From the NCBI GenBank assembly GCA_963734085.1, contig CAVTFT010000015.1, positions 69,912 to 133,911 on the forward strand: a stretch of 64,000 nucleotides of DNA, given 5' to 3'. Of the stretch, positions 1 through 64,000 are shown one piece after another (the stretch's first letter is position 1; each line of letters begins with the position of its first letter). The DNA comes from an uncultured beta proteobacterium. Its GTDB lineage: Bacteria > Pseudomonadota > Gammaproteobacteria > Burkholderiales > Casimicrobiaceae. The notes under the pieces are model-generated. The model was not told the origin of the DNA. It ran no database searches and worked only from the letters and a program-made list of their open reading frames with translations. The position numbers and the translations under genes were made by a program.

Positions 1-417
1 AAGCGCCGCGAAGCGGTCGACGAGTCGCGGCAAGCCTTTCTTGTCGAGGCGCCGGATGTCGTTCAAAAGCACCCATCGCATCTCGCCGACGTAGCCGGTC
101 CGGCGCGGGATGCCGGCGAGCCACGGGATGAGCGCCGACTTCCACGAATTCGGCAGCAAAATCGCGCGCGTGTAGCCGTTGGCGGACACGATCCGCGCGA
201 GCGAGCGGCGCCCGCGCCAGTCGAAGCGGCCGTGTCCGGCCGTGGTTTCGATGATGCGGCCGATGCCGCGCATGCGTGCGTAGACCGGCGCGCACCACGC
301 GGGCGCGAGCACGTCGACGATTGGTTCCTCGTACGGGTCACGCACCAGCGCCAGCAGCGGCTCGGACAGGATCGCGTCGCCAACCCACGAAGGTGCGACG
401 ATGAGGATGCGTTCCAT
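1..417 (-). CDS. waaF: ADP-heptose--LPS heptosyltransferase II, N-terminal part (gene runs off left edge)
   Basis: Open frame from ATG at complement 417 to position 1. Translation is MERILIVAPSWVGDAILSEP...ILLPNSWKSALIPWLAGIPRRTGYVGEMRWVLLNDIRRLDKK. This matches remembered RfaF/WaaF N-terminal motifs (PSWVGD, PNSxKSAL, GIPxRTG, GEMR..LLND). Confidence 0.85.
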   Translation of the reverse strand, partial: MERILIVAPSWVGDAILSEPLLALVRDPYEEPIVDVLAPAWCAPVYARMRGIGRIIETTAGHGRFDWRGRRSLARIVSANGYTRAILLPNSWKSALIPWLAGIPRRTGYVGEMRWVLLNDIRRLDKKGLPRLVDRFAAL

Positions 418-461
418 CAATCGAAATCTTCGGCCGCCACAACCGGTCCCGACGGATCCCT

Positions 462-659
462 TTAGTGAGCGGCTCCCGTTCGCGGGCCGCCCTTCAGCCG
501 ATACCGCGTGCCGCAATAAGGGCACATCGCCTCGCCGGTCTCTTCGATCGGCAGGAAGACCCGCGGATGCGACGACCACAGCGGCATCCGCGGATTCGGG
601 CAGTACACGGGAAGGTCCTTTCCCTCGACCTCGACCGCAGCGACATCGTTGACGACCAT
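462..659 (-). CDS. small zinc-finger (CHCC-type) domain protein
   Basis: 65-aa ORF with VYCPNP...CPYCGTRY cysteine pairs. It sits between waaF and ilvE, as in many beta-proteobacteria. Confidence 0.7.
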   Translation of the reverse strand: MVVNDVAAVEVEGKDLPVYCPNPRMPLWSSHPRVFLPIEETGEAMCPYCGTRYRLKGGPRTGAAH

Positions 660-669
660 TGTGGCACCC

Positions 670-1593
670 CTATACCGGCACGAGCCAGGCCCTCTTCGCC
701 GGGTTGCGGCCGTTGACGGTGTCGAAAAAGAGCGCCTGGAGCTTGGTCGTCAGCGGACCGCGGCGGCCCTCACCGATGACGCGGTTGTCGTATTCGCGGA
801 TCGGCGTCACCTCGGCGGCGGTGCCGGTGAAGAACGCTTCGTCGGCGAGGTAGACTTCATCGCGCGTGATCCGCCGCTCGACGACGGGAATGCCGAGCTC
901 GCCCGCGAACGTGATGATCGTGTCGCGCGTGATGCCGTTCAACGCGCCACCGGAGAGATCCGGCGTGTGCAACTTGCCGCCGCGGACGATGAACACGTTC
1001 TCGCCCGACCCCTGGCAAACGTAGCCCTGGGGGTCGAGCAGCATCGCCTCCTCGTAGCCGTCGTGCGTGGCTTCCTGGTTCGCGAGGATCGACACCGCGT
1101 AGTTGCAGACGGCCTTGGCGTTGCACATCGTGATGTTCGGGTGGTGATGCGTGAACGACGAGGTCTTGACGCGAATACCCTTCTCGAGCCCGTCGGCGCC
1201 GAGATAGGCGCCCCACGGCCACGCCGCGATCGCGACCCGCACGGGGTTGGATTTCGCCGCGACGCCCATCGCGTGCGAGCCGTAGAAGGCGATCGGGCGG
1301 ATATAGCAGGCGTCGAGCTTGTTGTCGCGGACGCAGGCCTGCTGCGCCGCATCGATCTCGTCCTTCGAGTACGGGATCTTCATGCCGAAGATCTGCGCCG
1401 ACCGATAGAGGCGGTCCGTGTGGTCGCGCAGCCGGAAGATCGCCGGGCCGGCGACGGTCTTGTACGCGCGCACGCCCTCGAACACGCCGAGGCCGTAGTG
1501 GAGCGTATGCGTGAGCACGTGGGTGTTGGCCTCGCGCCACGGCACCATCTTGCCGTCGTACCAGATCCAACCGTCGCGGTCTGCCATCGACAT
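670..1593 (-). CDS. ilvE: branched-chain amino acid aminotransferase
   Basis: 307-aa ORF: MSMADRDGWIWYDGKMVPWREANTHVLTHTLHYGLGVFEGVRAY...GTAAEVTPIREYD. Typical class IV aminotransferase IlvE. Confidence 0.95.
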   Translation of the reverse strand: MSMADRDGWIWYDGKMVPWREANTHVLTHTLHYGLGVFEGVRAYKTVAGPAIFRLRDHTDRLYRSAQIFGMKIPYSKDEIDAAQQACVRDNKLDACYIRPIAFYGSHAMGVAAKSNPVRVAIAAWPWGAYLGADGLEKGIRVKTSSFTHHHPNITMCNAKAVCNYAVSILANQEATHDGYEEAMLLDPQGYVCQGSGENVFIVRGGKLHTPDLSGGALNGITRDTIITFAGELGIPVVERRITRDEVYLADEAFFTGTAAEVTPIREYDNRVIGEGRRGPLTTKLQALFFDTVNGRNPAKRAWLVPV

Positions 1594-1691
1594 GGCGGAG
1601 CTCCCTCGGCCAAAACTCGAATTTTACCCGATCCTCGCACGCAGCCTGCGGCGCCGGAGCCTGGCGTGCGCTTGACCGGAGCAGGGCGGGA

Positions 1692-4469
1692 TCACGTCCA
1701 CGGCCCGCCGAACACGTGCGTCCATAGCGCGCGCACCGCCGCGCGCGGCAGCGCTTGCGTCTCGGGTTCGACCCGCGCGTGCGTCGCGCCGGTAAGACGG
1801 ATCTGGTGCTGCGCTCGCCGGTAGTCGCGGTACGCGTCGGCGGCACCCTGCGCGATCGTCGTCGGCACGAGCGAAAGCAGCGCGGCCGTTCGCAGCAGCG
1901 CGATGTTGCCGACGTTGCGCGTGAGCTCCGGATGCTCGCCCGCGTACGCGAGAACCAGGAACTGGACGGTGAACTCGACATCGACCATGCCGCCCTCATC
2001 ATGCTTCACGTCGAAGAGCGCGGTCCGGTTCGGATGGCCGGCCGCCATCCGGCGCCGCATGTCGACGACGTCCTGCCGGAGCTTGGCGCGATCGCGCGGC
2101 AGCTGCAGGATCGCTTCGCGCTCGGCTTCGAAGGCCGCGCCGATCGTCGTATCGCCGGCCACAAAGCGCGCGCGGGTCAGCGCCTGATGTTCCCAGGTCC
2201 ACGCCTGCTCGCGCTGGTAGCGTCGGAACGACGCGAGCGACGACACCATCAGGCCGGCCGCGCCGTCGGGACGCAGCCGCACGTCGGTTTCGTAGAGCGA
2301 ACCGGCGGCGGTCGTCGTCGTGAGCCAGCTGATGATCCGCTGCGCGAGGCGCGCGTACCGTTCGGCGGCGCTCTCGTCGGGATCGTCGTGGATGAACACG
2401 AGATCGAGGTCCGACGCGTAGCCCAATTCCTTCCCGCCGAGCTTGCCGTAGCCGATGACGGCGAACTTGGGCGGCGGCGCCGCGGTTCCGCACAAGTGCG
2501 TCCACGCCGCGTTCAGCGTGGCCGCGATGACGAGATCGGCCAGCATTGACAGGTGGTCGGCCAGCCGTTCGACGGTGAGAAGGCCGGCCAGGTCCTGCGC
2601 GAGGAGGCGGAACGTCTGCGCGTGCTGGAAATGGCGCAACGTGTCCATCGCAAGCTCCGCATCGCCTGCACTGTCGTTCTGCAACCGCCCAAGTTCGCCT
2701 TCCCACGCCTGCCAATCGGGCTCGGCGAGCAGTACCCGCGCGTCGAGCAGCTCGTCCAAGAGCAGCGGATGGCGCGTCAGATAATCGGCTGCCCATGCGG
2801 ACGCGCCCATCAGCTGCGCGAGGCGCGGCAAGACCGGCGGATGCTCGGTCAGCAGCGCGAGATAGGCGCTGCGCCGACTGATCGTTTCGAGCAGGCCGGC
2901 AAGTCGGCGCAGCACGACCTGGGCGTCGGCCCCGGGCACCCGCTCGGTCGCCGCGACCACGAGCAGTTGCGGGATCAGCGCGTCGACGCGTTGGCGCGAC
3001 AACGCGGGGAGCTGCACGTAGCGGCTGCTTGCGCGAAACCGCGCGAGATCGGCGACGAGTTGCTCGGGATCCGCATAGCCGATGGCGGCGAGCCGCTCGC
3101 GCGCCGTGTCGGGGCTTGCGTCGCCGCGCCAGACGGCGGCGAGCTTCGAAAGGTCGATGCCACCGTGGGCCGCGGAAGGCGCCGCGGGCGGGAGGTTCGA
3201 TGCGCCGGTGCCGGCGGCGTCGGCGTCGCCAAAAGCGGCCGCAAACTGCGTAGTCACGGCGTCGCGATGGACGGCGAGGGCTGCGTCGAACGCAGGCGCC
3301 GTGGCGAACCCTGCGGCCTCGGCCAGCGCGGCCCGTTCGGCGAGATCCGCCGGCAACGTTTGCGTCTGGCGGTCGTCGCGATACTGCAGCCGGTGCTCGA
3401 CGTTGCGCAGGAAGACGTAAGCGGTGCGCAGCGCTGCGACGGCGGACTCGGGAAGCAGTCCGCGGGTGGCGATTGCGTCCAGCGCGCGCTGCGTGCCGCG
3501 AACGCGCAGCGGCGTTTCACGGCCGCCGCGCACCAGCTGCAGCGCCTGCACGATGAACTCGATTTCGCGAATCCCGCCCGGGCCGAGCTTGATGTCGGGA
3601 GCGTAATCGCGCCGCTTGACCTGCTCCCTGATCTGGCGGTGGATGTCGCGCAAGCCCTCGTAGGCGTCGTAATCGAGGTACTTCCTGAACACGAACGGCG
3701 TGATCAAGGCGTAGAGCTCGTCGTGCCGCTCGCCGGTCAGCGCCCGGGCCTTGAGCCACGCGTAGCGTTCCCACGCACGTCCCTGCGTGACGAGATACTG
3801 TTCGAGCGCCGCGAAGGGAACGGAGAGCGGACCGGACTCGCCATACGGCCGCAGCCGCATGTCGACGCGAAAGACGAACCCGTCGGCGGTCACATCGTTC
3901 AGTGCCGCGATGACGCGCCGGCCGAGGCGGTCGAAGAACTCGCGGTTCGAGATCGATCGCGCACCGTCGGTCTCGCCGCTTTCCGGATAGGCGAAGACCA
4001 AGTCGACGTCCGACGAGACGTTGAGCTCGGCGCCACCCAGCTTGCCCATGCCGATGACGACGAGCTGCTGCGCGCCGCCATGCTCGTCGCGCGGCTCGCC
4101 GTGCAGCGCAGCGAGTATCGCGTGGTGCAGCGCGACGGCGGCGCGCGTCGCCGCTTCCGCGAGCGTCGTCATGTTAATGCAGACCTCGGCGAGCTCCGCA
4201 CGGCCGGTGAGGTCACGGGCGAGCGTGTGGAGATAGACGCGTCGACGCAGCGCGCGCAGCGTCGCGGCGAGGCGGGCGGGATCGCCGGCAGCGATCTCGC
4301 GGGAGAGCTCTCCGCGCGCCGATCCCCACGCATAAGGCGCATCGAGGGTGGCGTCGAGCAGCGCGCGCTCGTCCGGGTAAGCGGCGAGGATTTGTGTCGC
4401 GTAACGGCTGTAGGTGAGCGCGCCCGCGAGATCGCTGGCTGAGGGCTGCGGTTGATGGCGGCGGGACAA
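1692..4469 (-). CDS. glnE: bifunctional glutamine synthetase adenylyltransferase/adenylyl-removing enzyme
   Basis: 925-aa ORF with two nucleotidyltransferase repeats (GMGKLGGAELNVSSDVDLVF and GYGKLGGKELGYASDLDLVF). Confidence 0.93.
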   Translation of the reverse strand: MSRRHQPQPSASDLAGALTYSRYATQILAAYPDERALLDATLDAPYAWGSARGELSREIAAGDPARLAATLRALRRRVYLHTLARDLTGRAELAEVCINMTTLAEAATRAAVALHHAILAALHGEPRDEHGGAQQLVVIGMGKLGGAELNVSSDVDLVFAYPESGETDGARSISNREFFDRLGRRVIAALNDVTADGFVFRVDMRLRPYGESGPLSVPFAALEQYLVTQGRAWERYAWLKARALTGERHDELYALITPFVFRKYLDYDAYEGLRDIHRQIREQVKRRDYAPDIKLGPGGIREIEFIVQALQLVRGGRETPLRVRGTQRALDAIATRGLLPESAVAALRTAYVFLRNVEHRLQYRDDRQTQTLPADLAERAALAEAAGFATAPAFDAALAVHRDAVTTQFAAAFGDADAAGTGASNLPPAAPSAAHGGIDLSKLAAVWRGDASPDTARERLAAIGYADPEQLVADLARFRASSRYVQLPALSRQRVDALIPQLLVVAATERVPGADAQVVLRRLAGLLETISRRSAYLALLTEHPPVLPRLAQLMGASAWAADYLTRHPLLLDELLDARVLLAEPDWQAWEGELGRLQNDSAGDAELAMDTLRHFQHAQTFRLLAQDLAGLLTVERLADHLSMLADLVIAATLNAAWTHLCGTAAPPPKFAVIGYGKLGGKELGYASDLDLVFIHDDPDESAAERYARLAQRIISWLTTTTAAGSLYETDVRLRPDGAAGLMVSSLASFRRYQREQAWTWEHQALTRARFVAGDTTIGAAFEAEREAILQLPRDRAKLRQDVVDMRRRMAAGHPNRTALFDVKHDEGGMVDVEFTVQFLVLAYAGEHPELTRNVGNIALLRTAALLSLVPTTIAQGAADAYRDYRRAQHQIRLTGATHARVEPETQALPRAAVRALWTHVFGGPWT

Positions 4470-4544
4470 GGCGATGATCGGCGGACGACCGCCGGGGGTT
4501 CGCGCAGGGCTTGCGTACCCGGCGCCCGGGGGGTATCCGCTACA

Positions 4545-7500
4545 ATGAGTGAGAGCAGGTCTATTATGCCTTCCGCGCGCGCCCCCTCCCGCGCCACTGC
4601 AGCGTTTCGCCGTGTGCTCGGTCGCCTTGCCCGCATTGCCGGCATTGTCGTCGTGGCGGGCTTCGGACTCTTTGCGCTGGCGCTCCTCGTCGTGCGCTTT
4701 GTCGTGTTCCCGCGCGTCGACGCCTACCGCGACGCGATGACCGAAGCGCTGTCGCGGGAGCTCGGTCAGCCCGTGGAAATTGCCGCGCTGTCGACCGGCT
4801 GGGACGGCTGGAACCCGAAGATCGTCATCGAGGGATTTCGCGTCCGCGACGGCAACCGCGACGTGTCGCTGCTCGACCTGCCGGAAGTCGATCTGATCGT
4901 CGCGTGGACGTCGCTACCGCTCCTCGAGCTGCGCCTGAAACAGCTCACGATCGACCGCCCACGGCTGTCGGTCCGCCGCGATCGGGCCGGGCTGCTCCAC
5001 GTTGCCGGAATTGAAATCGATCCCGACCGCGCGGCCGACGATACGGGGGTGACCGACTGGATCCTGCGCCAGCGCCAGATCGTGGTTCGCGACGCACTCG
5101 TCACCTGGAACGACGATCTGCGCAACGCGCCGCAGCTCGTGCTGGATCGCGTCCAGTTCCGGCTGGAAAGCCAGCTCGGCTACCATCGCTTCGGTCTCAA
5201 AGGGACGCCACCGCCGGAGCTGGCCGCGCCGCTCGATCTGCGCGGCGAGATCCGCGGTGCCATGCCGAGGACGTGGCAGAATGCCCAGGGCCGGCTGTAT
5301 GTACGGCTCGACTACGCCGACGTCGCCGCGTGGCGCGAATGGCTTCCGTTGCCGCCGGCAATCGCGAGCGGCAAGGGGGCGATGCGCGTCTGGTTTCAGT
5401 TCGCGGGCGGCGAGGCGCGCGAGATCATTGCCGATCTCGAGCTCGCCGACGTCAAGGCGAAGCTCGGCGAGAAGCTGCCGGAGCTCGGCCTCGCGCACCT
5501 GTCGGGCCGTGCCGGCTGGCGCAACGCAGCGCCGCAGCACGAGTTCTTCACCAATGAGCTCGCGTTCGTGACGCCGACCGGCCAGAGGCTCGACCCGACG
5601 ACGTTCACCGCGGCGCTCCGCGATGCGACCTCGGACGCTCCCGCGAACGGCCGCGTGGAATTCGACCGCCTGCAGCTCGATCCGCTGCGCGATCTCGCGG
5701 CGCATTTGCCGCTGCCGGAGAAGCTGCGTGCCGACCTTGCGCGTTTCGCGCCGCGCGGCACGCTTTCGCAGGGGCGAATGCGCTGGGAAGGGCCGCTCGA
5801 CACGCCGTCGGCACTGACCGCATCGGCGGCATTCGACAAGCTCGGCGTCGTCGCGCAGGACCCGTTTCCCGGGGCAAGCGGCCTCACCGGAAGCTTCGAG
5901 GCGACGTTGGCAGGCGGCGAGTTGAAGCTCGCGACACGTGGCGCCAGCGTCGAATTTCCGCGCGTGTTTGCCGAGCCGATTGCGCTCGACACGCTGCAGG
6001 GGGCGGTCCACTGGGAGCGCAAGGGCGATCGCACGCGGGTCGACGTCCGCTCGCTCGACTTCGCCAACGCCCATTGTGCGGGCAGCCTGGCCGGGACCTA
6101 TCGCTCCGACCCGCAGGGTCCGGGCGAGGTCGACGTCGTCGCGCAACTCGCGCGTGCCGATCCCGAGCAGGCCTATCGCTACCTGCCGCTTGCGGTGCAT
6201 GCCGCCGTGCGCGATTGGTTGCATGCGGCGTTGAGCAAGGGAATAGCGACGGATGTGCGGATGAAGCTTGCGGGCAATCTCGCGGCGTTTCCGTTCACCG
6301 ATGCGAAAAGCGGGCAGTTCGTCGTCACCGCCAAGGCCAAGGGCGTGACGCTCGCGTATGCGCGTGGCTGGCCCGCGCTCGAAGACATCGATGCCGACGT
6401 TCGTTTCGATTCCGCCGGAATGAGCGTCGACGCTTCGCGCGGCCACACGCTCGGGGTTGAGCTCGGCCGCACGCGCGCGGTGATCCCCGAGCTTCGCAGT
6501 CCGAATCCACAGCTCTCGATCGAAGGCAGCGCGACCGGGCCGATTCCCGATTTCCTGCGCTTCGTCGAGGACAGCCCGGTCGCCGGGATGATCGGTCATT
6601 TCACCGATGGCGCCACCGGCGCGGGGAACGGCCGTCTCACGGCCAAGCTTGCGCTGCCGTTGAAGAAGCCCGAAGCCAACAAGGTCACCGGCGCGTTCCT
6701 GTTCGCGAACGGCGAATTGCGCCTTCCGGACGCACCCGCGTTCACGCAGATCAACGGCGAAGTCACGTTCACCGAGAACAGCCTGCGCTCGCGCGATCTC
6801 GCGATCGACGTGATGGGCGGACCCGCGAAGCTCTCGATCGCGAGTACCGAAGGCCGCGTTCGGGTCGGCGGCAACGGCACGGCGAATCTGGGATTGTTGC
6901 GGCGCCAGTACACGGCGGCGTATTTCGATCGACTCTCGGGGACGGCCGACTGGACGATCGCCGTCAACGTGCGGCCCGGGCAATCGGCGTGGGTGCTCGA
7001 AAGCCCGATGAAGGGCGTCATCGTCGACTTGCCGGCGCCGCTCGGCAAGGCGGCGGGCGACGCCATGCCGCTGCGCATCGAGCGCCGCGGCGACACGGCG
7101 CCGGAGGGTGAAGACCATCTGGACATGACCTACGGCCGTATCGCGCAGGTCGCCGTGCATCGGCAGCTCGCGAAAAGCGGCGCCACCGTGGATCGCGTCC
7201 TGCTCTCGCTCGGGCGCGCCGCGGACCGTCCGGACGCAGCACGGGCCGAGCGTTCCGGCGTCTGGGTGCGCGGCGAGCTGCCCCATCTCAACGTCGACGA
7301 CTGGCTAGCGCTGCGGGAGCGCGAGAAGGCCGCCGTAAGTGCCGCTGCCGATGCGATTCCCCCGCTCGCCGGCGTCGATCTCGATGTCGGCGCCCTTGAT
7401 GTGTTCGGGCGCCGGTTCAACGAGTTCAAGGTCGTCGCCCGGGAGTCGGAGCGCGACTGGAAGCTCGATCTGCGCGGACGCGAGGTCACCGGCACGGCAG

Positions 7501-8528
7501 TCTGGTCGGCGCCGGGGACGAGCATGCCGAACGGGCGCGTCGTCGCGCGTCTCGTGCGCTTTGCGATGCCGGGTCCGAGCGAGTCGAGCGCGCAAGCCGG
7601 CAGTGACAACAAGGGGGACGAGACCAAGGCTTCGAGCGGTGACGCGAACCCCTGGCCCGAGCTCGACATCGCCGCCGATACGTTTTTCTCGAAGGGACGC
7701 GATCTTGGACGGCTCGAGCTCGTGGCGAAACCGCAGGGCGCCGAGTGGCGGATCGAAAAGCTGGTGGTCGCCAACGACAACGGGCGCATCGAGGCCAATG
7801 GCGCCTGGCGTACCCAAGCGCGCCAGCAGCAGACGAAGCTCGACGTCGCGCTCGACGCGCAGGACGCCGGCGCCTTCCTCGCGCGTTTCGGGTACCCCGA
7901 CGCGCTGCAGGGCGCGCCGACGCGAATCGACGGCCAGCTCGCCTGGGCCGGCGCGCCCAGCGAATTCGACTATCCGACGCTCACCGGCACGCTGCGCATC
8001 GTCGTGGGGCCCGGCCGCTTCCTGAAGATCGAGCCCGGCTTCGGCAAGCTTCTCGGCGTGTTGTCGCTGCAATCGCTGCCGCGGCGGATTTCGCTCGATT
8101 TTCGCGACGTGTTCAGCGAGGGCTTCGCCTTCGACGACATCACGGGCAGCGTGCGCGTCGCCAACGGCGTGATGAGCACCGATAATCTCGCGCTTGTCGG
8201 CCCGGCGGCGAAGGTCAACATCTCCGGCGACGCCGACCTCGCGAAGGAGACGCAGCGGCTTGCGGTGCGCGTCCAGCCTTCGCTCTCCGGCGGCGTGTCG
8301 GCCGGCGCTGCGCTGCTGTTTCTCGCCAATCCGATCATCGGTGCCGCGGTCGGCGCCGGCTCGCTCCTCGCGCAGAAGGTGATGCGCGATCCGATCGAGC
8401 AGATGTTCAGCTACCAGTACACAGTGACCGGTGGCTGGTCGGATCCCGTCGTCACGCGCAGCGGCACCGCGATGGTGAGCGTTGCACCGGGGACGCCCGG
8501 TTCTCCGGCCGAGGGCACGCCGAGATGA
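4545..8528 (+). CDS. YhdP/AsmA2-family large envelope protein (TIGR02099-like)
   Basis: Frame of more than 1300 aa with an N-terminal TM helix (IAGIVVVAGFGLFALALLVV), a long beta-rich body and a C-terminal segment GKLLGVLSLQSLPRRISLDFRDVFSEGFAFD typical of YhdP. The ORF-track start at 4452 overlaps glnE. ATG 4545 or 4566 is more plausible. Confidence 0.8.
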   Translation: MSESRSIMPSARAPSRATAAFRRVLGRLARIAGIVVVAGFGLFALALLVVRFVVFPRVDAYRDAMTEALSRELGQPVEIAALSTGWDGWNPKIVIEGFRVRDGNRDVSLLDLPEVDLIVAWTSLPLLELRLKQLTIDRPRLSVRRDRAGLLHVAGIEIDPDRAADDTGVTDWILRQRQIVVRDALVTWNDDLRNAPQLVLDRVQFRLESQLGYHRFGLKGTPPPELAAPLDLRGEIRGAMPRTWQNAQGRLYVRLDYADVAAWREWLPLPPAIASGKGAMRVWFQFAGGEAREIIADLELADVKAKLGEKLPELGLAHLSGRAGWRNAAPQHEFFTNELAFVTPTGQRLDPTTFTAALRDATSDAPANGRVEFDRLQLDPLRDLAAHLPLPEKLRADLARFAPRGTLSQGRMRWEGPLDTPSALTASAAFDKLGVVAQDPFPGASGLTGSFEATLAGGELKLATRGASVEFPRVFAEPIALDTLQGAVHWERKGDRTRVDVRSLDFANAHCAGSLAGTYRSDPQGPGEVDVVAQLARADPEQAYRYLPLAVHAAVRDWLHAALSKGIATDVRMKLAGNLAAFPFTDAKSGQFVVTAKAKGVTLAYARGWPALEDIDADVRFDSAGMSVDASRGHTLGVELGRTRAVIPELRSPNPQLSIEGSATGPIPDFLRFVEDSPVAGMIGHFTDGATGAGNGRLTAKLALPLKKPEANKVTGAFLFANGELRLPDAPAFTQINGEVTFTENSLRSRDLAIDVMGGPAKLSIASTEGRVRVGGNGTANLGLLRRQYTAAYFDRLSGTADWTIAVNVRPGQSAWVLESPMKGVIVDLPAPLGKAAGDAMPLRIERRGDTAPEGEDHLDMTYGRIAQVAVHRQLAKSGATVDRVLLSLGRAADRPDAARAERSGVWVRGELPHLNVDDWLALREREKAAVSAAADAIPPLAGVDLDVGALDVFGRRFNEFKVVARESERDWKLDLRGREVTGTAVWSAPGTSMPNGRVVARLVRFAMPGPSESSAQAGSDNKGDETKASSGDANPWPELDIAADTFFSKGRDLGRLELVAKPQGAEWRIEKLVVANDNGRIEANGAWRTQARQQQTKLDVALDAQDAGAFLARFGYPDALQGAPTRIDGQLAWAGAPSEFDYPTLTGTLRIVVGPGRFLKIEPGFGKLLGVLSLQSLPRRISLDFRDVFSEGFAFDDITGSVRVANGVMSTDNLALVGPAAKVNISGDADLAKETQRLAVRVQPSLSGGVSAGAALLFLANPIIGAAVGAGSLLAQKVMRDPIEQMFSYQYTVTGGWSDPVVTRSGTAMVSVAPGTPGSPAEGTPR

Positions 8529-9385
8529 AGGAGCAGGCGCTGGAAGAGCAGCCGGCGCGTATCGCTGCTTCCGGTCGCAACGCCACGCCGTTTCGCGTCG
8601 CCGCGGTGCAGATGGTGTCGGGCGGCGATATTGCGGCCAATCTCGACCAGGCAGCACCACTGATCGCCGCAGCGGCCGCACAAGGCGCGCGTCTTGTCGT
8701 CCTGCCTGAATACTTCGGGATCTTCGGCACGAAGACGACCGACAAGGTCATCGCGCGCGAAGCCGACGGCAACGGCGTGCAGCAGGCGTTCCTGGCGCGC
8801 GCAGCCCGCGAGCACAGCATTTTTCTTGTCGGCGGCAGCGTTCCCCTCGCGTGCGACGATCCGACTCGCGTGCGGAGCGCGTGTCTCGCCTACGGCCCGG
8901 ACGGCGCGCGCATCGCGCGCTACGACAAGATCCATCTCTTCGCCTTCGCGCGCGGCGACGAGCACTACGACGAAGGCCGGACGATCGAGGCGGGGACGAC
9001 GCCGGTGGCGATCGATCTGCCGTGCGGGCGGGTCGGCCTCTCCATTTGCTACGACGTGCGTTTTCCGGAGCTCTACCGCAGTCTTTCCGATCTCGCGCTG
9101 ATCCTCGTGCCGTCCGCGTTTACGGCGACCACCGGGGTTGCGCACTGGCACCTGCTGCTTCGCGCACGCGCCGTCGAAAATCTGTGCTACGTGCTCGCCG
9201 CGGCCCAAGGGGGGATCCACGCCAACGGGCGGCGCACCTACGGGCACTCGATCCTGATCGACCCCTGGGGCAGGATCATCGCGGAGCGCGAGGACGGACC
9301 CGGCATCGTCGTCGGCGACGTCGATCCGGCGCGCCTGGCCGAAGTGCGCGAATCGCTGCCGGCGCTCGCCCATCGCGTGCTGTGA
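8525..9385 (+). CDS. carbon-nitrogen hydrolase (nitrilase superfamily) protein
   Basis: 286 aa: FRVAAVQM...VLPEYF...YDKIHLF...GLSICYDVRFPELY. This shows the Glu-Lys-Cys triad context. ATGA overlap with the upstream gene. Confidence 0.85.
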   Translation: MKEQALEEQPARIAASGRNATPFRVAAVQMVSGGDIAANLDQAAPLIAAAAAQGARLVVLPEYFGIFGTKTTDKVIAREADGNGVQQAFLARAAREHSIFLVGGSVPLACDDPTRVRSACLAYGPDGARIARYDKIHLFAFARGDEHYDEGRTIEAGTTPVAIDLPCGRVGLSICYDVRFPELYRSLSDLALILVPSAFTATTGVAHWHLLLRARAVENLCYVLAAAQGGIHANGRRTYGHSILIDPWGRIIAEREDGPGIVVGDVDPARLAEVRESLPALAHRVL

Positions 9386-9391
9386 CCACGC

Positions 9392-9883
9392 ATGACCCCG
9401 CACGATCTGCCGGTTCCGGTGCAGGAGCGCTATTTCGAGGACTATGCGCCCGGGTCGGTGTGCGTCTACGGTCCGATCGCGGTCACCGAAGCTGCGATCA
9501 TCGAGTTCGCGTCGCGCTACGATCCGCAGCCGATGCACACCGATCCGGTCGCCGCGGCGCGCGGTCCGTTCGGCGGCCTGATTGCGAGCGGCTGGCACAC
9601 GACCGGACTCGTGATGCGCGTCCTGGTCGAACGCTACCTGTCGCATGTGGCGGCGCTGGTGTCCCCCGGGATCGACGAGTTGCGCTGGCAAAAGCCCGTG
9701 CGGCCGGGCGACGCGCTCCACGTTCGCGTCACGGTGGTCGACGCGGGCATTTCGCGCTCGAAGCCCGATCGTGGCCTCATCAGGAGCTTCGTCGAGGCGC
9801 TGAACCAGAACGACGAAGTGGTGATGAGCCTGAAGGCGATGAACTTCCTGCGTCGTCGAGACACGGGCAAGGGCGGCGCCTGA
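9392..9883 (+). CDS. MaoC-like (hot-dog fold) dehydratase
   Basis: 163 aa: FASRYDPQPMHTDPVAAARGPFGGLIASGWHT, the MaoC dehydratase signature. Confidence 0.8.
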   Translation: MTPHDLPVPVQERYFEDYAPGSVCVYGPIAVTEAAIIEFASRYDPQPMHTDPVAAARGPFGGLIASGWHTTGLVMRVLVERYLSHVAALVSPGIDELRWQKPVRPGDALHVRVTVVDAGISRSKPDRGLIRSFVEALNQNDEVVMSLKAMNFLRRRDTGKGGA

Positions 9884-9899
9884 TCGCCGCGTTCGCGAC

Positions 9900-10574
9900 C
9901 TATTTCCCGCGCAGCAGGATCAGCACCGCGCCGCCACCGCCCGCGTGCCGCGGCGCTTCGCAGTACGCAAGGACGTCGTCCCAGCGCGAAAGCCACTGCC
10001 TGACCTTTCCCTTCAGCACCGGCTCGCGGTTGGGCGAGGTGAGGCCTTTGCCGTGGATCACGCGGACGCAGCGATAACCGTGCTGGCGCGCATCGTCCAG
10101 GAAATCGGCGAGTGCGTCGTGCGCCTCGTCGGTCGTGTGGCCGTGGAGATCGATCTCGCCTTGCACGGCCCAGTGACCGCGCCGGAGCTTGGACAGGATG
10201 TCGCTGCCGAGTCCGCGGCGCAGGAACGTCTGAAACGCCTCGTGCTCCTGTCCGATCTCCCACGTATGAGGCGAAGGCTCTGCGCCGTATTTCGACGCGG
10301 CGAGTGCGTCGGCGTCGTCGGCGATACGCTGATGGGGAATCGGCTCCGGTCGTCGCGCGACGTGCTGCGCGCGCGTTGACGGCGAGAGCTTCTGCACGTC
10401 GGCGAAAGCACTCGCGAGGTCAACGTCGCCATCGCGATGTTTCGCCGCGGCAATCGCGTGCCGAGGGGTCGCGTGACGCGCCTTCGGCAGGTTCGGCGGA
10501 CGCGCGGGGGCTTCGGCAGGCGCCTTGGCGCGCGCCAGGTCCACGAGCTTCCTCAAGTCGGACAGCTTGGCCAT
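9900..10574 (-). CDS. Smr/MutS2-type small nuclease domain protein
   Basis: 224 aa. C-terminal EIDLHGHTTDEAHDALADFLDDARQHGYRCVRVIHGKG matches the Smr domain. Confidence 0.8.
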   Translation of the reverse strand: MAKLSDLRKLVDLARAKAPAEAPARPPNLPKARHATPRHAIAAAKHRDGDVDLASAFADVQKLSPSTRAQHVARRPEPIPHQRIADDADALAASKYGAEPSPHTWEIGQEHEAFQTFLRRGLGSDILSKLRRGHWAVQGEIDLHGHTTDEAHDALADFLDDARQHGYRCVRVIHGKGLTSPNREPVLKGKVRQWLSRWDDVLAYCEAPRHAGGGGAVLILLRGK

Positions 10575-10585
10575 CGCAAGTGCGA

Positions 10586-14007
<3,422 letters not shown>

Positions 14008-14018
<11 letters not shown>

Positions 14019-14655
14019 TCCGCGCGGGCAACGGCACCTGCCGTGGGTGGCGACGGCAGCGCTGGCGGCGCTGCTGGTCGGCGTCGTCGGCGCAGCCGAC
14101 GCGTCGGGCCTCGATCAGCTCAAATTGTTTCTTTCCGGCGCGAAGACCGGCAAGGCAACCTTCCGCCAGGTCGTCACGAGCCAGCGCGGCACGACGGAAA
14201 CGACCGGCACGTTCACGTTCCAGCGGCCGGGCAAGTTCCGCTGGGTCTACGAAAAACCGTACGAACAGCTGATCGTTGGCGATGGCGACAAGCTGTGGAT
14301 CTACGACCGTGATCTCAATCAGGTGATCGTGCGCAAGCTCGATGGCGCGCTCGGCTCGAGTCCCGCTGCGCTGCTCTCCGGGGACAATGCGCTGGAGCGC
14401 AACTTCGAGCTCACCGCCGCCGTCGGCGGCGTCGACGGCCTCGAATGGGTCGATGCGAAGCCCAAGGCCGCCGACACCGGATTCGAACGCGTCCGCCTCG
14501 GGTTCAAGGACAACCTGCCGCGCGTAATGGAGTTGAAGGACACGTTCGGCAACGTGACGCGGCTCGAGTTCGGAACGTTTGAGCGCAACGCGACGCTCGA
14601 TGCCGGCCAGTTCAAGTTCGTGCCGCCGAAGGGCGCGGACGTGGTCGGAGAGTGA
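14008..14655 (+). CDS. lolA: outer-membrane lipoprotein carrier protein LolA
   Basis: 215 aa with a signal peptide, then FRQVV...[40 protein letters not shown]. Sits in the canonical position after ftsK. Confidence 0.85.
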
Positions 14656-14748
14656 CCTGTTCGCACCCTCATTTCCGTCGGAAACCCATGGAGCGCGATC
14701 CGCTGGGTTTGGTATCCGCGGCGGAGCCGTCCGGGCGCGCAAGCAAGA

Positions 14749-14772
14749 GCCCCGCACAGGCGGGGCGTTCTT
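14749..14772. terminator. bidirectional stem-loop terminator between convergent lolA and the PEP-CTERM gene
   Basis: GCCCCGC-ACAG-GCGGGGC perfect 7-bp GC stem. It is followed by GTTCTTG on the + strand and TCTTGCTT on the - strand. Confidence 0.55.
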
Positions 14773-14786
14773 GAAGCGGATCCTGA

Positions 14787-15299
14787 TCAGTGCTTGCGTC
14801 GAAGCGAGGCTGCAAGACCCGCGAGACCGAGGCCGAGAAGAGCGAGGCTGCCGGGTTCCGGCGCATTTGCGGCTGGACTGATTGAGTAAGAAACGCTCAA
14901 CATGCCGCCGGACGCAAAGGTGACCGTGGTGGCGCACGGCAACCCGCTACAAGTGTTTAGCTGGAGAATGGCTCCCGGACTTGTAGAAGAGCTGTATGCC
15001 GTACCGGTGATACCTGTGACGCCGCTTATCAGGCCATCATGGGCCGCAAATTGTTCACCGCCATTGAAAAATGTATCGAAGAGTATTCCTGCTACCGTAG
15101 CCTGGAACGAATCTACGGCCCCTGCCGGACTGAAATAGACCCCTGACGCGGGAATACCGGCCAATAGCGAGTCATCGATCGTAAAGGTTCCTGATCCGTC
15201 CGCACCAAAATCGATATCAAAAAGCACTGGTGTGGCATGGGCAGTTACTGACCCGATTAGCATAATGGCAACAAGAATCGTCATTAGCCTGATCTTCAT
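14787..15299 (-). CDS. PEP-CTERM sorting-signal secreted protein
   Basis: 170 aa with an N-terminal signal peptide (MKIRLMTILVAIMLIGSVTAHA). C-terminus is PEPGSLALLGLGLAGLAASLRRKH, i.e. PEP motif, TM helix and basic tail. Visibly lower GC than the flanks. Confidence 0.75.
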   Translation of the reverse strand: MKIRLMTILVAIMLIGSVTAHATPVLFDIDFGADGSGTFTIDDSLLAGIPASGVYFSPAGAVDSFQATVAGILFDTFFNGGEQFAAHDGLISGVTGITGTAYSSSTSPGAILQLNTCSGLPCATTVTFASGGMLSVSYSISPAANAPEPGSLALLGLGLAGLAASLRRKH

Positions 15300-15491
15300 A
15301 CATCACCCCACTCCGACGAATAGCCGCCGCTAAAAGAAGCTTATCGCGTGCCAGGCCATGTAAATCAATGACATAGACAGCCTTGCGCGTTTGCGTGCAA
15401 TCCGATTGTAAGATTATTCGACGTCCAAAGAGGACGGAGAAGCAAAGGAAGCGCCCGCCGGCAGCCGAAGCGCACCGCGCAGAAGGCCGCG

Positions 15492-16472
15492 TCAGGGCAG
15501 CGGAATGCCCTTGTCCGCCATCACCTTGCGCGCGCGGTCCGGATAATCGGTGATGAGCCCGTCGACGTTGATGTCGATCAGGCGCGCCATGTCGGCGGGG
15601 TCGTTGATGGTCCAGGGCAGCACGCGCACGCCCAACGCATGGGATTCCGACACATCGGCGAGCGTCACGTTGCGAAAGTAAGGTGACCAGGTGCTGCAGC
15701 CGGCCGCCTTGACGAGCCGCGGCAGCGAGCCGTCGTAGGCATTGAGATCGAGGCCGGCGTGCCAGGGCGAGGGCCGGCCCGATCGGCGCTGCACGGTGTC
15801 GTCGTTCGGCGATTCGATCGTAAGACAGACGGTCTCGATCACCGGCGCGAGCTTTTTCGCCTCGATGAGCGTGCGCCAGTCGAACGACTGGATCGTTACT
15901 TCGCCTTCGAGCCCGGCGCTGCGGATCGCCTCGACGGTGAGCCGCGCGAATGTCGCAGCATCCACCATCTCCCCGGCATTATCGGGCGTGATCTTGGTCT
16001 CGACATTGAGGCGCGAAGGCCGGCTGCGGGCCTTCACGAGCGCAAATACTTGCGCGAGCGTGGGGAAGCGCTGGCCGTCCTCGGCCCGCTGTTCGGGAAA
16101 CTGTTTCGCGTAGCGGCTGTCAGGATTGAGTCGGCCGATGTCGTAGCGTTGCAATTCGGCGAGCGTCAGCGCGTGGATCGGCGGCCCTTTCGCGGTCAGC
16201 CATCGGCCTTGCTCATCGCGAGCGAGATCGGGATTGAGATAGGGATCGTGCGAGATGACAAGGATGTTGTCCTTCGTCACGGCGAGGTCGGTTTCGAGCG
16301 TGGTCACGCCGATCGACAGCGCGAGCGAGAATGCCGCGAGCGTGTTTTCCGGCCGCAGCCCGCGCGCGCCCCGATGCCCCTGGAGGTCGAACGCACACGC
16401 GGGCAGCGTCGCCGCGAGCGTCGAGGCAGCGATGATCGCCCGGATCAGTGCTGCACCGCCGCCCCGCCTCAT
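15492..16472 (-). CDS. glycerophosphodiester phosphodiesterase family protein (exported)
   Basis: 326 aa with a signal peptide, then FDLQGHRGARGLRPENTLAAF...LETDLAVTKD...ISHD, the GDPD motifs. Confidence 0.85.
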   Translation of the reverse strand: MRRGGGAALIRAIIAASTLAATLPACAFDLQGHRGARGLRPENTLAAFSLALSIGVTTLETDLAVTKDNILVISHDPYLNPDLARDEQGRWLTAKGPPIHALTLAELQRYDIGRLNPDSRYAKQFPEQRAEDGQRFPTLAQVFALVKARSRPSRLNVETKITPDNAGEMVDAATFARLTVEAIRSAGLEGEVTIQSFDWRTLIEAKKLAPVIETVCLTIESPNDDTVQRRSGRPSPWHAGLDLNAYDGSLPRLVKAAGCSTWSPYFRNVTLADVSESHALGVRVLPWTINDPADMARLIDINVDGLITDYPDRARKVMADKGIPLP

Positions 16473-17497
16473 TGCGCAAGAACGCTACGGACGCGCGGAT
16501 GGTCGAGCACCGTCCGATCGACGACGAACTCCGGCACGCGGCCCGCGAGCACGTCGACGATGCTTTGCAAACCCGTCGCCGCCATGTTGTGAAAGCACTC
16601 GTCGGTCCAGCACAGCGAGTGCGGCGTCAGGATGACGTCGTCCATCATGAGCAGCGGATTGTCGGGCGCGATCGGTTCCTGCTCGAATACGTCGAGCGCC
16701 GCGCCGGCAATGCGATGTTCACGCAGTGCCTCGATCAACGCTGCTTCGTCGACGATCGGTCCCCGCGCGACATTGATGAAATAGGCGCAGGGCTTCATCT
16801 GCGCGAGCTCGCGCGCGCCGATGAGGTGACGCGTCTCGTCGTTCAGGAGGCAGCAGACGACGACGAAGTCGGCGGCCGAGAGCAATGCATCGAGGCCGAC
16901 CCTGCGCGCCCCGAGGTAGCGGAGCTCGATCTCGTTGACGTACGGATCGGCGGCGAGCAATTGCAGGTCGAAGCTGCGCGCCATCCGCAGGAGTTCCTTG
17001 CCGATGCGGCCGGCGCCAACCACGCCCAGCGTGCGGCCGGTGAGTCCGACGCCCATGTGCTCCATCCGCTCGTTCCAGCGGCCCGTGCGCGTGAGCCGAT
17101 CCTTGCGCAAGAGCTTGCCGGCGAGCGCCAGCACGAACGTCAACGCGATCGTGGCCACGGGCCGCGGCATCGAGGAAGGCGTGTGCGTCACGATCACGCC
17201 GGCCCTCGTCATTGCCGCAACGTCGACGGAGTCGTAGCCGACACCGTGACGTGCGACCACGCGCAGGCGGCAGTCGGGACGGATGACCGCGATGGCCGGA
17301 ACCCGGGGGATGTTGACGTAGACGGCGTCGTAGTGCGCCGCGTGATGGGCGTTGATCTCGGACACGACTTCGGGGAGATATTCCCATTCGATGTCCGCTG
17401 CAGCATCGAGGATCGCGAGCGCCTTCTTGCCGAACGCCGGTTCCCCGCGCGAATCGAGGATGTCGCGCGTCAGCCCGACGCGGAATTTCCGGGCCAC
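16469..17497 (-). CDS. D-isomer-specific 2-hydroxyacid dehydrogenase
   Basis: 342 aa with NAD fold GRTLGVVGAGRIGKEL and ...NVARGPIVDEAAL...LTPH. 4-nt overlap with the downstream GDPD gene. Confidence 0.85.
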   Translation of the reverse strand: MARKFRVGLTRDILDSRGEPAFGKKALAILDAAADIEWEYLPEVVSEINAHHAAHYDAVYVNIPRVPAIAVIRPDCRLRVVARHGVGYDSVDVAAMTRAGVIVTHTPSSMPRPVATIALTFVLALAGKLLRKDRLTRTGRWNERMEHMGVGLTGRTLGVVGAGRIGKELLRMARSFDLQLLAADPYVNEIELRYLGARRVGLDALLSAADFVVVCCLLNDETRHLIGARELAQMKPCAYFINVARGPIVDEAALIEALREHRIAGAALDVFEQEPIAPDNPLLMMDDVILTPHSLCWTDECFHNMAATGLQSIVDVLAGRVPEFVVDRTVLDHPRVRSVLAQ

Positions 17498-17503
17498 GTC
17501 TGA

Positions 17504-18292
17504 TCAGTCCTTTGCGTTGCGGGCGTCGCGCAACACGCCGAGCCCGTGTGCGAGCGCGCTCTGGAACAGCAGCTGATCGATGCCGTAAGCGAGCAGGCGG
17601 AAGCCCTTTGCCGCGTAGTCGCGCGCCCAGCTGTCGTCGGGCACGAGGAACGCCGGCGCCTTGCCGTGAGTGTTGCACGCGGCGAGGACGCGGTCGATGG
17701 CGGCGAGAAACGCGGGGTGCGTGAAGCGGCCGGGAATCCCGAGGAAGTTGGTCAGGTCGGACTGCCCGATCCACAGCGCATCGACGCCTGGAACCGCGGC
17801 GATTGCGTCGACGTTGGCGAGCCCTTCGTCGGTCTCGATCTGCGCAATCACCATCGTTCGGGCATTGAGCGCGGCGATCTTGCTCTCGACGTCGCCGCCT
17901 TCGTAGTCGTCGTGAGCGAAGCCGAACGCCGCGCCGCGCCGCCCCGCAGGCGGATAGCGCGTGCAGGCGACGATATGCCTCGCCTCTTCCGCCGTTCCGA
18001 CCATCGGCGCCATCACGCCGAATACGCCCACGTCGAGGGCACGCGCGATAAAAGGGTATTCGCCACGCGGCACCCGCGCGAACGGGACGATGCTCAAGCC
18101 GCGGCAGAGCGCGACCTGGTTTTTCAGCGTTTCGAAGCCGAGCCCCGTGTGCTCCATGTCGAACAGGACGAACTCGGCGCCGGCATTGCGGCACAGCTGC
18201 GGCATGCCCGGCGAAAAGAACTCGAAGATCATCGTGCCGAACGACGAACCGCCGGCGGCGAGCGCCGCTTTGACCGGGTTGTCGCGGATCAC
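17504..18292 (-). CDS. HpcH/HpaI-family aldolase
   Basis: 262 aa: FGTMIFEFFSPGMPQLCRNAGAEFVLFDMEH...ARVP...MAPMV...IAQIET, typical class II 2-keto-3-deoxy-acid aldolase. Confidence 0.85.
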   Translation of the reverse strand: MIRDNPVKAALAAGGSSFGTMIFEFFSPGMPQLCRNAGAEFVLFDMEHTGLGFETLKNQVALCRGLSIVPFARVPRGEYPFIARALDVGVFGVMAPMVGTAEEARHIVACTRYPPAGRRGAAFGFAHDDYEGGDVESKIAALNARTMVIAQIETDEGLANVDAIAAVPGVDALWIGQSDLTNFLGIPGRFTHPAFLAAIDRVLAACNTHGKAPAFLVPDDSWARDYAAKGFRLLAYGIDQLLFQSALAHGLGVLRDARNAKD

Positions 18293-19008
18293 GCCGAGCC
18301 TTTGTTCAGCAACTCAACGTAAGACCGGATTCGCACGGCGTTGGCACCGAGGTCGCCCTGGCCGACCCGCGATACCGAGCGGATGTCGAGTCGGCTGCCG
18401 CCCGGTTCCGGCGTGATGCGGATCACGACGTCGTCCTTGAAGCCGAACCACGGCGTCGTTGCGGTCGCTTCGATCCGGCCCGCGACGGGATCGGCGGCTA
18501 CGATGGCCCACCCCATCCGCTTCGCGGTATCGAGCGCTCTCGCGAACGCGGTGGGCGGCCACGCCTCGACTTCCACCGGCTTGATGTCCGGATAGGCTGC
18601 ATGCTGTTGCGTTGCGAACGCATCGCCGGGATACGCCGTTGGAACCCGCGAGCCCGCGCGCAACGGGGCGATCGCCACGAACGTCGGGGGATCGGCGGTA
18701 TCGGTCGTGATGTCGTTGATCGGCGGCAGCGAGATCCCTTTCTGGAACCACCAGGCGGGAACGGCGCCGGCCACGAGCCCGATCACCAGCGCCGCGGCGA
18801 GGCTCGCGACGCGGTTCGTGCGCCATTTGGGGACCACGAGCGCGACCAACGCAAGCGCGGCGAGCGCAAAGCTCGCATAGACGCCCCAGCGAAGCACTCC
18901 GAAACCGACGCCGAACGTCCAGACGCCGAAACGTGCACCGAACCCGGACGCGACGACCGCCGCCGCGGCGACGATTGCGAGCACCAACAGCGTTCTTGCA
19001 ACGGCCAT
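18289..19008 (-). CDS. DUF1499-like membrane/periplasmic protein
   Basis: The internal ATG at 19008 gives 239 aa. There are three N-terminal TM helices, then TPWFGFKDDVVIRITPEPGGSRLDIRSVSRVGQGDLGANAVRIRSY, which I recall as DUF1499. 4-nt overlap with the aldolase gene. Confidence 0.7.
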   Translation of the reverse strand: MAVARTLLVLAIVAAAAVVASGFGARFGVWTFGVGFGVLRWGVYASFALAALALVALVVPKWRTNRVASLAAALVIGLVAGAVPAWWFQKGISLPPINDITTDTADPPTFVAIAPLRAGSRVPTAYPGDAFATQQHAAYPDIKPVEVEAWPPTAFARALDTAKRMGWAIVAADPVAGRIEATATTPWFGFKDDVVIRITPEPGGSRLDIRSVSRVGQGDLGANAVRIRSYVELLNKGSA

Positions 19009-19051
19009 GCATGCCTCGGGAAATGTTGGATAATTCGACGGCAGGCGTCCA

Positions 19052-20434
19052 ATGTACGCCGCGTCGTTTCGGCGGGTCAACGCAGGACCCGCCACCGGGC
19101 GGCAAAGTTCCATTCCCTTGACCGATCTTTTCGCCACCGCCAATCCGGCCGCGCCGCTGGCCGACCGCCTGCGCCCGAAGACGATCGACGAAGTGATCGG
19201 GCAGCGGCACCTGCTCGCGCCGGGGAAGCCGCTCGCCGTCGCGTTCGCATCGGGCAAGCCGCACTCGATGATCCTTTGGGGACCGCCCGGCTCCGGCAAG
19301 ACGACGATCGCGCGGCTGATGGCCGACGCGTTCAACGCCGAGTTCACCGCGCGCTCCGCCGTGCTGTCGGGTGTGAAGGACATCCGCGATGCGATCGCGC
19401 GCGCCGAAGCGATCCTCGCGCAATCCGGACGGCACACGATTCTGTTCGTCGACGAGGTGCACCGCTTCAACAAGGCGCAGCAGGACGCGTTCCTGCCGTT
19501 CGTCGAGCAGGGACTCGTGACCTTCATCGGCGCGACGACCGAAAATCCATCCTTCGAGGTCAACGGCGCGCTGCTGTCGCGTGCGGCCGTGTATGTGCTG
19601 GAGCCGCTGTCGCCGGACGAGCTCGGGCGGCTGGTCGATCGCGCGCTCGCCGCCGGCGCGCCGGGACTCACCCTCGAACCCGCGGCGCGCGAAGCGCTGA
19701 TCGGCTATGCGGATGGCGACGGCCGCCGCGTCATCAATCTGGTCGAGTATGTGGCGACCGCGGCGGGCGAGGGGCGCAAGGCGCCGATCGACGTCGCGTT
19801 CGTCGAAGCAACGATCGCGAGGAGCCTGCGCCGCTTCGACAAGGGCGGCGAGGCCTTCTACGACCAGATCTCCGCATTGCACAAAGCGGTGCGCGGGTCC
19901 CATCCCGACGCGGCGCTCTACTGGATGTGCCGGATGCTCGACGGAGGCGCCGACCCGCTCTACGTCGGCCGCCGGATGATCCGGATGGCCTCCGAGGACA
20001 TCGGCCTCGCCGATCCGCGCGCGCTCTCGCTCGCTCTCGCCGCCGTCGAGACCTACGAACGACTCGGCACACCCGAGGGCGAGCTCGCGCTGGCCGAAGC
20101 CGTTCTCTATCTCGCGTGCGCGCCGAAATCGAATGCGGTCTACGCGGCCTATGGCGCCGCCCGCGCCTTCATCGCTGGTGACGGCTCCCGCCCGGTGCCG
20201 CTGCGGCTGCGCAACGCGCCGACCAAGCTCATGAAGGAGCTCGATTACGGCAAGGGCTATCGCTACGCGCACGACGAGGAGGGCGCGTACGCCGCGGGAG
20301 AGCGCTATCTTCCGGACGGCGTGCCCGAGATCAACTGGTACGAGCCGACCGATCGCGGACTCGAGGCGAAGATTCGGGACAAGCTGCGCGAGCTTCGCGC
20401 CAGGGATCATCAAGCGCGCGACGAGAAATCGTGA
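19052..20434 (+). CDS. rarA: replication-associated recombination protein A
   Basis: 460 aa: LADRLRPKTIDEVIGQRHLL...ILWGPPGSGKTT...FVDEVHRFNKAQQD...YDQISALHKAVRGS. The start is uncertain. ATG 19052 lies only 43 nt from the divergent gene, so a downstream alternative start is possible. Confidence 0.9.
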   Translation: MYAASFRRVNAGPATGRQSSIPLTDLFATANPAAPLADRLRPKTIDEVIGQRHLLAPGKPLAVAFASGKPHSMILWGPPGSGKTTIARLMADAFNAEFTARSAVLSGVKDIRDAIARAEAILAQSGRHTILFVDEVHRFNKAQQDAFLPFVEQGLVTFIGATTENPSFEVNGALLSRAAVYVLEPLSPDELGRLVDRALAAGAPGLTLEPAAREALIGYADGDGRRVINLVEYVATAAGEGRKAPIDVAFVEATIARSLRRFDKGGEAFYDQISALHKAVRGSHPDAALYWMCRMLDGGADPLYVGRRMIRMASEDIGLADPRALSLALAAVETYERLGTPEGELALAEAVLYLACAPKSNAVYAAYGAARAFIAGDGSRPVPLRLRNAPTKLMKELDYGKGYRYAHDEEGAYAAGERYLPDGVPEINWYEPTDRGLEAKIRDKLRELRARDHQARDEKS

Positions 20435-20451
20435 CTGCACTCGTTTGCTAG

Positions 20452-21759
<1,308 letters not shown>

Positions 21760-21765
21760 GCTTTT

Positions 21766-21840
21766 CGTCGTCCCCGCGGAGGCGGGGACCCAGCGACGTT
21801 CGTACATGAGACCCTGGATTCCCGCGTTCGCGGGAATGAC
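21766..21840. repeat. pair of REP-like palindromes in the serS 3' intergenic region
   Basis: Hairpin 1 at 21770-21789: GTCCCCGC-GGAG-GCGGGGAC. Hairpin 2 at 21818-21837: ATTCCCGC-GTTC-GCGGGAAT. A degenerate copy lies at 32648-32730. They probably also terminate the convergent genes. Confidence 0.55.
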
Positions 21841-21846
21841 GGTATT

Positions 21847-23094
21847 TCAGCGCGTGTTGCCCGTATGTCCGAGCGAATAGCGCCCGGGTAGCGGCCACAC
21901 GGCGAGCCCATGTGGCTCCCTGCCGACCGGGAGCTGCCTGACGTCGCCCGTCGCGGTATCGAAGACGTAGACGACGTTGTCGAAGCGACCCGAAAGCCAC
22001 AGCCACTTGCCGTCGGCGCTGACGTTGCCCATGTCGGGGCTGCCGCCGCCGGGGATCGGCCACGTCGCGTCGACCTGACGCGTCGCGAAGTCGATCACCG
22101 AAACGCTGCCCTTGCCCTTGGGCGTCCCGTGGATCTTGTTCGAGCCGCGGTTGGCGACGTAGAGCTTCTTCCCGTCGCGGCTGGGATAGAGGCCGTGCGT
22201 ACCCTTGCCCGTCGGAATGAAGCCGATCTGGCGAAAGCTCTCGCCGGCGACGACGAAGACGCCGTCGGACATCATGTCGGCGACGAAATACACGCTGCCG
22301 TCGGGCGAGACGCGGATGTCCTGCGGCATCCCCTTCCATGTCGTGCAGATGGTCTCGTCACGGCCGTCGATCCCCTTGGCGATCTGCGTGGGCACGCCCG
22401 GCTTGATCAACTGGACGTAACCCAGGACCTTGCGGTTCACGAGATCGATCTTGGCGACCGTTCCGGTGAACTCGCAGGTGAAGATCGCGAAGCGTCCGTC
22501 GATCGCGAAATCGGCGTGGTTGATCCCGCCGCACCGCGGCACGTCCAGCGAATACTGGAGCGCCATCGTGACGGGATCGCGGAAATCGAGCCGCTTGTGC
22601 GCCTCGGCAACGACGATCGCCGATTTTCCGTCCGGCGAGAAATACATGTTGTACGGATCGTCGACGGCGATCGGCTTGCCAGGCTGGCCCGTTCGCGGGT
22701 CGATCGGCGTAAGGCTGCCGACCTTCGTGTTCTCGGCGTTGTTCGCGACCCACAGCGTGCGCATGTCCCACGACGGCACCACATGCTGCGGGTTCAGGCC
22801 GACGCGGAATTTGTCGACGACCAGGAACGTATCCGGATCGATCACGTAGACGTCGTTTGATTGCAGGTTCGGCACGTAGACGCGCTTCAAGTCGGCCGCG
22901 ACGTCGGGACGAACCTTGCCGGCGGTCGTTTCGCTGTAGAGGTTCGACGGGTCCGGCACCGCGGGCATTCCCGGCACCGTCGCGACCGCGCGTGCGCCGC
23001 CGGGCGATGCCCCCTGTCCCCAGACGAGCGCGCAGAACGCGAGAGCGCACACAATGGAGAGCGGAAGGGCGGGACTTACGCGTCGGTGCGTCAC
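21847..23094 (-). CDS. exported YVTN/beta-propeller repeat protein
   Basis: 415 aa with a signal peptide. Repeated blades contain ...VYVPN...NDVYVIDPDT..., GLNPQHVVPSWD, LWVANN, DGKKLYVANRGSN, GGSPDMGNVSADGKWLW. Confidence 0.7.
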   Translation of the reverse strand: MTHRRVSPALPLSIVCALAFCALVWGQGASPGGARAVATVPGMPAVPDPSNLYSETTAGKVRPDVAADLKRVYVPNLQSNDVYVIDPDTFLVVDKFRVGLNPQHVVPSWDMRTLWVANNAENTKVGSLTPIDPRTGQPGKPIAVDDPYNMYFSPDGKSAIVVAEAHKRLDFRDPVTMALQYSLDVPRCGGINHADFAIDGRFAIFTCEFTGTVAKIDLVNRKVLGYVQLIKPGVPTQIAKGIDGRDETICTTWKGMPQDIRVSPDGSVYFVADMMSDGVFVVAGESFRQIGFIPTGKGTHGLYPSRDGKKLYVANRGSNKIHGTPKGKGSVSVIDFATRQVDATWPIPGGGSPDMGNVSADGKWLWLSGRFDNVVYVFDTATGDVRQLPVGREPHGLAVWPLPGRYSLGHTGNTR

Positions 23095-23154
23095 GATTGG
23101 TCCTGATGCTGGAGAGATTGCGTTAACGAAGGGTCGAAAGCTGCGGGCCCGGCA

Positions 23155-23961
23155 TCACTGGCGCGCGGTGGCCCTGCGGATCGCCTCGACGGTCCGCGTG
23201 ACGATCGCATCGACGCCCGGCTGCCCGAGCGCGGCCGTGGCGCGACGCGGATCACCATACGTGCCTTCGGTGCGCGACGGCGGCGTGGCTGCCTTGAGCT
23301 TGTCGGTACGCACGAGCGCGGGATCGACGGCGAGCGCGAGCGAAGTGTCGGCGAGGCCGGCGTGCGTGCCGATCTCGTCGTCGCGGTAGCCCTGCGCTTT
23401 CAGCCCCTGGGGATAGATCGTTTCCGTGACCTGGTAATACTCGACGATCGCATGCGCCCGCGCCGATGTGGAAGCCCAGGCTTTGTTGAGCCTTAGCGCG
23501 ACGATCTGCAGGTCCTTTTGATAGCCGCCGTGATCGCCAAGAAACACGACATCGCGAAAGCCCGCGAGCCGGAAGCTTCGCGCTGCCGATTCGAGCAGCT
23601 TCTCGAAGACGTCGTCGGGCACGGTGATGGTCCCGGGGAAACGCATGTGCGCGCTCGGCGGGTCGACGCTGCCCTCGGGCACGTAGGCGATCACGGGGGC
23701 CACCAGCGCGTTGCCGAGCGCCGCGGCGATCCTGTCGGCAAGGATCTTGACGCGCCGGTTGTGCTTGCCCAGCACCATGTGCGCGCCGTTTTGCTCGGTG
23801 CCGCCGATCGGCACGATGATCGTCGTCTTTCCCGAGCGGATCGCGCTTGCGAGCTCGGGCGAAGTGAGCGCCTCGAGCGACACCGTCGGTGGTGCATCGG
23901 CCCGCGCGCCGGAAACGGCAAGCCACAGGCAGGCGAGGAGCAGCAACGTCTTCGAAATCAC
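23155..23961 (-). CDS. creatininase-family amidohydrolase (exported)
   Basis: 268 aa with a signal peptide, then IIVPIGGTEQNGAHMVLGKH...FLGDHGGY...GTHAGLADTS, the creatininase-fold metal ligands. Confidence 0.8.
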   Translation of the reverse strand: MISKTLLLLACLWLAVSGARADAPPTVSLEALTSPELASAIRSGKTTIIVPIGGTEQNGAHMVLGKHNRRVKILADRIAAALGNALVAPVIAYVPEGSVDPPSAHMRFPGTITVPDDVFEKLLESAARSFRLAGFRDVVFLGDHGGYQKDLQIVALRLNKAWASTSARAHAIVEYYQVTETIYPQGLKAQGYRDDEIGTHAGLADTSLALAVDPALVRTDKLKAATPPSRTEGTYGDPRRATAALGQPGVDAIVTRTVEAIRRATARQ

Positions 23962-23985
23962 CCCGCCATTCTACCGCGGCCCCGA

Positions 23986-25512
23986 TCAATTTTTCGGAAG
24001 CGTCGCGTCGACAGTCGCAGCGGCTGCCGGCGGATCGGCCGGAACATCGACGAACAGGCGAAGGCGCGGCTGCGACGCCGCCTCGTGGGCGAGCAGGACA
24101 TCGTAATAGCCGCGGACGCGGTCGACGAACGCGACGGGCATTCCGCCGCGCGCATAGCCGAGCTTCGCCTGCTCGTGGTATTCGGGCTGCGCGAGCAGCG
24201 GCAGTGCCTTTTTCACATCGCTCCAATGATCGGGATTGAGACCCTGCTTCTGCGCGAGGATGCGTGCGTCCTCGAGATGGCCTATGCCGATGTTGTAGGA
24301 GGCGAGCGCGAGCCACGTCCGGTCGGGTTCGGAGATCCGCTCCGGCAACTTGTCCTTGAGGCTTTTCAGGTAGCGGGCGGCGGCGAGCACGTTTTGCGTC
24401 GGGTCGAGCAGGTCGGTGACGCCGAGGAGCTTTGCCGTGTCCTCGGTGAGTTGCATGAAGCCGCGCACGCCCGTCTCGCTCTGCGCCGACGAATCCCATT
24501 TCGATTCCTGGTAGGCGATCGCCGCGAGCAGCCGCCAATCGAGCCCCGTTTTTGCCTGCGTGTCGCGGAAGAGCGGCCGGTATTGCGGCAGCAGCGTGCG
24601 CATCTTTTCCTGCAGCCCGACGGCATCGATGCGCAGGAACTGGCGCGCCTCGGGAACGTAGCGTTCGACGAGGCGCTCGAGCGTCCCGTTGCGTTTCGCA
24701 CGCACGAGGAATCGGTCCAGCTCCTGCGCGAGCTTCGGATCGCGCGGCGAGACCGCCCAGGCGATATCGCGCCGGCCGCCGACCGGAAACGCGACGTCGA
24801 ATTCGAGGTAGATGTTACGTGCGACGGCGGCGGCAAGCGAGCCGACGATCGCGTAGGACAGCGTGCCGTCGGAGACCTGCGCGATGAGCTCGGAGGCCGA
24901 CGGGAGCGCGATCGGCCGCCACGTGATTTCCGGATGCGCGGCGCGCAGACGGTCGATTTCCGGTTCGATGCCGAAGGAGTCGATATACGCGACAGTCTCG
25001 CCGTCGAGATCGTCCCAACTGGCGGGCTTGAAGCCATCCGAGTTGTAGATCAGCACGGGCTCGGCGGCGAGATAACCGATCGTCCACAGGACCGGCGGCG
25101 CAGCACTCGCGGCGGCCGTGGCAAGGCGCGCCTCTATCCCGACGACGCCGAGCGGCGGACGCGGCGGAGGAGGGCGCAGCAAGCCGCCGACGCCCAGGTG
25201 CGCTTCGCCGCGCTCGATCGCCGCGAACACCTCCGCTGCAGAGTCCGCCGGCACGAAACGGACGGGCGTTTTCCTTTCCTGCGCGAACAATCGCACGAGA
25301 TCGGCGTCGAAACCCACGAAGGCGCCATCCGGACCGGGGAAATAGACGATCGGGCCCGGACGGACGAACACGACAAGCTCGTCGGCCTTGACGGGTGCCG
25401 CGGGCGACGGCGGCGGAGGGCTGACAGGAAGCGGAACGAGCAGCGCGAACGCGAGCGCGGCCACTGCCGCAATCCCGGCGGCGATGAAGACGACGCGGCG
25501 CAACGGTCGCAC
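23986..25512 (-). CDS. mltF: membrane-bound lytic murein transglycosylase F
   Basis: 508 aa with an N-terminal SBP-like domain and a C-terminal SLT domain (AIAYQESKWDSSAQSETGVRGFMQLT...ASYNIG). Confidence 0.85.
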   Translation of the reverse strand: MRPLRRVVFIAAGIAAVAALAFALLVPLPVSPPPPSPAAPVKADELVVFVRPGPIVYFPGPDGAFVGFDADLVRLFAQERKTPVRFVPADSAAEVFAAIERGEAHLGVGGLLRPPPPRPPLGVVGIEARLATAAASAAPPVLWTIGYLAAEPVLIYNSDGFKPASWDDLDGETVAYIDSFGIEPEIDRLRAAHPEITWRPIALPSASELIAQVSDGTLSYAIVGSLAAAVARNIYLEFDVAFPVGGRRDIAWAVSPRDPKLAQELDRFLVRAKRNGTLERLVERYVPEARQFLRIDAVGLQEKMRTLLPQYRPLFRDTQAKTGLDWRLLAAIAYQESKWDSSAQSETGVRGFMQLTEDTAKLLGVTDLLDPTQNVLAAARYLKSLKDKLPERISEPDRTWLALASYNIGIGHLEDARILAQKQGLNPDHWSDVKKALPLLAQPEYHEQAKLGYARGGMPVAFVDRVRGYYDVLLAHEAASQPRLRLFVDVPADPPAAAATVDATLPKN

Positions 25513-25595
25513 TCTATGGTGGCGAAGACGTCAGCAGGCGATCCGGCCGATTATAGCGACAGCCCCGCCGCGTCCCGGTTCCGTTGGCCGCGCGC

Positions 25596-25624
25596 TTGCT
25601 GCCGACGATCGGATGGCCGATAAT
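25596..25624 (+). promoter_or_regulatory. putative sigma70 promoter upstream of ffs
   Basis: TTGCTG, 17 nt spacer, GATAAT, about 30 nt upstream of the SRP RNA conserved hairpin. Confidence 0.3.
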
Positions 25625-25653
25625 TCCTTTCTTGCGCTTGCCCGCACCGATCA

Positions 25654-25753
25654 ACGGCGGGTCGCCCCGCATTGCGGCGTCGTGAACCTGGTCAGGTCCG
25701 GAAGGAAGCAGCCACAGCGATTCCCCGCAAGTGCCGGGGGAACGGCTCGCCAC
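25654..25753 (+). ncRNA. ffs: signal recognition particle RNA (4.5S type)
   Basis: Contains the conserved domain IV sequence CCTGGTCAGGTCCGGAAGGAAGCAGCC with a GGAA tetraloop. The flanks pair (GCATTGCGG with CCGCAAGTGC, CCCC with GGGG). Sits upstream of dnaX, a common position. Ends are approximate. Confidence 0.8.
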
Positions 25754-25914
25754 CTTCTCTTTGCTCGTCGGATCGACCTGATACTGCGCTGCTCGCCCAC
25801 TCGATCGCTCACGTACGTCCATGTACGTTGCGCGCTCTCATGGGCTCGCGCCCTGTCTCCGGCCGATCTGACGGCAAATAGACCTGAGCTTCGAATGCAG
25901 CTTCGGCCGATGCT

Positions 25915-27537
25915 ATGAGCTATCAGGTTCTCGCCCGCAAGTGGCGGCCGAAGACATTCGCCGAGATCGCGGGACAGGAGCACGTCGTCACCGCGCTCAG
26001 CAACGCACTTTCCCGTGGGCGGCTGCACCATGCGTACCTGCTCACCGGCACGCGGGGCGTGGGCAAGACGACGATCGCGCGGATTCTGGCGAAGAGCCTC
26101 AACTGCCTCACCAACGGCGTCACGGCGACGCCATGCGGCACGTGCGCGGCGTGCCTCGACATCGACGCGGGGCGTTTCGTCGACCTGCTCGAGCTCGACG
26201 CCGCGTCGAACACGCAGGTCGACAACATGCGCGAGATCCTCGACAACGCGCGCTACGCGCCGACGGTCGGCCGCTACAAGGTTTACCTTATCGACGAAGT
26301 GCACATGCTGTCGAAGTCGGCGTTCAATGCGATGCTGAAAACGCTCGAGGAGCCGCCCGAGCACGTCAAGTTCGTGCTGGCGACCACCGATCCGCAGAAA
26401 ATCCCAGTGACCGTGCTGTCGCGTTGCCTGCAGTTCAATCTGAAGCAGCTGCCGCCGGCACTGATCGCGGAACGGCTGGCCGCGATTCTCGATGCCGAGA
26501 AGATCGCCGCCGACCCGAGCGCGCTGGCGTTGATCGCGAAGGCAGCGCAGGGCTCGATGCGCGACGCGCTGTCGCTGCTGGACCAGGCGATCGCCTACGG
26601 CGGGGGCGACGTGCGCGAGCCGGCCGTGCGTACGATGCTGGGCGCCGTCGACAAGGAGTACGTTTATCGGATCGTCGCGGCGCGCAACGCCGCCAACGGA
26701 CCGGCGCTGCTGGCGGAGGCCGACGCGATGGCGGCGCGCAGCATCGCGTTTGCGAATGCGCTGGACGAGCTCGCGTCGCTCTTCCACCGGATTGCGATCG
26801 TCCAGACGGTGCCGGCCGCCGGTCCGGCCGATGCCGACGCCGAGCGCATTGCCGGGTTCGCCGCGCAGATGACGCCCGAAGACGTGCAGCTCGCCTATCA
26901 GATCTGCGTGCAGGGCCGCGCCGATCTTGCGCTGGCGCCCGACGAGGCGACGGGCTTCTCGATGACGCTGCTGCGGCTGCTCGCTTTCGCGCCGGGCAGT
27001 GGCGTGCCGCCGGCGGGGCCGAGCGGCGACGTGGTACCGGCGTCCGGGCGCAGCGGCGCAGCGAAAGCACGCGCCGCGGTTGCCGCGGCGGACGCATCGC
27101 CCGCAAGTGTCGCCACGGTCGCCGGGAGCCCCGTGCCGAATGCCGTGCTGCCCGAGGATGTCGCCGACTGGCCGGCGTTCGTCGGGGGACTCAAGCTGCC
27201 GCCGATCGCCGCGCAGCTCGCAGCGCAGACCGAGTTGAAGTCGATCAAGGGCAACGTGCTCACGCTGGCGCTGCCGGTCGCGCACAAGCATCTCGCCGAC
27301 AAGGCCTATTCGGACAAGCTCAAAGTCGCGCTCGACCAGGCGACCGGGCGCAAGCTGCTGCTCGCCTTCGAGGTCGGCGCCGCCGCCGAATCGTCGCTTG
27401 CCGCACAGGAAAGCAGGGCGCGAGCGGAACAGAAGGCGAAGAACGAGGCTGCGTTTCGCAGCGAGCCGTTCGTCCGCGACGTGCTCGAGCGCTTCGATGC
27501 GAGAATCAAACCCGATTCGATCAAGCCGGTCTCGTAA
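25915..27537 (+). CDS. dnaX: DNA polymerase III subunit gamma/tau
   Basis: 540 aa: [24 protein letters not shown]...[15 protein letters not shown]...[11 protein letters not shown]...[10 protein letters not shown]. Confidence 0.93.
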
Positions 27538-27582
27538 ATTCGTTGCCGCGGCGCGACGCTGCGGCGGACAAGGAGTCGCACG

Positions 27583-27909
27583 ATGATGAAAAACCAGCTC
27601 GCCGGTCTGATGAAACAGGCGCAGCAGATGCAGGACAATCTGAAGAAGGCGCAGGACGAGCTCGCGAGCATCGAGGTCGAGGGCCAGGCGGGTGCCGGCC
27701 TCGTGAAGATCGTCATGACGTGCAAGCACGACGTGAAGCGGGTGACGATCGATCCCACGCTCCTGGCCGAGGACAAGGACATGCTCGAGGATCTCGTTGC
27801 CGCCGCGGTCAACGACGCGGTGCGCCGGGTCGAGATGACGACGCAGGAGAAGATGGCCGGCCTGACGATGGGGATGCCGATGCCTCCGGGCTTCAAGTTG
27901 CCGTTCTAG
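27583..27909 (+). CDS. ybaB: nucleoid-associated protein YbaB/EbfC
   Basis: 108 aa: [58 protein letters not shown]. Confidence 0.92.
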
Positions 27910-27938
27910 CGCAAAGCCACTTACTGGCGCCCGCTGCA

Positions 27939-28580
27939 ATGACCGACCGCACTCCCGCCGCACGGGTGGTGCCGGCTATTGCGCCGGCGTCCGGTCTCGA
28001 CGATCTGGCGCGCGCGCTGCGCTGTCTGCCCGGCGTCGGACCGAAGGCGGCACAGCGAATGGCGCTGCATCTGCTGCAGCATGACCGCGAGGGTGCGGTG
28101 CGCCTTGCCAACGCACTCGAACATGCCGCCAGAACCGTTCGGCACTGCGAGCGCTGCAACACGTTCACCGAAGACGTCGTTTGCGCGCTGTGCCGGTCGG
28201 CGAAGCGCGATGCGGCACTCTTGTGCGTCGTCGAAACGCCCGCCGACCTGCTGATGGTCGAGAACACGCAGGCGTACTCCGGCCTCTATTTCGTGCTGAT
28301 GGGGCGGCTTTCGCCGCTCGACGGCATTGGCCCGAAGGAGATCCGTCTGGACCGGCTGATCGAGCGCGCCGCCGACGGCGTGGTACAGGAGGTCGTGCTG
28401 GCGACCAACTTCACCAACGAAGGCGAGGCGACGGCGCACTACATCGGCGAGCTCCTGGCCGCCCGTGGGCTCAAGGTGAGCCGCCTCGCCCGGGGCGTTC
28501 CTGTCGGCGGCGAGCTCGAGTACGTGGACAGCGGCACGCTCGCCCAGGCATTGCGCGAGCGACGGACGCTCACGCCCTGA
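27939..28580 (+). CDS. recR: recombination protein RecR
   Basis: The ATG at 27939 lies inside an artefactual 879-aa frame. It gives 213 aa: [20 protein letters not shown]...[17 protein letters not shown]...Toprim-type [17 protein letters not shown]. Confidence 0.93.
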
Positions 28581-28811
28581 CGCGGCCCCCGTCCGGCCGC
28601 CCTGTTCACAACAGGTGCGCCCGAAGAGCTGTTCCGGCGGGGTCGGCGCCGTGGACGTTGCGGAGAAGGCGGGTATACACTGTCCGTAACGAGTGGGGCG
28701 CGCCGGCTGCATCGTTCGCGACGGCCCACCAAAAGAGCAGGTTCCGGGTCCATTCCAACTGCAATTCCCGGTACGGCGTAACGACGCCAATATGACCATG
28801 GAGGAGGACGC

Positions 28812-29966
28812 ATGACGCGCAAGTCGCTCGTTCCGGCGAAAGCCGAACCCCGCAAGCAAGGTTCCCGCCGCAAGTTCCTGAAAGCCGCCACCGGTGTGGC
28901 CGCCGGCAGCGCCACCCTCGGCTTCCCGATGATCGCGAAATCACAGGCGCCGATCGTCTGGCGCTTTCAGAGCACGTGGCCCGCGAAGGACATCTTCCAC
29001 GAGTACGCGCAGGACTACGCGCGCAGGGTCAACGAAATGTCCGGCAACCGGATGAGGCTCGATGTCCTGCCTGCCGGCGCAGTCGTCGGTGCGTTCGGAA
29101 TGCAGGATGCCGTCAGCACGGGCGTGCTCGACGGCGGTCACGGCGTCTGCGCCTACTGGTACGGCAAGAACAAGGCCTTTTCGCTGTTCGGAACGGCGCC
29201 GTCCTTCGGGTGGAGCGCCAACGACCTCCTCGGCTGGTTTTATTACGGCGACGGCGAAAAGATGTACAACGAGCTCATCAACGACATCCTCAAGGTCAAC
29301 GTCGTTGGGTGGCTTACGGGTCCGATGCCGACACAGCCCCTTGGCTGGTTCAAGAAGCCGATCACCGACGTCGCGCAGTTTCAGAAGCTCAAGTACCGTA
29401 CCGTCGGGCTGGCGGCTGACCTGATGAACGAACTGGGGGCGGCAGTCACGATTATCGGCGGCGCGGACATCGTTCCATCGATGGATCGGGGCGTGCTGGA
29501 CGCGGCGGAATTCAACAACCCGTCGTCCGACCTCGCACTGGGGTTCCCCGACGTCTCGAAGGTCTACATGGTTCAGAGCTTCCACCAGGACATGGAGTGC
29601 TTCGAAATCATCTTCAATAAGGCCAAATACAACGCGCTGCCCAAGGAGTTGCAGGCGATTCTCAGGTATTCCGCCGAAGCTGCGTCGGCCGACATGTCCT
29701 GGAAATGGCAGAAACGCTATCCCGAGGACCTGGTCAAGATCGAGAAGATGGGCGTCAAGGTCTACGAAACGCCGACGTCGGTGCTGCAGGCGCAGCTCGC
29801 CGCGTGGGACAGGATCCTGGCGAGGATCTCGCAGGAGAACAAGTTCTTCGGGCGGGTCATCGACTCGCAGAAGGCTTGGGCCAAGACCGTCGTTGGTTAC
29901 AAGGCTCAGTTCGAATCGCCGCGCGAGCTCGCGTCCAAGCACTTCCTCGGTCTGAACCGGGCCTGA
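28812..29966 (+). CDS. TRAP transporter substrate-binding protein (Tat signal)
   Basis: 384 aa with twin-arginine leader SRRKFLKAATGVAAGSATLGFPMIAKSQA. The body resembles the mannitol/chloroaromatic-type TRAP periplasmic component. Confidence 0.88.
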   Translation: MTRKSLVPAKAEPRKQGSRRKFLKAATGVAAGSATLGFPMIAKSQAPIVWRFQSTWPAKDIFHEYAQDYARRVNEMSGNRMRLDVLPAGAVVGAFGMQDAVSTGVLDGGHGVCAYWYGKNKAFSLFGTAPSFGWSANDLLGWFYYGDGEKMYNELINDILKVNVVGWLTGPMPTQPLGWFKKPITDVAQFQKLKYRTVGLAADLMNELGAAVTIIGGADIVPSMDRGVLDAAEFNNPSSDLALGFPDVSKVYMVQSFHQDMECFEIIFNKAKYNALPKELQAILRYSAEAASADMSWKWQKRYPEDLVKIEKMGVKVYETPTSVLQAQLAAWDRILARISQENKFFGRVIDSQKAWAKTVVGYKAQFESPRELASKHFLGLNRA

Positions 29967-29985
29967 GGTTCGACCGGACATTGGC

Positions 29986-30039
29986 CTTCGCCGCCGCGAG
30001 GTGATCGGCGCCGCTTGTCGATCATCACGGGCGGCGAAG
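29986..30039 (+). promoter_or_regulatory. intergenic stem-loop between the TRAP binding-protein and permease genes
   Basis: CTTCGCCGCC (29986-29995) pairs with GGCGGCGAAG (30030-30039), with further inner pairing (GTGATC with GATCATCAC). No U-tract follows. It could act as an mRNA stabiliser or attenuator. Confidence 0.4.
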
Positions 30040-30142
30040 CCGTGTCTGGCACAGGCCGAGGCGGACTCGGCGCACGGCGCGCCGCCGTTTTGCGCCGGCG
30101 AGGGTATGCCCGCGACGGGCGGATTGCGGCTAGGGAGAGTCC

Positions 30143-30760
30143 ATGCAGCGCTATCTGTTGGCGATCGATGACCTGAGCACGTGGGTCGGCAAGACTTTCG
30201 CGTGGTGCATCCTCATCCTTACCGCGGTCGTCTGCTACGACGTCGTGATGCGCTACGTGTTCAGCGCGCCTACCGGGTGGGCCTACGACACCGAGTACAT
30301 CCTGTACGGCACGCTGTTCATGATGGCGGGAGCCTACACGCTGTCGCAGGACGGACACGTGCGCGGTGACTTCATTTCGAGGATGCTGTCGTTCAAGGTG
30401 AGAGCCTCGATCGAGCTGGCTTGCCTGGTCCTGTTCTTCTTCCCTGCGATGCTGGCGCTCCTGTATTCCGGCTGGGAATTCTTCCACATCTCATGGCTGC
30501 AGAACGAGCACAGCGCGTCGAGCCCGACGGGCCCTGCGATCTATCCCTTCAAGGCGATCATTCCGCTGGCGGCGATCTTCATGCTGTTGCAGGGGACGGT
30601 TGAAGTCATTCGCTGCGTCGTCGCGCTCAGGACCGGCAAGACGCCGCAGCGCCGGCGTGACGTCGAGGAACTCGAAAAGGTGATCCTGGAAGAGGCCGAG
30701 GCTGGCAAGACCGCGGCTGAAATTCTTCAGGACGTTGAGCACCACGGGGAAAAGCAATGA
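30143..30760 (+). CDS. TRAP transporter small permease subunit
   Basis: 205 aa with four TM helices, located between the SBP and the large permease. 4-nt overlap with the next gene. Confidence 0.85.
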   Translation: MQRYLLAIDDLSTWVGKTFAWCILILTAVVCYDVVMRYVFSAPTGWAYDTEYILYGTLFMMAGAYTLSQDGHVRGDFISRMLSFKVRASIELACLVLFFFPAMLALLYSGWEFFHISWLQNEHSASSPTGPAIYPFKAIIPLAAIFMLLQGTVEVIRCVVALRTGKTPQRRRDVEELEKVILEEAEAGKTAAEILQDVEHHGEKQ

Positions 30761-32076
30761 CCGATCCCCAAGTCGGCGTGCTGATGCTGTGCCTGTTCAT
30801 CTTCACGATCTTCCTCGGTTTTCCGATCGCCTTCACGCTGATCGCGCTCGCCGTGTTCTTCGGCTACTACGCGATGGGCGACAACGTCTTCCAGCTCCTC
30901 GTCCAGCGCGCCTTCGGGGTGATGTCGAACGATGTGCTGATCGCTGTGCCGCTTTTTCTGTTCATGGGGTACATGGTCGAGCGCTCGAACATCCTCGATC
31001 GATTGTTCCGCAGCCTGCAGGTGTCGGCGAAGCACATCCCGGCTTCGCTTGCGGTTGCGACGCTTGCCACGTGCGCGCTGTTCGCCACGGCCACGGGAAT
31101 CGTTGGCGCGGTGGTCACATTGATGGGTTTACTCGCGTTTCCCGCGATGCTGAAGGCAGGCTACGACACCAAGCTTTCCGCGGGTGTCGTGGCCGCGGGC
31201 GGCTGCCTGGGGATCCTGATCCCGCCTTCGATCATGCTGATTCTGTACGGCGCGATGGCCAGTACGTCGGTCGTGCGCCTGTACGCTGGCGCATTCCTGC
31301 CAGGCTTCCTGCTCGCCAGCTTGTACATGGCGTACGTGATCGTACGCGCGATGCTGAACCCGAAGCTCGCCCCCAAGCTGCCGAAGGAGGAAACCGAGAT
31401 TCCGTTCCGGCAGATTGTGGTACTGCTCATCACGTCTTTCTTCCCGCTGGCGTTCCTGATCCTCGCCGTGCTGGGTGCGATCCTGTTCGGGCTCGCCACG
31501 CCCAACGAGGCCGCCGCCTTCGGCGCCTTCGGGTCGATCGTGCTTGCGATCGGCTATGGGCAATTCAGTCTGGCACGCTTGAAGGAGGCGGTGTTTCTGA
31601 CGGGTCGAACCGCAGCGATGGTGTGCTGGCTTTTCGTTGGTTCGTGGTCGTTCTCGTCGGTGTTTTCATATCTCGGCGGACAGGCCGTGATCGAGAACTT
31701 CATCCTCGGCCTCAACATGACGCCGGTCACCTTCATGCTGCTTACCCAGTTCATCATCTTCCTGCTGGGATGGCCGCTCGAATGGACCGAGATCATCATC
31801 ATCTTCGTGCCGATTTTCTTGCCGCTGCTGCACCACTTCGACATCGACCCGGTGTTCTTCGGTGTGATGGTCGCGCTCAACATCCAGACGTCGTTCCTGA
31901 CGCCGCCGATGGCGATGGCCTGCTACTACCTGAAGGGGGTCGCGCCGAAGCACGTGACGCTCAATCAGATCTTCGCCGGGGCGCTGCCGTTTCTGGCCAT
32001 GGTCTTCATCACCATGTTCCTGGTCTACGTGTTCCCGCAGATCGCGATGTGGCTGCCGGACTACGTCTATCGCTGA
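30757..32076 (+). CDS. TRAP transporter large permease subunit
   Basis: 439-aa polytopic membrane protein, DctM-like (LFLFMGYMVERSNILDRLF...). Confidence 0.9.
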   Translation: MTDPQVGVLMLCLFIFTIFLGFPIAFTLIALAVFFGYYAMGDNVFQLLVQRAFGVMSNDVLIAVPLFLFMGYMVERSNILDRLFRSLQVSAKHIPASLAVATLATCALFATATGIVGAVVTLMGLLAFPAMLKAGYDTKLSAGVVAAGGCLGILIPPSIMLILYGAMASTSVVRLYAGAFLPGFLLASLYMAYVIVRAMLNPKLAPKLPKEETEIPFRQIVVLLITSFFPLAFLILAVLGAILFGLATPNEAAAFGAFGSIVLAIGYGQFSLARLKEAVFLTGRTAAMVCWLFVGSWSFSSVFSYLGGQAVIENFILGLNMTPVTFMLLTQFIIFLLGWPLEWTEIIIIFVPIFLPLLHHFDIDPVFFGVMVALNIQTSFLTPPMAMACYYLKGVAPKHVTLNQIFAGALPFLAMVFITMFLVYVFPQIAMWLPDYVYR

Positions 32077-32210
32077 CACCGCTGACGGCCAAAGACTGGC
32101 GCTTCGAGCCTGCGGGACAGCGGCGGCCCGACCCATTGCGCGGCGTCCGGTCGCGGGAGTAACCTGATCGGCGACGGCTACGCGCGCAGAAGCGGCCCCG
32201 AGGAGGAATC

Positions 32211-32645
32211 ATGCTCGTCAGCGAAATCCTGCGCATCAAGGGAAGCGCGCTCTTCACGACGCCGCCGGACGCGCCGGTCCTGGATGCAGTCAAGGTCATG
32301 GCGCAACGCGACATCGGCTCGCTGGTCGTGATGGACCACGGACGGATGGCCGGGATCGTGACGTTTGCCGAGGTGCTGAGGGCGCTTTCGGACCGTGGCG
32401 GCACCCTCGGCGACGTCAAGATCGGCACGATCACCGAGCGGAGCCCGCTCACCGCGACGCCGCACCTCGACGTCAACGATCTCCGGCGGACGATGCTCGA
32501 ACGGCACGCGCGTTACGTGCCAGTGCTGGACGGCGGGACGCTGCTGGGCGTCGTGTCGTTCCACGACGTCGCCAAGGCGGTGCTCGAAGAGCAGGGCTTC
32601 GAGAACCAGATGCTGAAGAGCTATATCGCGGATACGAAGGCCTGA
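32211..32645 (+). CDS. CBS domain pair protein
   Basis: 144 aa with two CBS repeats (IGSLVVMDHGRMAGIVT and RYVPVLDGGTLLGVVSFHDV). Confidence 0.85.
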   Translation: MLVSEILRIKGSALFTTPPDAPVLDAVKVMAQRDIGSLVVMDHGRMAGIVTFAEVLRALSDRGGTLGDVKIGTITERSPLTATPHLDVNDLRRTMLERHARYVPVLDGGTLLGVVSFHDVAKAVLEEQGFENQMLKSYIADTKA

Positions 32646-32647
32646 TC

Positions 32648-32730
32648 ATCGTCCCCGCCGAGCCGGGGGCCCAGTGACTCTTGTCGAACGACGCTGGATT
32701 CTCGCCCGCAACTGCTCGACGCGGGAATGA
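32648..32730. repeat. degenerate copy of the REP-like palindrome pair
   Basis: TCGTCCCCGCCGAGCCGGGGGCCCAG...CTGGATTCTCGCCCGC...GCGGGAATGA shares blocks with 21766-21840 (TCGTCCCCGC, GGGG.CCCAG, CTGGATT, GCGGGAATGA). Confidence 0.35.
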
Positions 32731-32736
32731 GGGTCG

Positions 32737-33444
32737 TTACGCCTGCAGCACGTACATCGCCGGCCGCTTTGCGTAGCGCGTGAAATCGGCGCCGCGCCAC
32801 TCGCGGATCGTCCTCGTTGCCACGGTTTCGGTCGGCAGCGTCAGATCGGCAGCGACGCACAGCCGCGTCGCCGGCTTGCACGTGGCGACCAGCGATTGCA
32901 GCAAAGCCGCGTTCCGATAAGGCGTCTCGATGAAGAGCTGGGCGTACCCAGTCTGCTGCGATTCGGCGTCAATGCGGCGGATCGCATCGGCGCGCGCCTC
33001 GGACTTGACCGGGAGGTAACCGTGAAACGCGAACCCCTGTCCATTCATCCCGGAGGCCATCAACGCGAGCAGGATCGACGAAGGACCGACGAGTGGCACG
33101 ACGGTGACGCCCTCGCGATGCGCGGCGGCGACGAGAAGCGCGCCGGGGTCGGCAACGCCCGGGCACCCGGCGTCGGACAGGAGCCCGACGTCGTGACCGG
33201 CACGCGTGGGCGAGAGCAGCTCAGCGCAGCGCTCGGCATCGGGCCGCTCGCCGATTTCGGCGATGGCGATCTCACGCAGGGGCAACACCGGTGCAAGCGA
33301 CTTCAGGAAATGCCGCGCCGGCTTGGCGGTCTCGACGACAAAATGGGCCAGGCGGCGCGTCGTGGCGATGGTTCGCGCCGGCAGAACGTCCTCTGGCGGC
33401 ACGAGGCCGAGCAGGTTCGGAACGAGGAACAGCCGGCCGCGCAT
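32737..33444 (-). CDS. SAM-dependent methyltransferase, tetrapyrrole-methylase/RsmI-like fold
   Basis: 235 aa: LFLVPNLLG...GLLSDAGCPGVADPGALLV...VVPLVGPSSILLALMASG. Confidence 0.75.
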   Translation of the reverse strand: MRGRLFLVPNLLGLVPPEDVLPARTIATTRRLAHFVVETAKPARHFLKSLAPVLPLREIAIAEIGERPDAERCAELLSPTRAGHDVGLLSDAGCPGVADPGALLVAAAHREGVTVVPLVGPSSILLALMASGMNGQGFAFHGYLPVKSEARADAIRRIDAESQQTGYAQLFIETPYRNAALLQSLVATCKPATRLCVAADLTLPTETVATRTIREWRGADFTRYAKRPAMYVLQA

Positions 33445-33462
33445 GGAACTCGGCAGGTCGCT

Positions 33463-34053
33463 TCAGGTTCGCGGGACGAGCACCGCAACACCGGCGTCGC
33501 GCAGCAGGCTCGCGAGCCGGATCAGCGGCAGGCCGATCAGCGCCGTCGGGTCGTCGCTCTCGATGCTTTCGAACAGCACGATCCCGAGCCCTTCCGCCTT
33601 CACGGCGCCGGCGCAATCGTACGGCGTTTCGCGACGCAGATACGCTTCGATGTCGGCGCGTCCGAGCGCACGAAACGTGCTGCGCACGTCGACGAGCGTC
33701 GTCCGGCACCGCCCCGTCGCGGTCTCGAGCAACGCGAGGCCCGTGTGGAACACCACCGTCTTGCCCGACAACCTCGTCAGCATGGCGACCGCGCCGTCGA
33801 AATCGCCCGGTTTTCCCACCGCTGCGCCATCGCAGTCGGCAACCTGATCGGAGCCGATGATGAGCGCCGCGGGGTACGCCGAGGCGACGCTGCGGGCCTT
33901 GGCTTCGGCGAGGCGCAGCGCGGTCTCGCGCGGCGCTTCCCCCGCGAGCGGCGCCTCGTCCGCAACGGGGGCGACGGTGACGAAGGGAAGGCCCAGCCGT
34001 CCGAGCAGTTCGCGGCGGTAAGGCGAGGTCGACGCCAGCACCAGCGTCGGCAT
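33463..34053 (-). CDS. Maf-like nucleoside triphosphate pyrophosphatase (YceF-type)
   Basis: The ATG at 34053 gives 196 aa: MPTLVLASTSPYRRELLGRLGLPF...IIGSDQV...GKP...PYDCAGAVKAEGLG. It is divergent from yceD-rpmF, as in E. coli yceF. Confidence 0.88.
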   Translation of the reverse strand: MPTLVLASTSPYRRELLGRLGLPFVTVAPVADEAPLAGEAPRETALRLAEAKARSVASAYPAALIIGSDQVADCDGAAVGKPGDFDGAVAMLTRLSGKTVVFHTGLALLETATGRCRTTLVDVRSTFRALGRADIEAYLRRETPYDCAGAVKAEGLGIVLFESIESDDPTALIGLPLIRLASLLRDAGVAVLVPRT

Positions 34054-34114
34054 GGCCGGGGGCCGTCCGGATGCCGGTGGAATCGGGTTCGTCATTGTTT
34101 TTTCGGGCATTTTT

Positions 34115-34143
34115 TTGACATGTCCGCCGGTTGACGCTATTAT
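34115..34143 (+). promoter_or_regulatory. near-consensus sigma70 promoter of the yceD-rpmF-plsX-fab operon
   Basis: TTGACA (34115-34120), 17 nt spacer, TATTAT (34138-34143). Followed by GGAGGG and the ATG at 34176. Confidence 0.55.
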
Positions 34144-34175
34144 CCAATGTTTTCGGCACGCCCGGAGGGCGCAAC

Positions 34176-34724
34176 ATGGCTGGGCGGCATCGACCTGCGG
34201 CGCGGGTTGCCGGCACCTTCGATGCTTTCGGGGTCGCCCGGCGAGGGGCGGCCCTCGCGGGAGCACTGGATGCATCGGCGCTGCCGCGGGTCGCCGACCG
34301 TCTGGCCGAAGGCGAAGCGCCGATCGCATGGCGGATCGCCGGCGCCGCGGACGCCCTCGGGCGTCCCGCGATCGAGGTGAGCCTCGAGGGCGCCGTCCCG
34401 CTCGAATGCCAGCGGTGCCTGCGGACGTTTTCCTGGCCCGTCGCGCAGCGTACGTTGCTGCTGCTCGCGCGCGACGAGGGCGATCTTGCGCAGCTCGATC
34501 AGAACGACGTCCACGAGGTCATCCTGGCCGCGACGCCCCAGGACCCGATGGCTCTGGTCGAGGATGAACTGCTGTTGACGTTGCCGTTCGCGCCGCATTG
34601 CGATCGCGACGATTGCACGGCGCGCACCGCGGCGATGGGCGATGCAGGAGTGGCGGCGGCATCGTCGGCGTTCGACGTGCTCGCCGGCCTCAAGTCCGAG
34701 CTGCCCAAAAAGCCCAAAGGCTGA
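34176..34724 (+). CDS. yceD: YceD-family (DUF177) large-subunit rRNA accumulation protein
   Basis: C-terminal CxxC...C pattern (LECQRCLRTF...PHCDRDDC) and a position immediately upstream of rpmF. Start chosen downstream of the promoter; the ORF-track start at 34131 is TTG. Confidence 0.8.
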   Translation: MAGRHRPAARVAGTFDAFGVARRGAALAGALDASALPRVADRLAEGEAPIAWRIAGAADALGRPAIEVSLEGAVPLECQRCLRTFSWPVAQRTLLLLARDEGDLAQLDQNDVHEVILAATPQDPMALVEDELLLTLPFAPHCDRDDCTARTAAMGDAGVAAASSAFDVLAGLKSELPKKPKG

Positions 34725-34767
34725 ACCACGCGAACGAACGGAAACAATCGACCGATAGGAGAACGTC

Positions 34768-34950
34768 ATGGCTGTCCAGCAGAACAAGAAGTCACCGTCC
34801 AAGCGCGGCATGCACCGCGCGCACGATTTCCTCGCCAAGCCGCCGCTCGCGGTGGAACCGGTGACCGGCGAGGCGCATCTGCGCCATCACATCAGCCCGA
34901 CCGGTTTTTACCGCGGCAAGAAAGTCGTCAAGACGAAGGGCGACGAGTAA
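34768..34950 (+). CDS. rpmF: 50S ribosomal protein L32
   Basis: 60 aa: [20 protein letters not shown]... AGGAGA Shine-Dalgarno upstream. Confidence 0.95.
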
Positions 34951-35094
34951 CGTCGACGCGTGCTGCCGCTTGCGGCGCATGAGACGCGGCGCCCGGCCCT
35001 CACGCGCCGCATCCGAGACAGGTAAACTGCCGGCTTCTGTGCCGGGCGCGCGCCTACGCGCGTGCCTTCCCAGGGCCATCATTCCGATCCCGAC

Positions 35095-36162
35095 ATGCCG
35101 GTCACGGTAGCCGTCGATGCGATGGGGGGCGACCACGGTCCCGCCGTCACAGTGCCCGCGGCGCTCCGCTTCCTCGAGGAAACGCCCGACGCGCGAATCA
35201 TCGCGGTCGGCCTCGAGGCGCCGATCAAGGCGGCGCTCGCGAAGCAGAAGTCTTCGGCTTCTGCACGCCTCGTGATTCACGCTGCGAGCGAGGTGGTCGA
35301 GATGCAGGAGCCGCCCGCCGACGCGCTGCGCAAGAAAAAGGATTCGTCGATGCGCGTCGCGATCAATCTCGTCAAGGACGGGACGGCGCAGGCGTGCGTC
35401 TCGGCTGGCAACACCGGGGCTCTGATGGCGATCTCGCGGTTCGTGCTGAAGACGTTGCCGGGAATCGATCGGCCGGCGATCGCTTCGCAGCTGCCGACGC
35501 GGACAGGCACCACGACGATGCTCGACCTCGGCGCCAACGTCAATTGCACGCCGGAGCAGCTGGTCCAGTTCGCCGTGATGGGAACGGCGCTTGCGGCGGC
35601 CGTCGAAGGCGTCGAGCGCCCCACGGTGGGCCTGCTCAATATCGGCGAGGAAGACATCAAGGGCAACGACGTCGTCAAGGCCACGGCGGAGCTTCTCAAG
35701 GGGTCGGACCTCAATTTCTTCGGCAACGTCGAGGGCACGGACATCTACAAGGGGACCACCGACGTCGTCGTTTGCGACGGCTTTGTCGGCAACGTTGCGC
35801 TCAAGGTCACCGAAGGCGTCGTGACGATGCTCTACGATTTCCTGAAGGCCGAATTCACTCGCAATCCGATGACCCGCCTCGCGGCGCTCGTCGCGTACCC
35901 GGTGCTCATGGCGTTCAAGCGCAAGGTCGATCCGCGCCGCTACAACGGTGCGACGCTGATCGGGCTGATGGGCGTCGTCGTCAAGAGCCATGGCGGCGCC
36001 GACGTACTCGCGTTCAAGCACGCGATTGCCAAGGCCCACGCTGAAGTCGCGCACGGCGTACAGGACCGGATCGCCCAGCGAATGGCCGCGATGCCATCGC
36101 GGAAAGCGCCGGCACGACTTGATGGCGAGTCGACACCCGCGGCCGCGGTTCCCGATGCATAG
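35095..36162 (+). CDS. plsX: phosphate acyltransferase PlsX
   Basis: [16 protein letters not shown]...[10 protein letters not shown]...LLNIGEE...[12 protein letters not shown] 35095 is preferred over the GTG at 35062. Confidence 0.93.
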
Positions 36163-37111
36163 CCGGATTGTGGGGACCGGCAGCTACCTGCCTGCGCACA
36201 TCCTCACCAATCACGATCTCGCCAAACGGGTCGACACGAGCGACGCGTGGATCCGCGCGCGCACGGGGATTCGCGAGCGCCGGATCGCCGCGCCGGCCGA
36301 GCAGACGAGCGACCTGTCGGAACATGCGGCGCGCGCGGCGCTCGCGGCCGCGGGCATCGCACCGGCAGAGGTCGATCTCATCGTCGTCGCGACGACGACG
36401 CCCGACATGGTGTTTCCCTCCACGGCATGCATCCTGCAGGCGAAGCTCGGCGCCAAAGGCGGGCCCGCGTTCGACGTCCAGGCGGTGTGCAGCGGTTTCG
36501 TCTACGCGCTCGCCGTCGCCGACCGGATGGTCGCCTCGGGCATGGCGCGCAATGCACTCGTCGCCGGCGCCGAGATCTATTCGCGAATCCTCGACTGGAA
36601 CGATCGCGGCACCTGCGTGCTGTTCGGCGATGGCGCGGGCGCCGTCGTGCTGGTTCCCTCGCGCGTCCCCGGAATCCTGTCGGCGCATTTGCACGCGGAC
36701 GGGAGCTACCGCGAACTTCTTTGCGTGCCCGGGACGCTGGCCGAAGGCAGCGTCACCGGCTCGCCGTTCGTGAAGATGAATGGCGGCGCCGTATTCAAGT
36801 TCGCCGTTCGCGTGCTGGCCGAAGTCGCGCACGAAGCGCTCGCGGCCAACCGTGTCGGTCCCGACGCCATCGACTGGCTGATCCCGCACCAGGCCAATAT
36901 CCGGATCATCGACGCGACGGCGAAAAAACTAGGCGTGCCGATGGAGAAGGTCGTGACGACGGTCGAGCGCCACGCGAACACGTCGGCCGCCTCGATACCG
37001 CTTGCGCTCGACGAAGCGGTGCGCGACGGCCGCATCACCGAGGGCGAGCGCGTGCTGCTGCTCGGTGTGGGTGGCGGGTTCACGTGGGGCGCGGTGTTCC
37101 TGAACTGGTGA
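36155..37111 (+). CDS. fabH: beta-ketoacyl-ACP synthase III
   Basis: 318 aa: [43 protein letters not shown]...VCSGFVYAL...HQANIRI...GGGFTWG. Confidence 0.94.
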
Positions 37112-38058
37112 TGCAGGAGCGGCAATTGAAACTCGCGTTCGTCTTTCCGGGGCAGGGGTCGCAATCGGTCGGGATGATGGCCGGATTCGACGAGCATCCG
37201 ATCGTTCGCGCGACCTTCACCGAAGGGTCGGAGGTGCTCGGCGACGATCTGTGGACGCTCGTGAGCGATGGGCCCGAGGACCACCTGAATCGCACCGTCA
37301 ATACACAGCCGGTGATGTTGACGGCCGGGATTGCGGTCTGGCGCGCCTGGCAGGCAGCAGGTGGCGCGGCGCCGGCGATTGTCGCAGGCCACAGCCTCGG
37401 CGAATACTCGGCGCTCGTCGCGGCGGGGGCGCTGGCGTTCAGGGACGCCGTGCCGCTCGTGCGCTTTCGCGCGCAGGCGATGCAGGATGCGGTGCCGGCC
37501 GGCGTCGGCGCGATGGCAGCGATCCTTGGCCTCGATGCGACGGCGGTATCCGCGATCTGCGCGGACTCGGCGCAGGGACAAGTGGTCGAGCCGGTCAACT
37601 TCAACACGCCGGAGCAGATCGTGATCGCCGGTCATCGCGAAGCGGTCGAGCGCGCCATTGCCGCAGCAACGGCGCGCGGCGCGAAGCGTGGAATCCTTCT
37701 TCCGGTTTCCGCGCCGTTCCACAGCTCGCTCATGAAACCTGCCGCCGAAAGACTCGCGGCAATGCTTGCCACCGTCACGCTGCAGTCGCCGGCAACGCCC
37801 GTGCTGCACAACGTCGACGTCGAAGAAAAATCGACGCCCGAGGCGATTCGCGCCGCTCTCGCCCGGCAGGCGGCGAGCCCGGTGCGCTGGGTCGAGACGA
37901 TCCAGGCGATGGGCGCGCGCGGCGTTACGCACGTGGTCGAGTGCGGGCCCGGGCGCGTGCTGACCGGAATGACCAAGCGGATCGACCGCGGACTCAGGAG
38001 TTTCGCGCTCGATGCCGGCGCCGACATCGAGATCACGCGCGCGGCGCTCGCGAGCTGA
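37111..38058 (+). CDS. fabD: ACP S-malonyltransferase
   Basis: 315 aa: AFVFPGQGSQSVGMM...GHSLGEYSALV...APFHSSLM. TGATG overlap with fabH. Confidence 0.93.
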   Translation: MQERQLKLAFVFPGQGSQSVGMMAGFDEHPIVRATFTEGSEVLGDDLWTLVSDGPEDHLNRTVNTQPVMLTAGIAVWRAWQAAGGAAPAIVAGHSLGEYSALVAAGALAFRDAVPLVRFRAQAMQDAVPAGVGAMAAILGLDATAVSAICADSAQGQVVEPVNFNTPEQIVIAGHREAVERAIAAATARGAKRGILLPVSAPFHSSLMKPAAERLAAMLATVTLQSPATPVLHNVDVEEKSTPEAIRAALARQAASPVRWVETIQAMGARGVTHVVECGPGRVLTGMTKRIDRGLRSFALDAGADIEITRAALAS

Positions 38059-38069
38059 TGGGAGCCTCA

Positions 38070-38822
38070 ATGGGGAACGCAAGTCTGGACGGACAAATTG
38101 CGCTCGTGACCGGTGCGACGCGCGGCATCGGACAGGCGATCGCCAAAGCGCTCGCGGCCGCGGGCGCGAAGGTGGTCGGCACCGCGACGACCGACGAAGG
38201 CGCCGCGAAAATCACTGCGTATCTGCACGAGATCGGCAACGCCGGGACCGGCATCCGGCTCGATGTCAGCGATGGCACCGCGGTCGAGGCCGCGCTCGCC
38301 GACATCGAGACGCGCTTCGGCGCGGTAACGATCCTCGTCAACAACGCGGGCATTACGCGCGACAACCTGCTGCTGCGGATGAAGGACGACGAGTGGGACG
38401 CGATCATGGCGACCAACCTCAAGCCGACGTTTCGACTCGCGAAGGCGGTGCTCCGTGGAATGATGAAGGCACGCCACGGCCGGATCATCCAGATCGGCTC
38501 GGTCGTGGGCTCTTCGGGCAATCCGGGCCAGGCCAATTACGCGGCGGCCAAGGCCGCGTTGATCGGCTTCACCAAGTCGCTCGCGCAGGAAGTCGGCAGC
38601 CGCAACATCACCGTCAACTGCGTCGCGCCGGGGTTCATCGACACCGACATGACAAAGGCGCTGGGGGACGCGCAGCGCGAAAAGTTGCTGGAGCGGATTC
38701 CGCTCGGACGGTTGGGATCACCCGAGGACATCGCCGATGCCGTGGCGTTCCTCGCGTCGCCGCAGGCGGGCTACATCACCGGCGCGACGCTGCACGTCAA
38801 CGGCGGAATGTACATGACGTAA
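38070..38822 (+). CDS. fabG: 3-oxoacyl-ACP reductase
   Basis: 250 aa: [15 protein letters not shown]...NNAGITRD...[21 protein letters not shown] lies 6 nt upstream. An alternative ATG at 38058 is possible. Confidence 0.94.
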
Positions 38823-38988
38823 GCGGAAATTGAGCGTCGATGCGAGCGGTACGACGCAATTCGGCCTGCGGGATGATCCGCTGGCGAGCCTCGGGGACCG
38901 TCCCCGGCAGCAGGTGGAGAGGGGTCGCCCGCTTCTGGTAAAATCCGTAGGTTTTGAATCTCACCATCCCCGTTTCGGGAGGAGACGC

Positions 38989-39228
38989 ATGGAAAACGTT
39001 GAACAACGGGTCAAGAAGATCGTCGCCGAGCAACTCGGCGTTGCCGAGGCCGAAATCAAGAACGAATCGTCGTTCGTCGACGACCTGGGTGCCGACTCGC
39101 TCGACACCGTCGAGCTCGTGATGGCGCTCGAAGAGGAGTTCGAGACCGAGATTCCCGACGAGGAGGCCGAGAAGATCACGACGGTGCAGCAGGCGATCGA
39201 CTACATCGCTTCGCACGTCAAGAAATAA
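38989..39228 (+). CDS. acpP: acyl carrier protein
   Basis: 79 aa: [18 protein letters not shown]...[21 protein letters not shown]. Confidence 0.96.
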
Positions 39229-39402
39229 AGGGCCGTGCGGCGGGCGCCGGGACCGGCGCTCGATGTGTGCCGCCGGCAGTCGCAACGCGCCGCGCCTGAC
39301 GCGGCGGCGCCCCGAGAGGCGGCCCCCCACGGTCCCGGCCGTTCCGCCGATTCCTTCCCGAGTCCCGCATTTCGACATGACCACAGCAGGGCCGCCCCAA
39401 GA

Positions 39403-40644
39403 ATGAGCCGTCGCCGCGTCGTCGTCACCGGATTGGGGATCGTTTCGCCGGTCGGCATCGGCGTCGCCGCCGCGTGGGATGCGATCCTGCATGCGCGCTC
39501 CGGTGTCGGCCCCATCACGCGCTTCGACGCGTCGTCGTTCCCGACAAGGATCGCGGCGGAGGTCAAGCATTTCGATGTCGGCGCGCACCTGTCGGCCAAG
39601 GAAGCGCGGCGCTACGACACCTTTATCCATTACGGGCTCGTCGCGACGACGGAGGCCGTGAAAGACGCCGGCCTCGAAGCGTATGCCGGCGACAAGGAGC
39701 GCGTCGGCGTCTGCATCGGTTCGGGGATCGGCGGGCTGCCGCTGATCGAGTCGATGCAGATGGCGTTTCAGGACGGCGGCGTGCGCAAGATCTCGCCGTT
39801 CTTCGTGCCCGGCACGATCATCAACATGGTGGCGGGCCTGGCGTCGATCCACTATGGCTTCCAAGGCCCCAACCTTGCGATCGTCAGCGCGTGCTCGACC
39901 GCGAACCACAGCATCGGCGACGCCGCGCGGCTGATCGAATACGGCGACGCCGACGTCATGGTCGCTGGCGGTACCGAGGCCACGGTGAGCGCGCTCGGCG
40001 TCGGCGGCTTCTGCGCGGCGCGCGCGCTGTCCACGCGCAACGACGATCCGGCCACCGCTTCGCGGCCGTGGGACACGGGTCGCGACGGCTTCGTGCTGGG
40101 GGAGGGCGCCGGCGTGCTCGTGCTCGAAGAATACGACCATGCGAAGGCGCGCGGCGCGCGCATCTACTGCGAGCTTGCCGGTTACGGGATGAGCGCCGAC
40201 GCGCATCACATCACCGCACCGCCCGAGGATGGCCGCGGCGCTGCGCGCAGCATGACGAACGCGTTGAAGAACGCGCAGATGAACGCCCTCGAGATCGATT
40301 ACATCAACGCGCACGGGACGTCGACGCCGCTGGGCGACCTCGCCGAGTGCATCGCCGTGAAGCGCGCGTTCGGCGATCGCGCAAAGGCGATCGCGGTCAG
40401 CTCGACCAAGTCGATGACGGGACATCTGTTGGGCGCAGCCGGCGGTATCGAGGCCGTATTTACGGCGCTCGCGCTGCGCGACCAGATCGCGCCGCCGACG
40501 GCAAACCTGGTCGACCCTGATCCGCAGTGCGACCTCGATTTCGTCCCGCTCACCGCGCGGCCGATGAAGATTCGCGGCGCGTTGTCCAATTCGTTCGGCT
40601 TCGGCGGCACCAACGCGACACTCGCTTTCCGCGCGATCGGCTGA
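39403..40644 (+). CDS. fabF: beta-ketoacyl-ACP synthase II
   Basis: 413 aa: RRVVVTGLGIVSPVG...SACSTANHSIG...NAHGTSTPLGD...NSFGFGGTNATLAF. Confidence 0.95.
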   Translation: MSRRRVVVTGLGIVSPVGIGVAAAWDAILHARSGVGPITRFDASSFPTRIAAEVKHFDVGAHLSAKEARRYDTFIHYGLVATTEAVKDAGLEAYAGDKERVGVCIGSGIGGLPLIESMQMAFQDGGVRKISPFFVPGTIINMVAGLASIHYGFQGPNLAIVSACSTANHSIGDAARLIEYGDADVMVAGGTEATVSALGVGGFCAARALSTRNDDPATASRPWDTGRDGFVLGEGAGVLVLEEYDHAKARGARIYCELAGYGMSADAHHITAPPEDGRGAARSMTNALKNAQMNALEIDYINAHGTSTPLGDLAECIAVKRAFGDRAKAIAVSSTKSMTGHLLGAAGGIEAVFTALALRDQIAPPTANLVDPDPQCDLDFVPLTARPMKIRGALSNSFGFGGTNATLAFRAIG

Positions 40645-40697
40645 ACGCTTGGCGCGCGCACCGCGCGTGCCGCATAATCATTCGCGCATCATCGTCC

Positions 40698-41945
40698 ATG
40701 GCCCTGATCGTCCAGAAATACGGCGGCACCTCGGTCGGCAGCATCGACCGGATCAAGAACGTCGCCCGCCGCGTCGCCCGCTTTCATCGCGAAGGCCACC
40801 AGCTCGTCGTCGTGGTGTCGGCTATGGCGGGCGAGACCAATCGGTTGCTCGCACTCGCGAAGGAGCTGTCGCCCAACCCGGATCCGCGCGAGTTGGACGT
40901 GGTCGCCGCGACGGGCGAGCAGGTCACGATCGGGCTCCTCGCCATCGCCCTGCGCGAGATGGGCCTCAAGGCGCGGAGCTATACCGGTGGACAGGTGGGG
41001 ATGCTCACGGACAATGCATTCACCAAAGCGCGCATCCTCTCGATCGACGAGGAACGGATGCGCGCCGATCTGACGGAAGGTACGATCGTCATCGTCGCGG
41101 GCTTCCAGGGGGTGGACGCCGAGGGCAACATCACGACGCTCGGGCGCGGCGGCTCGGACACGTCGGGTGTGGCGCTCGCCGCGGCGCTGACCGCAGACGA
41201 ATGCCAGATCTACACCGACGTCGACGGCGTCTACACCACAGATCCGCGAATCGTGCCCGAGGCGCGACGGCTCGACACCGTCACCTTCGAGGAAATGCTC
41301 GAAATGGCGAGCCTGGGCTCGAAGGTGCTGCAGATCCGCTCGGTCGAGTTCGCCGGCAAGTACAAGGTGAAGCTCCGCGTGCTGTCGTCGTTCGAGGACC
41401 CGGAGGCGACGTCGCCGGGCACGCTCATCACGTTCGAGGAAGACGAAGACATGGAACAGGCGATCATTTCCGGCATCGCGTTCACGCGCGACGAAGCCAA
41501 GATCTCGGTCATGGGTGTCGAGGACAAGCCGGGTGTCGCGCATGCGATCCTGGGTCCCATCGCCGATGCCAACATCGACGTTGACATGATCGTGCAGAAC
41601 ATCGGCGCGTCCGGCCACACCGACTTCTCGTTCACCGTGAACCGGACCGAATACCAGAAGGCGCTCGACGTGCTCGCGCGCGAGCGCGGCAAGATCTTCA
41701 AGGCGCGCGAGATCATCGGCGACAACCGGATCTGCAAGGTGTCGGTGGTCGGCATCGGCATGCGCTCGCATACCGGCATCGCGAGCAAGATGTTCCGCAC
41801 GCTCGCCGACGAGGCGATCAACATCCAGATGATCTCGACGTCCGAAATCAAGATCTCGGTCGTGATCGATGAAAAGTACCTCGAACTCGCCGTGCGCGTG
41901 CTGCATCGCGCGTTCGAGCTGGACAAGGCGCCGGAGGAAGCGTAG
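40698..41945 (+). CDS. lysC: aspartate kinase
   Basis: MALIVQKYGGTSVGSIDRIKNVA...VVVSAMAGETNRL...two C-terminal ACT domains. Confidence 0.94.
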   Translation: MALIVQKYGGTSVGSIDRIKNVARRVARFHREGHQLVVVVSAMAGETNRLLALAKELSPNPDPRELDVVAATGEQVTIGLLAIALREMGLKARSYTGGQVGMLTDNAFTKARILSIDEERMRADLTEGTIVIVAGFQGVDAEGNITTLGRGGSDTSGVALAAALTADECQIYTDVDGVYTTDPRIVPEARRLDTVTFEEMLEMASLGSKVLQIRSVEFAGKYKVKLRVLSSFEDPEATSPGTLITFEEDEDMEQAIISGIAFTRDEAKISVMGVEDKPGVAHAILGPIADANIDVDMIVQNIGASGHTDFSFTVNRTEYQKALDVLARERGKIFKAREIIGDNRICKVSVVGIGMRSHTGIASKMFRTLADEAINIQMISTSEIKISVVIDEKYLELAVRVLHRAFELDKAPEEA

Positions 41946-41969
41946 CGCGCGGTTTGCCGCCGTTGCGCG

Positions 41970-41999
41970 TTTGACCGGACACGTGCGCAACCTCTACAA
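41970..41999 (+). promoter_or_regulatory. putative sigma70 promoter of tRNA-Ser
   Basis: TTGACC (41970-41975), 18 nt spacer, TACAAT (41994-41999), 13 nt before the mature tRNA 5' end. Confidence 0.5.
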
Positions 42000-42012
42000 T
42001 CACAGCCGTTCC

Positions 42013-42106
42013 GGAGACGTGGCCGAGTGGTCGAAGGCACTCCCCTGCTAAGGGAGCATACGCCCAAAAAGGTGTATCCAGGGTTCGAATCCCTGCGTCT
42101 CCGCCA
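42013..42106 (+). tRNA. tRNA-Ser (anticodon GCU), CCA encoded
   Basis: Acceptor stem GGAGACG pairs with CGTCTCC. Anticodon arm CTCCC-CTGCTAA-GGGAG. Long variable arm. T-arm CAGGG-TTCGAAT-CCCTG. Confidence 0.9.
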
Positions 42107-42448
42107 TATCGCCATTTTCCGGTCCCGGCCAGTCCCATCCGATCCCGCCCGGCGCTTCGACATAAGGCAGCGCCGCAGGGTGTTCCTCAAAAGAAAATTC
42201 GCCCGACAGTCAGTCGGATTCGCGGCCGGTCGCGACCATTTGCGACCTTGAGCGCGGTCGTATGTTGGCCTAGTATGTTTTCGAGGGAGCGCGCCAGGCC
42301 GTATGTTCCGGGTGGCGCATCCCATGGTGGCAACAGAAAAATGCTGACGTTGCTGTTCCGCCGCTGCCGATAAACAGCGGCGCCGCAACCGCGCTGCCTC
42401 GTAACTAGGCTCGGGTCACCGCAAACCAGCGTTCAGAAGAAAACAACC

Positions 42449-43126
42449 ATGAATCCGACCATATCAATCGTGAATCGTTCTCGAACTGTTTCTGACGCGG
42501 ACGTGAAGCGCAACCTCCGCGCGCTACAGAAACAAATTACCAGAGACTTTGAACCAGCCTGGGGTTGGGGCGCAAACCTCAGATTCGAGGCGACGAAATT
42601 CGATATGAAAATGGTGGTTAGAGATCACAGCAAGGGCGGTGACCTTGGTTTTCACATCGAAGGCGGCAAACCGGTCGGTTACATCTATGCCAAAGACGAC
42701 ATAGAGGATGCGGGTGATTACACTTCGACGCTCTCGCACGAACTCCTGGAGATGATCGCTGACCCTAACGTGAACCTCTACGCCAACGGCCCCTTCCGCT
42801 TCAAGGGCCGACGCAGAGTAGGATTCTTCGCTCTCGAGGTCTGCGATCCGGTCCAGGAAAACTACTACAAGATTGACGGCGTGAGGGTACAGGACTTTGT
42901 CCTGCCGGAATGGTTCGAGGAATACCATAAGAAAGGCAGCATGAAGATGGATCACATGGGCGTGCTTGACGCGCCATTCACGCTGGCTGAAGGCGGTTAT
43001 GTTGATGTGTTCTCCAGAGGCAGATGGCACTCCCTGACGGGACCGAAGGCAATGCCCAAGCCTCAACGGCATCGATTGCTAACTAGAATGAGCGTGCTGC
43101 GAAATGCGGTCTTGCCTCCAGCATAG
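42449..43126 (+). CDS. orphan hypothetical protein, 225 aa, with SHELLEM motif
   Basis: Clean ORF in a visibly AT-richer stretch. No competing long ORFs except its own antisense. No signal peptide or TM helix. Motifs are DFEPAWGWG, GFHIEGGKPVGYIY, TLSHELLEMIADPNVN and EVCDPV. I recognise no family. Confidence 0.65.
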   Translation: MNPTISIVNRSRTVSDADVKRNLRALQKQITRDFEPAWGWGANLRFEATKFDMKMVVRDHSKGGDLGFHIEGGKPVGYIYAKDDIEDAGDYTSTLSHELLEMIADPNVNLYANGPFRFKGRRRVGFFALEVCDPVQENYYKIDGVRVQDFVLPEWFEEYHKKGSMKMDHMGVLDAPFTLAEGGYVDVFSRGRWHSLTGPKAMPKPQRHRLLTRMSVLRNAVLPPA

Positions 43127-43249
43127 CTCTGGAATTTCAATCGAGGCCAGCGCGGACACGAGACCGGGGGGGCACGAATCCGACTTCGACCCTCGCCGGC
43201 GGGACCCGCGGAGCGACTTTCACTGTCGAGTTGGATGGATACACAGCGG

Positions 43250-43393
43250 CTATGTCGCCACCGTTGTGAAGGCCGGCTCCACGAAGTACTTCATCCCGCC
43301 GCTGCCCATCGTGCCGCACGCGGGCAGGCTGCCCACGGCGAACGCGAGGGCCATCGCTACGACCATCCTGAATCTGCGCCACATTCGACTCAT
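43250..43393 (-). CDS. possible 47-aa lipoprotein
   Basis: MSRMWRRFRMVVAMALAFAVGSLPACGTMGSGG...: basic N-terminus, hydrophobic core and a lipobox-like LPAC. GGGGG lies 6 nt upstream of the ATG. Short, so weakly supported. Confidence 0.35.
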   Translation of the reverse strand: MSRMWRRFRMVVAMALAFAVGSLPACGTMGSGGMKYFVEPAFTTVAT

Positions 43394-43546
43394 CTCGACC
43401 CCCGTTGCGGTCAGCCTGTCGTAACGAACGAACAATTCGTCGCTCGCGGTTATTCCTTGGGGTGCAGCGGGGCGCTGGCAATAACTCGCACGAGGTCCGG
43501 CCGCTGCATGCACAAAGAGCTGTTCAACGTTGGAGGAGACCACGTC

Positions 43547-43963
43547 ATGAGCAAGCTGACCATTGCGCTTTGCGCCTGCGCGTTCGCATTCGGCCCGGCG
43601 TCGGCGCAGGCCGACGACAGCGACAAGAATCCGCCGGAAGAAAAGGCTGCCGCGAAAGGCGAGCCGGCGGCCAAGAAGGATTGGCCGACTAAGCGGGAAA
43701 AGCAGGAGGCGGCGGCAGCGGCGGCGCGCGAGCGCGCGGAACGTGCAGAGCCGAAGGAGCGGCCGTTGGTCAGCGACTTCGGCCCGCCCAGCGTGAACGC
43801 TTCCGATCCGTCCAAGGTGAAGCCGAAGCCATCGCCGGCGGAGAAGGAGAGGGAGAAAGAGAAGAAGGAGAGGGAGAAGGAGAAGGAGAAGGAGAAGAAG
43901 TCGACGCCAAGCGACTCCGCCTCGGCGCCGGCACGAGACCCAGCGCCGACCGGGAAGCAATGA
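43547..43963 (+). CDS. secreted low-complexity Glu/Lys/Ala/Pro-rich protein
   Basis: GGAGGA Shine-Dalgarno 9 nt upstream of ATG 43547. Signal peptide MSKLTIALCACAFAFGPASAQA. The remainder looks disordered, ending in EKEREKEKKEREKEKEKEKK. Confidence 0.6.
   Translation: MSKLTIALCACAFAFGPASAQADDSDKNPPEEKAAAKGEPAAKKDWPTKREKQEAAAAAARERAERAEPKERPLVSDFGPPSVNASDPSKVKPKPSPAEKEREKEKKEREKEKEKEKKSTPSDSASAPARDPAPTGKQ
43840..43900 (+). repeat. 61-nt uninterrupted homopurine (GA) tract
   Basis: Positions 43840-43900 contain only G and A, as GAGAAG/GAGAGG repeats, inside the secreted-protein gene. Confidence 0.9.
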
Positions 43964-43982
43964 GCTTCGAAGATCTCGTGCG

Positions 43983-44273
43983 GTGGCCGACCCGCCGCAT
44001 TCGCCCACTGTGAGTTTCGTGTCCACGGAGCTTGCCGGCATTTCGGCGGCGCTCGTCGATGCACTCGCCGAAGCGCGCCACTTCGTCGAGCGCGGCGAAT
44101 TCGGAGCGCCGCTGCGCGAAGTCCTGACCTTCGCCCGCGATCTCCTGGTCCTCGCCGACGAGGCGCTCGCCGCGGATCCCCATTTGGGTGAGCACGCGCG
44201 CGGCCTTGCGATGCAAATGGCCGAGCAAATCGCGACGCTGGAAGCGTTGCTGGGTCCGATCGTCGGTGGTTAG
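43983..44273 (+). CDS. hypothetical small helical protein (uncertain)
   Basis: 96-aa ORF with a GTG start and no recognisable motif. High-GC DNA makes chance ORFs likely. Confidence 0.3.
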   Translation: MADPPHSPTVSFVSTELAGISAALVDALAEARHFVERGEFGAPLREVLTFARDLLVLADEALAADPHLGEHARGLAMQMAEQIATLEALLGPIVGG

Positions 44274-44311
44274 GGAGGGGTTGCGCTGCGGCCTGGTTAC
44301 GATCCGCCACG

Positions 44312-45904
44312 ATGGCGCTTCCTTCGGGCAGAGCAGGGGCAGGGCGCTTGTGCGGCGCCCGGGTTTTGCCTATAAGTCATCCGGTGCCGTTGCACACCGT
44401 CAGAGCGCCGGAGCTTGCATTGAACGACCCGCTTCCCCGGGACCATGCGTCGCCACTCACGCGTGCGGATCGGGCCTTTGCGCGCGCCGCGGGCTCGGAT
44501 CCGATCGATGGCAACGCGGTGCGGCTGCTGTGCGACGCCGCGGAGAATTTTCCGGCGTGGCTCGCGGCGATCCGCGGCGCCGAACGGTCGATACTGATCG
44601 AAAGCTACGTCTTCGCCAACGACGATGTGGGACGCGAATTCGCCAGCGCACTCGCCGCGAGGGCGCGCGCGGGCGTGCGCGTGCACGCGATTTACGACTG
44701 GGTCGGCGCGTTCGGCGCGCGCGCGCTGTGGCCGCCGCTGATCGCCGCTGGTGGCGAGGTTCGGGCCTTCAATCCGCTGCGCTTTGACAGTCCGCTGGGG
44801 TGGCTTTCGCGCGATCATCGCAAGACGCTCGTGGTCGATGGGCGTATCGGTTTCGTCACCGGCATCGGGATCAGCGCCAAGTGGCTGGGCAATCCGGCGC
44901 GCGGGATGGAGCCGTGGCGCGACGCCGGCATCGAGATATGCGGGCCCGCGGTCGTCGAGCTCGTTCGCGCATTCGCGCAGGTCTGGCAAGCCTGTGGCGG
45001 GACGCCGTTGCCCGCGGAGGTCGCGGGTTCGGAGCCGGTTGGCGTGACGGGCGAGACGCGCCTGCGCGTGGTCGCCGGATCGCCCAATGCCACGGGCACC
45101 TATCGTCTCGACCTCGTGATTGCGTCGCTCGCCCGCCAGACACTCTGGCTCACCGACGCGTATTTTGTCGGCACGTCGGCGTACGTGCAGGCGCTTGCGG
45201 CGGCCGCACGCGATGAGGTTGACGTTCGGCTGCTGGTCCCCGGCGCGAGCGACATCCCGGCGCTGTCGCCGCTGTCGCGGGCCGGTTTTCGCCCGTTGCT
45301 CGAGTCCGGCGTGCGCGTATTCGAATGGAACGGCACGATGCTGCATGCGAAGTCGGCCGTCGCCGATCGGTTCTGGTCGCGGATCGGATCGACGAATCTC
45401 AACATCGCGAGCTGGCTCGGCAACTACGAGCTCGATGTGGCGGTCGAGGACGTCGCCTTCGGCGAGCGGATGGCCGCGCAGTTCGAGGCCGATCTCGCGC
45501 GCGCGACCGAGGTGGTGCTGACGCGCCGCAATCGCGTGCGGCGCGTGCAGGATTCGGATGCGGGTGGAGCGCGGCACGCATTGTCCGGCAGCGCGGGCCG
45601 CGCCGCGGCCGGGGCCGTGAGCGTGGGTAGCGCGCTCGGCGCCGCGCTCACCAATCGACGGCTGCTTGGACCGGCCGAATCGGGGCTGCTGATCAAGGTG
45701 AGCCTCGGCGCGATTGCGCTTGCGATTGTCGCGGCCATCTGGCCAGCCGCGGTCGCGTGGCCGATCGCGATACTGGCGGCGTGGTTCGGTGTCGCATGGC
45801 TCGCGAGAGCGATTGCGCTGCGCCGGAAGTTGCGCGACTCGCGTCGGCCGCCGGAGGTGGACGGGGCTCGTAGTGGAGTCGACGGTGGCAGTCCGTCAGC
45901 GTAG
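44312..45904 (+). CDS. phospholipase D-family protein, cardiolipin synthase (ClsB-like) with C-terminal TM helices
   Basis: Two HKD motifs, DHRKTLVVDGRIGFVTGIGI and LHAKSAVADRFWSRIGSTNLN. Hydrophobic C-terminal segments (LLIKVSLGAIALAIVAAIW, WPIAILAAWFGVAWLA). The exact start is uncertain. Confidence 0.85.
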   Translation: MALPSGRAGAGRLCGARVLPISHPVPLHTVRAPELALNDPLPRDHASPLTRADRAFARAAGSDPIDGNAVRLLCDAAENFPAWLAAIRGAERSILIESYVFANDDVGREFASALAARARAGVRVHAIYDWVGAFGARALWPPLIAAGGEVRAFNPLRFDSPLGWLSRDHRKTLVVDGRIGFVTGIGISAKWLGNPARGMEPWRDAGIEICGPAVVELVRAFAQVWQACGGTPLPAEVAGSEPVGVTGETRLRVVAGSPNATGTYRLDLVIASLARQTLWLTDAYFVGTSAYVQALAAAARDEVDVRLLVPGASDIPALSPLSRAGFRPLLESGVRVFEWNGTMLHAKSAVADRFWSRIGSTNLNIASWLGNYELDVAVEDVAFGERMAAQFEADLARATEVVLTRRNRVRRVQDSDAGGARHALSGSAGRAAAGAVSVGSALGAALTNRRLLGPAESGLLIKVSLGAIALAIVAAIWPAAVAWPIAILAAWFGVAWLARAIALRRKLRDSRRPPEVDGARSGVDGGSPSA

Positions 45905-45909
45905 GCTGC

Positions 45910-45915
45910 TATAAT
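45910..45915 (+). promoter_or_regulatory. consensus -10 box (TATAAT) 9 nt upstream of tRNA-Arg
   Basis: TATAAT at 45910-45915. No good -35 element seen. Confidence 0.35.
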
Positions 45916-45924
45916 TTGCGATTC

Positions 45925-46002
45925 GCGCCCGTAGCTCAGTTGGATTAGAGTACCTGGCTACGAACCAGGGGGTCGTGGGTTCAAATCCTGCCGGGCGCGC
46001 CA
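45925..46002 (+). tRNA. tRNA-Arg (anticodon ACG), CCA encoded
   Basis: Acceptor stem GCGCCCG pairs with CGGGCGC. Anticodon arm CCTGG-CTACGAA-CCAGG. T-arm GTGGG-TTCAAAT-CCTGC. Closely parallels E. coli tRNA-Arg(ACG). Confidence 0.92.
45958..46002 (+). repeat. attL-type core: 3' half of tRNA-Arg, repeated at 63823-63866
   Basis: CTACGAACCAGGGGGTCGTGGGTTCAAATCCTGCCGGGCGCGCCA recurs at 63823-63866 with one G fewer in the G-run. Confidence 0.85.
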
Positions 46003-46113
46003 CTATTCAATGGCTTAGCACCTCAAAACCAGATGCTTGGCTCGTCTGCGCGACTTTTGCGCGACCCTTTATCCACAGGTTAGGGTCGCGCGTCGTTTCT
46101 TTCTCGCTACGCA

Positions 46114-47187
46114 TCAGCCACTTGCGACGCGCAGAATCGTCATAGTTCCGACGCGATCGAGCACTCGATTCGCGAGCCCGATGAGCCGTCCGACGTCCGC
46201 GCTGGCGTAGTGCTCGGGCATCGTTCGTGTGGCGTGGCCGAGCAGTGCCGCGCGATCTTCTTCCGCTACGCCCGCGGCCCGCAGTCGGGTCGCAAAGGTG
46301 TGCCTCAGATCGTGAACCCGAACGTCGGCCAGGTTCGCTTCGCGACGGGCGCGCTGCCACGCCGTATTGTTCATGCGTTCGACGCGTTCGCCTCGATAGG
46401 AGAACACCCATACGGGATGCTTTCCTCTTTGCGTCTCGATAATCGACCACGCCGCGTCATTCAAGATCACCACGTGCGCGCGCCGCGATTTGAACGCCTC
46501 CGCCGGAACTACGAACACGCTGCGACCGAGTTCGGCGATCGGCACCTCCCACGACCACCGTAAGCCACACAGATTAGCATCACGTAAACCAGTGTTAACG
46601 GCAAAGAGCGCCATGCGGGCGAGGTGGTCGGGCAACCGACGGAAGATTCGCTCTTGCTCATCCCAATTGATCGGATGCGGAAGACGAGGCGACTCGCGTA
46701 GCATCGTGATGAGCGGAGGGGCCGTTTCCAGCCATGGGAAGCCGTCTCGATCGCGATAGGCACGCGCGGCACGGTGCAGGATGGTACGCGCGACTTCCAG
46801 CGTCCGGTTGATCGTTGTTGCGCTCACCCCATCGGCCAAGCGTGCCTCTATGAGGGGCCGCAACGTTTCGTCGTGTACTTTGCGAATCTCGAGATCACCA
46901 ACATAACGCGATAGCAATCTCAGATGCCACGCGATATCGGCCTGAGTCCGTTTGTACTTGGATTCGAGTAGGAACCGTTTGGCGCAGTCGGAGAACAGGG
47001 GACGGGCGTGCGCTCTTCGCTCCAGTTCCCACTCGAGACGCTCCAATTCCTGCGAAAGCCGACGCTCCGCCTGCTCCTGACATACCAACCCCAGACGCGC
47101 GAATATACGCTCGCCACGGTATTCCTTGTTGATGGTGCGAAAACCCTCGGCATCGACGGTAATGCCTCGTGTGCATGTTGTGGCCAT
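46114..47187 (-). CDS. tyrosine-type site-specific integrase
   Basis: ATG 47187 is preceded by AGGAGG. C-terminal catalytic region is ...VVILNDAAWS...HDLRHTFATRLRAAGV...ALLGHATRTMPEHYA (R, HxxR, Y). The track start at 47235 is probably too long. Confidence 0.9.
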   Translation of the reverse strand: MATTCTRGITVDAEGFRTINKEYRGERIFARLGLVCQEQAERRLSQELERLEWELERRAHARPLFSDCAKRFLLESKYKRTQADIAWHLRLLSRYVGDLEIRKVHDETLRPLIEARLADGVSATTINRTLEVARTILHRAARAYRDRDGFPWLETAPPLITMLRESPRLPHPINWDEQERIFRRLPDHLARMALFAVNTGLRDANLCGLRWSWEVPIAELGRSVFVVPAEAFKSRRAHVVILNDAAWSIIETQRGKHPVWVFSYRGERVERMNNTAWQRARREANLADVRVHDLRHTFATRLRAAGVAEEDRAALLGHATRTMPEHYASADVGRLIGLANRVLDRVGTMTILRVASG

Positions 47188-47635
47188 GAACTCCTCCTGA
47201 ATGGGACGGAGGAGCATTTTGGAAAGTCGCGACAAGACCAGGCAAGTTGGCGACCAATGGATTCCTAATTTGTACCGCGGTTACGGAGCTTTTCTAAATC
47301 AAGCTCTCGCAACACACGTCAAGTTTCAAGAGCAGGTACGCGCAGCCTCAGAGCAGTTGCAAAGAGGCAACCGAAGTTACGAAATGGCTACGCTCGCTAT
47401 CGTCCAAGTTCGAGCCGCACCGATGCTCTGAACGGCTGCAGGCGGGTAGTGTGAGTTCGTGGCGGCGCCCGTTACCCGCCGTTGGCGTCAAGAACCTCGG
47501 CGGTCGAAGGGCGGCTATCGGTGAACACCGGCAATCGCGGCTGTCGCCATGAGCGGTCCTGCATCACGGCCGTCCAACCTGCTCCAACGCGGTCATCGCC
47601 AATCGAGTCGATCGTAGTGCGCCAGCCCGGCCGGT

Positions 47636-48808
47636 TCACGCGCGGGCCGCTGCTGCACGTCCGGTGATTCCCTTGTTCGGATCGATCAGGTATTTTGTGC
47701 CCGTCGCCCGCTTGCCGTACACCGCGATCTCGTCCAGCCGCAGCGCCTCGGCAAGCGAAATCACCTTGGTGTAGTGGCTGGCGAAGGTCGTCTTCAATTC
47801 GGCAACGATCCGCTGTCGCAGCTTCTCCGCGGCCGCGGGCCCGATCTTCTGCAGGAATGGCCAAAGCAGCCAGCCGCCGATGCTCCAGGCAAAGCCGAAG
47901 TTGCGCGAAAGCACCGTCGGCGTGAGGTCGAGCGCCCCGTAGATGTATAGCTGCTTGTGCGTCGCCGACCCGTACCGGCTGTACTCCGTCGCCGATCGGG
48001 TTAGCGCGGCCTCCATGCAGGTGAGTATCTGTCCGGCCAGCGCGCCACCGCCGATTGCGTCGAAGGCCAGCGTCGCTCCGGTAGCTATGATGGCATCCGT
48101 GAGATCCTGCATGAATGTCGGACTGCCGATGTTGCACACGTGGCGGGCGCCCATTGTTTTCAGTAAATCCTGCTGCTCCTGCGTGCGCACGACGTTCACC
48201 AACCCAATGTTTTCAGCGATGCAGATCCGGTTGAGCATCTGGCCGAGGTTGGAGGCCGCCGCGGTGTGTACCAGCGCCGCGTGACCTTCGCGGCGCATGG
48301 TCTCGACCATGCCCAGCGCGGTGAGCGGGTTGACGAAGCATGACGCGCCATCGGCCGGCGCAGTGCCCTCCGGCAGGATCAGGCATTGCCCCACCTTGAC
48401 GCAGCGGTACTGCGAGTACATGGCGCCGCCGAAAAGCGCCACGGTCTTGCCCAGTAGCGCCTGCGCCGCGCCGGACGAGCCGGCTGCGACGACTACGCCG
48501 GCTCCCTCGTTGCCGACGGGCAGCGACTGATCAAGGCGGCCGGCCATGCTCTTCATTCGACTTTCGGGGATGCGCGCCGTTACGATCGGTTTGGCGGCGG
48601 TGCCAGAAGCTGTCGCAGTGCTCATATCGGCAGCGCCGAACAGGAGTCCCAAATCCGAAGGATTGATCGGAGTTGCTTCGACCCGGACGACAACCTCGTC
48701 CGCTTGGGGAAGCGGGGTTTCCAGCGCGACGACCGAGAGTTCGAGCTCGCCGCTCCGCCTGATCAGCGAGCGGAGCTGAAGCCCATGACTTGCGATGATG
48801 TTGTCCAT
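47636..48808 (-). CDS. medium-chain dehydrogenase/reductase (quinone oxidoreductase-like)
   Basis: The ATG at 48808 gives 390 aa: EVVVRVEATPINPSDL...VGNEGAGVVVAAG...ALVHTAAASNLGQML. Confidence 0.8.
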   Translation of the reverse strand: MDNIIASHGLQLRSLIRRSGELELSVVALETPLPQADEVVVRVEATPINPSDLGLLFGAADMSTATASGTAAKPIVTARIPESRMKSMAGRLDQSLPVGNEGAGVVVAAGSSGAAQALLGKTVALFGGAMYSQYRCVKVGQCLILPEGTAPADGASCFVNPLTALGMVETMRREGHAALVHTAAASNLGQMLNRICIAENIGLVNVVRTQEQQDLLKTMGARHVCNIGSPTFMQDLTDAIIATGATLAFDAIGGGALAGQILTCMEAALTRSATEYSRYGSATHKQLYIYGALDLTPTVLSRNFGFAWSIGGWLLWPFLQKIGPAAAEKLRQRIVAELKTTFASHYTKVISLAEALRLDEIAVYGKRATGTKYLIDPNKGITGRAAAARA

Positions 48809-49729
48809 TCGAAGCGTCCGCCAATGTTGACGGGGCGAGTATAGGCGGTCGGGGAGCGTGGCGATTATGGCTCCGACGCGAACGTCCTCTGATCGTTTGC
48901 CTTTCCCAAACCCGATGGTCAGCCGCGGCCGGCTGTAGCCGGTCTCGCGGATGGCTCGGTTCGGCCACAAGCTGCCGGCCGCGCTAAAAAGCTGGCATCC
49001 CGAAAGCGGTCGTCACCGGATGGTTCCGGACGCCTTGACGGACGCGCACGAAGCAATACGGGTTGACCTATGGCTCTACAGGTCCGAAGACCCGCGGCTC
49101 TCTGAGGCTTGCCCAATCTACGCGGCTAGCTTACGTGCTTGCCTTCATCGCCCGCGATGGGCAATCAGGGGTGCAAGCTCCCTTGCACGATGTGAAAACG
49201 ATGGATGACGCTGTCGCTAATTGATACCCGAAATGGCCGGGAAAGAGGGGGCTTTCGACGTCAGCATACGACCCCAAGGGCGCCCTAATCGATTCCAGTG
49301 AAAACCCGATAAGGTGCGCAAAAGCGAGCGGCTTGACTCGGTACTGTTGGGCGGTGCGGTGTCGGCCTGCGCGCGCAGGACTCCTGTACCGGTTGACGGT
49401 GTAACAAGCGTCTTTGTATGCTACGCGCCTTCCTGCGCCGCCATTGCTCCCACGAGTCTCGATGCACGTCCCTGAGACTCGCGTACCTCGGCACGCTTGG
49501 ACATGCGCACGGTTTTCTGCTGTGGCCGGCCGTCGCGCTTCATGCAGCGGTGGCGTTGTTGCTAACATGGACCTGGCACGGTGGGCGACGGCAGAAGGCG
49601 ATCGGCAAGTGAGCCCATCGACGCACCGGTACGGTCCAGAGGGCTGAACCGGACAGCGGCAACTCGCTGCCAATTCGACGCTGATCGCGATAATCAGCTC
49701 TCAGGGATCTCCGTGCGGCGAACAAATCG

Positions 49730-51559
49730 ATGAGCTGGATCGAAGTCACATGGATAGTCATGGCATCGTGGAGCCTCGGGCTCGGCCTCATCCATCTGTT
49801 CATTTGGACCCGGCAGCGCTCGCAACTCCAGTTTCTTCTGTTCTGTGTGCTCGCAGTTTCCGTCGCGGCGTTCGGCGTGTTTGAACTGACTGTAATGCGG
49901 ACGCAGACCGCACAGCAATACGCCAGTGCCGCAAGGTGGGCACAAGTGCCGCTCACCGTCGTCGTTCTTGCGATCCTGGCATTTGTGCAAGTTTACTTCG
50001 GGACCGGAAGGGCTTGGCTCGCGTATGCAGCGGCGGCATTCCGCCTCGTGGCCTTGGTCGCGAACTTCACGACCGGCGAAACGCTCGTGCTGCGCGAGAT
50101 TACGGGGATCGAGCGGTTGCCGCTCGCAGGAGGAGCCGTGGTGTCGGTCCCGATCGGTCACGTCAATCCCTGGATCGCGTTCGCCCAGATCAGCAACCTC
50201 TTGCTGATCGCCTATGTGGCCGACGCGACCATCGCGCTGTGGCGCCGCGGTGGCCCGGAATGCCGTCGGCGTGCCGTACTCATCGGAGGGGCGCTTCTTG
50301 TGTTCCTCACCATCGCGATCGTGATGGGGGTTCTGATCTTCACAGGGTCCGTTCGTGCGCCAACGCCGCTTACGGCGTGCTTTCTCGTCGTCGTCGCGGC
50401 AATGGGTTGTGAGCTTGGATGGCACGTGATTCGTTCGGGCCAGCTTGCGCGCGAAGTGCACGAGAGCGAGCAGCGTATGGACCTTGCAGCCCGAGCCGCG
50501 AGGTTGGCCTTCTGGTCGTTGGACGCCGGCCATCCGGAGATATGGCTCAGTACGCAGGGGCGAGCCCTGTTCGGCATCGCAGATTCCGGGCCCGTCGACC
50601 TCGAGCGATTTCTGACCTTCGTGCATCCGGACGATCGCGACACGCTGCGGACGGCGCTTCAGGCTGCCTTACGTAGCCGGGGTGCATTCGAGAAGGAGGT
50701 GAGGGTCAACCTGCCGGCGAGCGATTTGCGCTGGATCGCCGTGCGCGGCCAGATCGGGAGCGATGCCTCGGGCGCCTCAGCGCTGTTGCGTGGTGTCGCG
50801 CTCGATGTCACCGCGCGCTGGCGGCTCGAACAGCAGGCGGCGCAGCAGCGCAACGAGCTCGCCCACCTGTCGCGAGTGGCAACCCTCGGGGTGCTGTCCG
50901 GCTCTCTCGCGCACGAGATCAACCAGCCGCTGATGGGCATCCTCAGCAATGCCCAGGCAGCGCAACGCTTCCTCGCGGGCGACGACGTGGACCTCGACGA
51001 GGTGCGCGAGATCCTTGCCGATATCGTCGAGGACGACAAACGGGCGGGCGAGGTCATCCGGCGCCTGCGGCTGTTGCTCAAGAAGGGCGAAGTTCAGCAC
51101 GGGTGGCTCGAAATCGGTAACGTCGTGGACGATGTGTTGCGCCTGACGCGCAACGACCTCATGAATCGCGATGTCAAGGTCACGGCCGAGCTCGCCGCGG
51201 ACGTTCCTTTGATCGTGGGGGACCGGATCCAGCTGCAGCAGGTGTTGCTCAACCTGGTGGTGAATGCATGCGATGCAATGGAGCGAGCCGAACATCGTGA
51301 GCTGTTCATCACGACGCGATGTCCGGACGGCGCCAATGTCGAAGTCTCGGTGTCCGATCGCGGCGAAGGCGTACCGCCCGCCGACCTGGAAAGGATCTTC
51401 GAGCCCTTCGTAACCTCGAAGGAGCATGGCATGGGATTGGGCCTCTCGGTGTGCCGTACCATCATTTCCGCGCACCACGGTAGGTTATGGGCGGAAAACA
51501 ACGCGGACCCCGGGGCGACATTCCGCTTCACGCTGCCGCTTGCCACAGACGCGAAATGA
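49730..51559 (+). CDS. membrane sensor histidine kinase (multi-TM sensor, PAS, HisKA, HATPase)
   Basis: 609 aa with about six N-terminal TM helices and a PAS-like segment (FWSLDAG...FVHPDDRD...). H-box SLAHEINQPL, N box LLNLVVNACDAM, G boxes DRGEGV and GMGLGLSVCRTI. Confidence 0.88.
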   Translation: MSWIEVTWIVMASWSLGLGLIHLFIWTRQRSQLQFLLFCVLAVSVAAFGVFELTVMRTQTAQQYASAARWAQVPLTVVVLAILAFVQVYFGTGRAWLAYAAAAFRLVALVANFTTGETLVLREITGIERLPLAGGAVVSVPIGHVNPWIAFAQISNLLLIAYVADATIALWRRGGPECRRRAVLIGGALLVFLTIAIVMGVLIFTGSVRAPTPLTACFLVVVAAMGCELGWHVIRSGQLAREVHESEQRMDLAARAARLAFWSLDAGHPEIWLSTQGRALFGIADSGPVDLERFLTFVHPDDRDTLRTALQAALRSRGAFEKEVRVNLPASDLRWIAVRGQIGSDASGASALLRGVALDVTARWRLEQQAAQQRNELAHLSRVATLGVLSGSLAHEINQPLMGILSNAQAAQRFLAGDDVDLDEVREILADIVEDDKRAGEVIRRLRLLLKKGEVQHGWLEIGNVVDDVLRLTRNDLMNRDVKVTAELAADVPLIVGDRIQLQQVLLNLVVNACDAMERAEHRELFITTRCPDGANVEVSVSDRGEGVPPADLERIFEPFVTSKEHGMGLGLSVCRTIISAHHGRLWAENNADPGATFRFTLPLATDAK

Positions 51560-52191
51560 CGAGCGGTACGGCGACCGTCTTCGTCGTGGACGATGACCCG
51601 TCGGTGCGAAAGGGCGTCTGCCGGCTCCTTCGCTCCACTGGGCTTCGCGCCGAGGCATTCTCGTCGGCGCATGATTTCCTGGAGCGGCACGATCGCGACG
51701 TCACGGGTTGCGTGATCCTCGACCTCGCGATGCCGGGACTCGACGGACTTGCGATGCAGCAGGCCCTGACCGATTGTGGCAGCGTCCTTCCCATCGTCTT
51801 TTTGAGCGGGCGCGGTGACGTCCCAACCACCGTGCAGGCCATGAAGCAAGGCGCGATGGACTTCCTGACCAAGCCCGTCAGCGACGAGGAATTGCTCCGC
51901 GCGGTGCGCCACGCCATCGAGCGGTGCGAGACGCTGCGTGAGACGCGTCGGGAAATGACGGAAATCGAGCGGCGGATCGGGACGCTGACACCGCGCGAGC
52001 ACGAAGTGCTTACGCATCTCGTATCCGGCAGGTTGAACAAGCAGATCGCGGCGGATCTCGGCACCGTCGAGCAGACGATCAAGGTGCATCGCGCGCGCAT
52101 CATGCGGAAGATGCAAGCAGGGACGTTTGCAGCGCTGATACGGCTCGCCGAACGCGGGGGCATCAAGACCCCCTCGAACCGCAGGGGCTGA
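51556..52191 (+). CDS. FixJ/LuxR-family response regulator
   Basis: ATGA overlap with the kinase gene. Receiver VFVVDDDPSVR...DLAMPGLDG...TKP. LuxR HTH LTPREHEVLTHLVSGRLNKQIAADLGTVEQTIKVHRARIMRKM. Confidence 0.9.
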   Translation: MTSGTATVFVVDDDPSVRKGVCRLLRSTGLRAEAFSSAHDFLERHDRDVTGCVILDLAMPGLDGLAMQQALTDCGSVLPIVFLSGRGDVPTTVQAMKQGAMDFLTKPVSDEELLRAVRHAIERCETLRETRREMTEIERRIGTLTPREHEVLTHLVSGRLNKQIAADLGTVEQTIKVHRARIMRKMQAGTFAALIRLAERGGIKTPSNRRG

Positions 52192-52288
52192 TCGCGCTCT
52201 TGCCGTACCCGCTCGGCGGGTGCGTCGACCCGCCATTGAACTAAGGTTCAATTTCGCTGGCGGCCGGCCTGGCCTAGGCTGCCGGCAA

Positions 52289-52678
52289 ATGATCAACAAG
52301 ACGGTACGCGTCGCAGTCGTCGACGACGATCCTTTCGTCCTCAGGGGGCTGCGTCGCCTGCTTCGGTCGGCCGGACTCGAGGTCGACACCTATGCATCGG
52401 GAGCAGCGTTCCTGAGCGTGGTTGCAACGAGCGAGCGGGACTGCGTCGTGCTCGACCTGCATATGCCCCAGACGAGCGGATTCGACGTACAGATGCGACT
52501 CTCCGAAGGCGGGCGAAGCACTCCCGTCATCGTCATCACGGGCGACGACACCCCGGAAGCACGGTCGCGCGCGCTCTCGCTTGGCGCGAAATCCTATCTG
52601 GCCAAGCCCATCGACGAGGCGACGCTGCTGGCGGCGATCGCCGCCGCGATCGGCCGTACCCAGGAAGCGTCCCCGTGA
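52289..52678 (+). CDS. single-domain (CheY-like) response regulator
   Basis: 129 aa: VAVVDDDPFVLRGL...VLDLHMPQTSGFD...VIVITGDD...YLAKP. No output domain. Confidence 0.85.
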   Translation: MINKTVRVAVVDDDPFVLRGLRRLLRSAGLEVDTYASGAAFLSVVATSERDCVVLDLHMPQTSGFDVQMRLSEGGRSTPVIVITGDDTPEARSRALSLGAKSYLAKPIDEATLLAAIAAAIGRTQEASP

Positions 52679-52771
52679 GCGGGCAAAGTCGATCGAGGGG
52701 ACATTCGAATGCAGTTGCAGTTGATTGGCGCACTGTCGCCGTCGTCGCGTCGAAAAGTGAAAGGAGAACAC

Positions 52772-53065
52772 ATGAAACGCTGGCTTCCCTTCGTTGTGGT
52801 TCCGACACTGCTCGCGGCGGGCATCGCCTTCGCGCAGTACCCGATCATGGACATGGTCGCGAGCACGGTGATCCAGAAGTACCAGAGCTCGAGTTGCGAG
52901 CAGTTGTGGCAGGAAAGAGCGCAGGGTCAGGGCAAGCCGAAGCCGGAGATGGAACAGCGCGCGATCAACGCGCTGAAGCAGGATCCTCAGATGCGCCAGG
53001 CGTTCTTCAACAAAGTGGCGGCACCGATCGTCAACAAGATGTTCGAATGCGGGATGATTCCGTGA
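52772..53065 (+). CDS. small exported protein, 97 aa, two Cys
   Basis: AAGGAG Shine-Dalgarno, then MKRWLPFVVVPTLLAAGIAFA-QY signal peptide. Mature part has C...C (SSSCEQLW...MFECGMIP). No family recognised. Confidence 0.55.
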   Translation: MKRWLPFVVVPTLLAAGIAFAQYPIMDMVASTVIQKYQSSSCEQLWQERAQGQGKPKPEMEQRAINALKQDPQMRQAFFNKVAAPIVNKMFECGMIP

Positions 53066-53115
53066 CGGCTCACTGTGCCGACGCGTTAAGCGGGCATGCA
53101 TTTGACGGAGGAAAC

Positions 53116-53214
53116 ATGAGCGGCGCCACCCGCACGAGCCTGCGCAACGTGGCCTACGGCATTCTGATCGGTGTCGCGATCATGGCCGTCCTCGTGATCT
53201 TGGGATTTGCATGA
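53116..53214 (+). CDS. possible 32-aa single-TM micropeptide
   Basis: GGAGGAAAC upstream. MSGATRTSLRNVAYGILIGVAIMAVLVILGFA. Its stop overlaps the next ATG (ATGA). Short, so speculative. Confidence 0.3.
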   Translation: MSGATRTSLRNVAYGILIGVAIMAVLVILGFA

Positions 53215-54128
53215 AGCGGCGACCCTCGTTCGCGATGCTACAGCGGTGGCTGCGCGAGCCGCTGCTGCACTTCCTGCTTGCCGGGCTCGCGGTCTTCGTC
53301 GTATTCCGTGCGCTCAATCCTGCGTCGGTAGACCCCGCGTCGTCCAATGCGATCAGGCTCACGGACGACGACATTCGGCAGATGGCGGTGGCATGGGTCG
53401 CACAGGGACGATCCCCGCCGACCCCGGAGCAGATGCAAAACCTCGTGGAGATGAAGATCCACGAGGAGATCTTCTTCCGCGAAGCCCTCGCGCTGGGTCT
53501 CGACAAGAACGACACCATCGTCAAGCGTCGACTGGCGCAGAAAATGGAGTTCCTGACCGAAGATGTTTCCGGCATCGATGAACCCGCTCGTGATGAACTC
53601 CGGGCGTGGTTCGCGAAGAACGCCGAGCGTTTCGCATCTGCGCCACGGGTTTCGTTTCACCACGTCTATTTCTCGCCCGATCGCCGCGGCACGCGCGCGC
53701 GCGAGGACGCGGCACGGTCGGTCGAGAAGCTTCGCGGCGCGCCCCGCGATTCGCCCATCGCGGCCGGACTTGGCGACCGGTTCATGTTCCAGGACGACTA
53801 CGCGGATCGCTTGTTCGATCAACTGGCGAGCGTCTTCGGCTCTGCGTTCGCGCAGTCGCTGTTCGGGCTCGAATCCGGCTCGTGGCAGGGGCCGATCGAG
53901 TCCGGGTACGGATGGCACCTCGTCTGGATCGATTCGGTCGCGCCAAAGCGCATCCCCGCCTTCGAGGAGGTCGAGCCGGAGGTCAAGCAGGAATGGATTG
54001 CCGAGCGCCGCGCCGAGGCGAAGCGCCAGACCTATCAAGCGATGCGCGCGCGCTACGAGGTGGTACTGCCCGAGGCGAGCGGCCGCCTGGCAGCCGCGAC
54101 CGCCGTCGAGAAGACCAGCGCACGCTAA
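53211..54128 (+). CDS. membrane-anchored PpiC/parvulin-type peptidyl-prolyl isomerase-like protein
   Basis: 305 aa with an N-terminal TM helix (LLHFLLAGLAVFVVF). C-terminal WQGPIESGYGWHLVWIDSV resembles the rotamase core of PpiD/SurA-like proteins. Confidence 0.75.
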   Translation: MKRRPSFAMLQRWLREPLLHFLLAGLAVFVVFRALNPASVDPASSNAIRLTDDDIRQMAVAWVAQGRSPPTPEQMQNLVEMKIHEEIFFREALALGLDKNDTIVKRRLAQKMEFLTEDVSGIDEPARDELRAWFAKNAERFASAPRVSFHHVYFSPDRRGTRAREDAARSVEKLRGAPRDSPIAAGLGDRFMFQDDYADRLFDQLASVFGSAFAQSLFGLESGSWQGPIESGYGWHLVWIDSVAPKRIPAFEEVEPEVKQEWIAERRAEAKRQTYQAMRARYEVVLPEASGRLAAATAVEKTSAR

Positions 54129-55189
54129 TGGAGATTCCTGCGCAGCGTTGGCTCGTCGGTGCGCTGCTCTTGCTTACGAGCCTGGGCGCGGCAGCGTGCC
54201 CGCTTTGTCTCGCCTTCGCGCCGGCCATCACCGCGCAGTATCTCGTTTACGCGGACCGCTCGGCGCTCGCGTTGCCGGAGACCGACGGCAAGCGATTTCG
54301 CGTCGTCGAGGTGATTCGGGGCAAGCCGGTCGCCGGCAGCATCATCGAGGCCGACGAAGTGTTCAGGCTCGACGCTTCGAGCGCTACCGGCAGCAAGGCG
54401 CTGCTGCTGTTGCGGCAGAACGAATGGGCGGCCTGGGTTAGCTTCGGTGCGATCGACGTCTCGCGCGCCGACTGGCTGCGCGGGCTCGCGGCGGGCAAGC
54501 GCGCGAGCGACATGAGCGAGACCGATTGGCAGGCCCAGGTCGCTGCGCTGCTGCCTTTGCTCGAGGACCCGGACCCACTGGTGGCCGACATCGCCTATGG
54601 CGAGCTGGCGAGCGCCCCCTATGCGGCACTACGCACGCTGAAGCCGCGGCTCGATGCGCCGACGGTACGCCGCTGGGCCGACGATCCGCAACTGGCGAAG
54701 CGGCAGGCCCTGTACACGCTGCTGCTCGGCATCGCCGGCGATGAAGGGGACGCGGTGCGTTACGAAAAGCGGCTCGCGACGGCGTGGAAGTCGAAGGATG
54801 CCGGGAACCTCGGCCCGATGCTGGCCGCCGATCTGGAACTGCGTGGCGCTTCGCGGATGGCGTGGATCGACGCGAAGTATATCCACGACCGCCATCGGAC
54901 CACGGCGGAGCTCGAGGCGGCGCTGCTCGCCCTTTCCGTCCATGGCAACGCGAACGCCGCGGTCCCGCGCGAGCGGGTGATCCGCTCCTACCGCGCCTTC
55001 ATGAAGGAACACAAGGCACTCGCGGGGTTCGTTGCCCAGGACTTGGCCGCATGGCAATACTGGGACGCGGTGCCCGAGTACCGCGCGCTCATGAGATCCG
55101 ACGTTTCGCAGCACCCGGCGTCGCGGATTGCGATCGTCGCGTACTTGCAACAAGACCCCAGCGGTGCCGCCGCGGGCACCGCGCAATGA
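54128..55189 (+). CDS. exported helical-repeat protein with N-terminal CPLC motif (unknown function)
   Basis: TAATG junction with the previous gene. Signal peptide MEIPAQRWLVGALLLLTSLGAAAC, then CPLC. Helix-rich repeats follow (LLEDPDPLVADIAYGELA..., DDPQLAKRQALYTLLLGIAG...). No family recognised. Confidence 0.6.
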   Translation: MEIPAQRWLVGALLLLTSLGAAACPLCLAFAPAITAQYLVYADRSALALPETDGKRFRVVEVIRGKPVAGSIIEADEVFRLDASSATGSKALLLLRQNEWAAWVSFGAIDVSRADWLRGLAAGKRASDMSETDWQAQVAALLPLLEDPDPLVADIAYGELASAPYAALRTLKPRLDAPTVRRWADDPQLAKRQALYTLLLGIAGDEGDAVRYEKRLATAWKSKDAGNLGPMLAADLELRGASRMAWIDAKYIHDRHRTTAELEAALLALSVHGNANAAVPRERVIRSYRAFMKEHKALAGFVAQDLAAWQYWDAVPEYRALMRSDVSQHPASRIAIVAYLQQDPSGAAAGTAQ

Positions 55190-56221
55190 AGCGTCGTCGC
55201 ATCCTCCCCTGTATCGCGAGCAGGCTAAGGCCGCTCCTGGCGCTCGTCGTCGCGTTGCTGGTTTGCGCGACGAATGCCGTGGCGCACGAATCGCGCCCGG
55301 CCTATCTCGAAATCCGGCAGACGTCGCCGGAGCGCTACGAGCTCGTCTGGCGTACCCCCGTGCTCTCCGGCATGCGCTTGCCGGTCGATCTCACGCTGCC
55401 GGAAGGCGTGCGCAATGTCACCGGTCCGCACACGCAGGAGCTGCCCGATTCGCTGGTCGAGCGGCGCGTGATCGAAGCGCCCGGCGGACTTACTGGCAAG
55501 CGGATCGAATTCGCGGGACTGCAGGCGACGATCACCGACGTGCTGGTGCGCGTACAGCTGCAGGACAGCGAGCACGCGACGACGCTGATCCATCCCTCCA
55601 AGCCGTGGATCGAGATCGCCGCGCGAACCGGACCGCTCGCGGTCGCCGGCGCCTTCCTGCTGCACGGCGTCGAGCACATCCTGTTCGGCTACGACCATCT
55701 GCTGTTCGTCTTCGCGCTGATGTTGATCGTGCGCAGCACACGAGTGCTCCTGCTGGACGATCACGGCCTTCACGATCGCCCATTCGATCACGCTCGCGCT
55801 TGCGACGCTTGGCGTCGTCCACGTGCCCGGGCCGCCGGTCGAAGCCACGATCGCGCTCAGCATCCTTCTGCTTGCCGGGGAAATTCTTCACGCGCGGCGC
55901 GGCCGGCCGAGCCTGACGGCGCGGTGGCCGTGGGTCGTCGCGTTCTCGTTCGGCCTGCTGCACGGATTCGGGTTCGCCGGCGCGCTGAGTGAGATCGGCC
56001 TGCCGCAGAACGAAGTGCCGCTCGCGCTCTTCGCCTTCAACGGCGGCGTCGAGCTCGGCCAGCTGCTGTTCATCGCCGTGGTGCTTGGGCTGCTCGCGCT
56101 CGTGAAGCGGCTTCCGCTGCCGCGAACGCTTGCGCAGCATGCGTTGCCCGCGGCGAGCTATGTCATCGGCACTTTGGCGGCGTTCTGGTTCGTCGAGCGC
56201 CTCGCGGGGTTCTGGACCTGA
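55186..56221 (+). pseudogene. HupE/UreJ-type (type 2) membrane protein, frameshifted near 55750
   Basis: Frame 1 reads signal peptide, AHESRPAYLEIRQ...GVEHILFGYDHLLFVFALMLIVRSTRVLL. The sequence continues in the next frame as WTITAFTIAHSITLALATLGVVHVPGPPVEATIALSILL...GLLHGFGFAGAL (ORF 55823..56221). Confidence 0.75.
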
Positions 56222-56291
56222 CACCGATGTGAGGCAGAAGCGGGCGGTAACCCCAGCAGCCCCGTGCATTCCGAGGGAGAGGAGAGCAGTC

Positions 56292-58483
56292 ATGTACAGA
56301 GTCGTTTCCATCGCGTCGTGCGTTCTCGCGCTCTTAGCGGCCTGGCCGGCGTTCGCGCAGAGAAATCCGGAGCGCAACGTCTATTACGGCGAGACGCACT
56401 TGCATACGAGCTGGTCGTTCGACGCGTTCGCGTTCGGTGACAGCGCCAACACGCCCGAAACGTTCTATCAGTACGCGCTTGGCAAGTCCGTGACCCATCC
56501 GGGTGGCTACCAGGTGAGGATCACCAAGCCGCTCGACTGGGGCGCTGCGACGGAGCACGCGGAGTACATGGGCATGATTCAGGAAGCGATGGATCCGAAC
56601 TCGCCGTTGCGGCAGAACTCGCCGCTCCTGAGCGGCGCGCTGAGGGTCGGGGCGCGCGAAGATCCGATGGTCGTGTTCAAGGCGCTCAACGTCACCATCG
56701 CCAAGGGGGTACAGGTCAAGGAGTTCACCGACCCGGCGGTGGTCGCCCCCGTCTGGAAGCGGATCGTCGACATCGCCGACAAGTACTATCAGCCCGGCAA
56801 GTTCACCACGTTCGCCGCCTACGAGTGGACGGCCACGCCCAATGCCAAGAACCTCCACCGCAACATCTTCTTCCTCGACTCGAAAAAGGTGCCGGCGGTG
56901 CCGTTCACGGCCGTCGACTCCACCGACCCGCGCGAGCTCTGGAGCTGGATGGACAAGCAGCGGGCCGCTGGCAACGAAGTGCTGGCGATCTCGCACAACG
57001 CGAACCTGAGCGACGGCATCATGTTCCCGACAGAGGTGGACGACAAGGGCCGGCCGATCGACAAGGCTTATGCCGAGGCGCGGCTGCGCAACGAACCGTT
57101 GACGGAGGTGAAGCAGGTCAAGGGCGCAGTCGGAGACGACGCCGGGGCTTTCGCCCAACGACGGGTTCGCCGAACTACGAGGTCTTCGTCTGGCACATCC
57201 TGGGGGCGAAGGGTGGCCCGCCGCAGGACTACGGCAGCTACGTGCGGCAGGCGTACAAGGATGGCGTCGCGATGGAGCAGGCGCGAGGATACAACCCGTA
57301 CAAGTTCGGCGTCGTGAGCGGATCCGACTCGCACGTCGGACCGTGCCCTACCGCCAGGAAGAACTTCTTCGGCGTGCATGGGACCGTCGAGCGACACGGC
57401 CGAGAAGCGCGTTGACGGGGCGACGGTGCTGGGCCTCAACAGCCTGTGGGTCACCCCCGCGGGATTGAGCGCGGTGTGGGCCGAGGAGAACACGCGCGAG
57501 GCGATCTTCGCCGCGATGAAGCGCAAGGAGACCTATTCCACGCAGCGGCGTGCGCATCCCCGTGCGCTTCTTCGGCGGCTGGGCGCTCGATGCCGGATTG
57601 CTGAAGCAGAAGGACTGGGTGAAGACCGCCTATGCGAGGGGCGTGCCGATGGGCGCCGACCTGCCGGCGCCGGAGGGCAAAGCGCCGACGTTCGTCGTCT
57701 GGGCGGTGAAGGATCCCGACGAGCGGCAACCTCGACCGCATCCAGATCGTCAAGGGCTGTGAGCGAGCGGCGAGCTCGAGAAGGTCTACGACGTCGCATG
57801 GGCGGCGACCGCAAGGTCGCGGGCGGACGGGCAAGGTGCCGCCGGTCGGCAACGGTCGCCGTCGAGAGGGGCACCTACACGAACAGCATCGGCGCGGTCG
57901 GAGCTTAAAGCCGTGTGGACCGACCCGATTTCGATCCGGGCCTCGACGCGTTCTATTACGCCCGCGTGCTGAGATCCCGACTCCGCGCTGGAGCACGATC
58001 CAGGCGGCGAAGCTCGGACAGTTGCCGCCGCCCGGCGCAGGTTTCCGCCGGCAATCCAGGAGCGCGCGTGGAGTTCGCCGATCTGGTACACGCCGAGCGC
58101 CGAGGCGCGCAAGGCCACCAAGCCCGGCATGACGGTGGCCGATCTGAAGCAGCAGGGAGCGGCGGCGCTCACCGATGCGCAGCTCAGGGAGTTCGTCATC
58201 GGCAAGACGGTCAACGTGCGCAACACCGTCACCGGACAGCGCTTCGAGATCCTCTACGGCGCAACGGGGCGGCGGCTGGTGACCGCGGTCGACGGAAGGC
58301 CGTCGGAGATGGCGCTTCGGGAGGCGGGCGAGCTGTTCCACGCTGGCGACGTTCAGTACGAGATTCACGACGGACGCCTCGTTACCAACATCTGACGGCA
58401 CACCGTTCGAAGTTACCGTGTACAAGCCGGGCGATCGATACGTGGCCTCGCGCAGCAACGAATTCGGCTACGTCAACTACGAA
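56292..58483 (+). pseudogene. DUF3604-like exported protein, at least 10 frameshifts
   Basis: N-terminus is intact (signal peptide, NVYYGETHLHTSWSFDAF...). From about 57123 the homologous peptide hops frames. The order is EVKQVKG, QSETTPGLSPNDGFA, NYEVFVWHILGAKGG...GSDSHVG, DTAEKRVDGATVLGLNSLW, GVRIPVRFFGGWALDAG. It continues NLDRIQIVKG, GELEKVYDVAWA, GDRKVAGG, KVPPVGN, ERGTYTNSIGAV, ELKAVWTDP, EIPTPRWSTIQAAKLG, IQERAWSSPIWYTP. Confidence 0.75.
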
Positions 58484-58591
58484 GGGTCGAGCCGGCTCGG
58501 CAGTGAGGGGGATTCGATGAAACGAGCACTGATTGGGATTGCCGGCACTCCTCCTTTGCGGCGGCTTCTCCCTTCTGATCCGCAGATCCAG

Positions 58592-59942
58592 ATGAAACGG
58601 AGACCAACGATGTTCAGCAAAGGTACACGCCGGTCAGCGCCCGAACGTGCAGTGCTCACCGCTTCGCTAGCTCTCACCGGGGCGCTGTCAGGTCCCGCCT
58701 TGGCCGGCGGAATGATGGCCTACGAGCTGGGCACCGCCGACGTGGGACTGCCTCGGCGGGCTACAACGCCCGCGCGCAGGACGTCTCCACCGTGTTTACG
58801 AATCCGGCCGGCATGACGCGCCTTGCGGGCAATCAGTTCCTGGTGTCGGGCCAGCTGTTCTGGAGCAACACGAAGTTCTCGATTGGCTCCGGAACGTCGC
58901 CAGGGCTTGGCAGCGACGATGGGGGTTACGCCGTCGGCCACGATGGCTGGTTTCCGGCGGCGGTGCGTTCGCGAGCTACACCGTGTCGCCGGACGTGAAG
59001 GTCGGATTCGCGCTTGCGGGCAACGTCGGCGGCGTGCTCAATTACAACAACGACTGGGCCGGGCGCTATTACGTTCAGCAGACGTGGATCGTCGGCTTGT
59101 CCTTGCTGCCTACGGTGGCCTGGAAGGTCAACGACAAGCTTTCGCTCGGCGCGTCGCTCAATGCGATGTACGGCGTCTACAAGACCAACGTCGCCATCAA
59201 CAACATCGATCCGGCCTTCGGCGACGGCCGGCTCAAGATGAAGGACGAGACCTGGGGCTGGGGCGCCAATCTGGGGCTTCTCTACGAATTCACCCCGGCA
59301 ACGCGGCTCGGACTAACGTGGAGTTCGCAGGTGAACCTGAACTTCAAACACCGCTGGAGTTCACGGGGCTCGCTCCGGGTGTGAGCGCGGCGCTGGCAAG
59401 GCTGGGTTGCTGAACTCGAGCCTCGCGATCGGGATCGAGATACCCGCAGACCAGCGATGGTGAGCCTCTTCACCCAGATGGACGACCGCTGGGCGTTGCT
59501 CGGCAGCTACGGCTGGCAGCAGTGGTCCAAGTTCGGCCAGGTCGAGATCGGCATCGACGACTCGACCAATCCGACCAGCCTCACGACGGACATTCCGTTC
59601 AAGGACACCTGGCATCTTGCCGGAGGGGCGCAGTATCGACTCAGCGATCCGTGGCTGCTCAACTTCGGGATCGCGTACGACTCGGGCTTCCAGCAGAGCA
59701 GCTCGCAGATCTCGCCGCTCCTGCCGATCAACTCGGCGTGGCGTTTCGGCGTGGGCGGACAGCAGCAGCTGAGCAAGACATCGTTCTGGGGCCTGTCGGC
59801 GCCGAATACCTCTACGGCGGGACGCTGAAGACCGACAGTGCACTCGAAGCCCGTCGCCCTGGGCGGCCGCGGCGACCTCGTCGGCTCATACAACAACGCC
59901 GGCGTAATCTTCTTCGGCGCCTACTACAACAAGGCATTTTGA
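58592..59942 (+). pseudogene. FadL/OmpP1/TodX-family outer-membrane transport protein, multiple frameshifts
   Basis: Fragments lie in successive frames. These include AYELGTADVGL, STVFTNPAGMTRLAGNQF, SPDVKVGFALAGN...GWGANLGLLYEFTPATRLGLTW, and MVSLFTQMDDRWALLGSYGWQQW...FGIAYDSG. The gene ends in GVIFFGAYYNKAF, with a C-terminal Phe. Confidence 0.7.
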
Positions 59943-59962
59943 CGAAGCCTCTGCGAGGACGG

Positions 59963-60664
59963 ATGCGCACAAGGGTCCCGTTGGCATCACGCCGGCACAG
60001 GTTCGCGCTGCTGCTGGCGCTGCTGCTCGTCTCGCTTGCGATTCAGTCGTTCGACGCGCGCCCAGGAGCCGGGGGATTGCTTTCCGATGCATCGCGAACG
60101 GTGCTCGGCGTCGTCCTCTTTGTCGTTGTCTTCGAACACAAGCGCGAACGAGCCGCAATGGCGATAATTCTCGCACTCATCGTCACGATCGGCTGGGGCC
60201 GGCGCCTTCTCGCCGCGAGCCTTGATCACACGGTGTCGCTGGGCGCCGACGTACTGACGGCGCTGTATCTCTGGTTCGCGGTTTGGGTGATCCTGCGCGA
60301 GTTGTTCCGCCAGACGGCCGGCGCCGAGAACGTGCTCGGCGCGATCTGCGGCTACCTCATTGCCGGTGACGCCTGGACGCGCGTGAACATGATCGCGTAC
60401 TTGCTCGCGCCGGCGACCTACACCTTTAGCCCGGACGTCTCCGCGCTTCTCGCCGATTGGCACGGTCGCCTCGCCCTGTTTTCACATTACAGCTTCGCGC
60501 AGATGCTGACGATCGGTTACGCGGACGTGACGCCGGTGCGCGCACCGGCGACGACGTTGAGTCTGCTCGGCGCCTTGTTCGGACTGTTCTACACCGCCGT
60601 GGTCGTGTCGCAGTTCGTCGGCCTCGCTCAGTCCAGAGGCCGCGAAATGCCGGGTGATCGATGA
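59963..60664 (+). CDS. small potassium-channel-like protein (pore TIGYAD)
   Basis: 233 aa and intact. Several TM helices, then pore helix and filter-like YSFAQMLTIGYADVTP, then a final TM helix. No cytoplasmic regulatory domain. Confidence 0.7.
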   Translation: MRTRVPLASRRHRFALLLALLLVSLAIQSFDARPGAGGLLSDASRTVLGVVLFVVVFEHKRERAAMAIILALIVTIGWGRRLLAASLDHTVSLGADVLTALYLWFAVWVILRELFRQTAGAENVLGAICGYLIAGDAWTRVNMIAYLLAPATYTFSPDVSALLADWHGRLALFSHYSFAQMLTIGYADVTPVRAPATTLSLLGALFGLFYTAVVVSQFVGLAQSRGREMPGDR

Positions 60665-60776
60665 TGGTCGTGCGCCTGACCATCCCGGTTGCAACGAATA
60701 GCACCCACGTGATGCTGGTGGGCGCCTGCCACCGCACCCGATCCTGAATTGGTCGATTAAAAAGGGAGTGAGATCC

Positions 60777-62144
60777 ATGACGACGCAATTTCCCGGCACA
60801 CCTCGCGATGCATCCACCGATGGTTGATTCTTGTACCGGCCGCGCTGTTCGTTGCCGGCTGCGCGACACACGAACCCGATGATGCCGTCGCCCAACCTCT
60901 ACACGGGCGCGCAATGCGAAGCCTCTGTTCGGCGATCTGCCGGCAAACCGGCGTACGCCGCCGCTCGAGCTTCTCTATCTCACGGACCGTACGCCGCCCC
61001 AGAAGCCGGATGATCCTGTCCCGTATACCTCCAACCGCTCGCGGTCGATGGCGTTCGGGATCACGACGGTGGAGTTCGGCGACAACGTCACCTGGGAGAC
61101 GCTGGTCAAGCAGAGCACCGCCGTGGAGCGCTCGCCCGAGATCGATACCAAGCTCGGCGCCACCACCGAGCTTGGCCGCTTCCCGCCGATTCCCTACCAG
61201 ATCACCGTGACGCCGGCGGGGCTGACGCGCGCGCGCGCGATCTCGACGCGCACGCGCAGGCCGAGAAATCGTTCCAGGACGAGCTCGCGCGCCGACTCGC
61301 CGCTTCGCCGCGCAAGGAAGTGGTCCTGTTCGTCCACGGGTACGCCAACACGTTCCAGGACGCGGCGCTCACCGATGGGCGAGCTCTGCCACTTTCTCGG
61401 TCGCGAATTCGTGTGCGCGATCTTCACCTGGCCGGCAGGCGGCTCGAAGGGCGCGTTCTTCGGCTACGACGTCGATCGCGAATCGAGCGAGTTCGCGGTC
61501 GAGCACTTGCGCAAGGCGCTGCGGATGGTTGCCGATACCCCGGGACTTCGAGAGGCTGCATCTGCATCGCTCACAGCCGGGGTACCGATGTCCTCGCCAC
61601 CGCGCTCTCCGAGCTCAGCGTGGAGGCGTACATCGGCCGGAAGACGGTCGGCGAGCGCTTCAAGATCGGCAACGTGATCCTCGCTGCGCCCGACATCGAC
61701 GCCGACGTGGCGCCCACCAAGATCTTCAAGGTGCTGTCGGACCCCGACCTGCCCTACGGCAGCGCGCCGGACCCGGAAGTCGTCATCAGGCCCACGCCCG
61801 GCTTTCACCTGACGATGTACGTCTCGCCCGACGACAAAGCCCTCGCCACATCGGGATGGCTCTTCGGCAGCCTGGCGCGCTTCGGGCGGGTCAATGCCGC
61901 GATGTTTTCGCCGAAGGACATCGCCGAAGCCCGAAAGGCGGCGCTCTTCGACGTGGTTCAGGTGACGGACGTCTCCGGCTTCATCGGCCACAGCTACTTC
62001 CATGACGATCCGCGCGTGAGCGCCGACATCGTCGCGCTTTTGCGCTATGGACTGAAGCCCAACGACAGCGGACGGCCGCTGGTGGAGATCGCCAAGCCGT
62101 TCTATCGGGTGCGCACGCCGGAGGAGATCGCGGCGGGCAAGTGA
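60777..62144 (+). pseudogene. DUF900-type alpha/beta hydrolase lipoprotein, multiple frameshifts
   Basis: GGGAG then ATG 60777. Lipobox FVAGC lies in a second frame. Further fragments include ELLYLTDR, MAFGITTVEFGDNVTWETL, VVLFVHGYANTFQDAAL and FVCAIFTWPAGGSKGAFFGYDVDRESSEF. The last is IAHSRGTDVL...ILAAPDID...MYVSPDDKAL. The fragments are spread over three frames. Confidence 0.65.
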
Positions 62145-62215
62145 CGCCTGCGGCTAAGAGGGGCGGCTGTTCTGCCGATCGTTGCAACGCTCATGACAAG
62201 ACCTGAGGAGACAAG

Positions 62216-62799
62216 ATGCAATCACATATAAAACGAATTCTGATCTCGGCATTCGCAGTCGCGGCGTTGGGCGCGGGTGTCGCGCACGGCAAGGAATGCA
62301 AGGGCGTCAACTTTCCCGACCAGGCCCAGGTCGAAGGCAGCAATCTGACGCTGAACGGTCTCGGCTTGCGCCAGGCGACCTTTCAAGGTCAATGTCTACG
62401 TTGCCGCGCTCTACGTCGCGAAGACATCGAGCGACCCGAACGCGATGCTGGGATCGAGTACCCCGAGCGAACTTGATCCTCCAGTTCGTGCGCAACGTCG
62501 GCGCCGACGATCTCCGCAAGGGATGGGACGAGGGCTTCGAGAAGAATTCCAAGGCGCAGCTTGCCGGCGCTGAAGGAGCGCATCGCGATGCTCAACGGCT
62601 GGATGGCCGATGTGAAATCCGGGCAGCGGCTGACGTTCATTCACAAGCCGGGCGCGGGAATCCAGGTGAATGTGAACGGCGCGGTGAAAGGACGATCAAG
62701 GGCGACGATTTCGCCAAAGCCTTCCTGTCGATCTGGCTGGGTAGCGATCCGCCGAACCCGGAAATCAAGGCCGGGCTCCTCGGCGGCGCCTGCGGCTAG
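62216..62799 (+). pseudogene. chalcone-isomerase-like exported protein, frameshifted
   Basis: Signal peptide MQSHIKRILISAFAVAALGAGVAHG, then LTLNGLGLRQATF. It then shifts to VNVYVAALYVAKTSSDP, LILQFVRNVGADDLRKGWDEGFEKN, LKERIAMLNGWMADVKSGQRLTF and GDDFAKAFLSIWLGSDPPN. Confidence 0.6.
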
Positions 62800-62810
62800 A
62801 CGCAGCGGCG

Positions 62811-63812
62811 ATGCGCGATGCTTCGCCGAACATCGTTGCGGTTGGATCCGTCGTGCGCGATCTGCTGCGGACGTTGATCGCTGGTATGCAGGCCGTATCG
62901 GCGCTGACCCGTTCTGGCGCCGAAGCGGTCGTCGGGCTGTGCCTTCGCGGCGGTCGCGGCGAGCGCGGCCGCGCAGGATCTCGAGCCAAGGTCCTACTCG
63001 AATACGCCGGTCGGCCTCAACTTCCTGGTCGGCAGGATATTCGTATACTCCAGGGGCGCGACGCCTCGATCCGACGGTGCCCTCACGAACGCCGACATCC
63101 GCGTCAACGGCGCGACGCTCGCCTACGCGCGCTCGATGGACCTTTGGGGCAAGTCCGGCAAATTCGACATCGTGGTGCCCTACGGGTGGCTTTCGGGCAG
63201 CGCGGAGTTTGCCGGTCAACCCCACGAGCGCAAGATTTACGGGTTCGGCGATCCGCGATTTCATGCTGTCGGTCAATTTCTACGGCGCGCCGGCGCTTTC
63301 GCTCAAAGAGTTACGCGGATTACCGGCAGGACCTCATCATCGGCGCGAGCCTGTACGTATGGGCGCCGTGGGGCCAGTACGACCCGAGCAAGCTCGTCAA
63401 TATCGGCACCAACCGCTGGGCGTTCAAGACCGAACTGGGGGTCTCCAAGGCAGTAGACGCCTGGACACTGGAGCTTATTCCGGGCGGTGACTTTTTTCAG
63501 CGACAACACGAATTTTCTGGGGGCCAGACCCGCTCGCAGGATCCGCTCTACTCGGTGCAGGCGCACGTAATCTACGGCTTCGCATCCGGCGTATGGGTCG
63601 CGCTCGACGGGACTTACTACACCGGCGGGCAGACCAGTCTCAATGGCACGCCGGACGCCGACAGGCAGTCGAACTCGCGGGCCGGGCTGACACTCGCCTT
63701 GCCGGTGGACCGAAACAATTCCGTCAAGCTCTATGCCAACACTGGCGTATCCACACGCACCGGCAGCAGCTTCAATACTTTCGGGGTGGCTTGGCAGTAT
63801 CGTTGGTATTGA
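62811..63812 (+). pseudogene. beta-barrel outer-membrane transporter (phenol-degradation MetA-like family), multiple frameshifts
   Basis: Fragments are AAQDLEPRSYSNTPVGLNFLV, NADIRVNGATLAYARSMDLWGKSGKFDIVVPYGW, YRQDLIIGASLYVWAPWGQYDPSKLVNIGTNRWAFKTELG and ...FNTFGVAWQYRWY (aromatic C-terminus). The stop lies 10 nt before the att repeat. Confidence 0.6.
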
Positions 63813-63822
63813 TTCGGGCGGC

Positions 63823-63866
63823 CTACGAACCAGGGGTCGTGGGTTCAAATCCTGCCGGGCGCGCCA
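63823..63866 (+). repeat. attR-type copy of the tRNA-Arg 3' half (44 nt, not a full tRNA)
   Basis: CTACGAACCAGGGGTCGTGGGTTCAAATCCTGCCGGGCGCGCCA. It matches 45958-46002 except for one missing G. No 5' half of a tRNA lies upstream. Confidence 0.85.
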
Positions 63867-63977
63867 TCTTTCAAAGGCTTAGCACCTCAAAACCAGATGC
63901 TTGGCTCGTCTGCGCGACTTTTGCGCGACCCTTTATCCACAGGTTAGGGTCGCGCGTCGTTTCTTTCTCGCTACGCA

Positions 63978-64000
63978 TCAGCCACTTGCGACGCGCAGAA
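63978..64000 (-). CDS. 3' end of a second integrase gene (truncated by window edge)
   Basis: 63876-64000 is identical base for base to 46012-46136, which holds the stop codon and last codons of the island-1 integrase. Confidence 0.6.

What the first reader, a model, noticed from the sequence alone, without database searches (positions are those of the whole stretch)
45925..64000. Two related islands appear stacked in tandem at one tRNA-Arg(ACG) gene
The 3' 45 nt of tRNA-Arg (45958-46002) recur at 63823-63866 with one G missing. After a divergent patch of about 10 nt (CTATTCAATGG versus TCTTTCAAAGG), 46012-46136 and 63876-64000 are identical to the window edge. That stretch includes the stop codon and last codons of the integrase. 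The layout is therefore tRNA-Arg, island 1 (int1 plus cargo), tRNA fragment, then int2 and more. Serial integration at a tRNA 3' end predicts that the element next to the intact tRNA arrived last. Identical int 3' ends next to a diverged spacer suggest either two visits by one integrase family or a duplication. It is a compact example of island accretion, and island 1 should still be excisable because int and both att copies are intact.
Basis: partly seen in the sequence, partly recalled or inferred. Interest (0 to 1): 0.7.

Follow-up and report, generated by a model that had tools for sequence, protein, structure and literature searches.

The report
Stacked genomic islands at tRNA-Arg gene
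A 17.9-kb integrase-bearing island sits at a tRNA-Arg gene and is followed by a displaced tRNA fragment and the start of a second, near-identical integrase module, which is the ordinary, already documented pattern of islands stacking at one tRNA gene.

Summary
tRNA-Arg(ACG) lies at 45925-46002. Its last 45 nt, from the first base of the anticodon loop to CCA, recur at 63823-63866 with one G fewer. After an 11-nt patch with 4 mismatches, 46012-46136 equals 63876-64000. The interval holds an intact tyrosine integrase (46114-47187, minus strand) and regulatory and metabolic cargo, so island 1 is a canonical tRNA-gene island.

Only the stop codon and 20 coding nt of a second integrase are visible, and I could not obtain sequence beyond 64000. 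Relatives support the stacking reading. Homologous integrases sit beside the intact tRNA-Arg in the same lysC-tRNA-Ser-PLD backbone. One metagenome contig (L018) has an inner island with its own integrase between two fragments. The closest relatives sit beside fragments that start at the same base.

Caveats:
- The distal cargo (about 55.8-63.8 kb) is full of single-base indels, so the missing G carries little weight.
- No excisionase-like gene was found, so excisability is unproven.

Tandem arrays at tRNA genes are catalogued in the Islander database. This is a new member of a known kind and of low interest. The one curiosity is a perfectly conserved DnaA-box 9-mer in the att arm.

The parts
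45925..46002 (+). Intact tRNA-Arg(ACG) gene. By the standard model its 3' 45 nt were supplied by island 1.
   Evidence: ARAGORN; Rfam RF00005, 62 bits.
45958..46002 (+). attL core: the identity block from the first base of the anticodon loop (CTACGAA) to CCA.
   Evidence: Alignment with the distal copy. The same start point is seen in 9 further fragment copies: L001, L002, L004, L010, L018 (two copies), L019, L023 and L030, with L031/L032 repeating the L030 island.
46003..46113 (+). Element-side (P') arm between the tRNA end and the int1 stop. It contains the variable 11-nt patch (46003-46013), the direct repeats GCGCGAC-TTTT-GCGCGAC (46048-46065), a perfect DnaA-box 9-mer TTATCCACA (46069-46077), and a 9-bp hairpin GCGCGACCC (46059-46067) / GGGTCGCGC (46083-46091) followed by a T-rich run.
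   Evidence: (fold -36.1 kcal/mol, z = -2.5).
46114..47187 (-). int1: a 357-aa tyrosine integrase, intact.
   Evidence: Pfam PF00589, 6e-19; PHROG 1 integrase, 2.8e-37. Catalytic Arg, His-x-x-Arg, His and Tyr align with XerD / XerC-like structures. The Lys assignment is my own reading and does not align cleanly. Full-length 94% match to 357-aa homologues.
47188..47269 (-). Conserved upstream region of int1. Nucleotide homology to all close relatives ends at about 47269, which marks the end of the shared att-int module.
   Evidence: blastn of the window against the loci.
47270..63812 (.). Cargo of island 1: Zn-dehydrogenase/quinone-reductase-like gene (47636-48970, -), histidine kinase (49730-51559), LuxR-type response regulator (51487-52191), receiver protein (52220-52678), PPIase-like (53211-54128), a hypothetical protein, then HupE-like, DUF3604, outer-membrane-protein pieces, DUF900, chalcone-isomerase-like and MetA-like outer-membrane protein. 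All the genes from HupE-like onwards are split by frameshifts. There are no phage, conjugation, toxin-antitoxin or excisionase genes.
   Evidence: Pfam, NCBIfam, ORF translations, frameshift-aware alignment, tblastn with relatives' HTH_17 and toxin-antitoxin proteins.
63823..63866 (+). Displaced tRNA-Arg 3' fragment (inner att junction; attR of island 1). It has G4 instead of G5.
63867..63977 (+). Second copy of the P' arm (patch TCTTTCAAAGG, direct repeats 63912-63929, TTATCCACA 63933-63941, hairpin). Identical to the first copy except for 4 patch positions.
63978..64000 (-). Stop codon plus the last 20 coding nt of a second integrase gene (int2). The rest lies outside the window.
   Evidence: Offset of 17,864 nt from the int1 stop. 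Nothing more can be read.

Best explanation
This is a tandem array of tRNA-gene islands built by serial site-specific integration.

An element carrying a tyrosine integrase and an attP site integrated into tRNA-Arg(ACG) by a crossover in the anticodon loop. The attP copies the tRNA from the anticodon loop to CCA. Integration regenerates the tRNA from the element's copy and pushes the previous 3' half downstream.

The locus already held a closely related element (its att arm plus int2). The old 3' half therefore now sits between island 1's last cargo gene and int2's arm.

Shown here: the intact tRNA, the co-oriented fragment, an intact int1, the sharp repeat boundary at the anticodon loop, and the same architecture in relatives.

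Inferred: the crossover position, the order of arrival (island 1 last), and that int2 heads a second island. Whether int2 is complete is unknown; I estimate about 50%, because many fragment-adjacent copies in relatives appear frameshifted or truncated.

Island 1 is probably not autonomously excisable at present, or needs a factor supplied in trans.
For: - tRNA plus fragment plus internal integrase.
- The fragment boundary lies exactly at CTACGAA in the window and in 9 further fragment copies in relatives: L001, L002, L004, L010, L018 (two copies), L019, L023 and L030, with L031/L032 repeating the L030 island.
- Family members at 78-79% aa identity sit beside the intact tRNA-Arg(ACG) in the same backbone, lysC - tRNA-Ser(GCT) - PLD - tRNA-Arg (L027, L028, L030). 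L032 and L033 also carry the intact tRNA beside the integrase on shorter contigs. This tRNA is therefore the family's attB.
- L030/L031/L032 show a complete 2.5-kb island with a 45-nt fragment.
- L018 shows an inner island with its own integrase between two fragments, i.e. a true array.
- In L001 the DNA on the tRNA side of the fragment is an arsenite-oxidase cluster, typical island cargo.
- The two window copies share every position that varies among relatives except the patch, and both patch variants exist elsewhere in the family.
Against: - Only 23 nt of int2 are visible.
- The far end of any second island, and the native chromosomal flank, are outside the window.
- The source contig (141,027 bp) could not be fetched.
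- Over the 125 nt after the patch the copies are 100% identical, whereas relatives differ by 10-12% over the full core-plus-arm stretch. That is closer than expected for two independent arrivals and may need gene conversion or a very recent common source.
- The 8 kb leading up to the second copy is indel-rich, which lowers trust in this part of the assembly.
Confidence: 0.7

Rival explanations
1. Tandem duplication or homogenisation rather than two arrivals. A single island was duplicated by unequal exchange between attL and attR cores of sister chromosomes. Alternatively, the two att-int modules were homogenised by gene conversion, so the near-identity does not reflect two visits.
For: The copies are 100% identical over 125 nt after the patch and over the core, apart from one G. 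Every relative differs from the window by 10-12% over the full core-plus-arm stretch.
Against: Unequal exchange would copy the attL arm, patch included. Instead, 4 of 11 patch positions differ while the flanks are identical, and both patch variants occur in other family members. That points to distinct element lineages or a mosaic, not a clean duplication.
Confidence: 0.12
2. Assembly artefact. The contig is a metagenome-assembled genome, and the path cargo - fragment - int arm could be a misjoin through the 44-nt core or the att-int repeat between strain variants.
For: The source is a MAG contig. The 55.8-63.8 kb segment has at least 6 single-base indels within 420 nt of one gene, and several other genes there are split, while the core genes at 1-45 kb are intact. 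This suggests a locally poor consensus or low coverage.
Against: The two copies are not identical (patch), so this is not a collapsed repeat. The same fragment-then-integrase junction occurs in several independent assemblies, including a 4.58-Mb contig (L001), a 903-kb contig (L002) and JGI contigs. The architecture is therefore biologically real in this family.
Confidence: 0.1
3. Relic rather than second island. What follows the fragment is only a decayed att-int remnant (a truncated or frameshifted int2 with little or no cargo of its own). The locus would then be one live island plus a scar.
For: Among relatives, many fragment-adjacent integrase copies appear frameshifted or truncated: L002, L004, L007, L010 and L018/L023. 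L020, L021 and L024, where the junction itself is not visible, are also split across frames.
Against: L001's fragment-adjacent copy is full length. The visible 125 nt of the second arm have no difference from the live copy, which argues against long decay.
Confidence: 0.35

Closest known systems
Tandem arrays of tRNA/tmRNA-gene genomic islands as defined in the Islander database (PMC4383910; continued in the TIGER/Islander resource, PMC12424338)
   Same: An intact tRNA gene, co-oriented displaced 3' fragments, and a tyrosine integrase per island. The island next to the intact gene is read as the newest. Islander lists 125 tandems among 3919 islands.
   Different: The second member's integrase and fragment cannot be seen here. 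The two att-int modules are unusually similar to each other.
Anticodon-loop ('A' sublocation) attP class of tRNA-targeting integrases (Islander Table 1: 2083 of 3919 islands)
   Same: The identity block runs from the anticodon loop to the 3' end of the tRNA, and the fragment boundary lies exactly at the first loop base.
   Different: The crossover position is inferred from the repeat boundary only, not mapped.
Accretion of integrative elements such as CIME/ICE composites in Streptococcus thermophilus (from my own knowledge, not checked here)
   Same: Related elements using one att site stack side by side. Members lacking their own excision functions can in principle move with, or be mobilised by, a neighbour.
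   Different: There are no conjugation genes here, and no evidence of en-bloc mobility.
Minimal relatives of the same integrase family (L030/L031/L032: int + PemK-like toxin-antitoxin + HTH_17, 2.5 kb)
   Same: Same attB, the same 45-nt core, the same arm layout (direct repeats plus TTATCCACA), and 78% aa identity of the integrase.
   Different: Island 1 lacks the toxin-antitoxin pair and the HTH_17 gene, and carries 16.5 kb of unrelated cargo.

Membership tests
tRNA-gene genomic island (Islander criteria) | Intact tRNA gene at one end | tested here: met
   ARAGORN; Rfam tRNA, 62 bits.
tRNA-gene genomic island (Islander criteria) | Displaced 3' tRNA fragment downstream in the same orientation | tested here: met
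   63823-63866, 44/45 nt. Exact 32-mer found twice against 0 expected.
tRNA-gene genomic island (Islander criteria) | Tyrosine integrase gene inside the interval | tested here: met
   46114-47187 (-), PF00589 6e-19. Catalytic Arg, His-x-x-Arg, His and Tyr aligned to XerD; the Lys does not align cleanly.
Tandem island array (Islander: each member has its own integrase and own fragment) | First member has its own integrase and fragment | tested here: met
   int1 plus the fragment at 63823.
Tandem island array (Islander: each member has its own integrase and own fragment) | Second member has its own integrase gene | tested here: inconclusive
   Only the stop codon and 20 coding nt (63978-64000) are in the window. 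The contig could not be extended.
Tandem island array (Islander: each member has its own integrase and own fragment) | Second member has its own displaced fragment further downstream | not testable with these tools
   It would lie beyond 64000.
Anticodon-loop class attP | Identity block starts in the anticodon loop and runs to the tRNA 3' end | tested here: met
   The block starts at C of CTACGAA in the window and in 9 further fragment copies in relatives: L001, L002, L004, L010, L018 (two copies), L019, L023 and L030.
Autonomously excisable integrative element | Recognisable excisionase / recombination directionality factor (HTH_17 type, as in relative L030) | tested here: not met
   tblastn of the L030 HTH_17 protein against the whole window hits only the tRNA-core overlap. 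No HTH_17 appears in Pfam scans of the island ORFs. Small ORFs were not scanned exhaustively, and not every integrase needs such a factor.
Prophage or conjugative element | Phage structural/replication genes or conjugation genes | tested here: not met
   Pfam shows only regulatory, metabolic and envelope cargo. No relatives in IMG/VR. Best plasmid hit is 41% aa identity.

The most novel reading that the evidence does not exclude
The 1.3-kb att-int module could be more than an integrase with its site. Its arm carries a perfect DnaA-box 9-mer (TTATCCACA) that is invariant in all 18 copies examined, even where the surrounding hairpin is lost. This box might be a functional host-factor site that couples integration, excision or int/tRNA expression to the replication initiator. 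Separately, the lysC-tRNA-Ser-PLD-tRNA-Arg locus could be a lineage-wide accretion hotspot, where excisionase-less islands such as island 1 move en bloc with, or are mobilised in trans by, neighbouring modules.
Probability: 0.1. Interest if true: 0.5.

Novelty: new member of a known kind. Interest (0 to 1): 0.22.

Why it matters
It adds one documented example, in uncultured soil Betaproteobacteria, of how a single tRNA gene collects successive islands with interchangeable cargo around a small conserved att-int module. It does not change what is known. Tandem arrays at tRNA genes are routinely catalogued. The practical value is for annotation: island boundaries at 46003 and 63866, a likely low-quality or decayed segment at 55.8-63.8 kb, and a defined integrase family whose attB is tRNA-Arg(ACG). 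The conserved DnaA-box motif in the arm is the only feature that might repay an experiment.

Tried and rejected
1. Extending the window. The look-up of encoding contigs was tried with six window proteins or their exact database copies: the outer-membrane protein ORF, two int1 start variants, P0121, the chalcone-isomerase-like ORF and P0149. All were 'not on record', as was P0001. The exact int1 protein is nonetheless in the protein collection, on a 141,027-bp contig.

2. The genome-contig scan found relatives but not the source genome.

3. I first noted that all 8 closest relatives with the junction visible sit beside fragments, never beside an intact tRNA. I considered secondary-site integration or an unusual module biology. 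This was rejected as a general claim once L027/L028/L030/L032/L033 showed family members beside the intact tRNA in the same backbone. The fragment-adjacent copies are best read as inner or relic array members.

4. I argued that island 1's right end is defective because it lacks the arm direct-repeat motif and a gene stops 10 nt from the core. This was rejected because the complete 2.5-kb island in L030 also has coding sequence running into the core and no motif on that side.

5. The viral and plasmid collections gave nothing close.

6. Search for a third or degenerate core copy inside the window: none found.

7. Search for a tRNA-Ser fragment repeat downstream of tRNA-Ser: none found.

8. PHROGs and PADLOC on the unannotated ORFs: no hits.
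Full report
OBSERVATION

The window holds two tRNA genes, tRNA-Ser(GCT) at 42013-42106 and tRNA-Arg(ACG) at 45925-46002. The tRNA-Arg scores 62 bits against Rfam tRNA. Its last 45 nt (45958-46002) run from the first base of the anticodon loop, CTACGAA, to CCA. They recur at 63823-63866 with four Gs instead of five.

An exact 32-nt part of this core occurs twice in the window, against 0.00 expected in shuffles. After an 11-nt patch (CTATTCAATGG versus TCTTTCAAAGG, 4 mismatches), 46012-46136 and 63876-64000 are identical up to the window edge. This is the only significant repeat in 41-64 kb, and there is no third, even degenerate, core copy in the window.

ANATOMY OF ISLAND 1

Directly 3' of the tRNA lies a 111-nt non-coding arm (46003-46113). 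It contains:
- a tandem direct repeat GCGCGAC-TTTT-GCGCGAC (46048-65);
- a 9-bp hairpin followed by a T-rich run (fold -36.1 kcal/mol, z = -2.5);
- in the hairpin loop, the 9-mer TTATCCACA (46069-77).

Next comes an intact 357-aa tyrosine integrase on the minus strand (46114-47187). The evidence is Pfam PF00589 at 6e-19, PHROG 1 integrase, and full-length 94% matches to 357-aa homologues. The catalytic Arg, His-x-x-Arg, His and Tyr align with XerD and a XerC-like structure. I also read a catalytic Lys, but that position does not align cleanly.

The cargo (47270-63812) comprises a quinone-reductase-like dehydrogenase, a PAS histidine kinase, a LuxR-type response regulator, a receiver protein and a PPIase-like protein. 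It continues with HupE-like, DUF3604, outer-membrane, DUF900 and chalcone-isomerase-like genes and a MetA-like outer-membrane protein. There are no phage, conjugation, toxin-antitoxin or excisionase genes. The last gene's stop codon (63810-63812) is 10 nt from the displaced fragment. Island 1 spans 17,864 nt.

COMPARATIVE EVIDENCE

The exact int1 protein exists in public data on a 141,027-bp contig. Neither it nor five other window proteins or their exact database copies could be located by the contig look-up. The window therefore could not be extended.

Relatives come from uncultured soil Betaproteobacteria. Nucleotide homology to the closest ones (87-90%) covers only the 1.3-kb module, from the core to about 47269. 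All cargo is unrelated.

In the closest relatives (L001, L002, L004, L010, L018/L023, L019) the integrase lies beside a tRNA fragment that begins at the same CTACGAA, not beside an intact tRNA. L007 has a shorter fragment. Many of these integrase copies appear frameshifted or truncated.

Family members at 78-79% aa identity (L027, L028, L030) sit beside the intact tRNA-Arg(ACG) in the same backbone as the window: lysC - tRNA-Ser(GCT) - PLD-like - tRNA-Arg. L032 and L033 also have the intact tRNA beside the integrase on shorter contigs. This tRNA is therefore the family's attB.

L030/L031/L032 carry a complete 2.5-kb island (int, a PemK-like toxin-antitoxin pair, an HTH_17 protein). It ends in a 45-nt fragment that encodes the last 17 codons of the HTH_17 gene.

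L018 shows an inner island with its own integrase between two fragments. It is flanked by arms carrying a different direct-repeat motif, like that next to a 46%-identical integrase at an intact tRNA-Arg in L026. That is direct evidence that mixed tandem arrays form at this tRNA.

In L001 the DNA on the tRNA side of the fragment is an arsenite-oxidase cluster, which I recognise as typical island cargo.

MECHANISM

The best reading is the standard one. The attP of each element copies the tRNA from the anticodon loop to CCA. Integrase-mediated crossover in the loop regenerates the tRNA from the element's copy and displaces the previous 3' half.

A fragment followed immediately by an integrase arm cannot come from one integration. 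It requires a resident element. The structure, the sharp boundary, an intact int1 and real arrays in relatives are shown. The crossover site, the order of arrival and the completeness of int2 are inferred.

The two window modules share every position that varies among relatives except the patch. Both patch variants occur elsewhere in the family. This favours two closely related elements, or later homogenisation by gene conversion, over a clean duplication, which would have copied the patch.

CAVEATS

First, int2 is represented by a stop codon and 20 nt only.

Second, the distal cargo is abnormal. A frameshift-aware alignment of the DUF3604 gene to a 75%-identical homologue needs six single-base insertions and one deletion between 57126 and 57667. 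The last insertion, at 57667, may reflect the homologue's own corrupted C-terminus. None is needed in the first 835 nt of the gene, and identity stays at 78% overall. HupE-like, DUF900, chalcone-isomerase-like and both outer-membrane genes are also split. In contrast, the fab cluster, lysC, int1 and the two-component genes are intact.

Many indels without extra substitutions look more like a locally poor long-read consensus than natural decay, though decay is not excluded. Either way, the single missing G, which lies in a G5 run that every relative preserves, has little evidential weight.

Third, 'still excisable' is unproven. No HTH_17-type excisionase is present. I first thought the lack of an arm motif at the right end argued against a functional attR, but L030's complete island also lacks one, so I withdrew that argument.

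RIVALS

- Duplication or gene conversion (0.12).
- Assembly misjoin through the repeat (0.10). This is weakened because the same junction type recurs in several independent assemblies, including a 4.58-Mb contig.
- The second copy is only a relic (about 0.35). This is compatible with the array origin.

COMPARISON WITH WHAT IS KNOWN

Islander defines exactly this situation and reports 125 tandem arrays among 3919 islands. More than half of those islands use anticodon-centred attP sites (PMC4383910). Island 1 passes all island criteria. Array membership is met for the first member and cannot be completed for the second. This is a new member of a known kind.

INTEREST

Interest is low (0.22). The one feature a specialist might pause on is the perfect DnaA-box consensus TTATCCACA. 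It occurs only in the two modules of the window (0.02 expected). It occurs exactly once, at the same place, in each of 16 related loci, even where the hairpin is not conserved. A literature search found no paper linking DnaA boxes to attP function. Its role is untested.

Noticed in passing
window 46069-46077 and 63933-63941; one copy in each of L001, L002, L004, L007, L010, L018, L019, L022, L023, L027-L033: A perfect DnaA-box consensus 9-mer, TTATCCACA, sits in the att arm between the tRNA end (or fragment) and the integrase stop. These are the only two copies in the 64-kb window (0.02 expected). The motif is invariant across all related modules, even where the surrounding hairpin is lost. 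No literature link to attP function was found.
   Followed up: partly
window about 55800-63812 (e.g. 57126, 57172, 57339, 57361, 57392, 57543): An indel-rich segment. The DUF3604 gene needs at least 6 single-base frame corrections within 420 nt while keeping 78% identity to a homologue. HupE-like, DUF900, chalcone-isomerase-like and two outer-membrane genes are also split. Genes in 1-54 kb are intact. The inserted bases are not in homopolymers. The cause may be a poor local consensus or an unusual form of decay.
   Followed up: partly
window 42107-44435: A 2.3-kb lower-GC (0.565) insert lies between tRNA-Ser(GCT) and the PLD-like gene. The same spacer is only about 83 nt in syntenic relatives (L027, L030). 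Its ORFs (42449-43126, 43235-43963) have no Pfam, NCBIfam, PHROG or PADLOC hit. There is no integrase and no tRNA-Ser fragment repeat.
   Followed up: partly
L030 8724-11265 (also L031, L032): A minimal 2.5-kb island of the same integrase family: int, a PemK-like toxin-antitoxin pair, and an HTH_17 (excisionase-like) gene whose last 17 codons are encoded by the displaced tRNA-Arg fragment.
   Followed up: yes
L018 644-5342: An inner island (4.7 kb, with an apparently frameshifted integrase) bounded by two tRNA-Arg fragments. The flanking arms carry a different direct repeat (GGGAC-T5-GGGAC), like the arm next to the 46%-identical integrase of L026. This indicates mixed arrays of two integrase types at one tRNA.
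   Followed up: partly
window 46048-46065; L027 and L030 attL arms: The tandem direct repeats in the arm change in parallel between relatives: GCGCGAC...GCGCGAC in the window and L027, GCGGGAG...GCGGGAC in L030. This is what would be expected of integrase arm-binding sites co-evolving with the protein.
   Followed up: no
L019 819-836 and L022 1114-1131: L019 has a second copy of the GCGCGACTTTTGCGCGAC motif about 100 nt on the far side of the fragment. In L022 the arm motif is preceded by the same left context as that second copy, and no tRNA fragment is visible before the contig ends. This would fit a deletion between the two motif copies.
   Followed up: no
L001 13323-20286: An arsenite-oxidase cluster (phosphonate-binding protein, histidine kinase, sigma-54 regulator, Rieske small subunit and molybdopterin large subunit) lies on the tRNA side of the fragment-plus-integrase junction in a 4.58-Mb MAG contig.
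   Followed up: no
window 45941-45948: The tRNA-Arg D-loop reads GGATTAGAG, with one T more than the GGATAGAG of relatives L026, L027 and L030. The gene still scores well as a tRNA (62 bits).
   Followed up: partly
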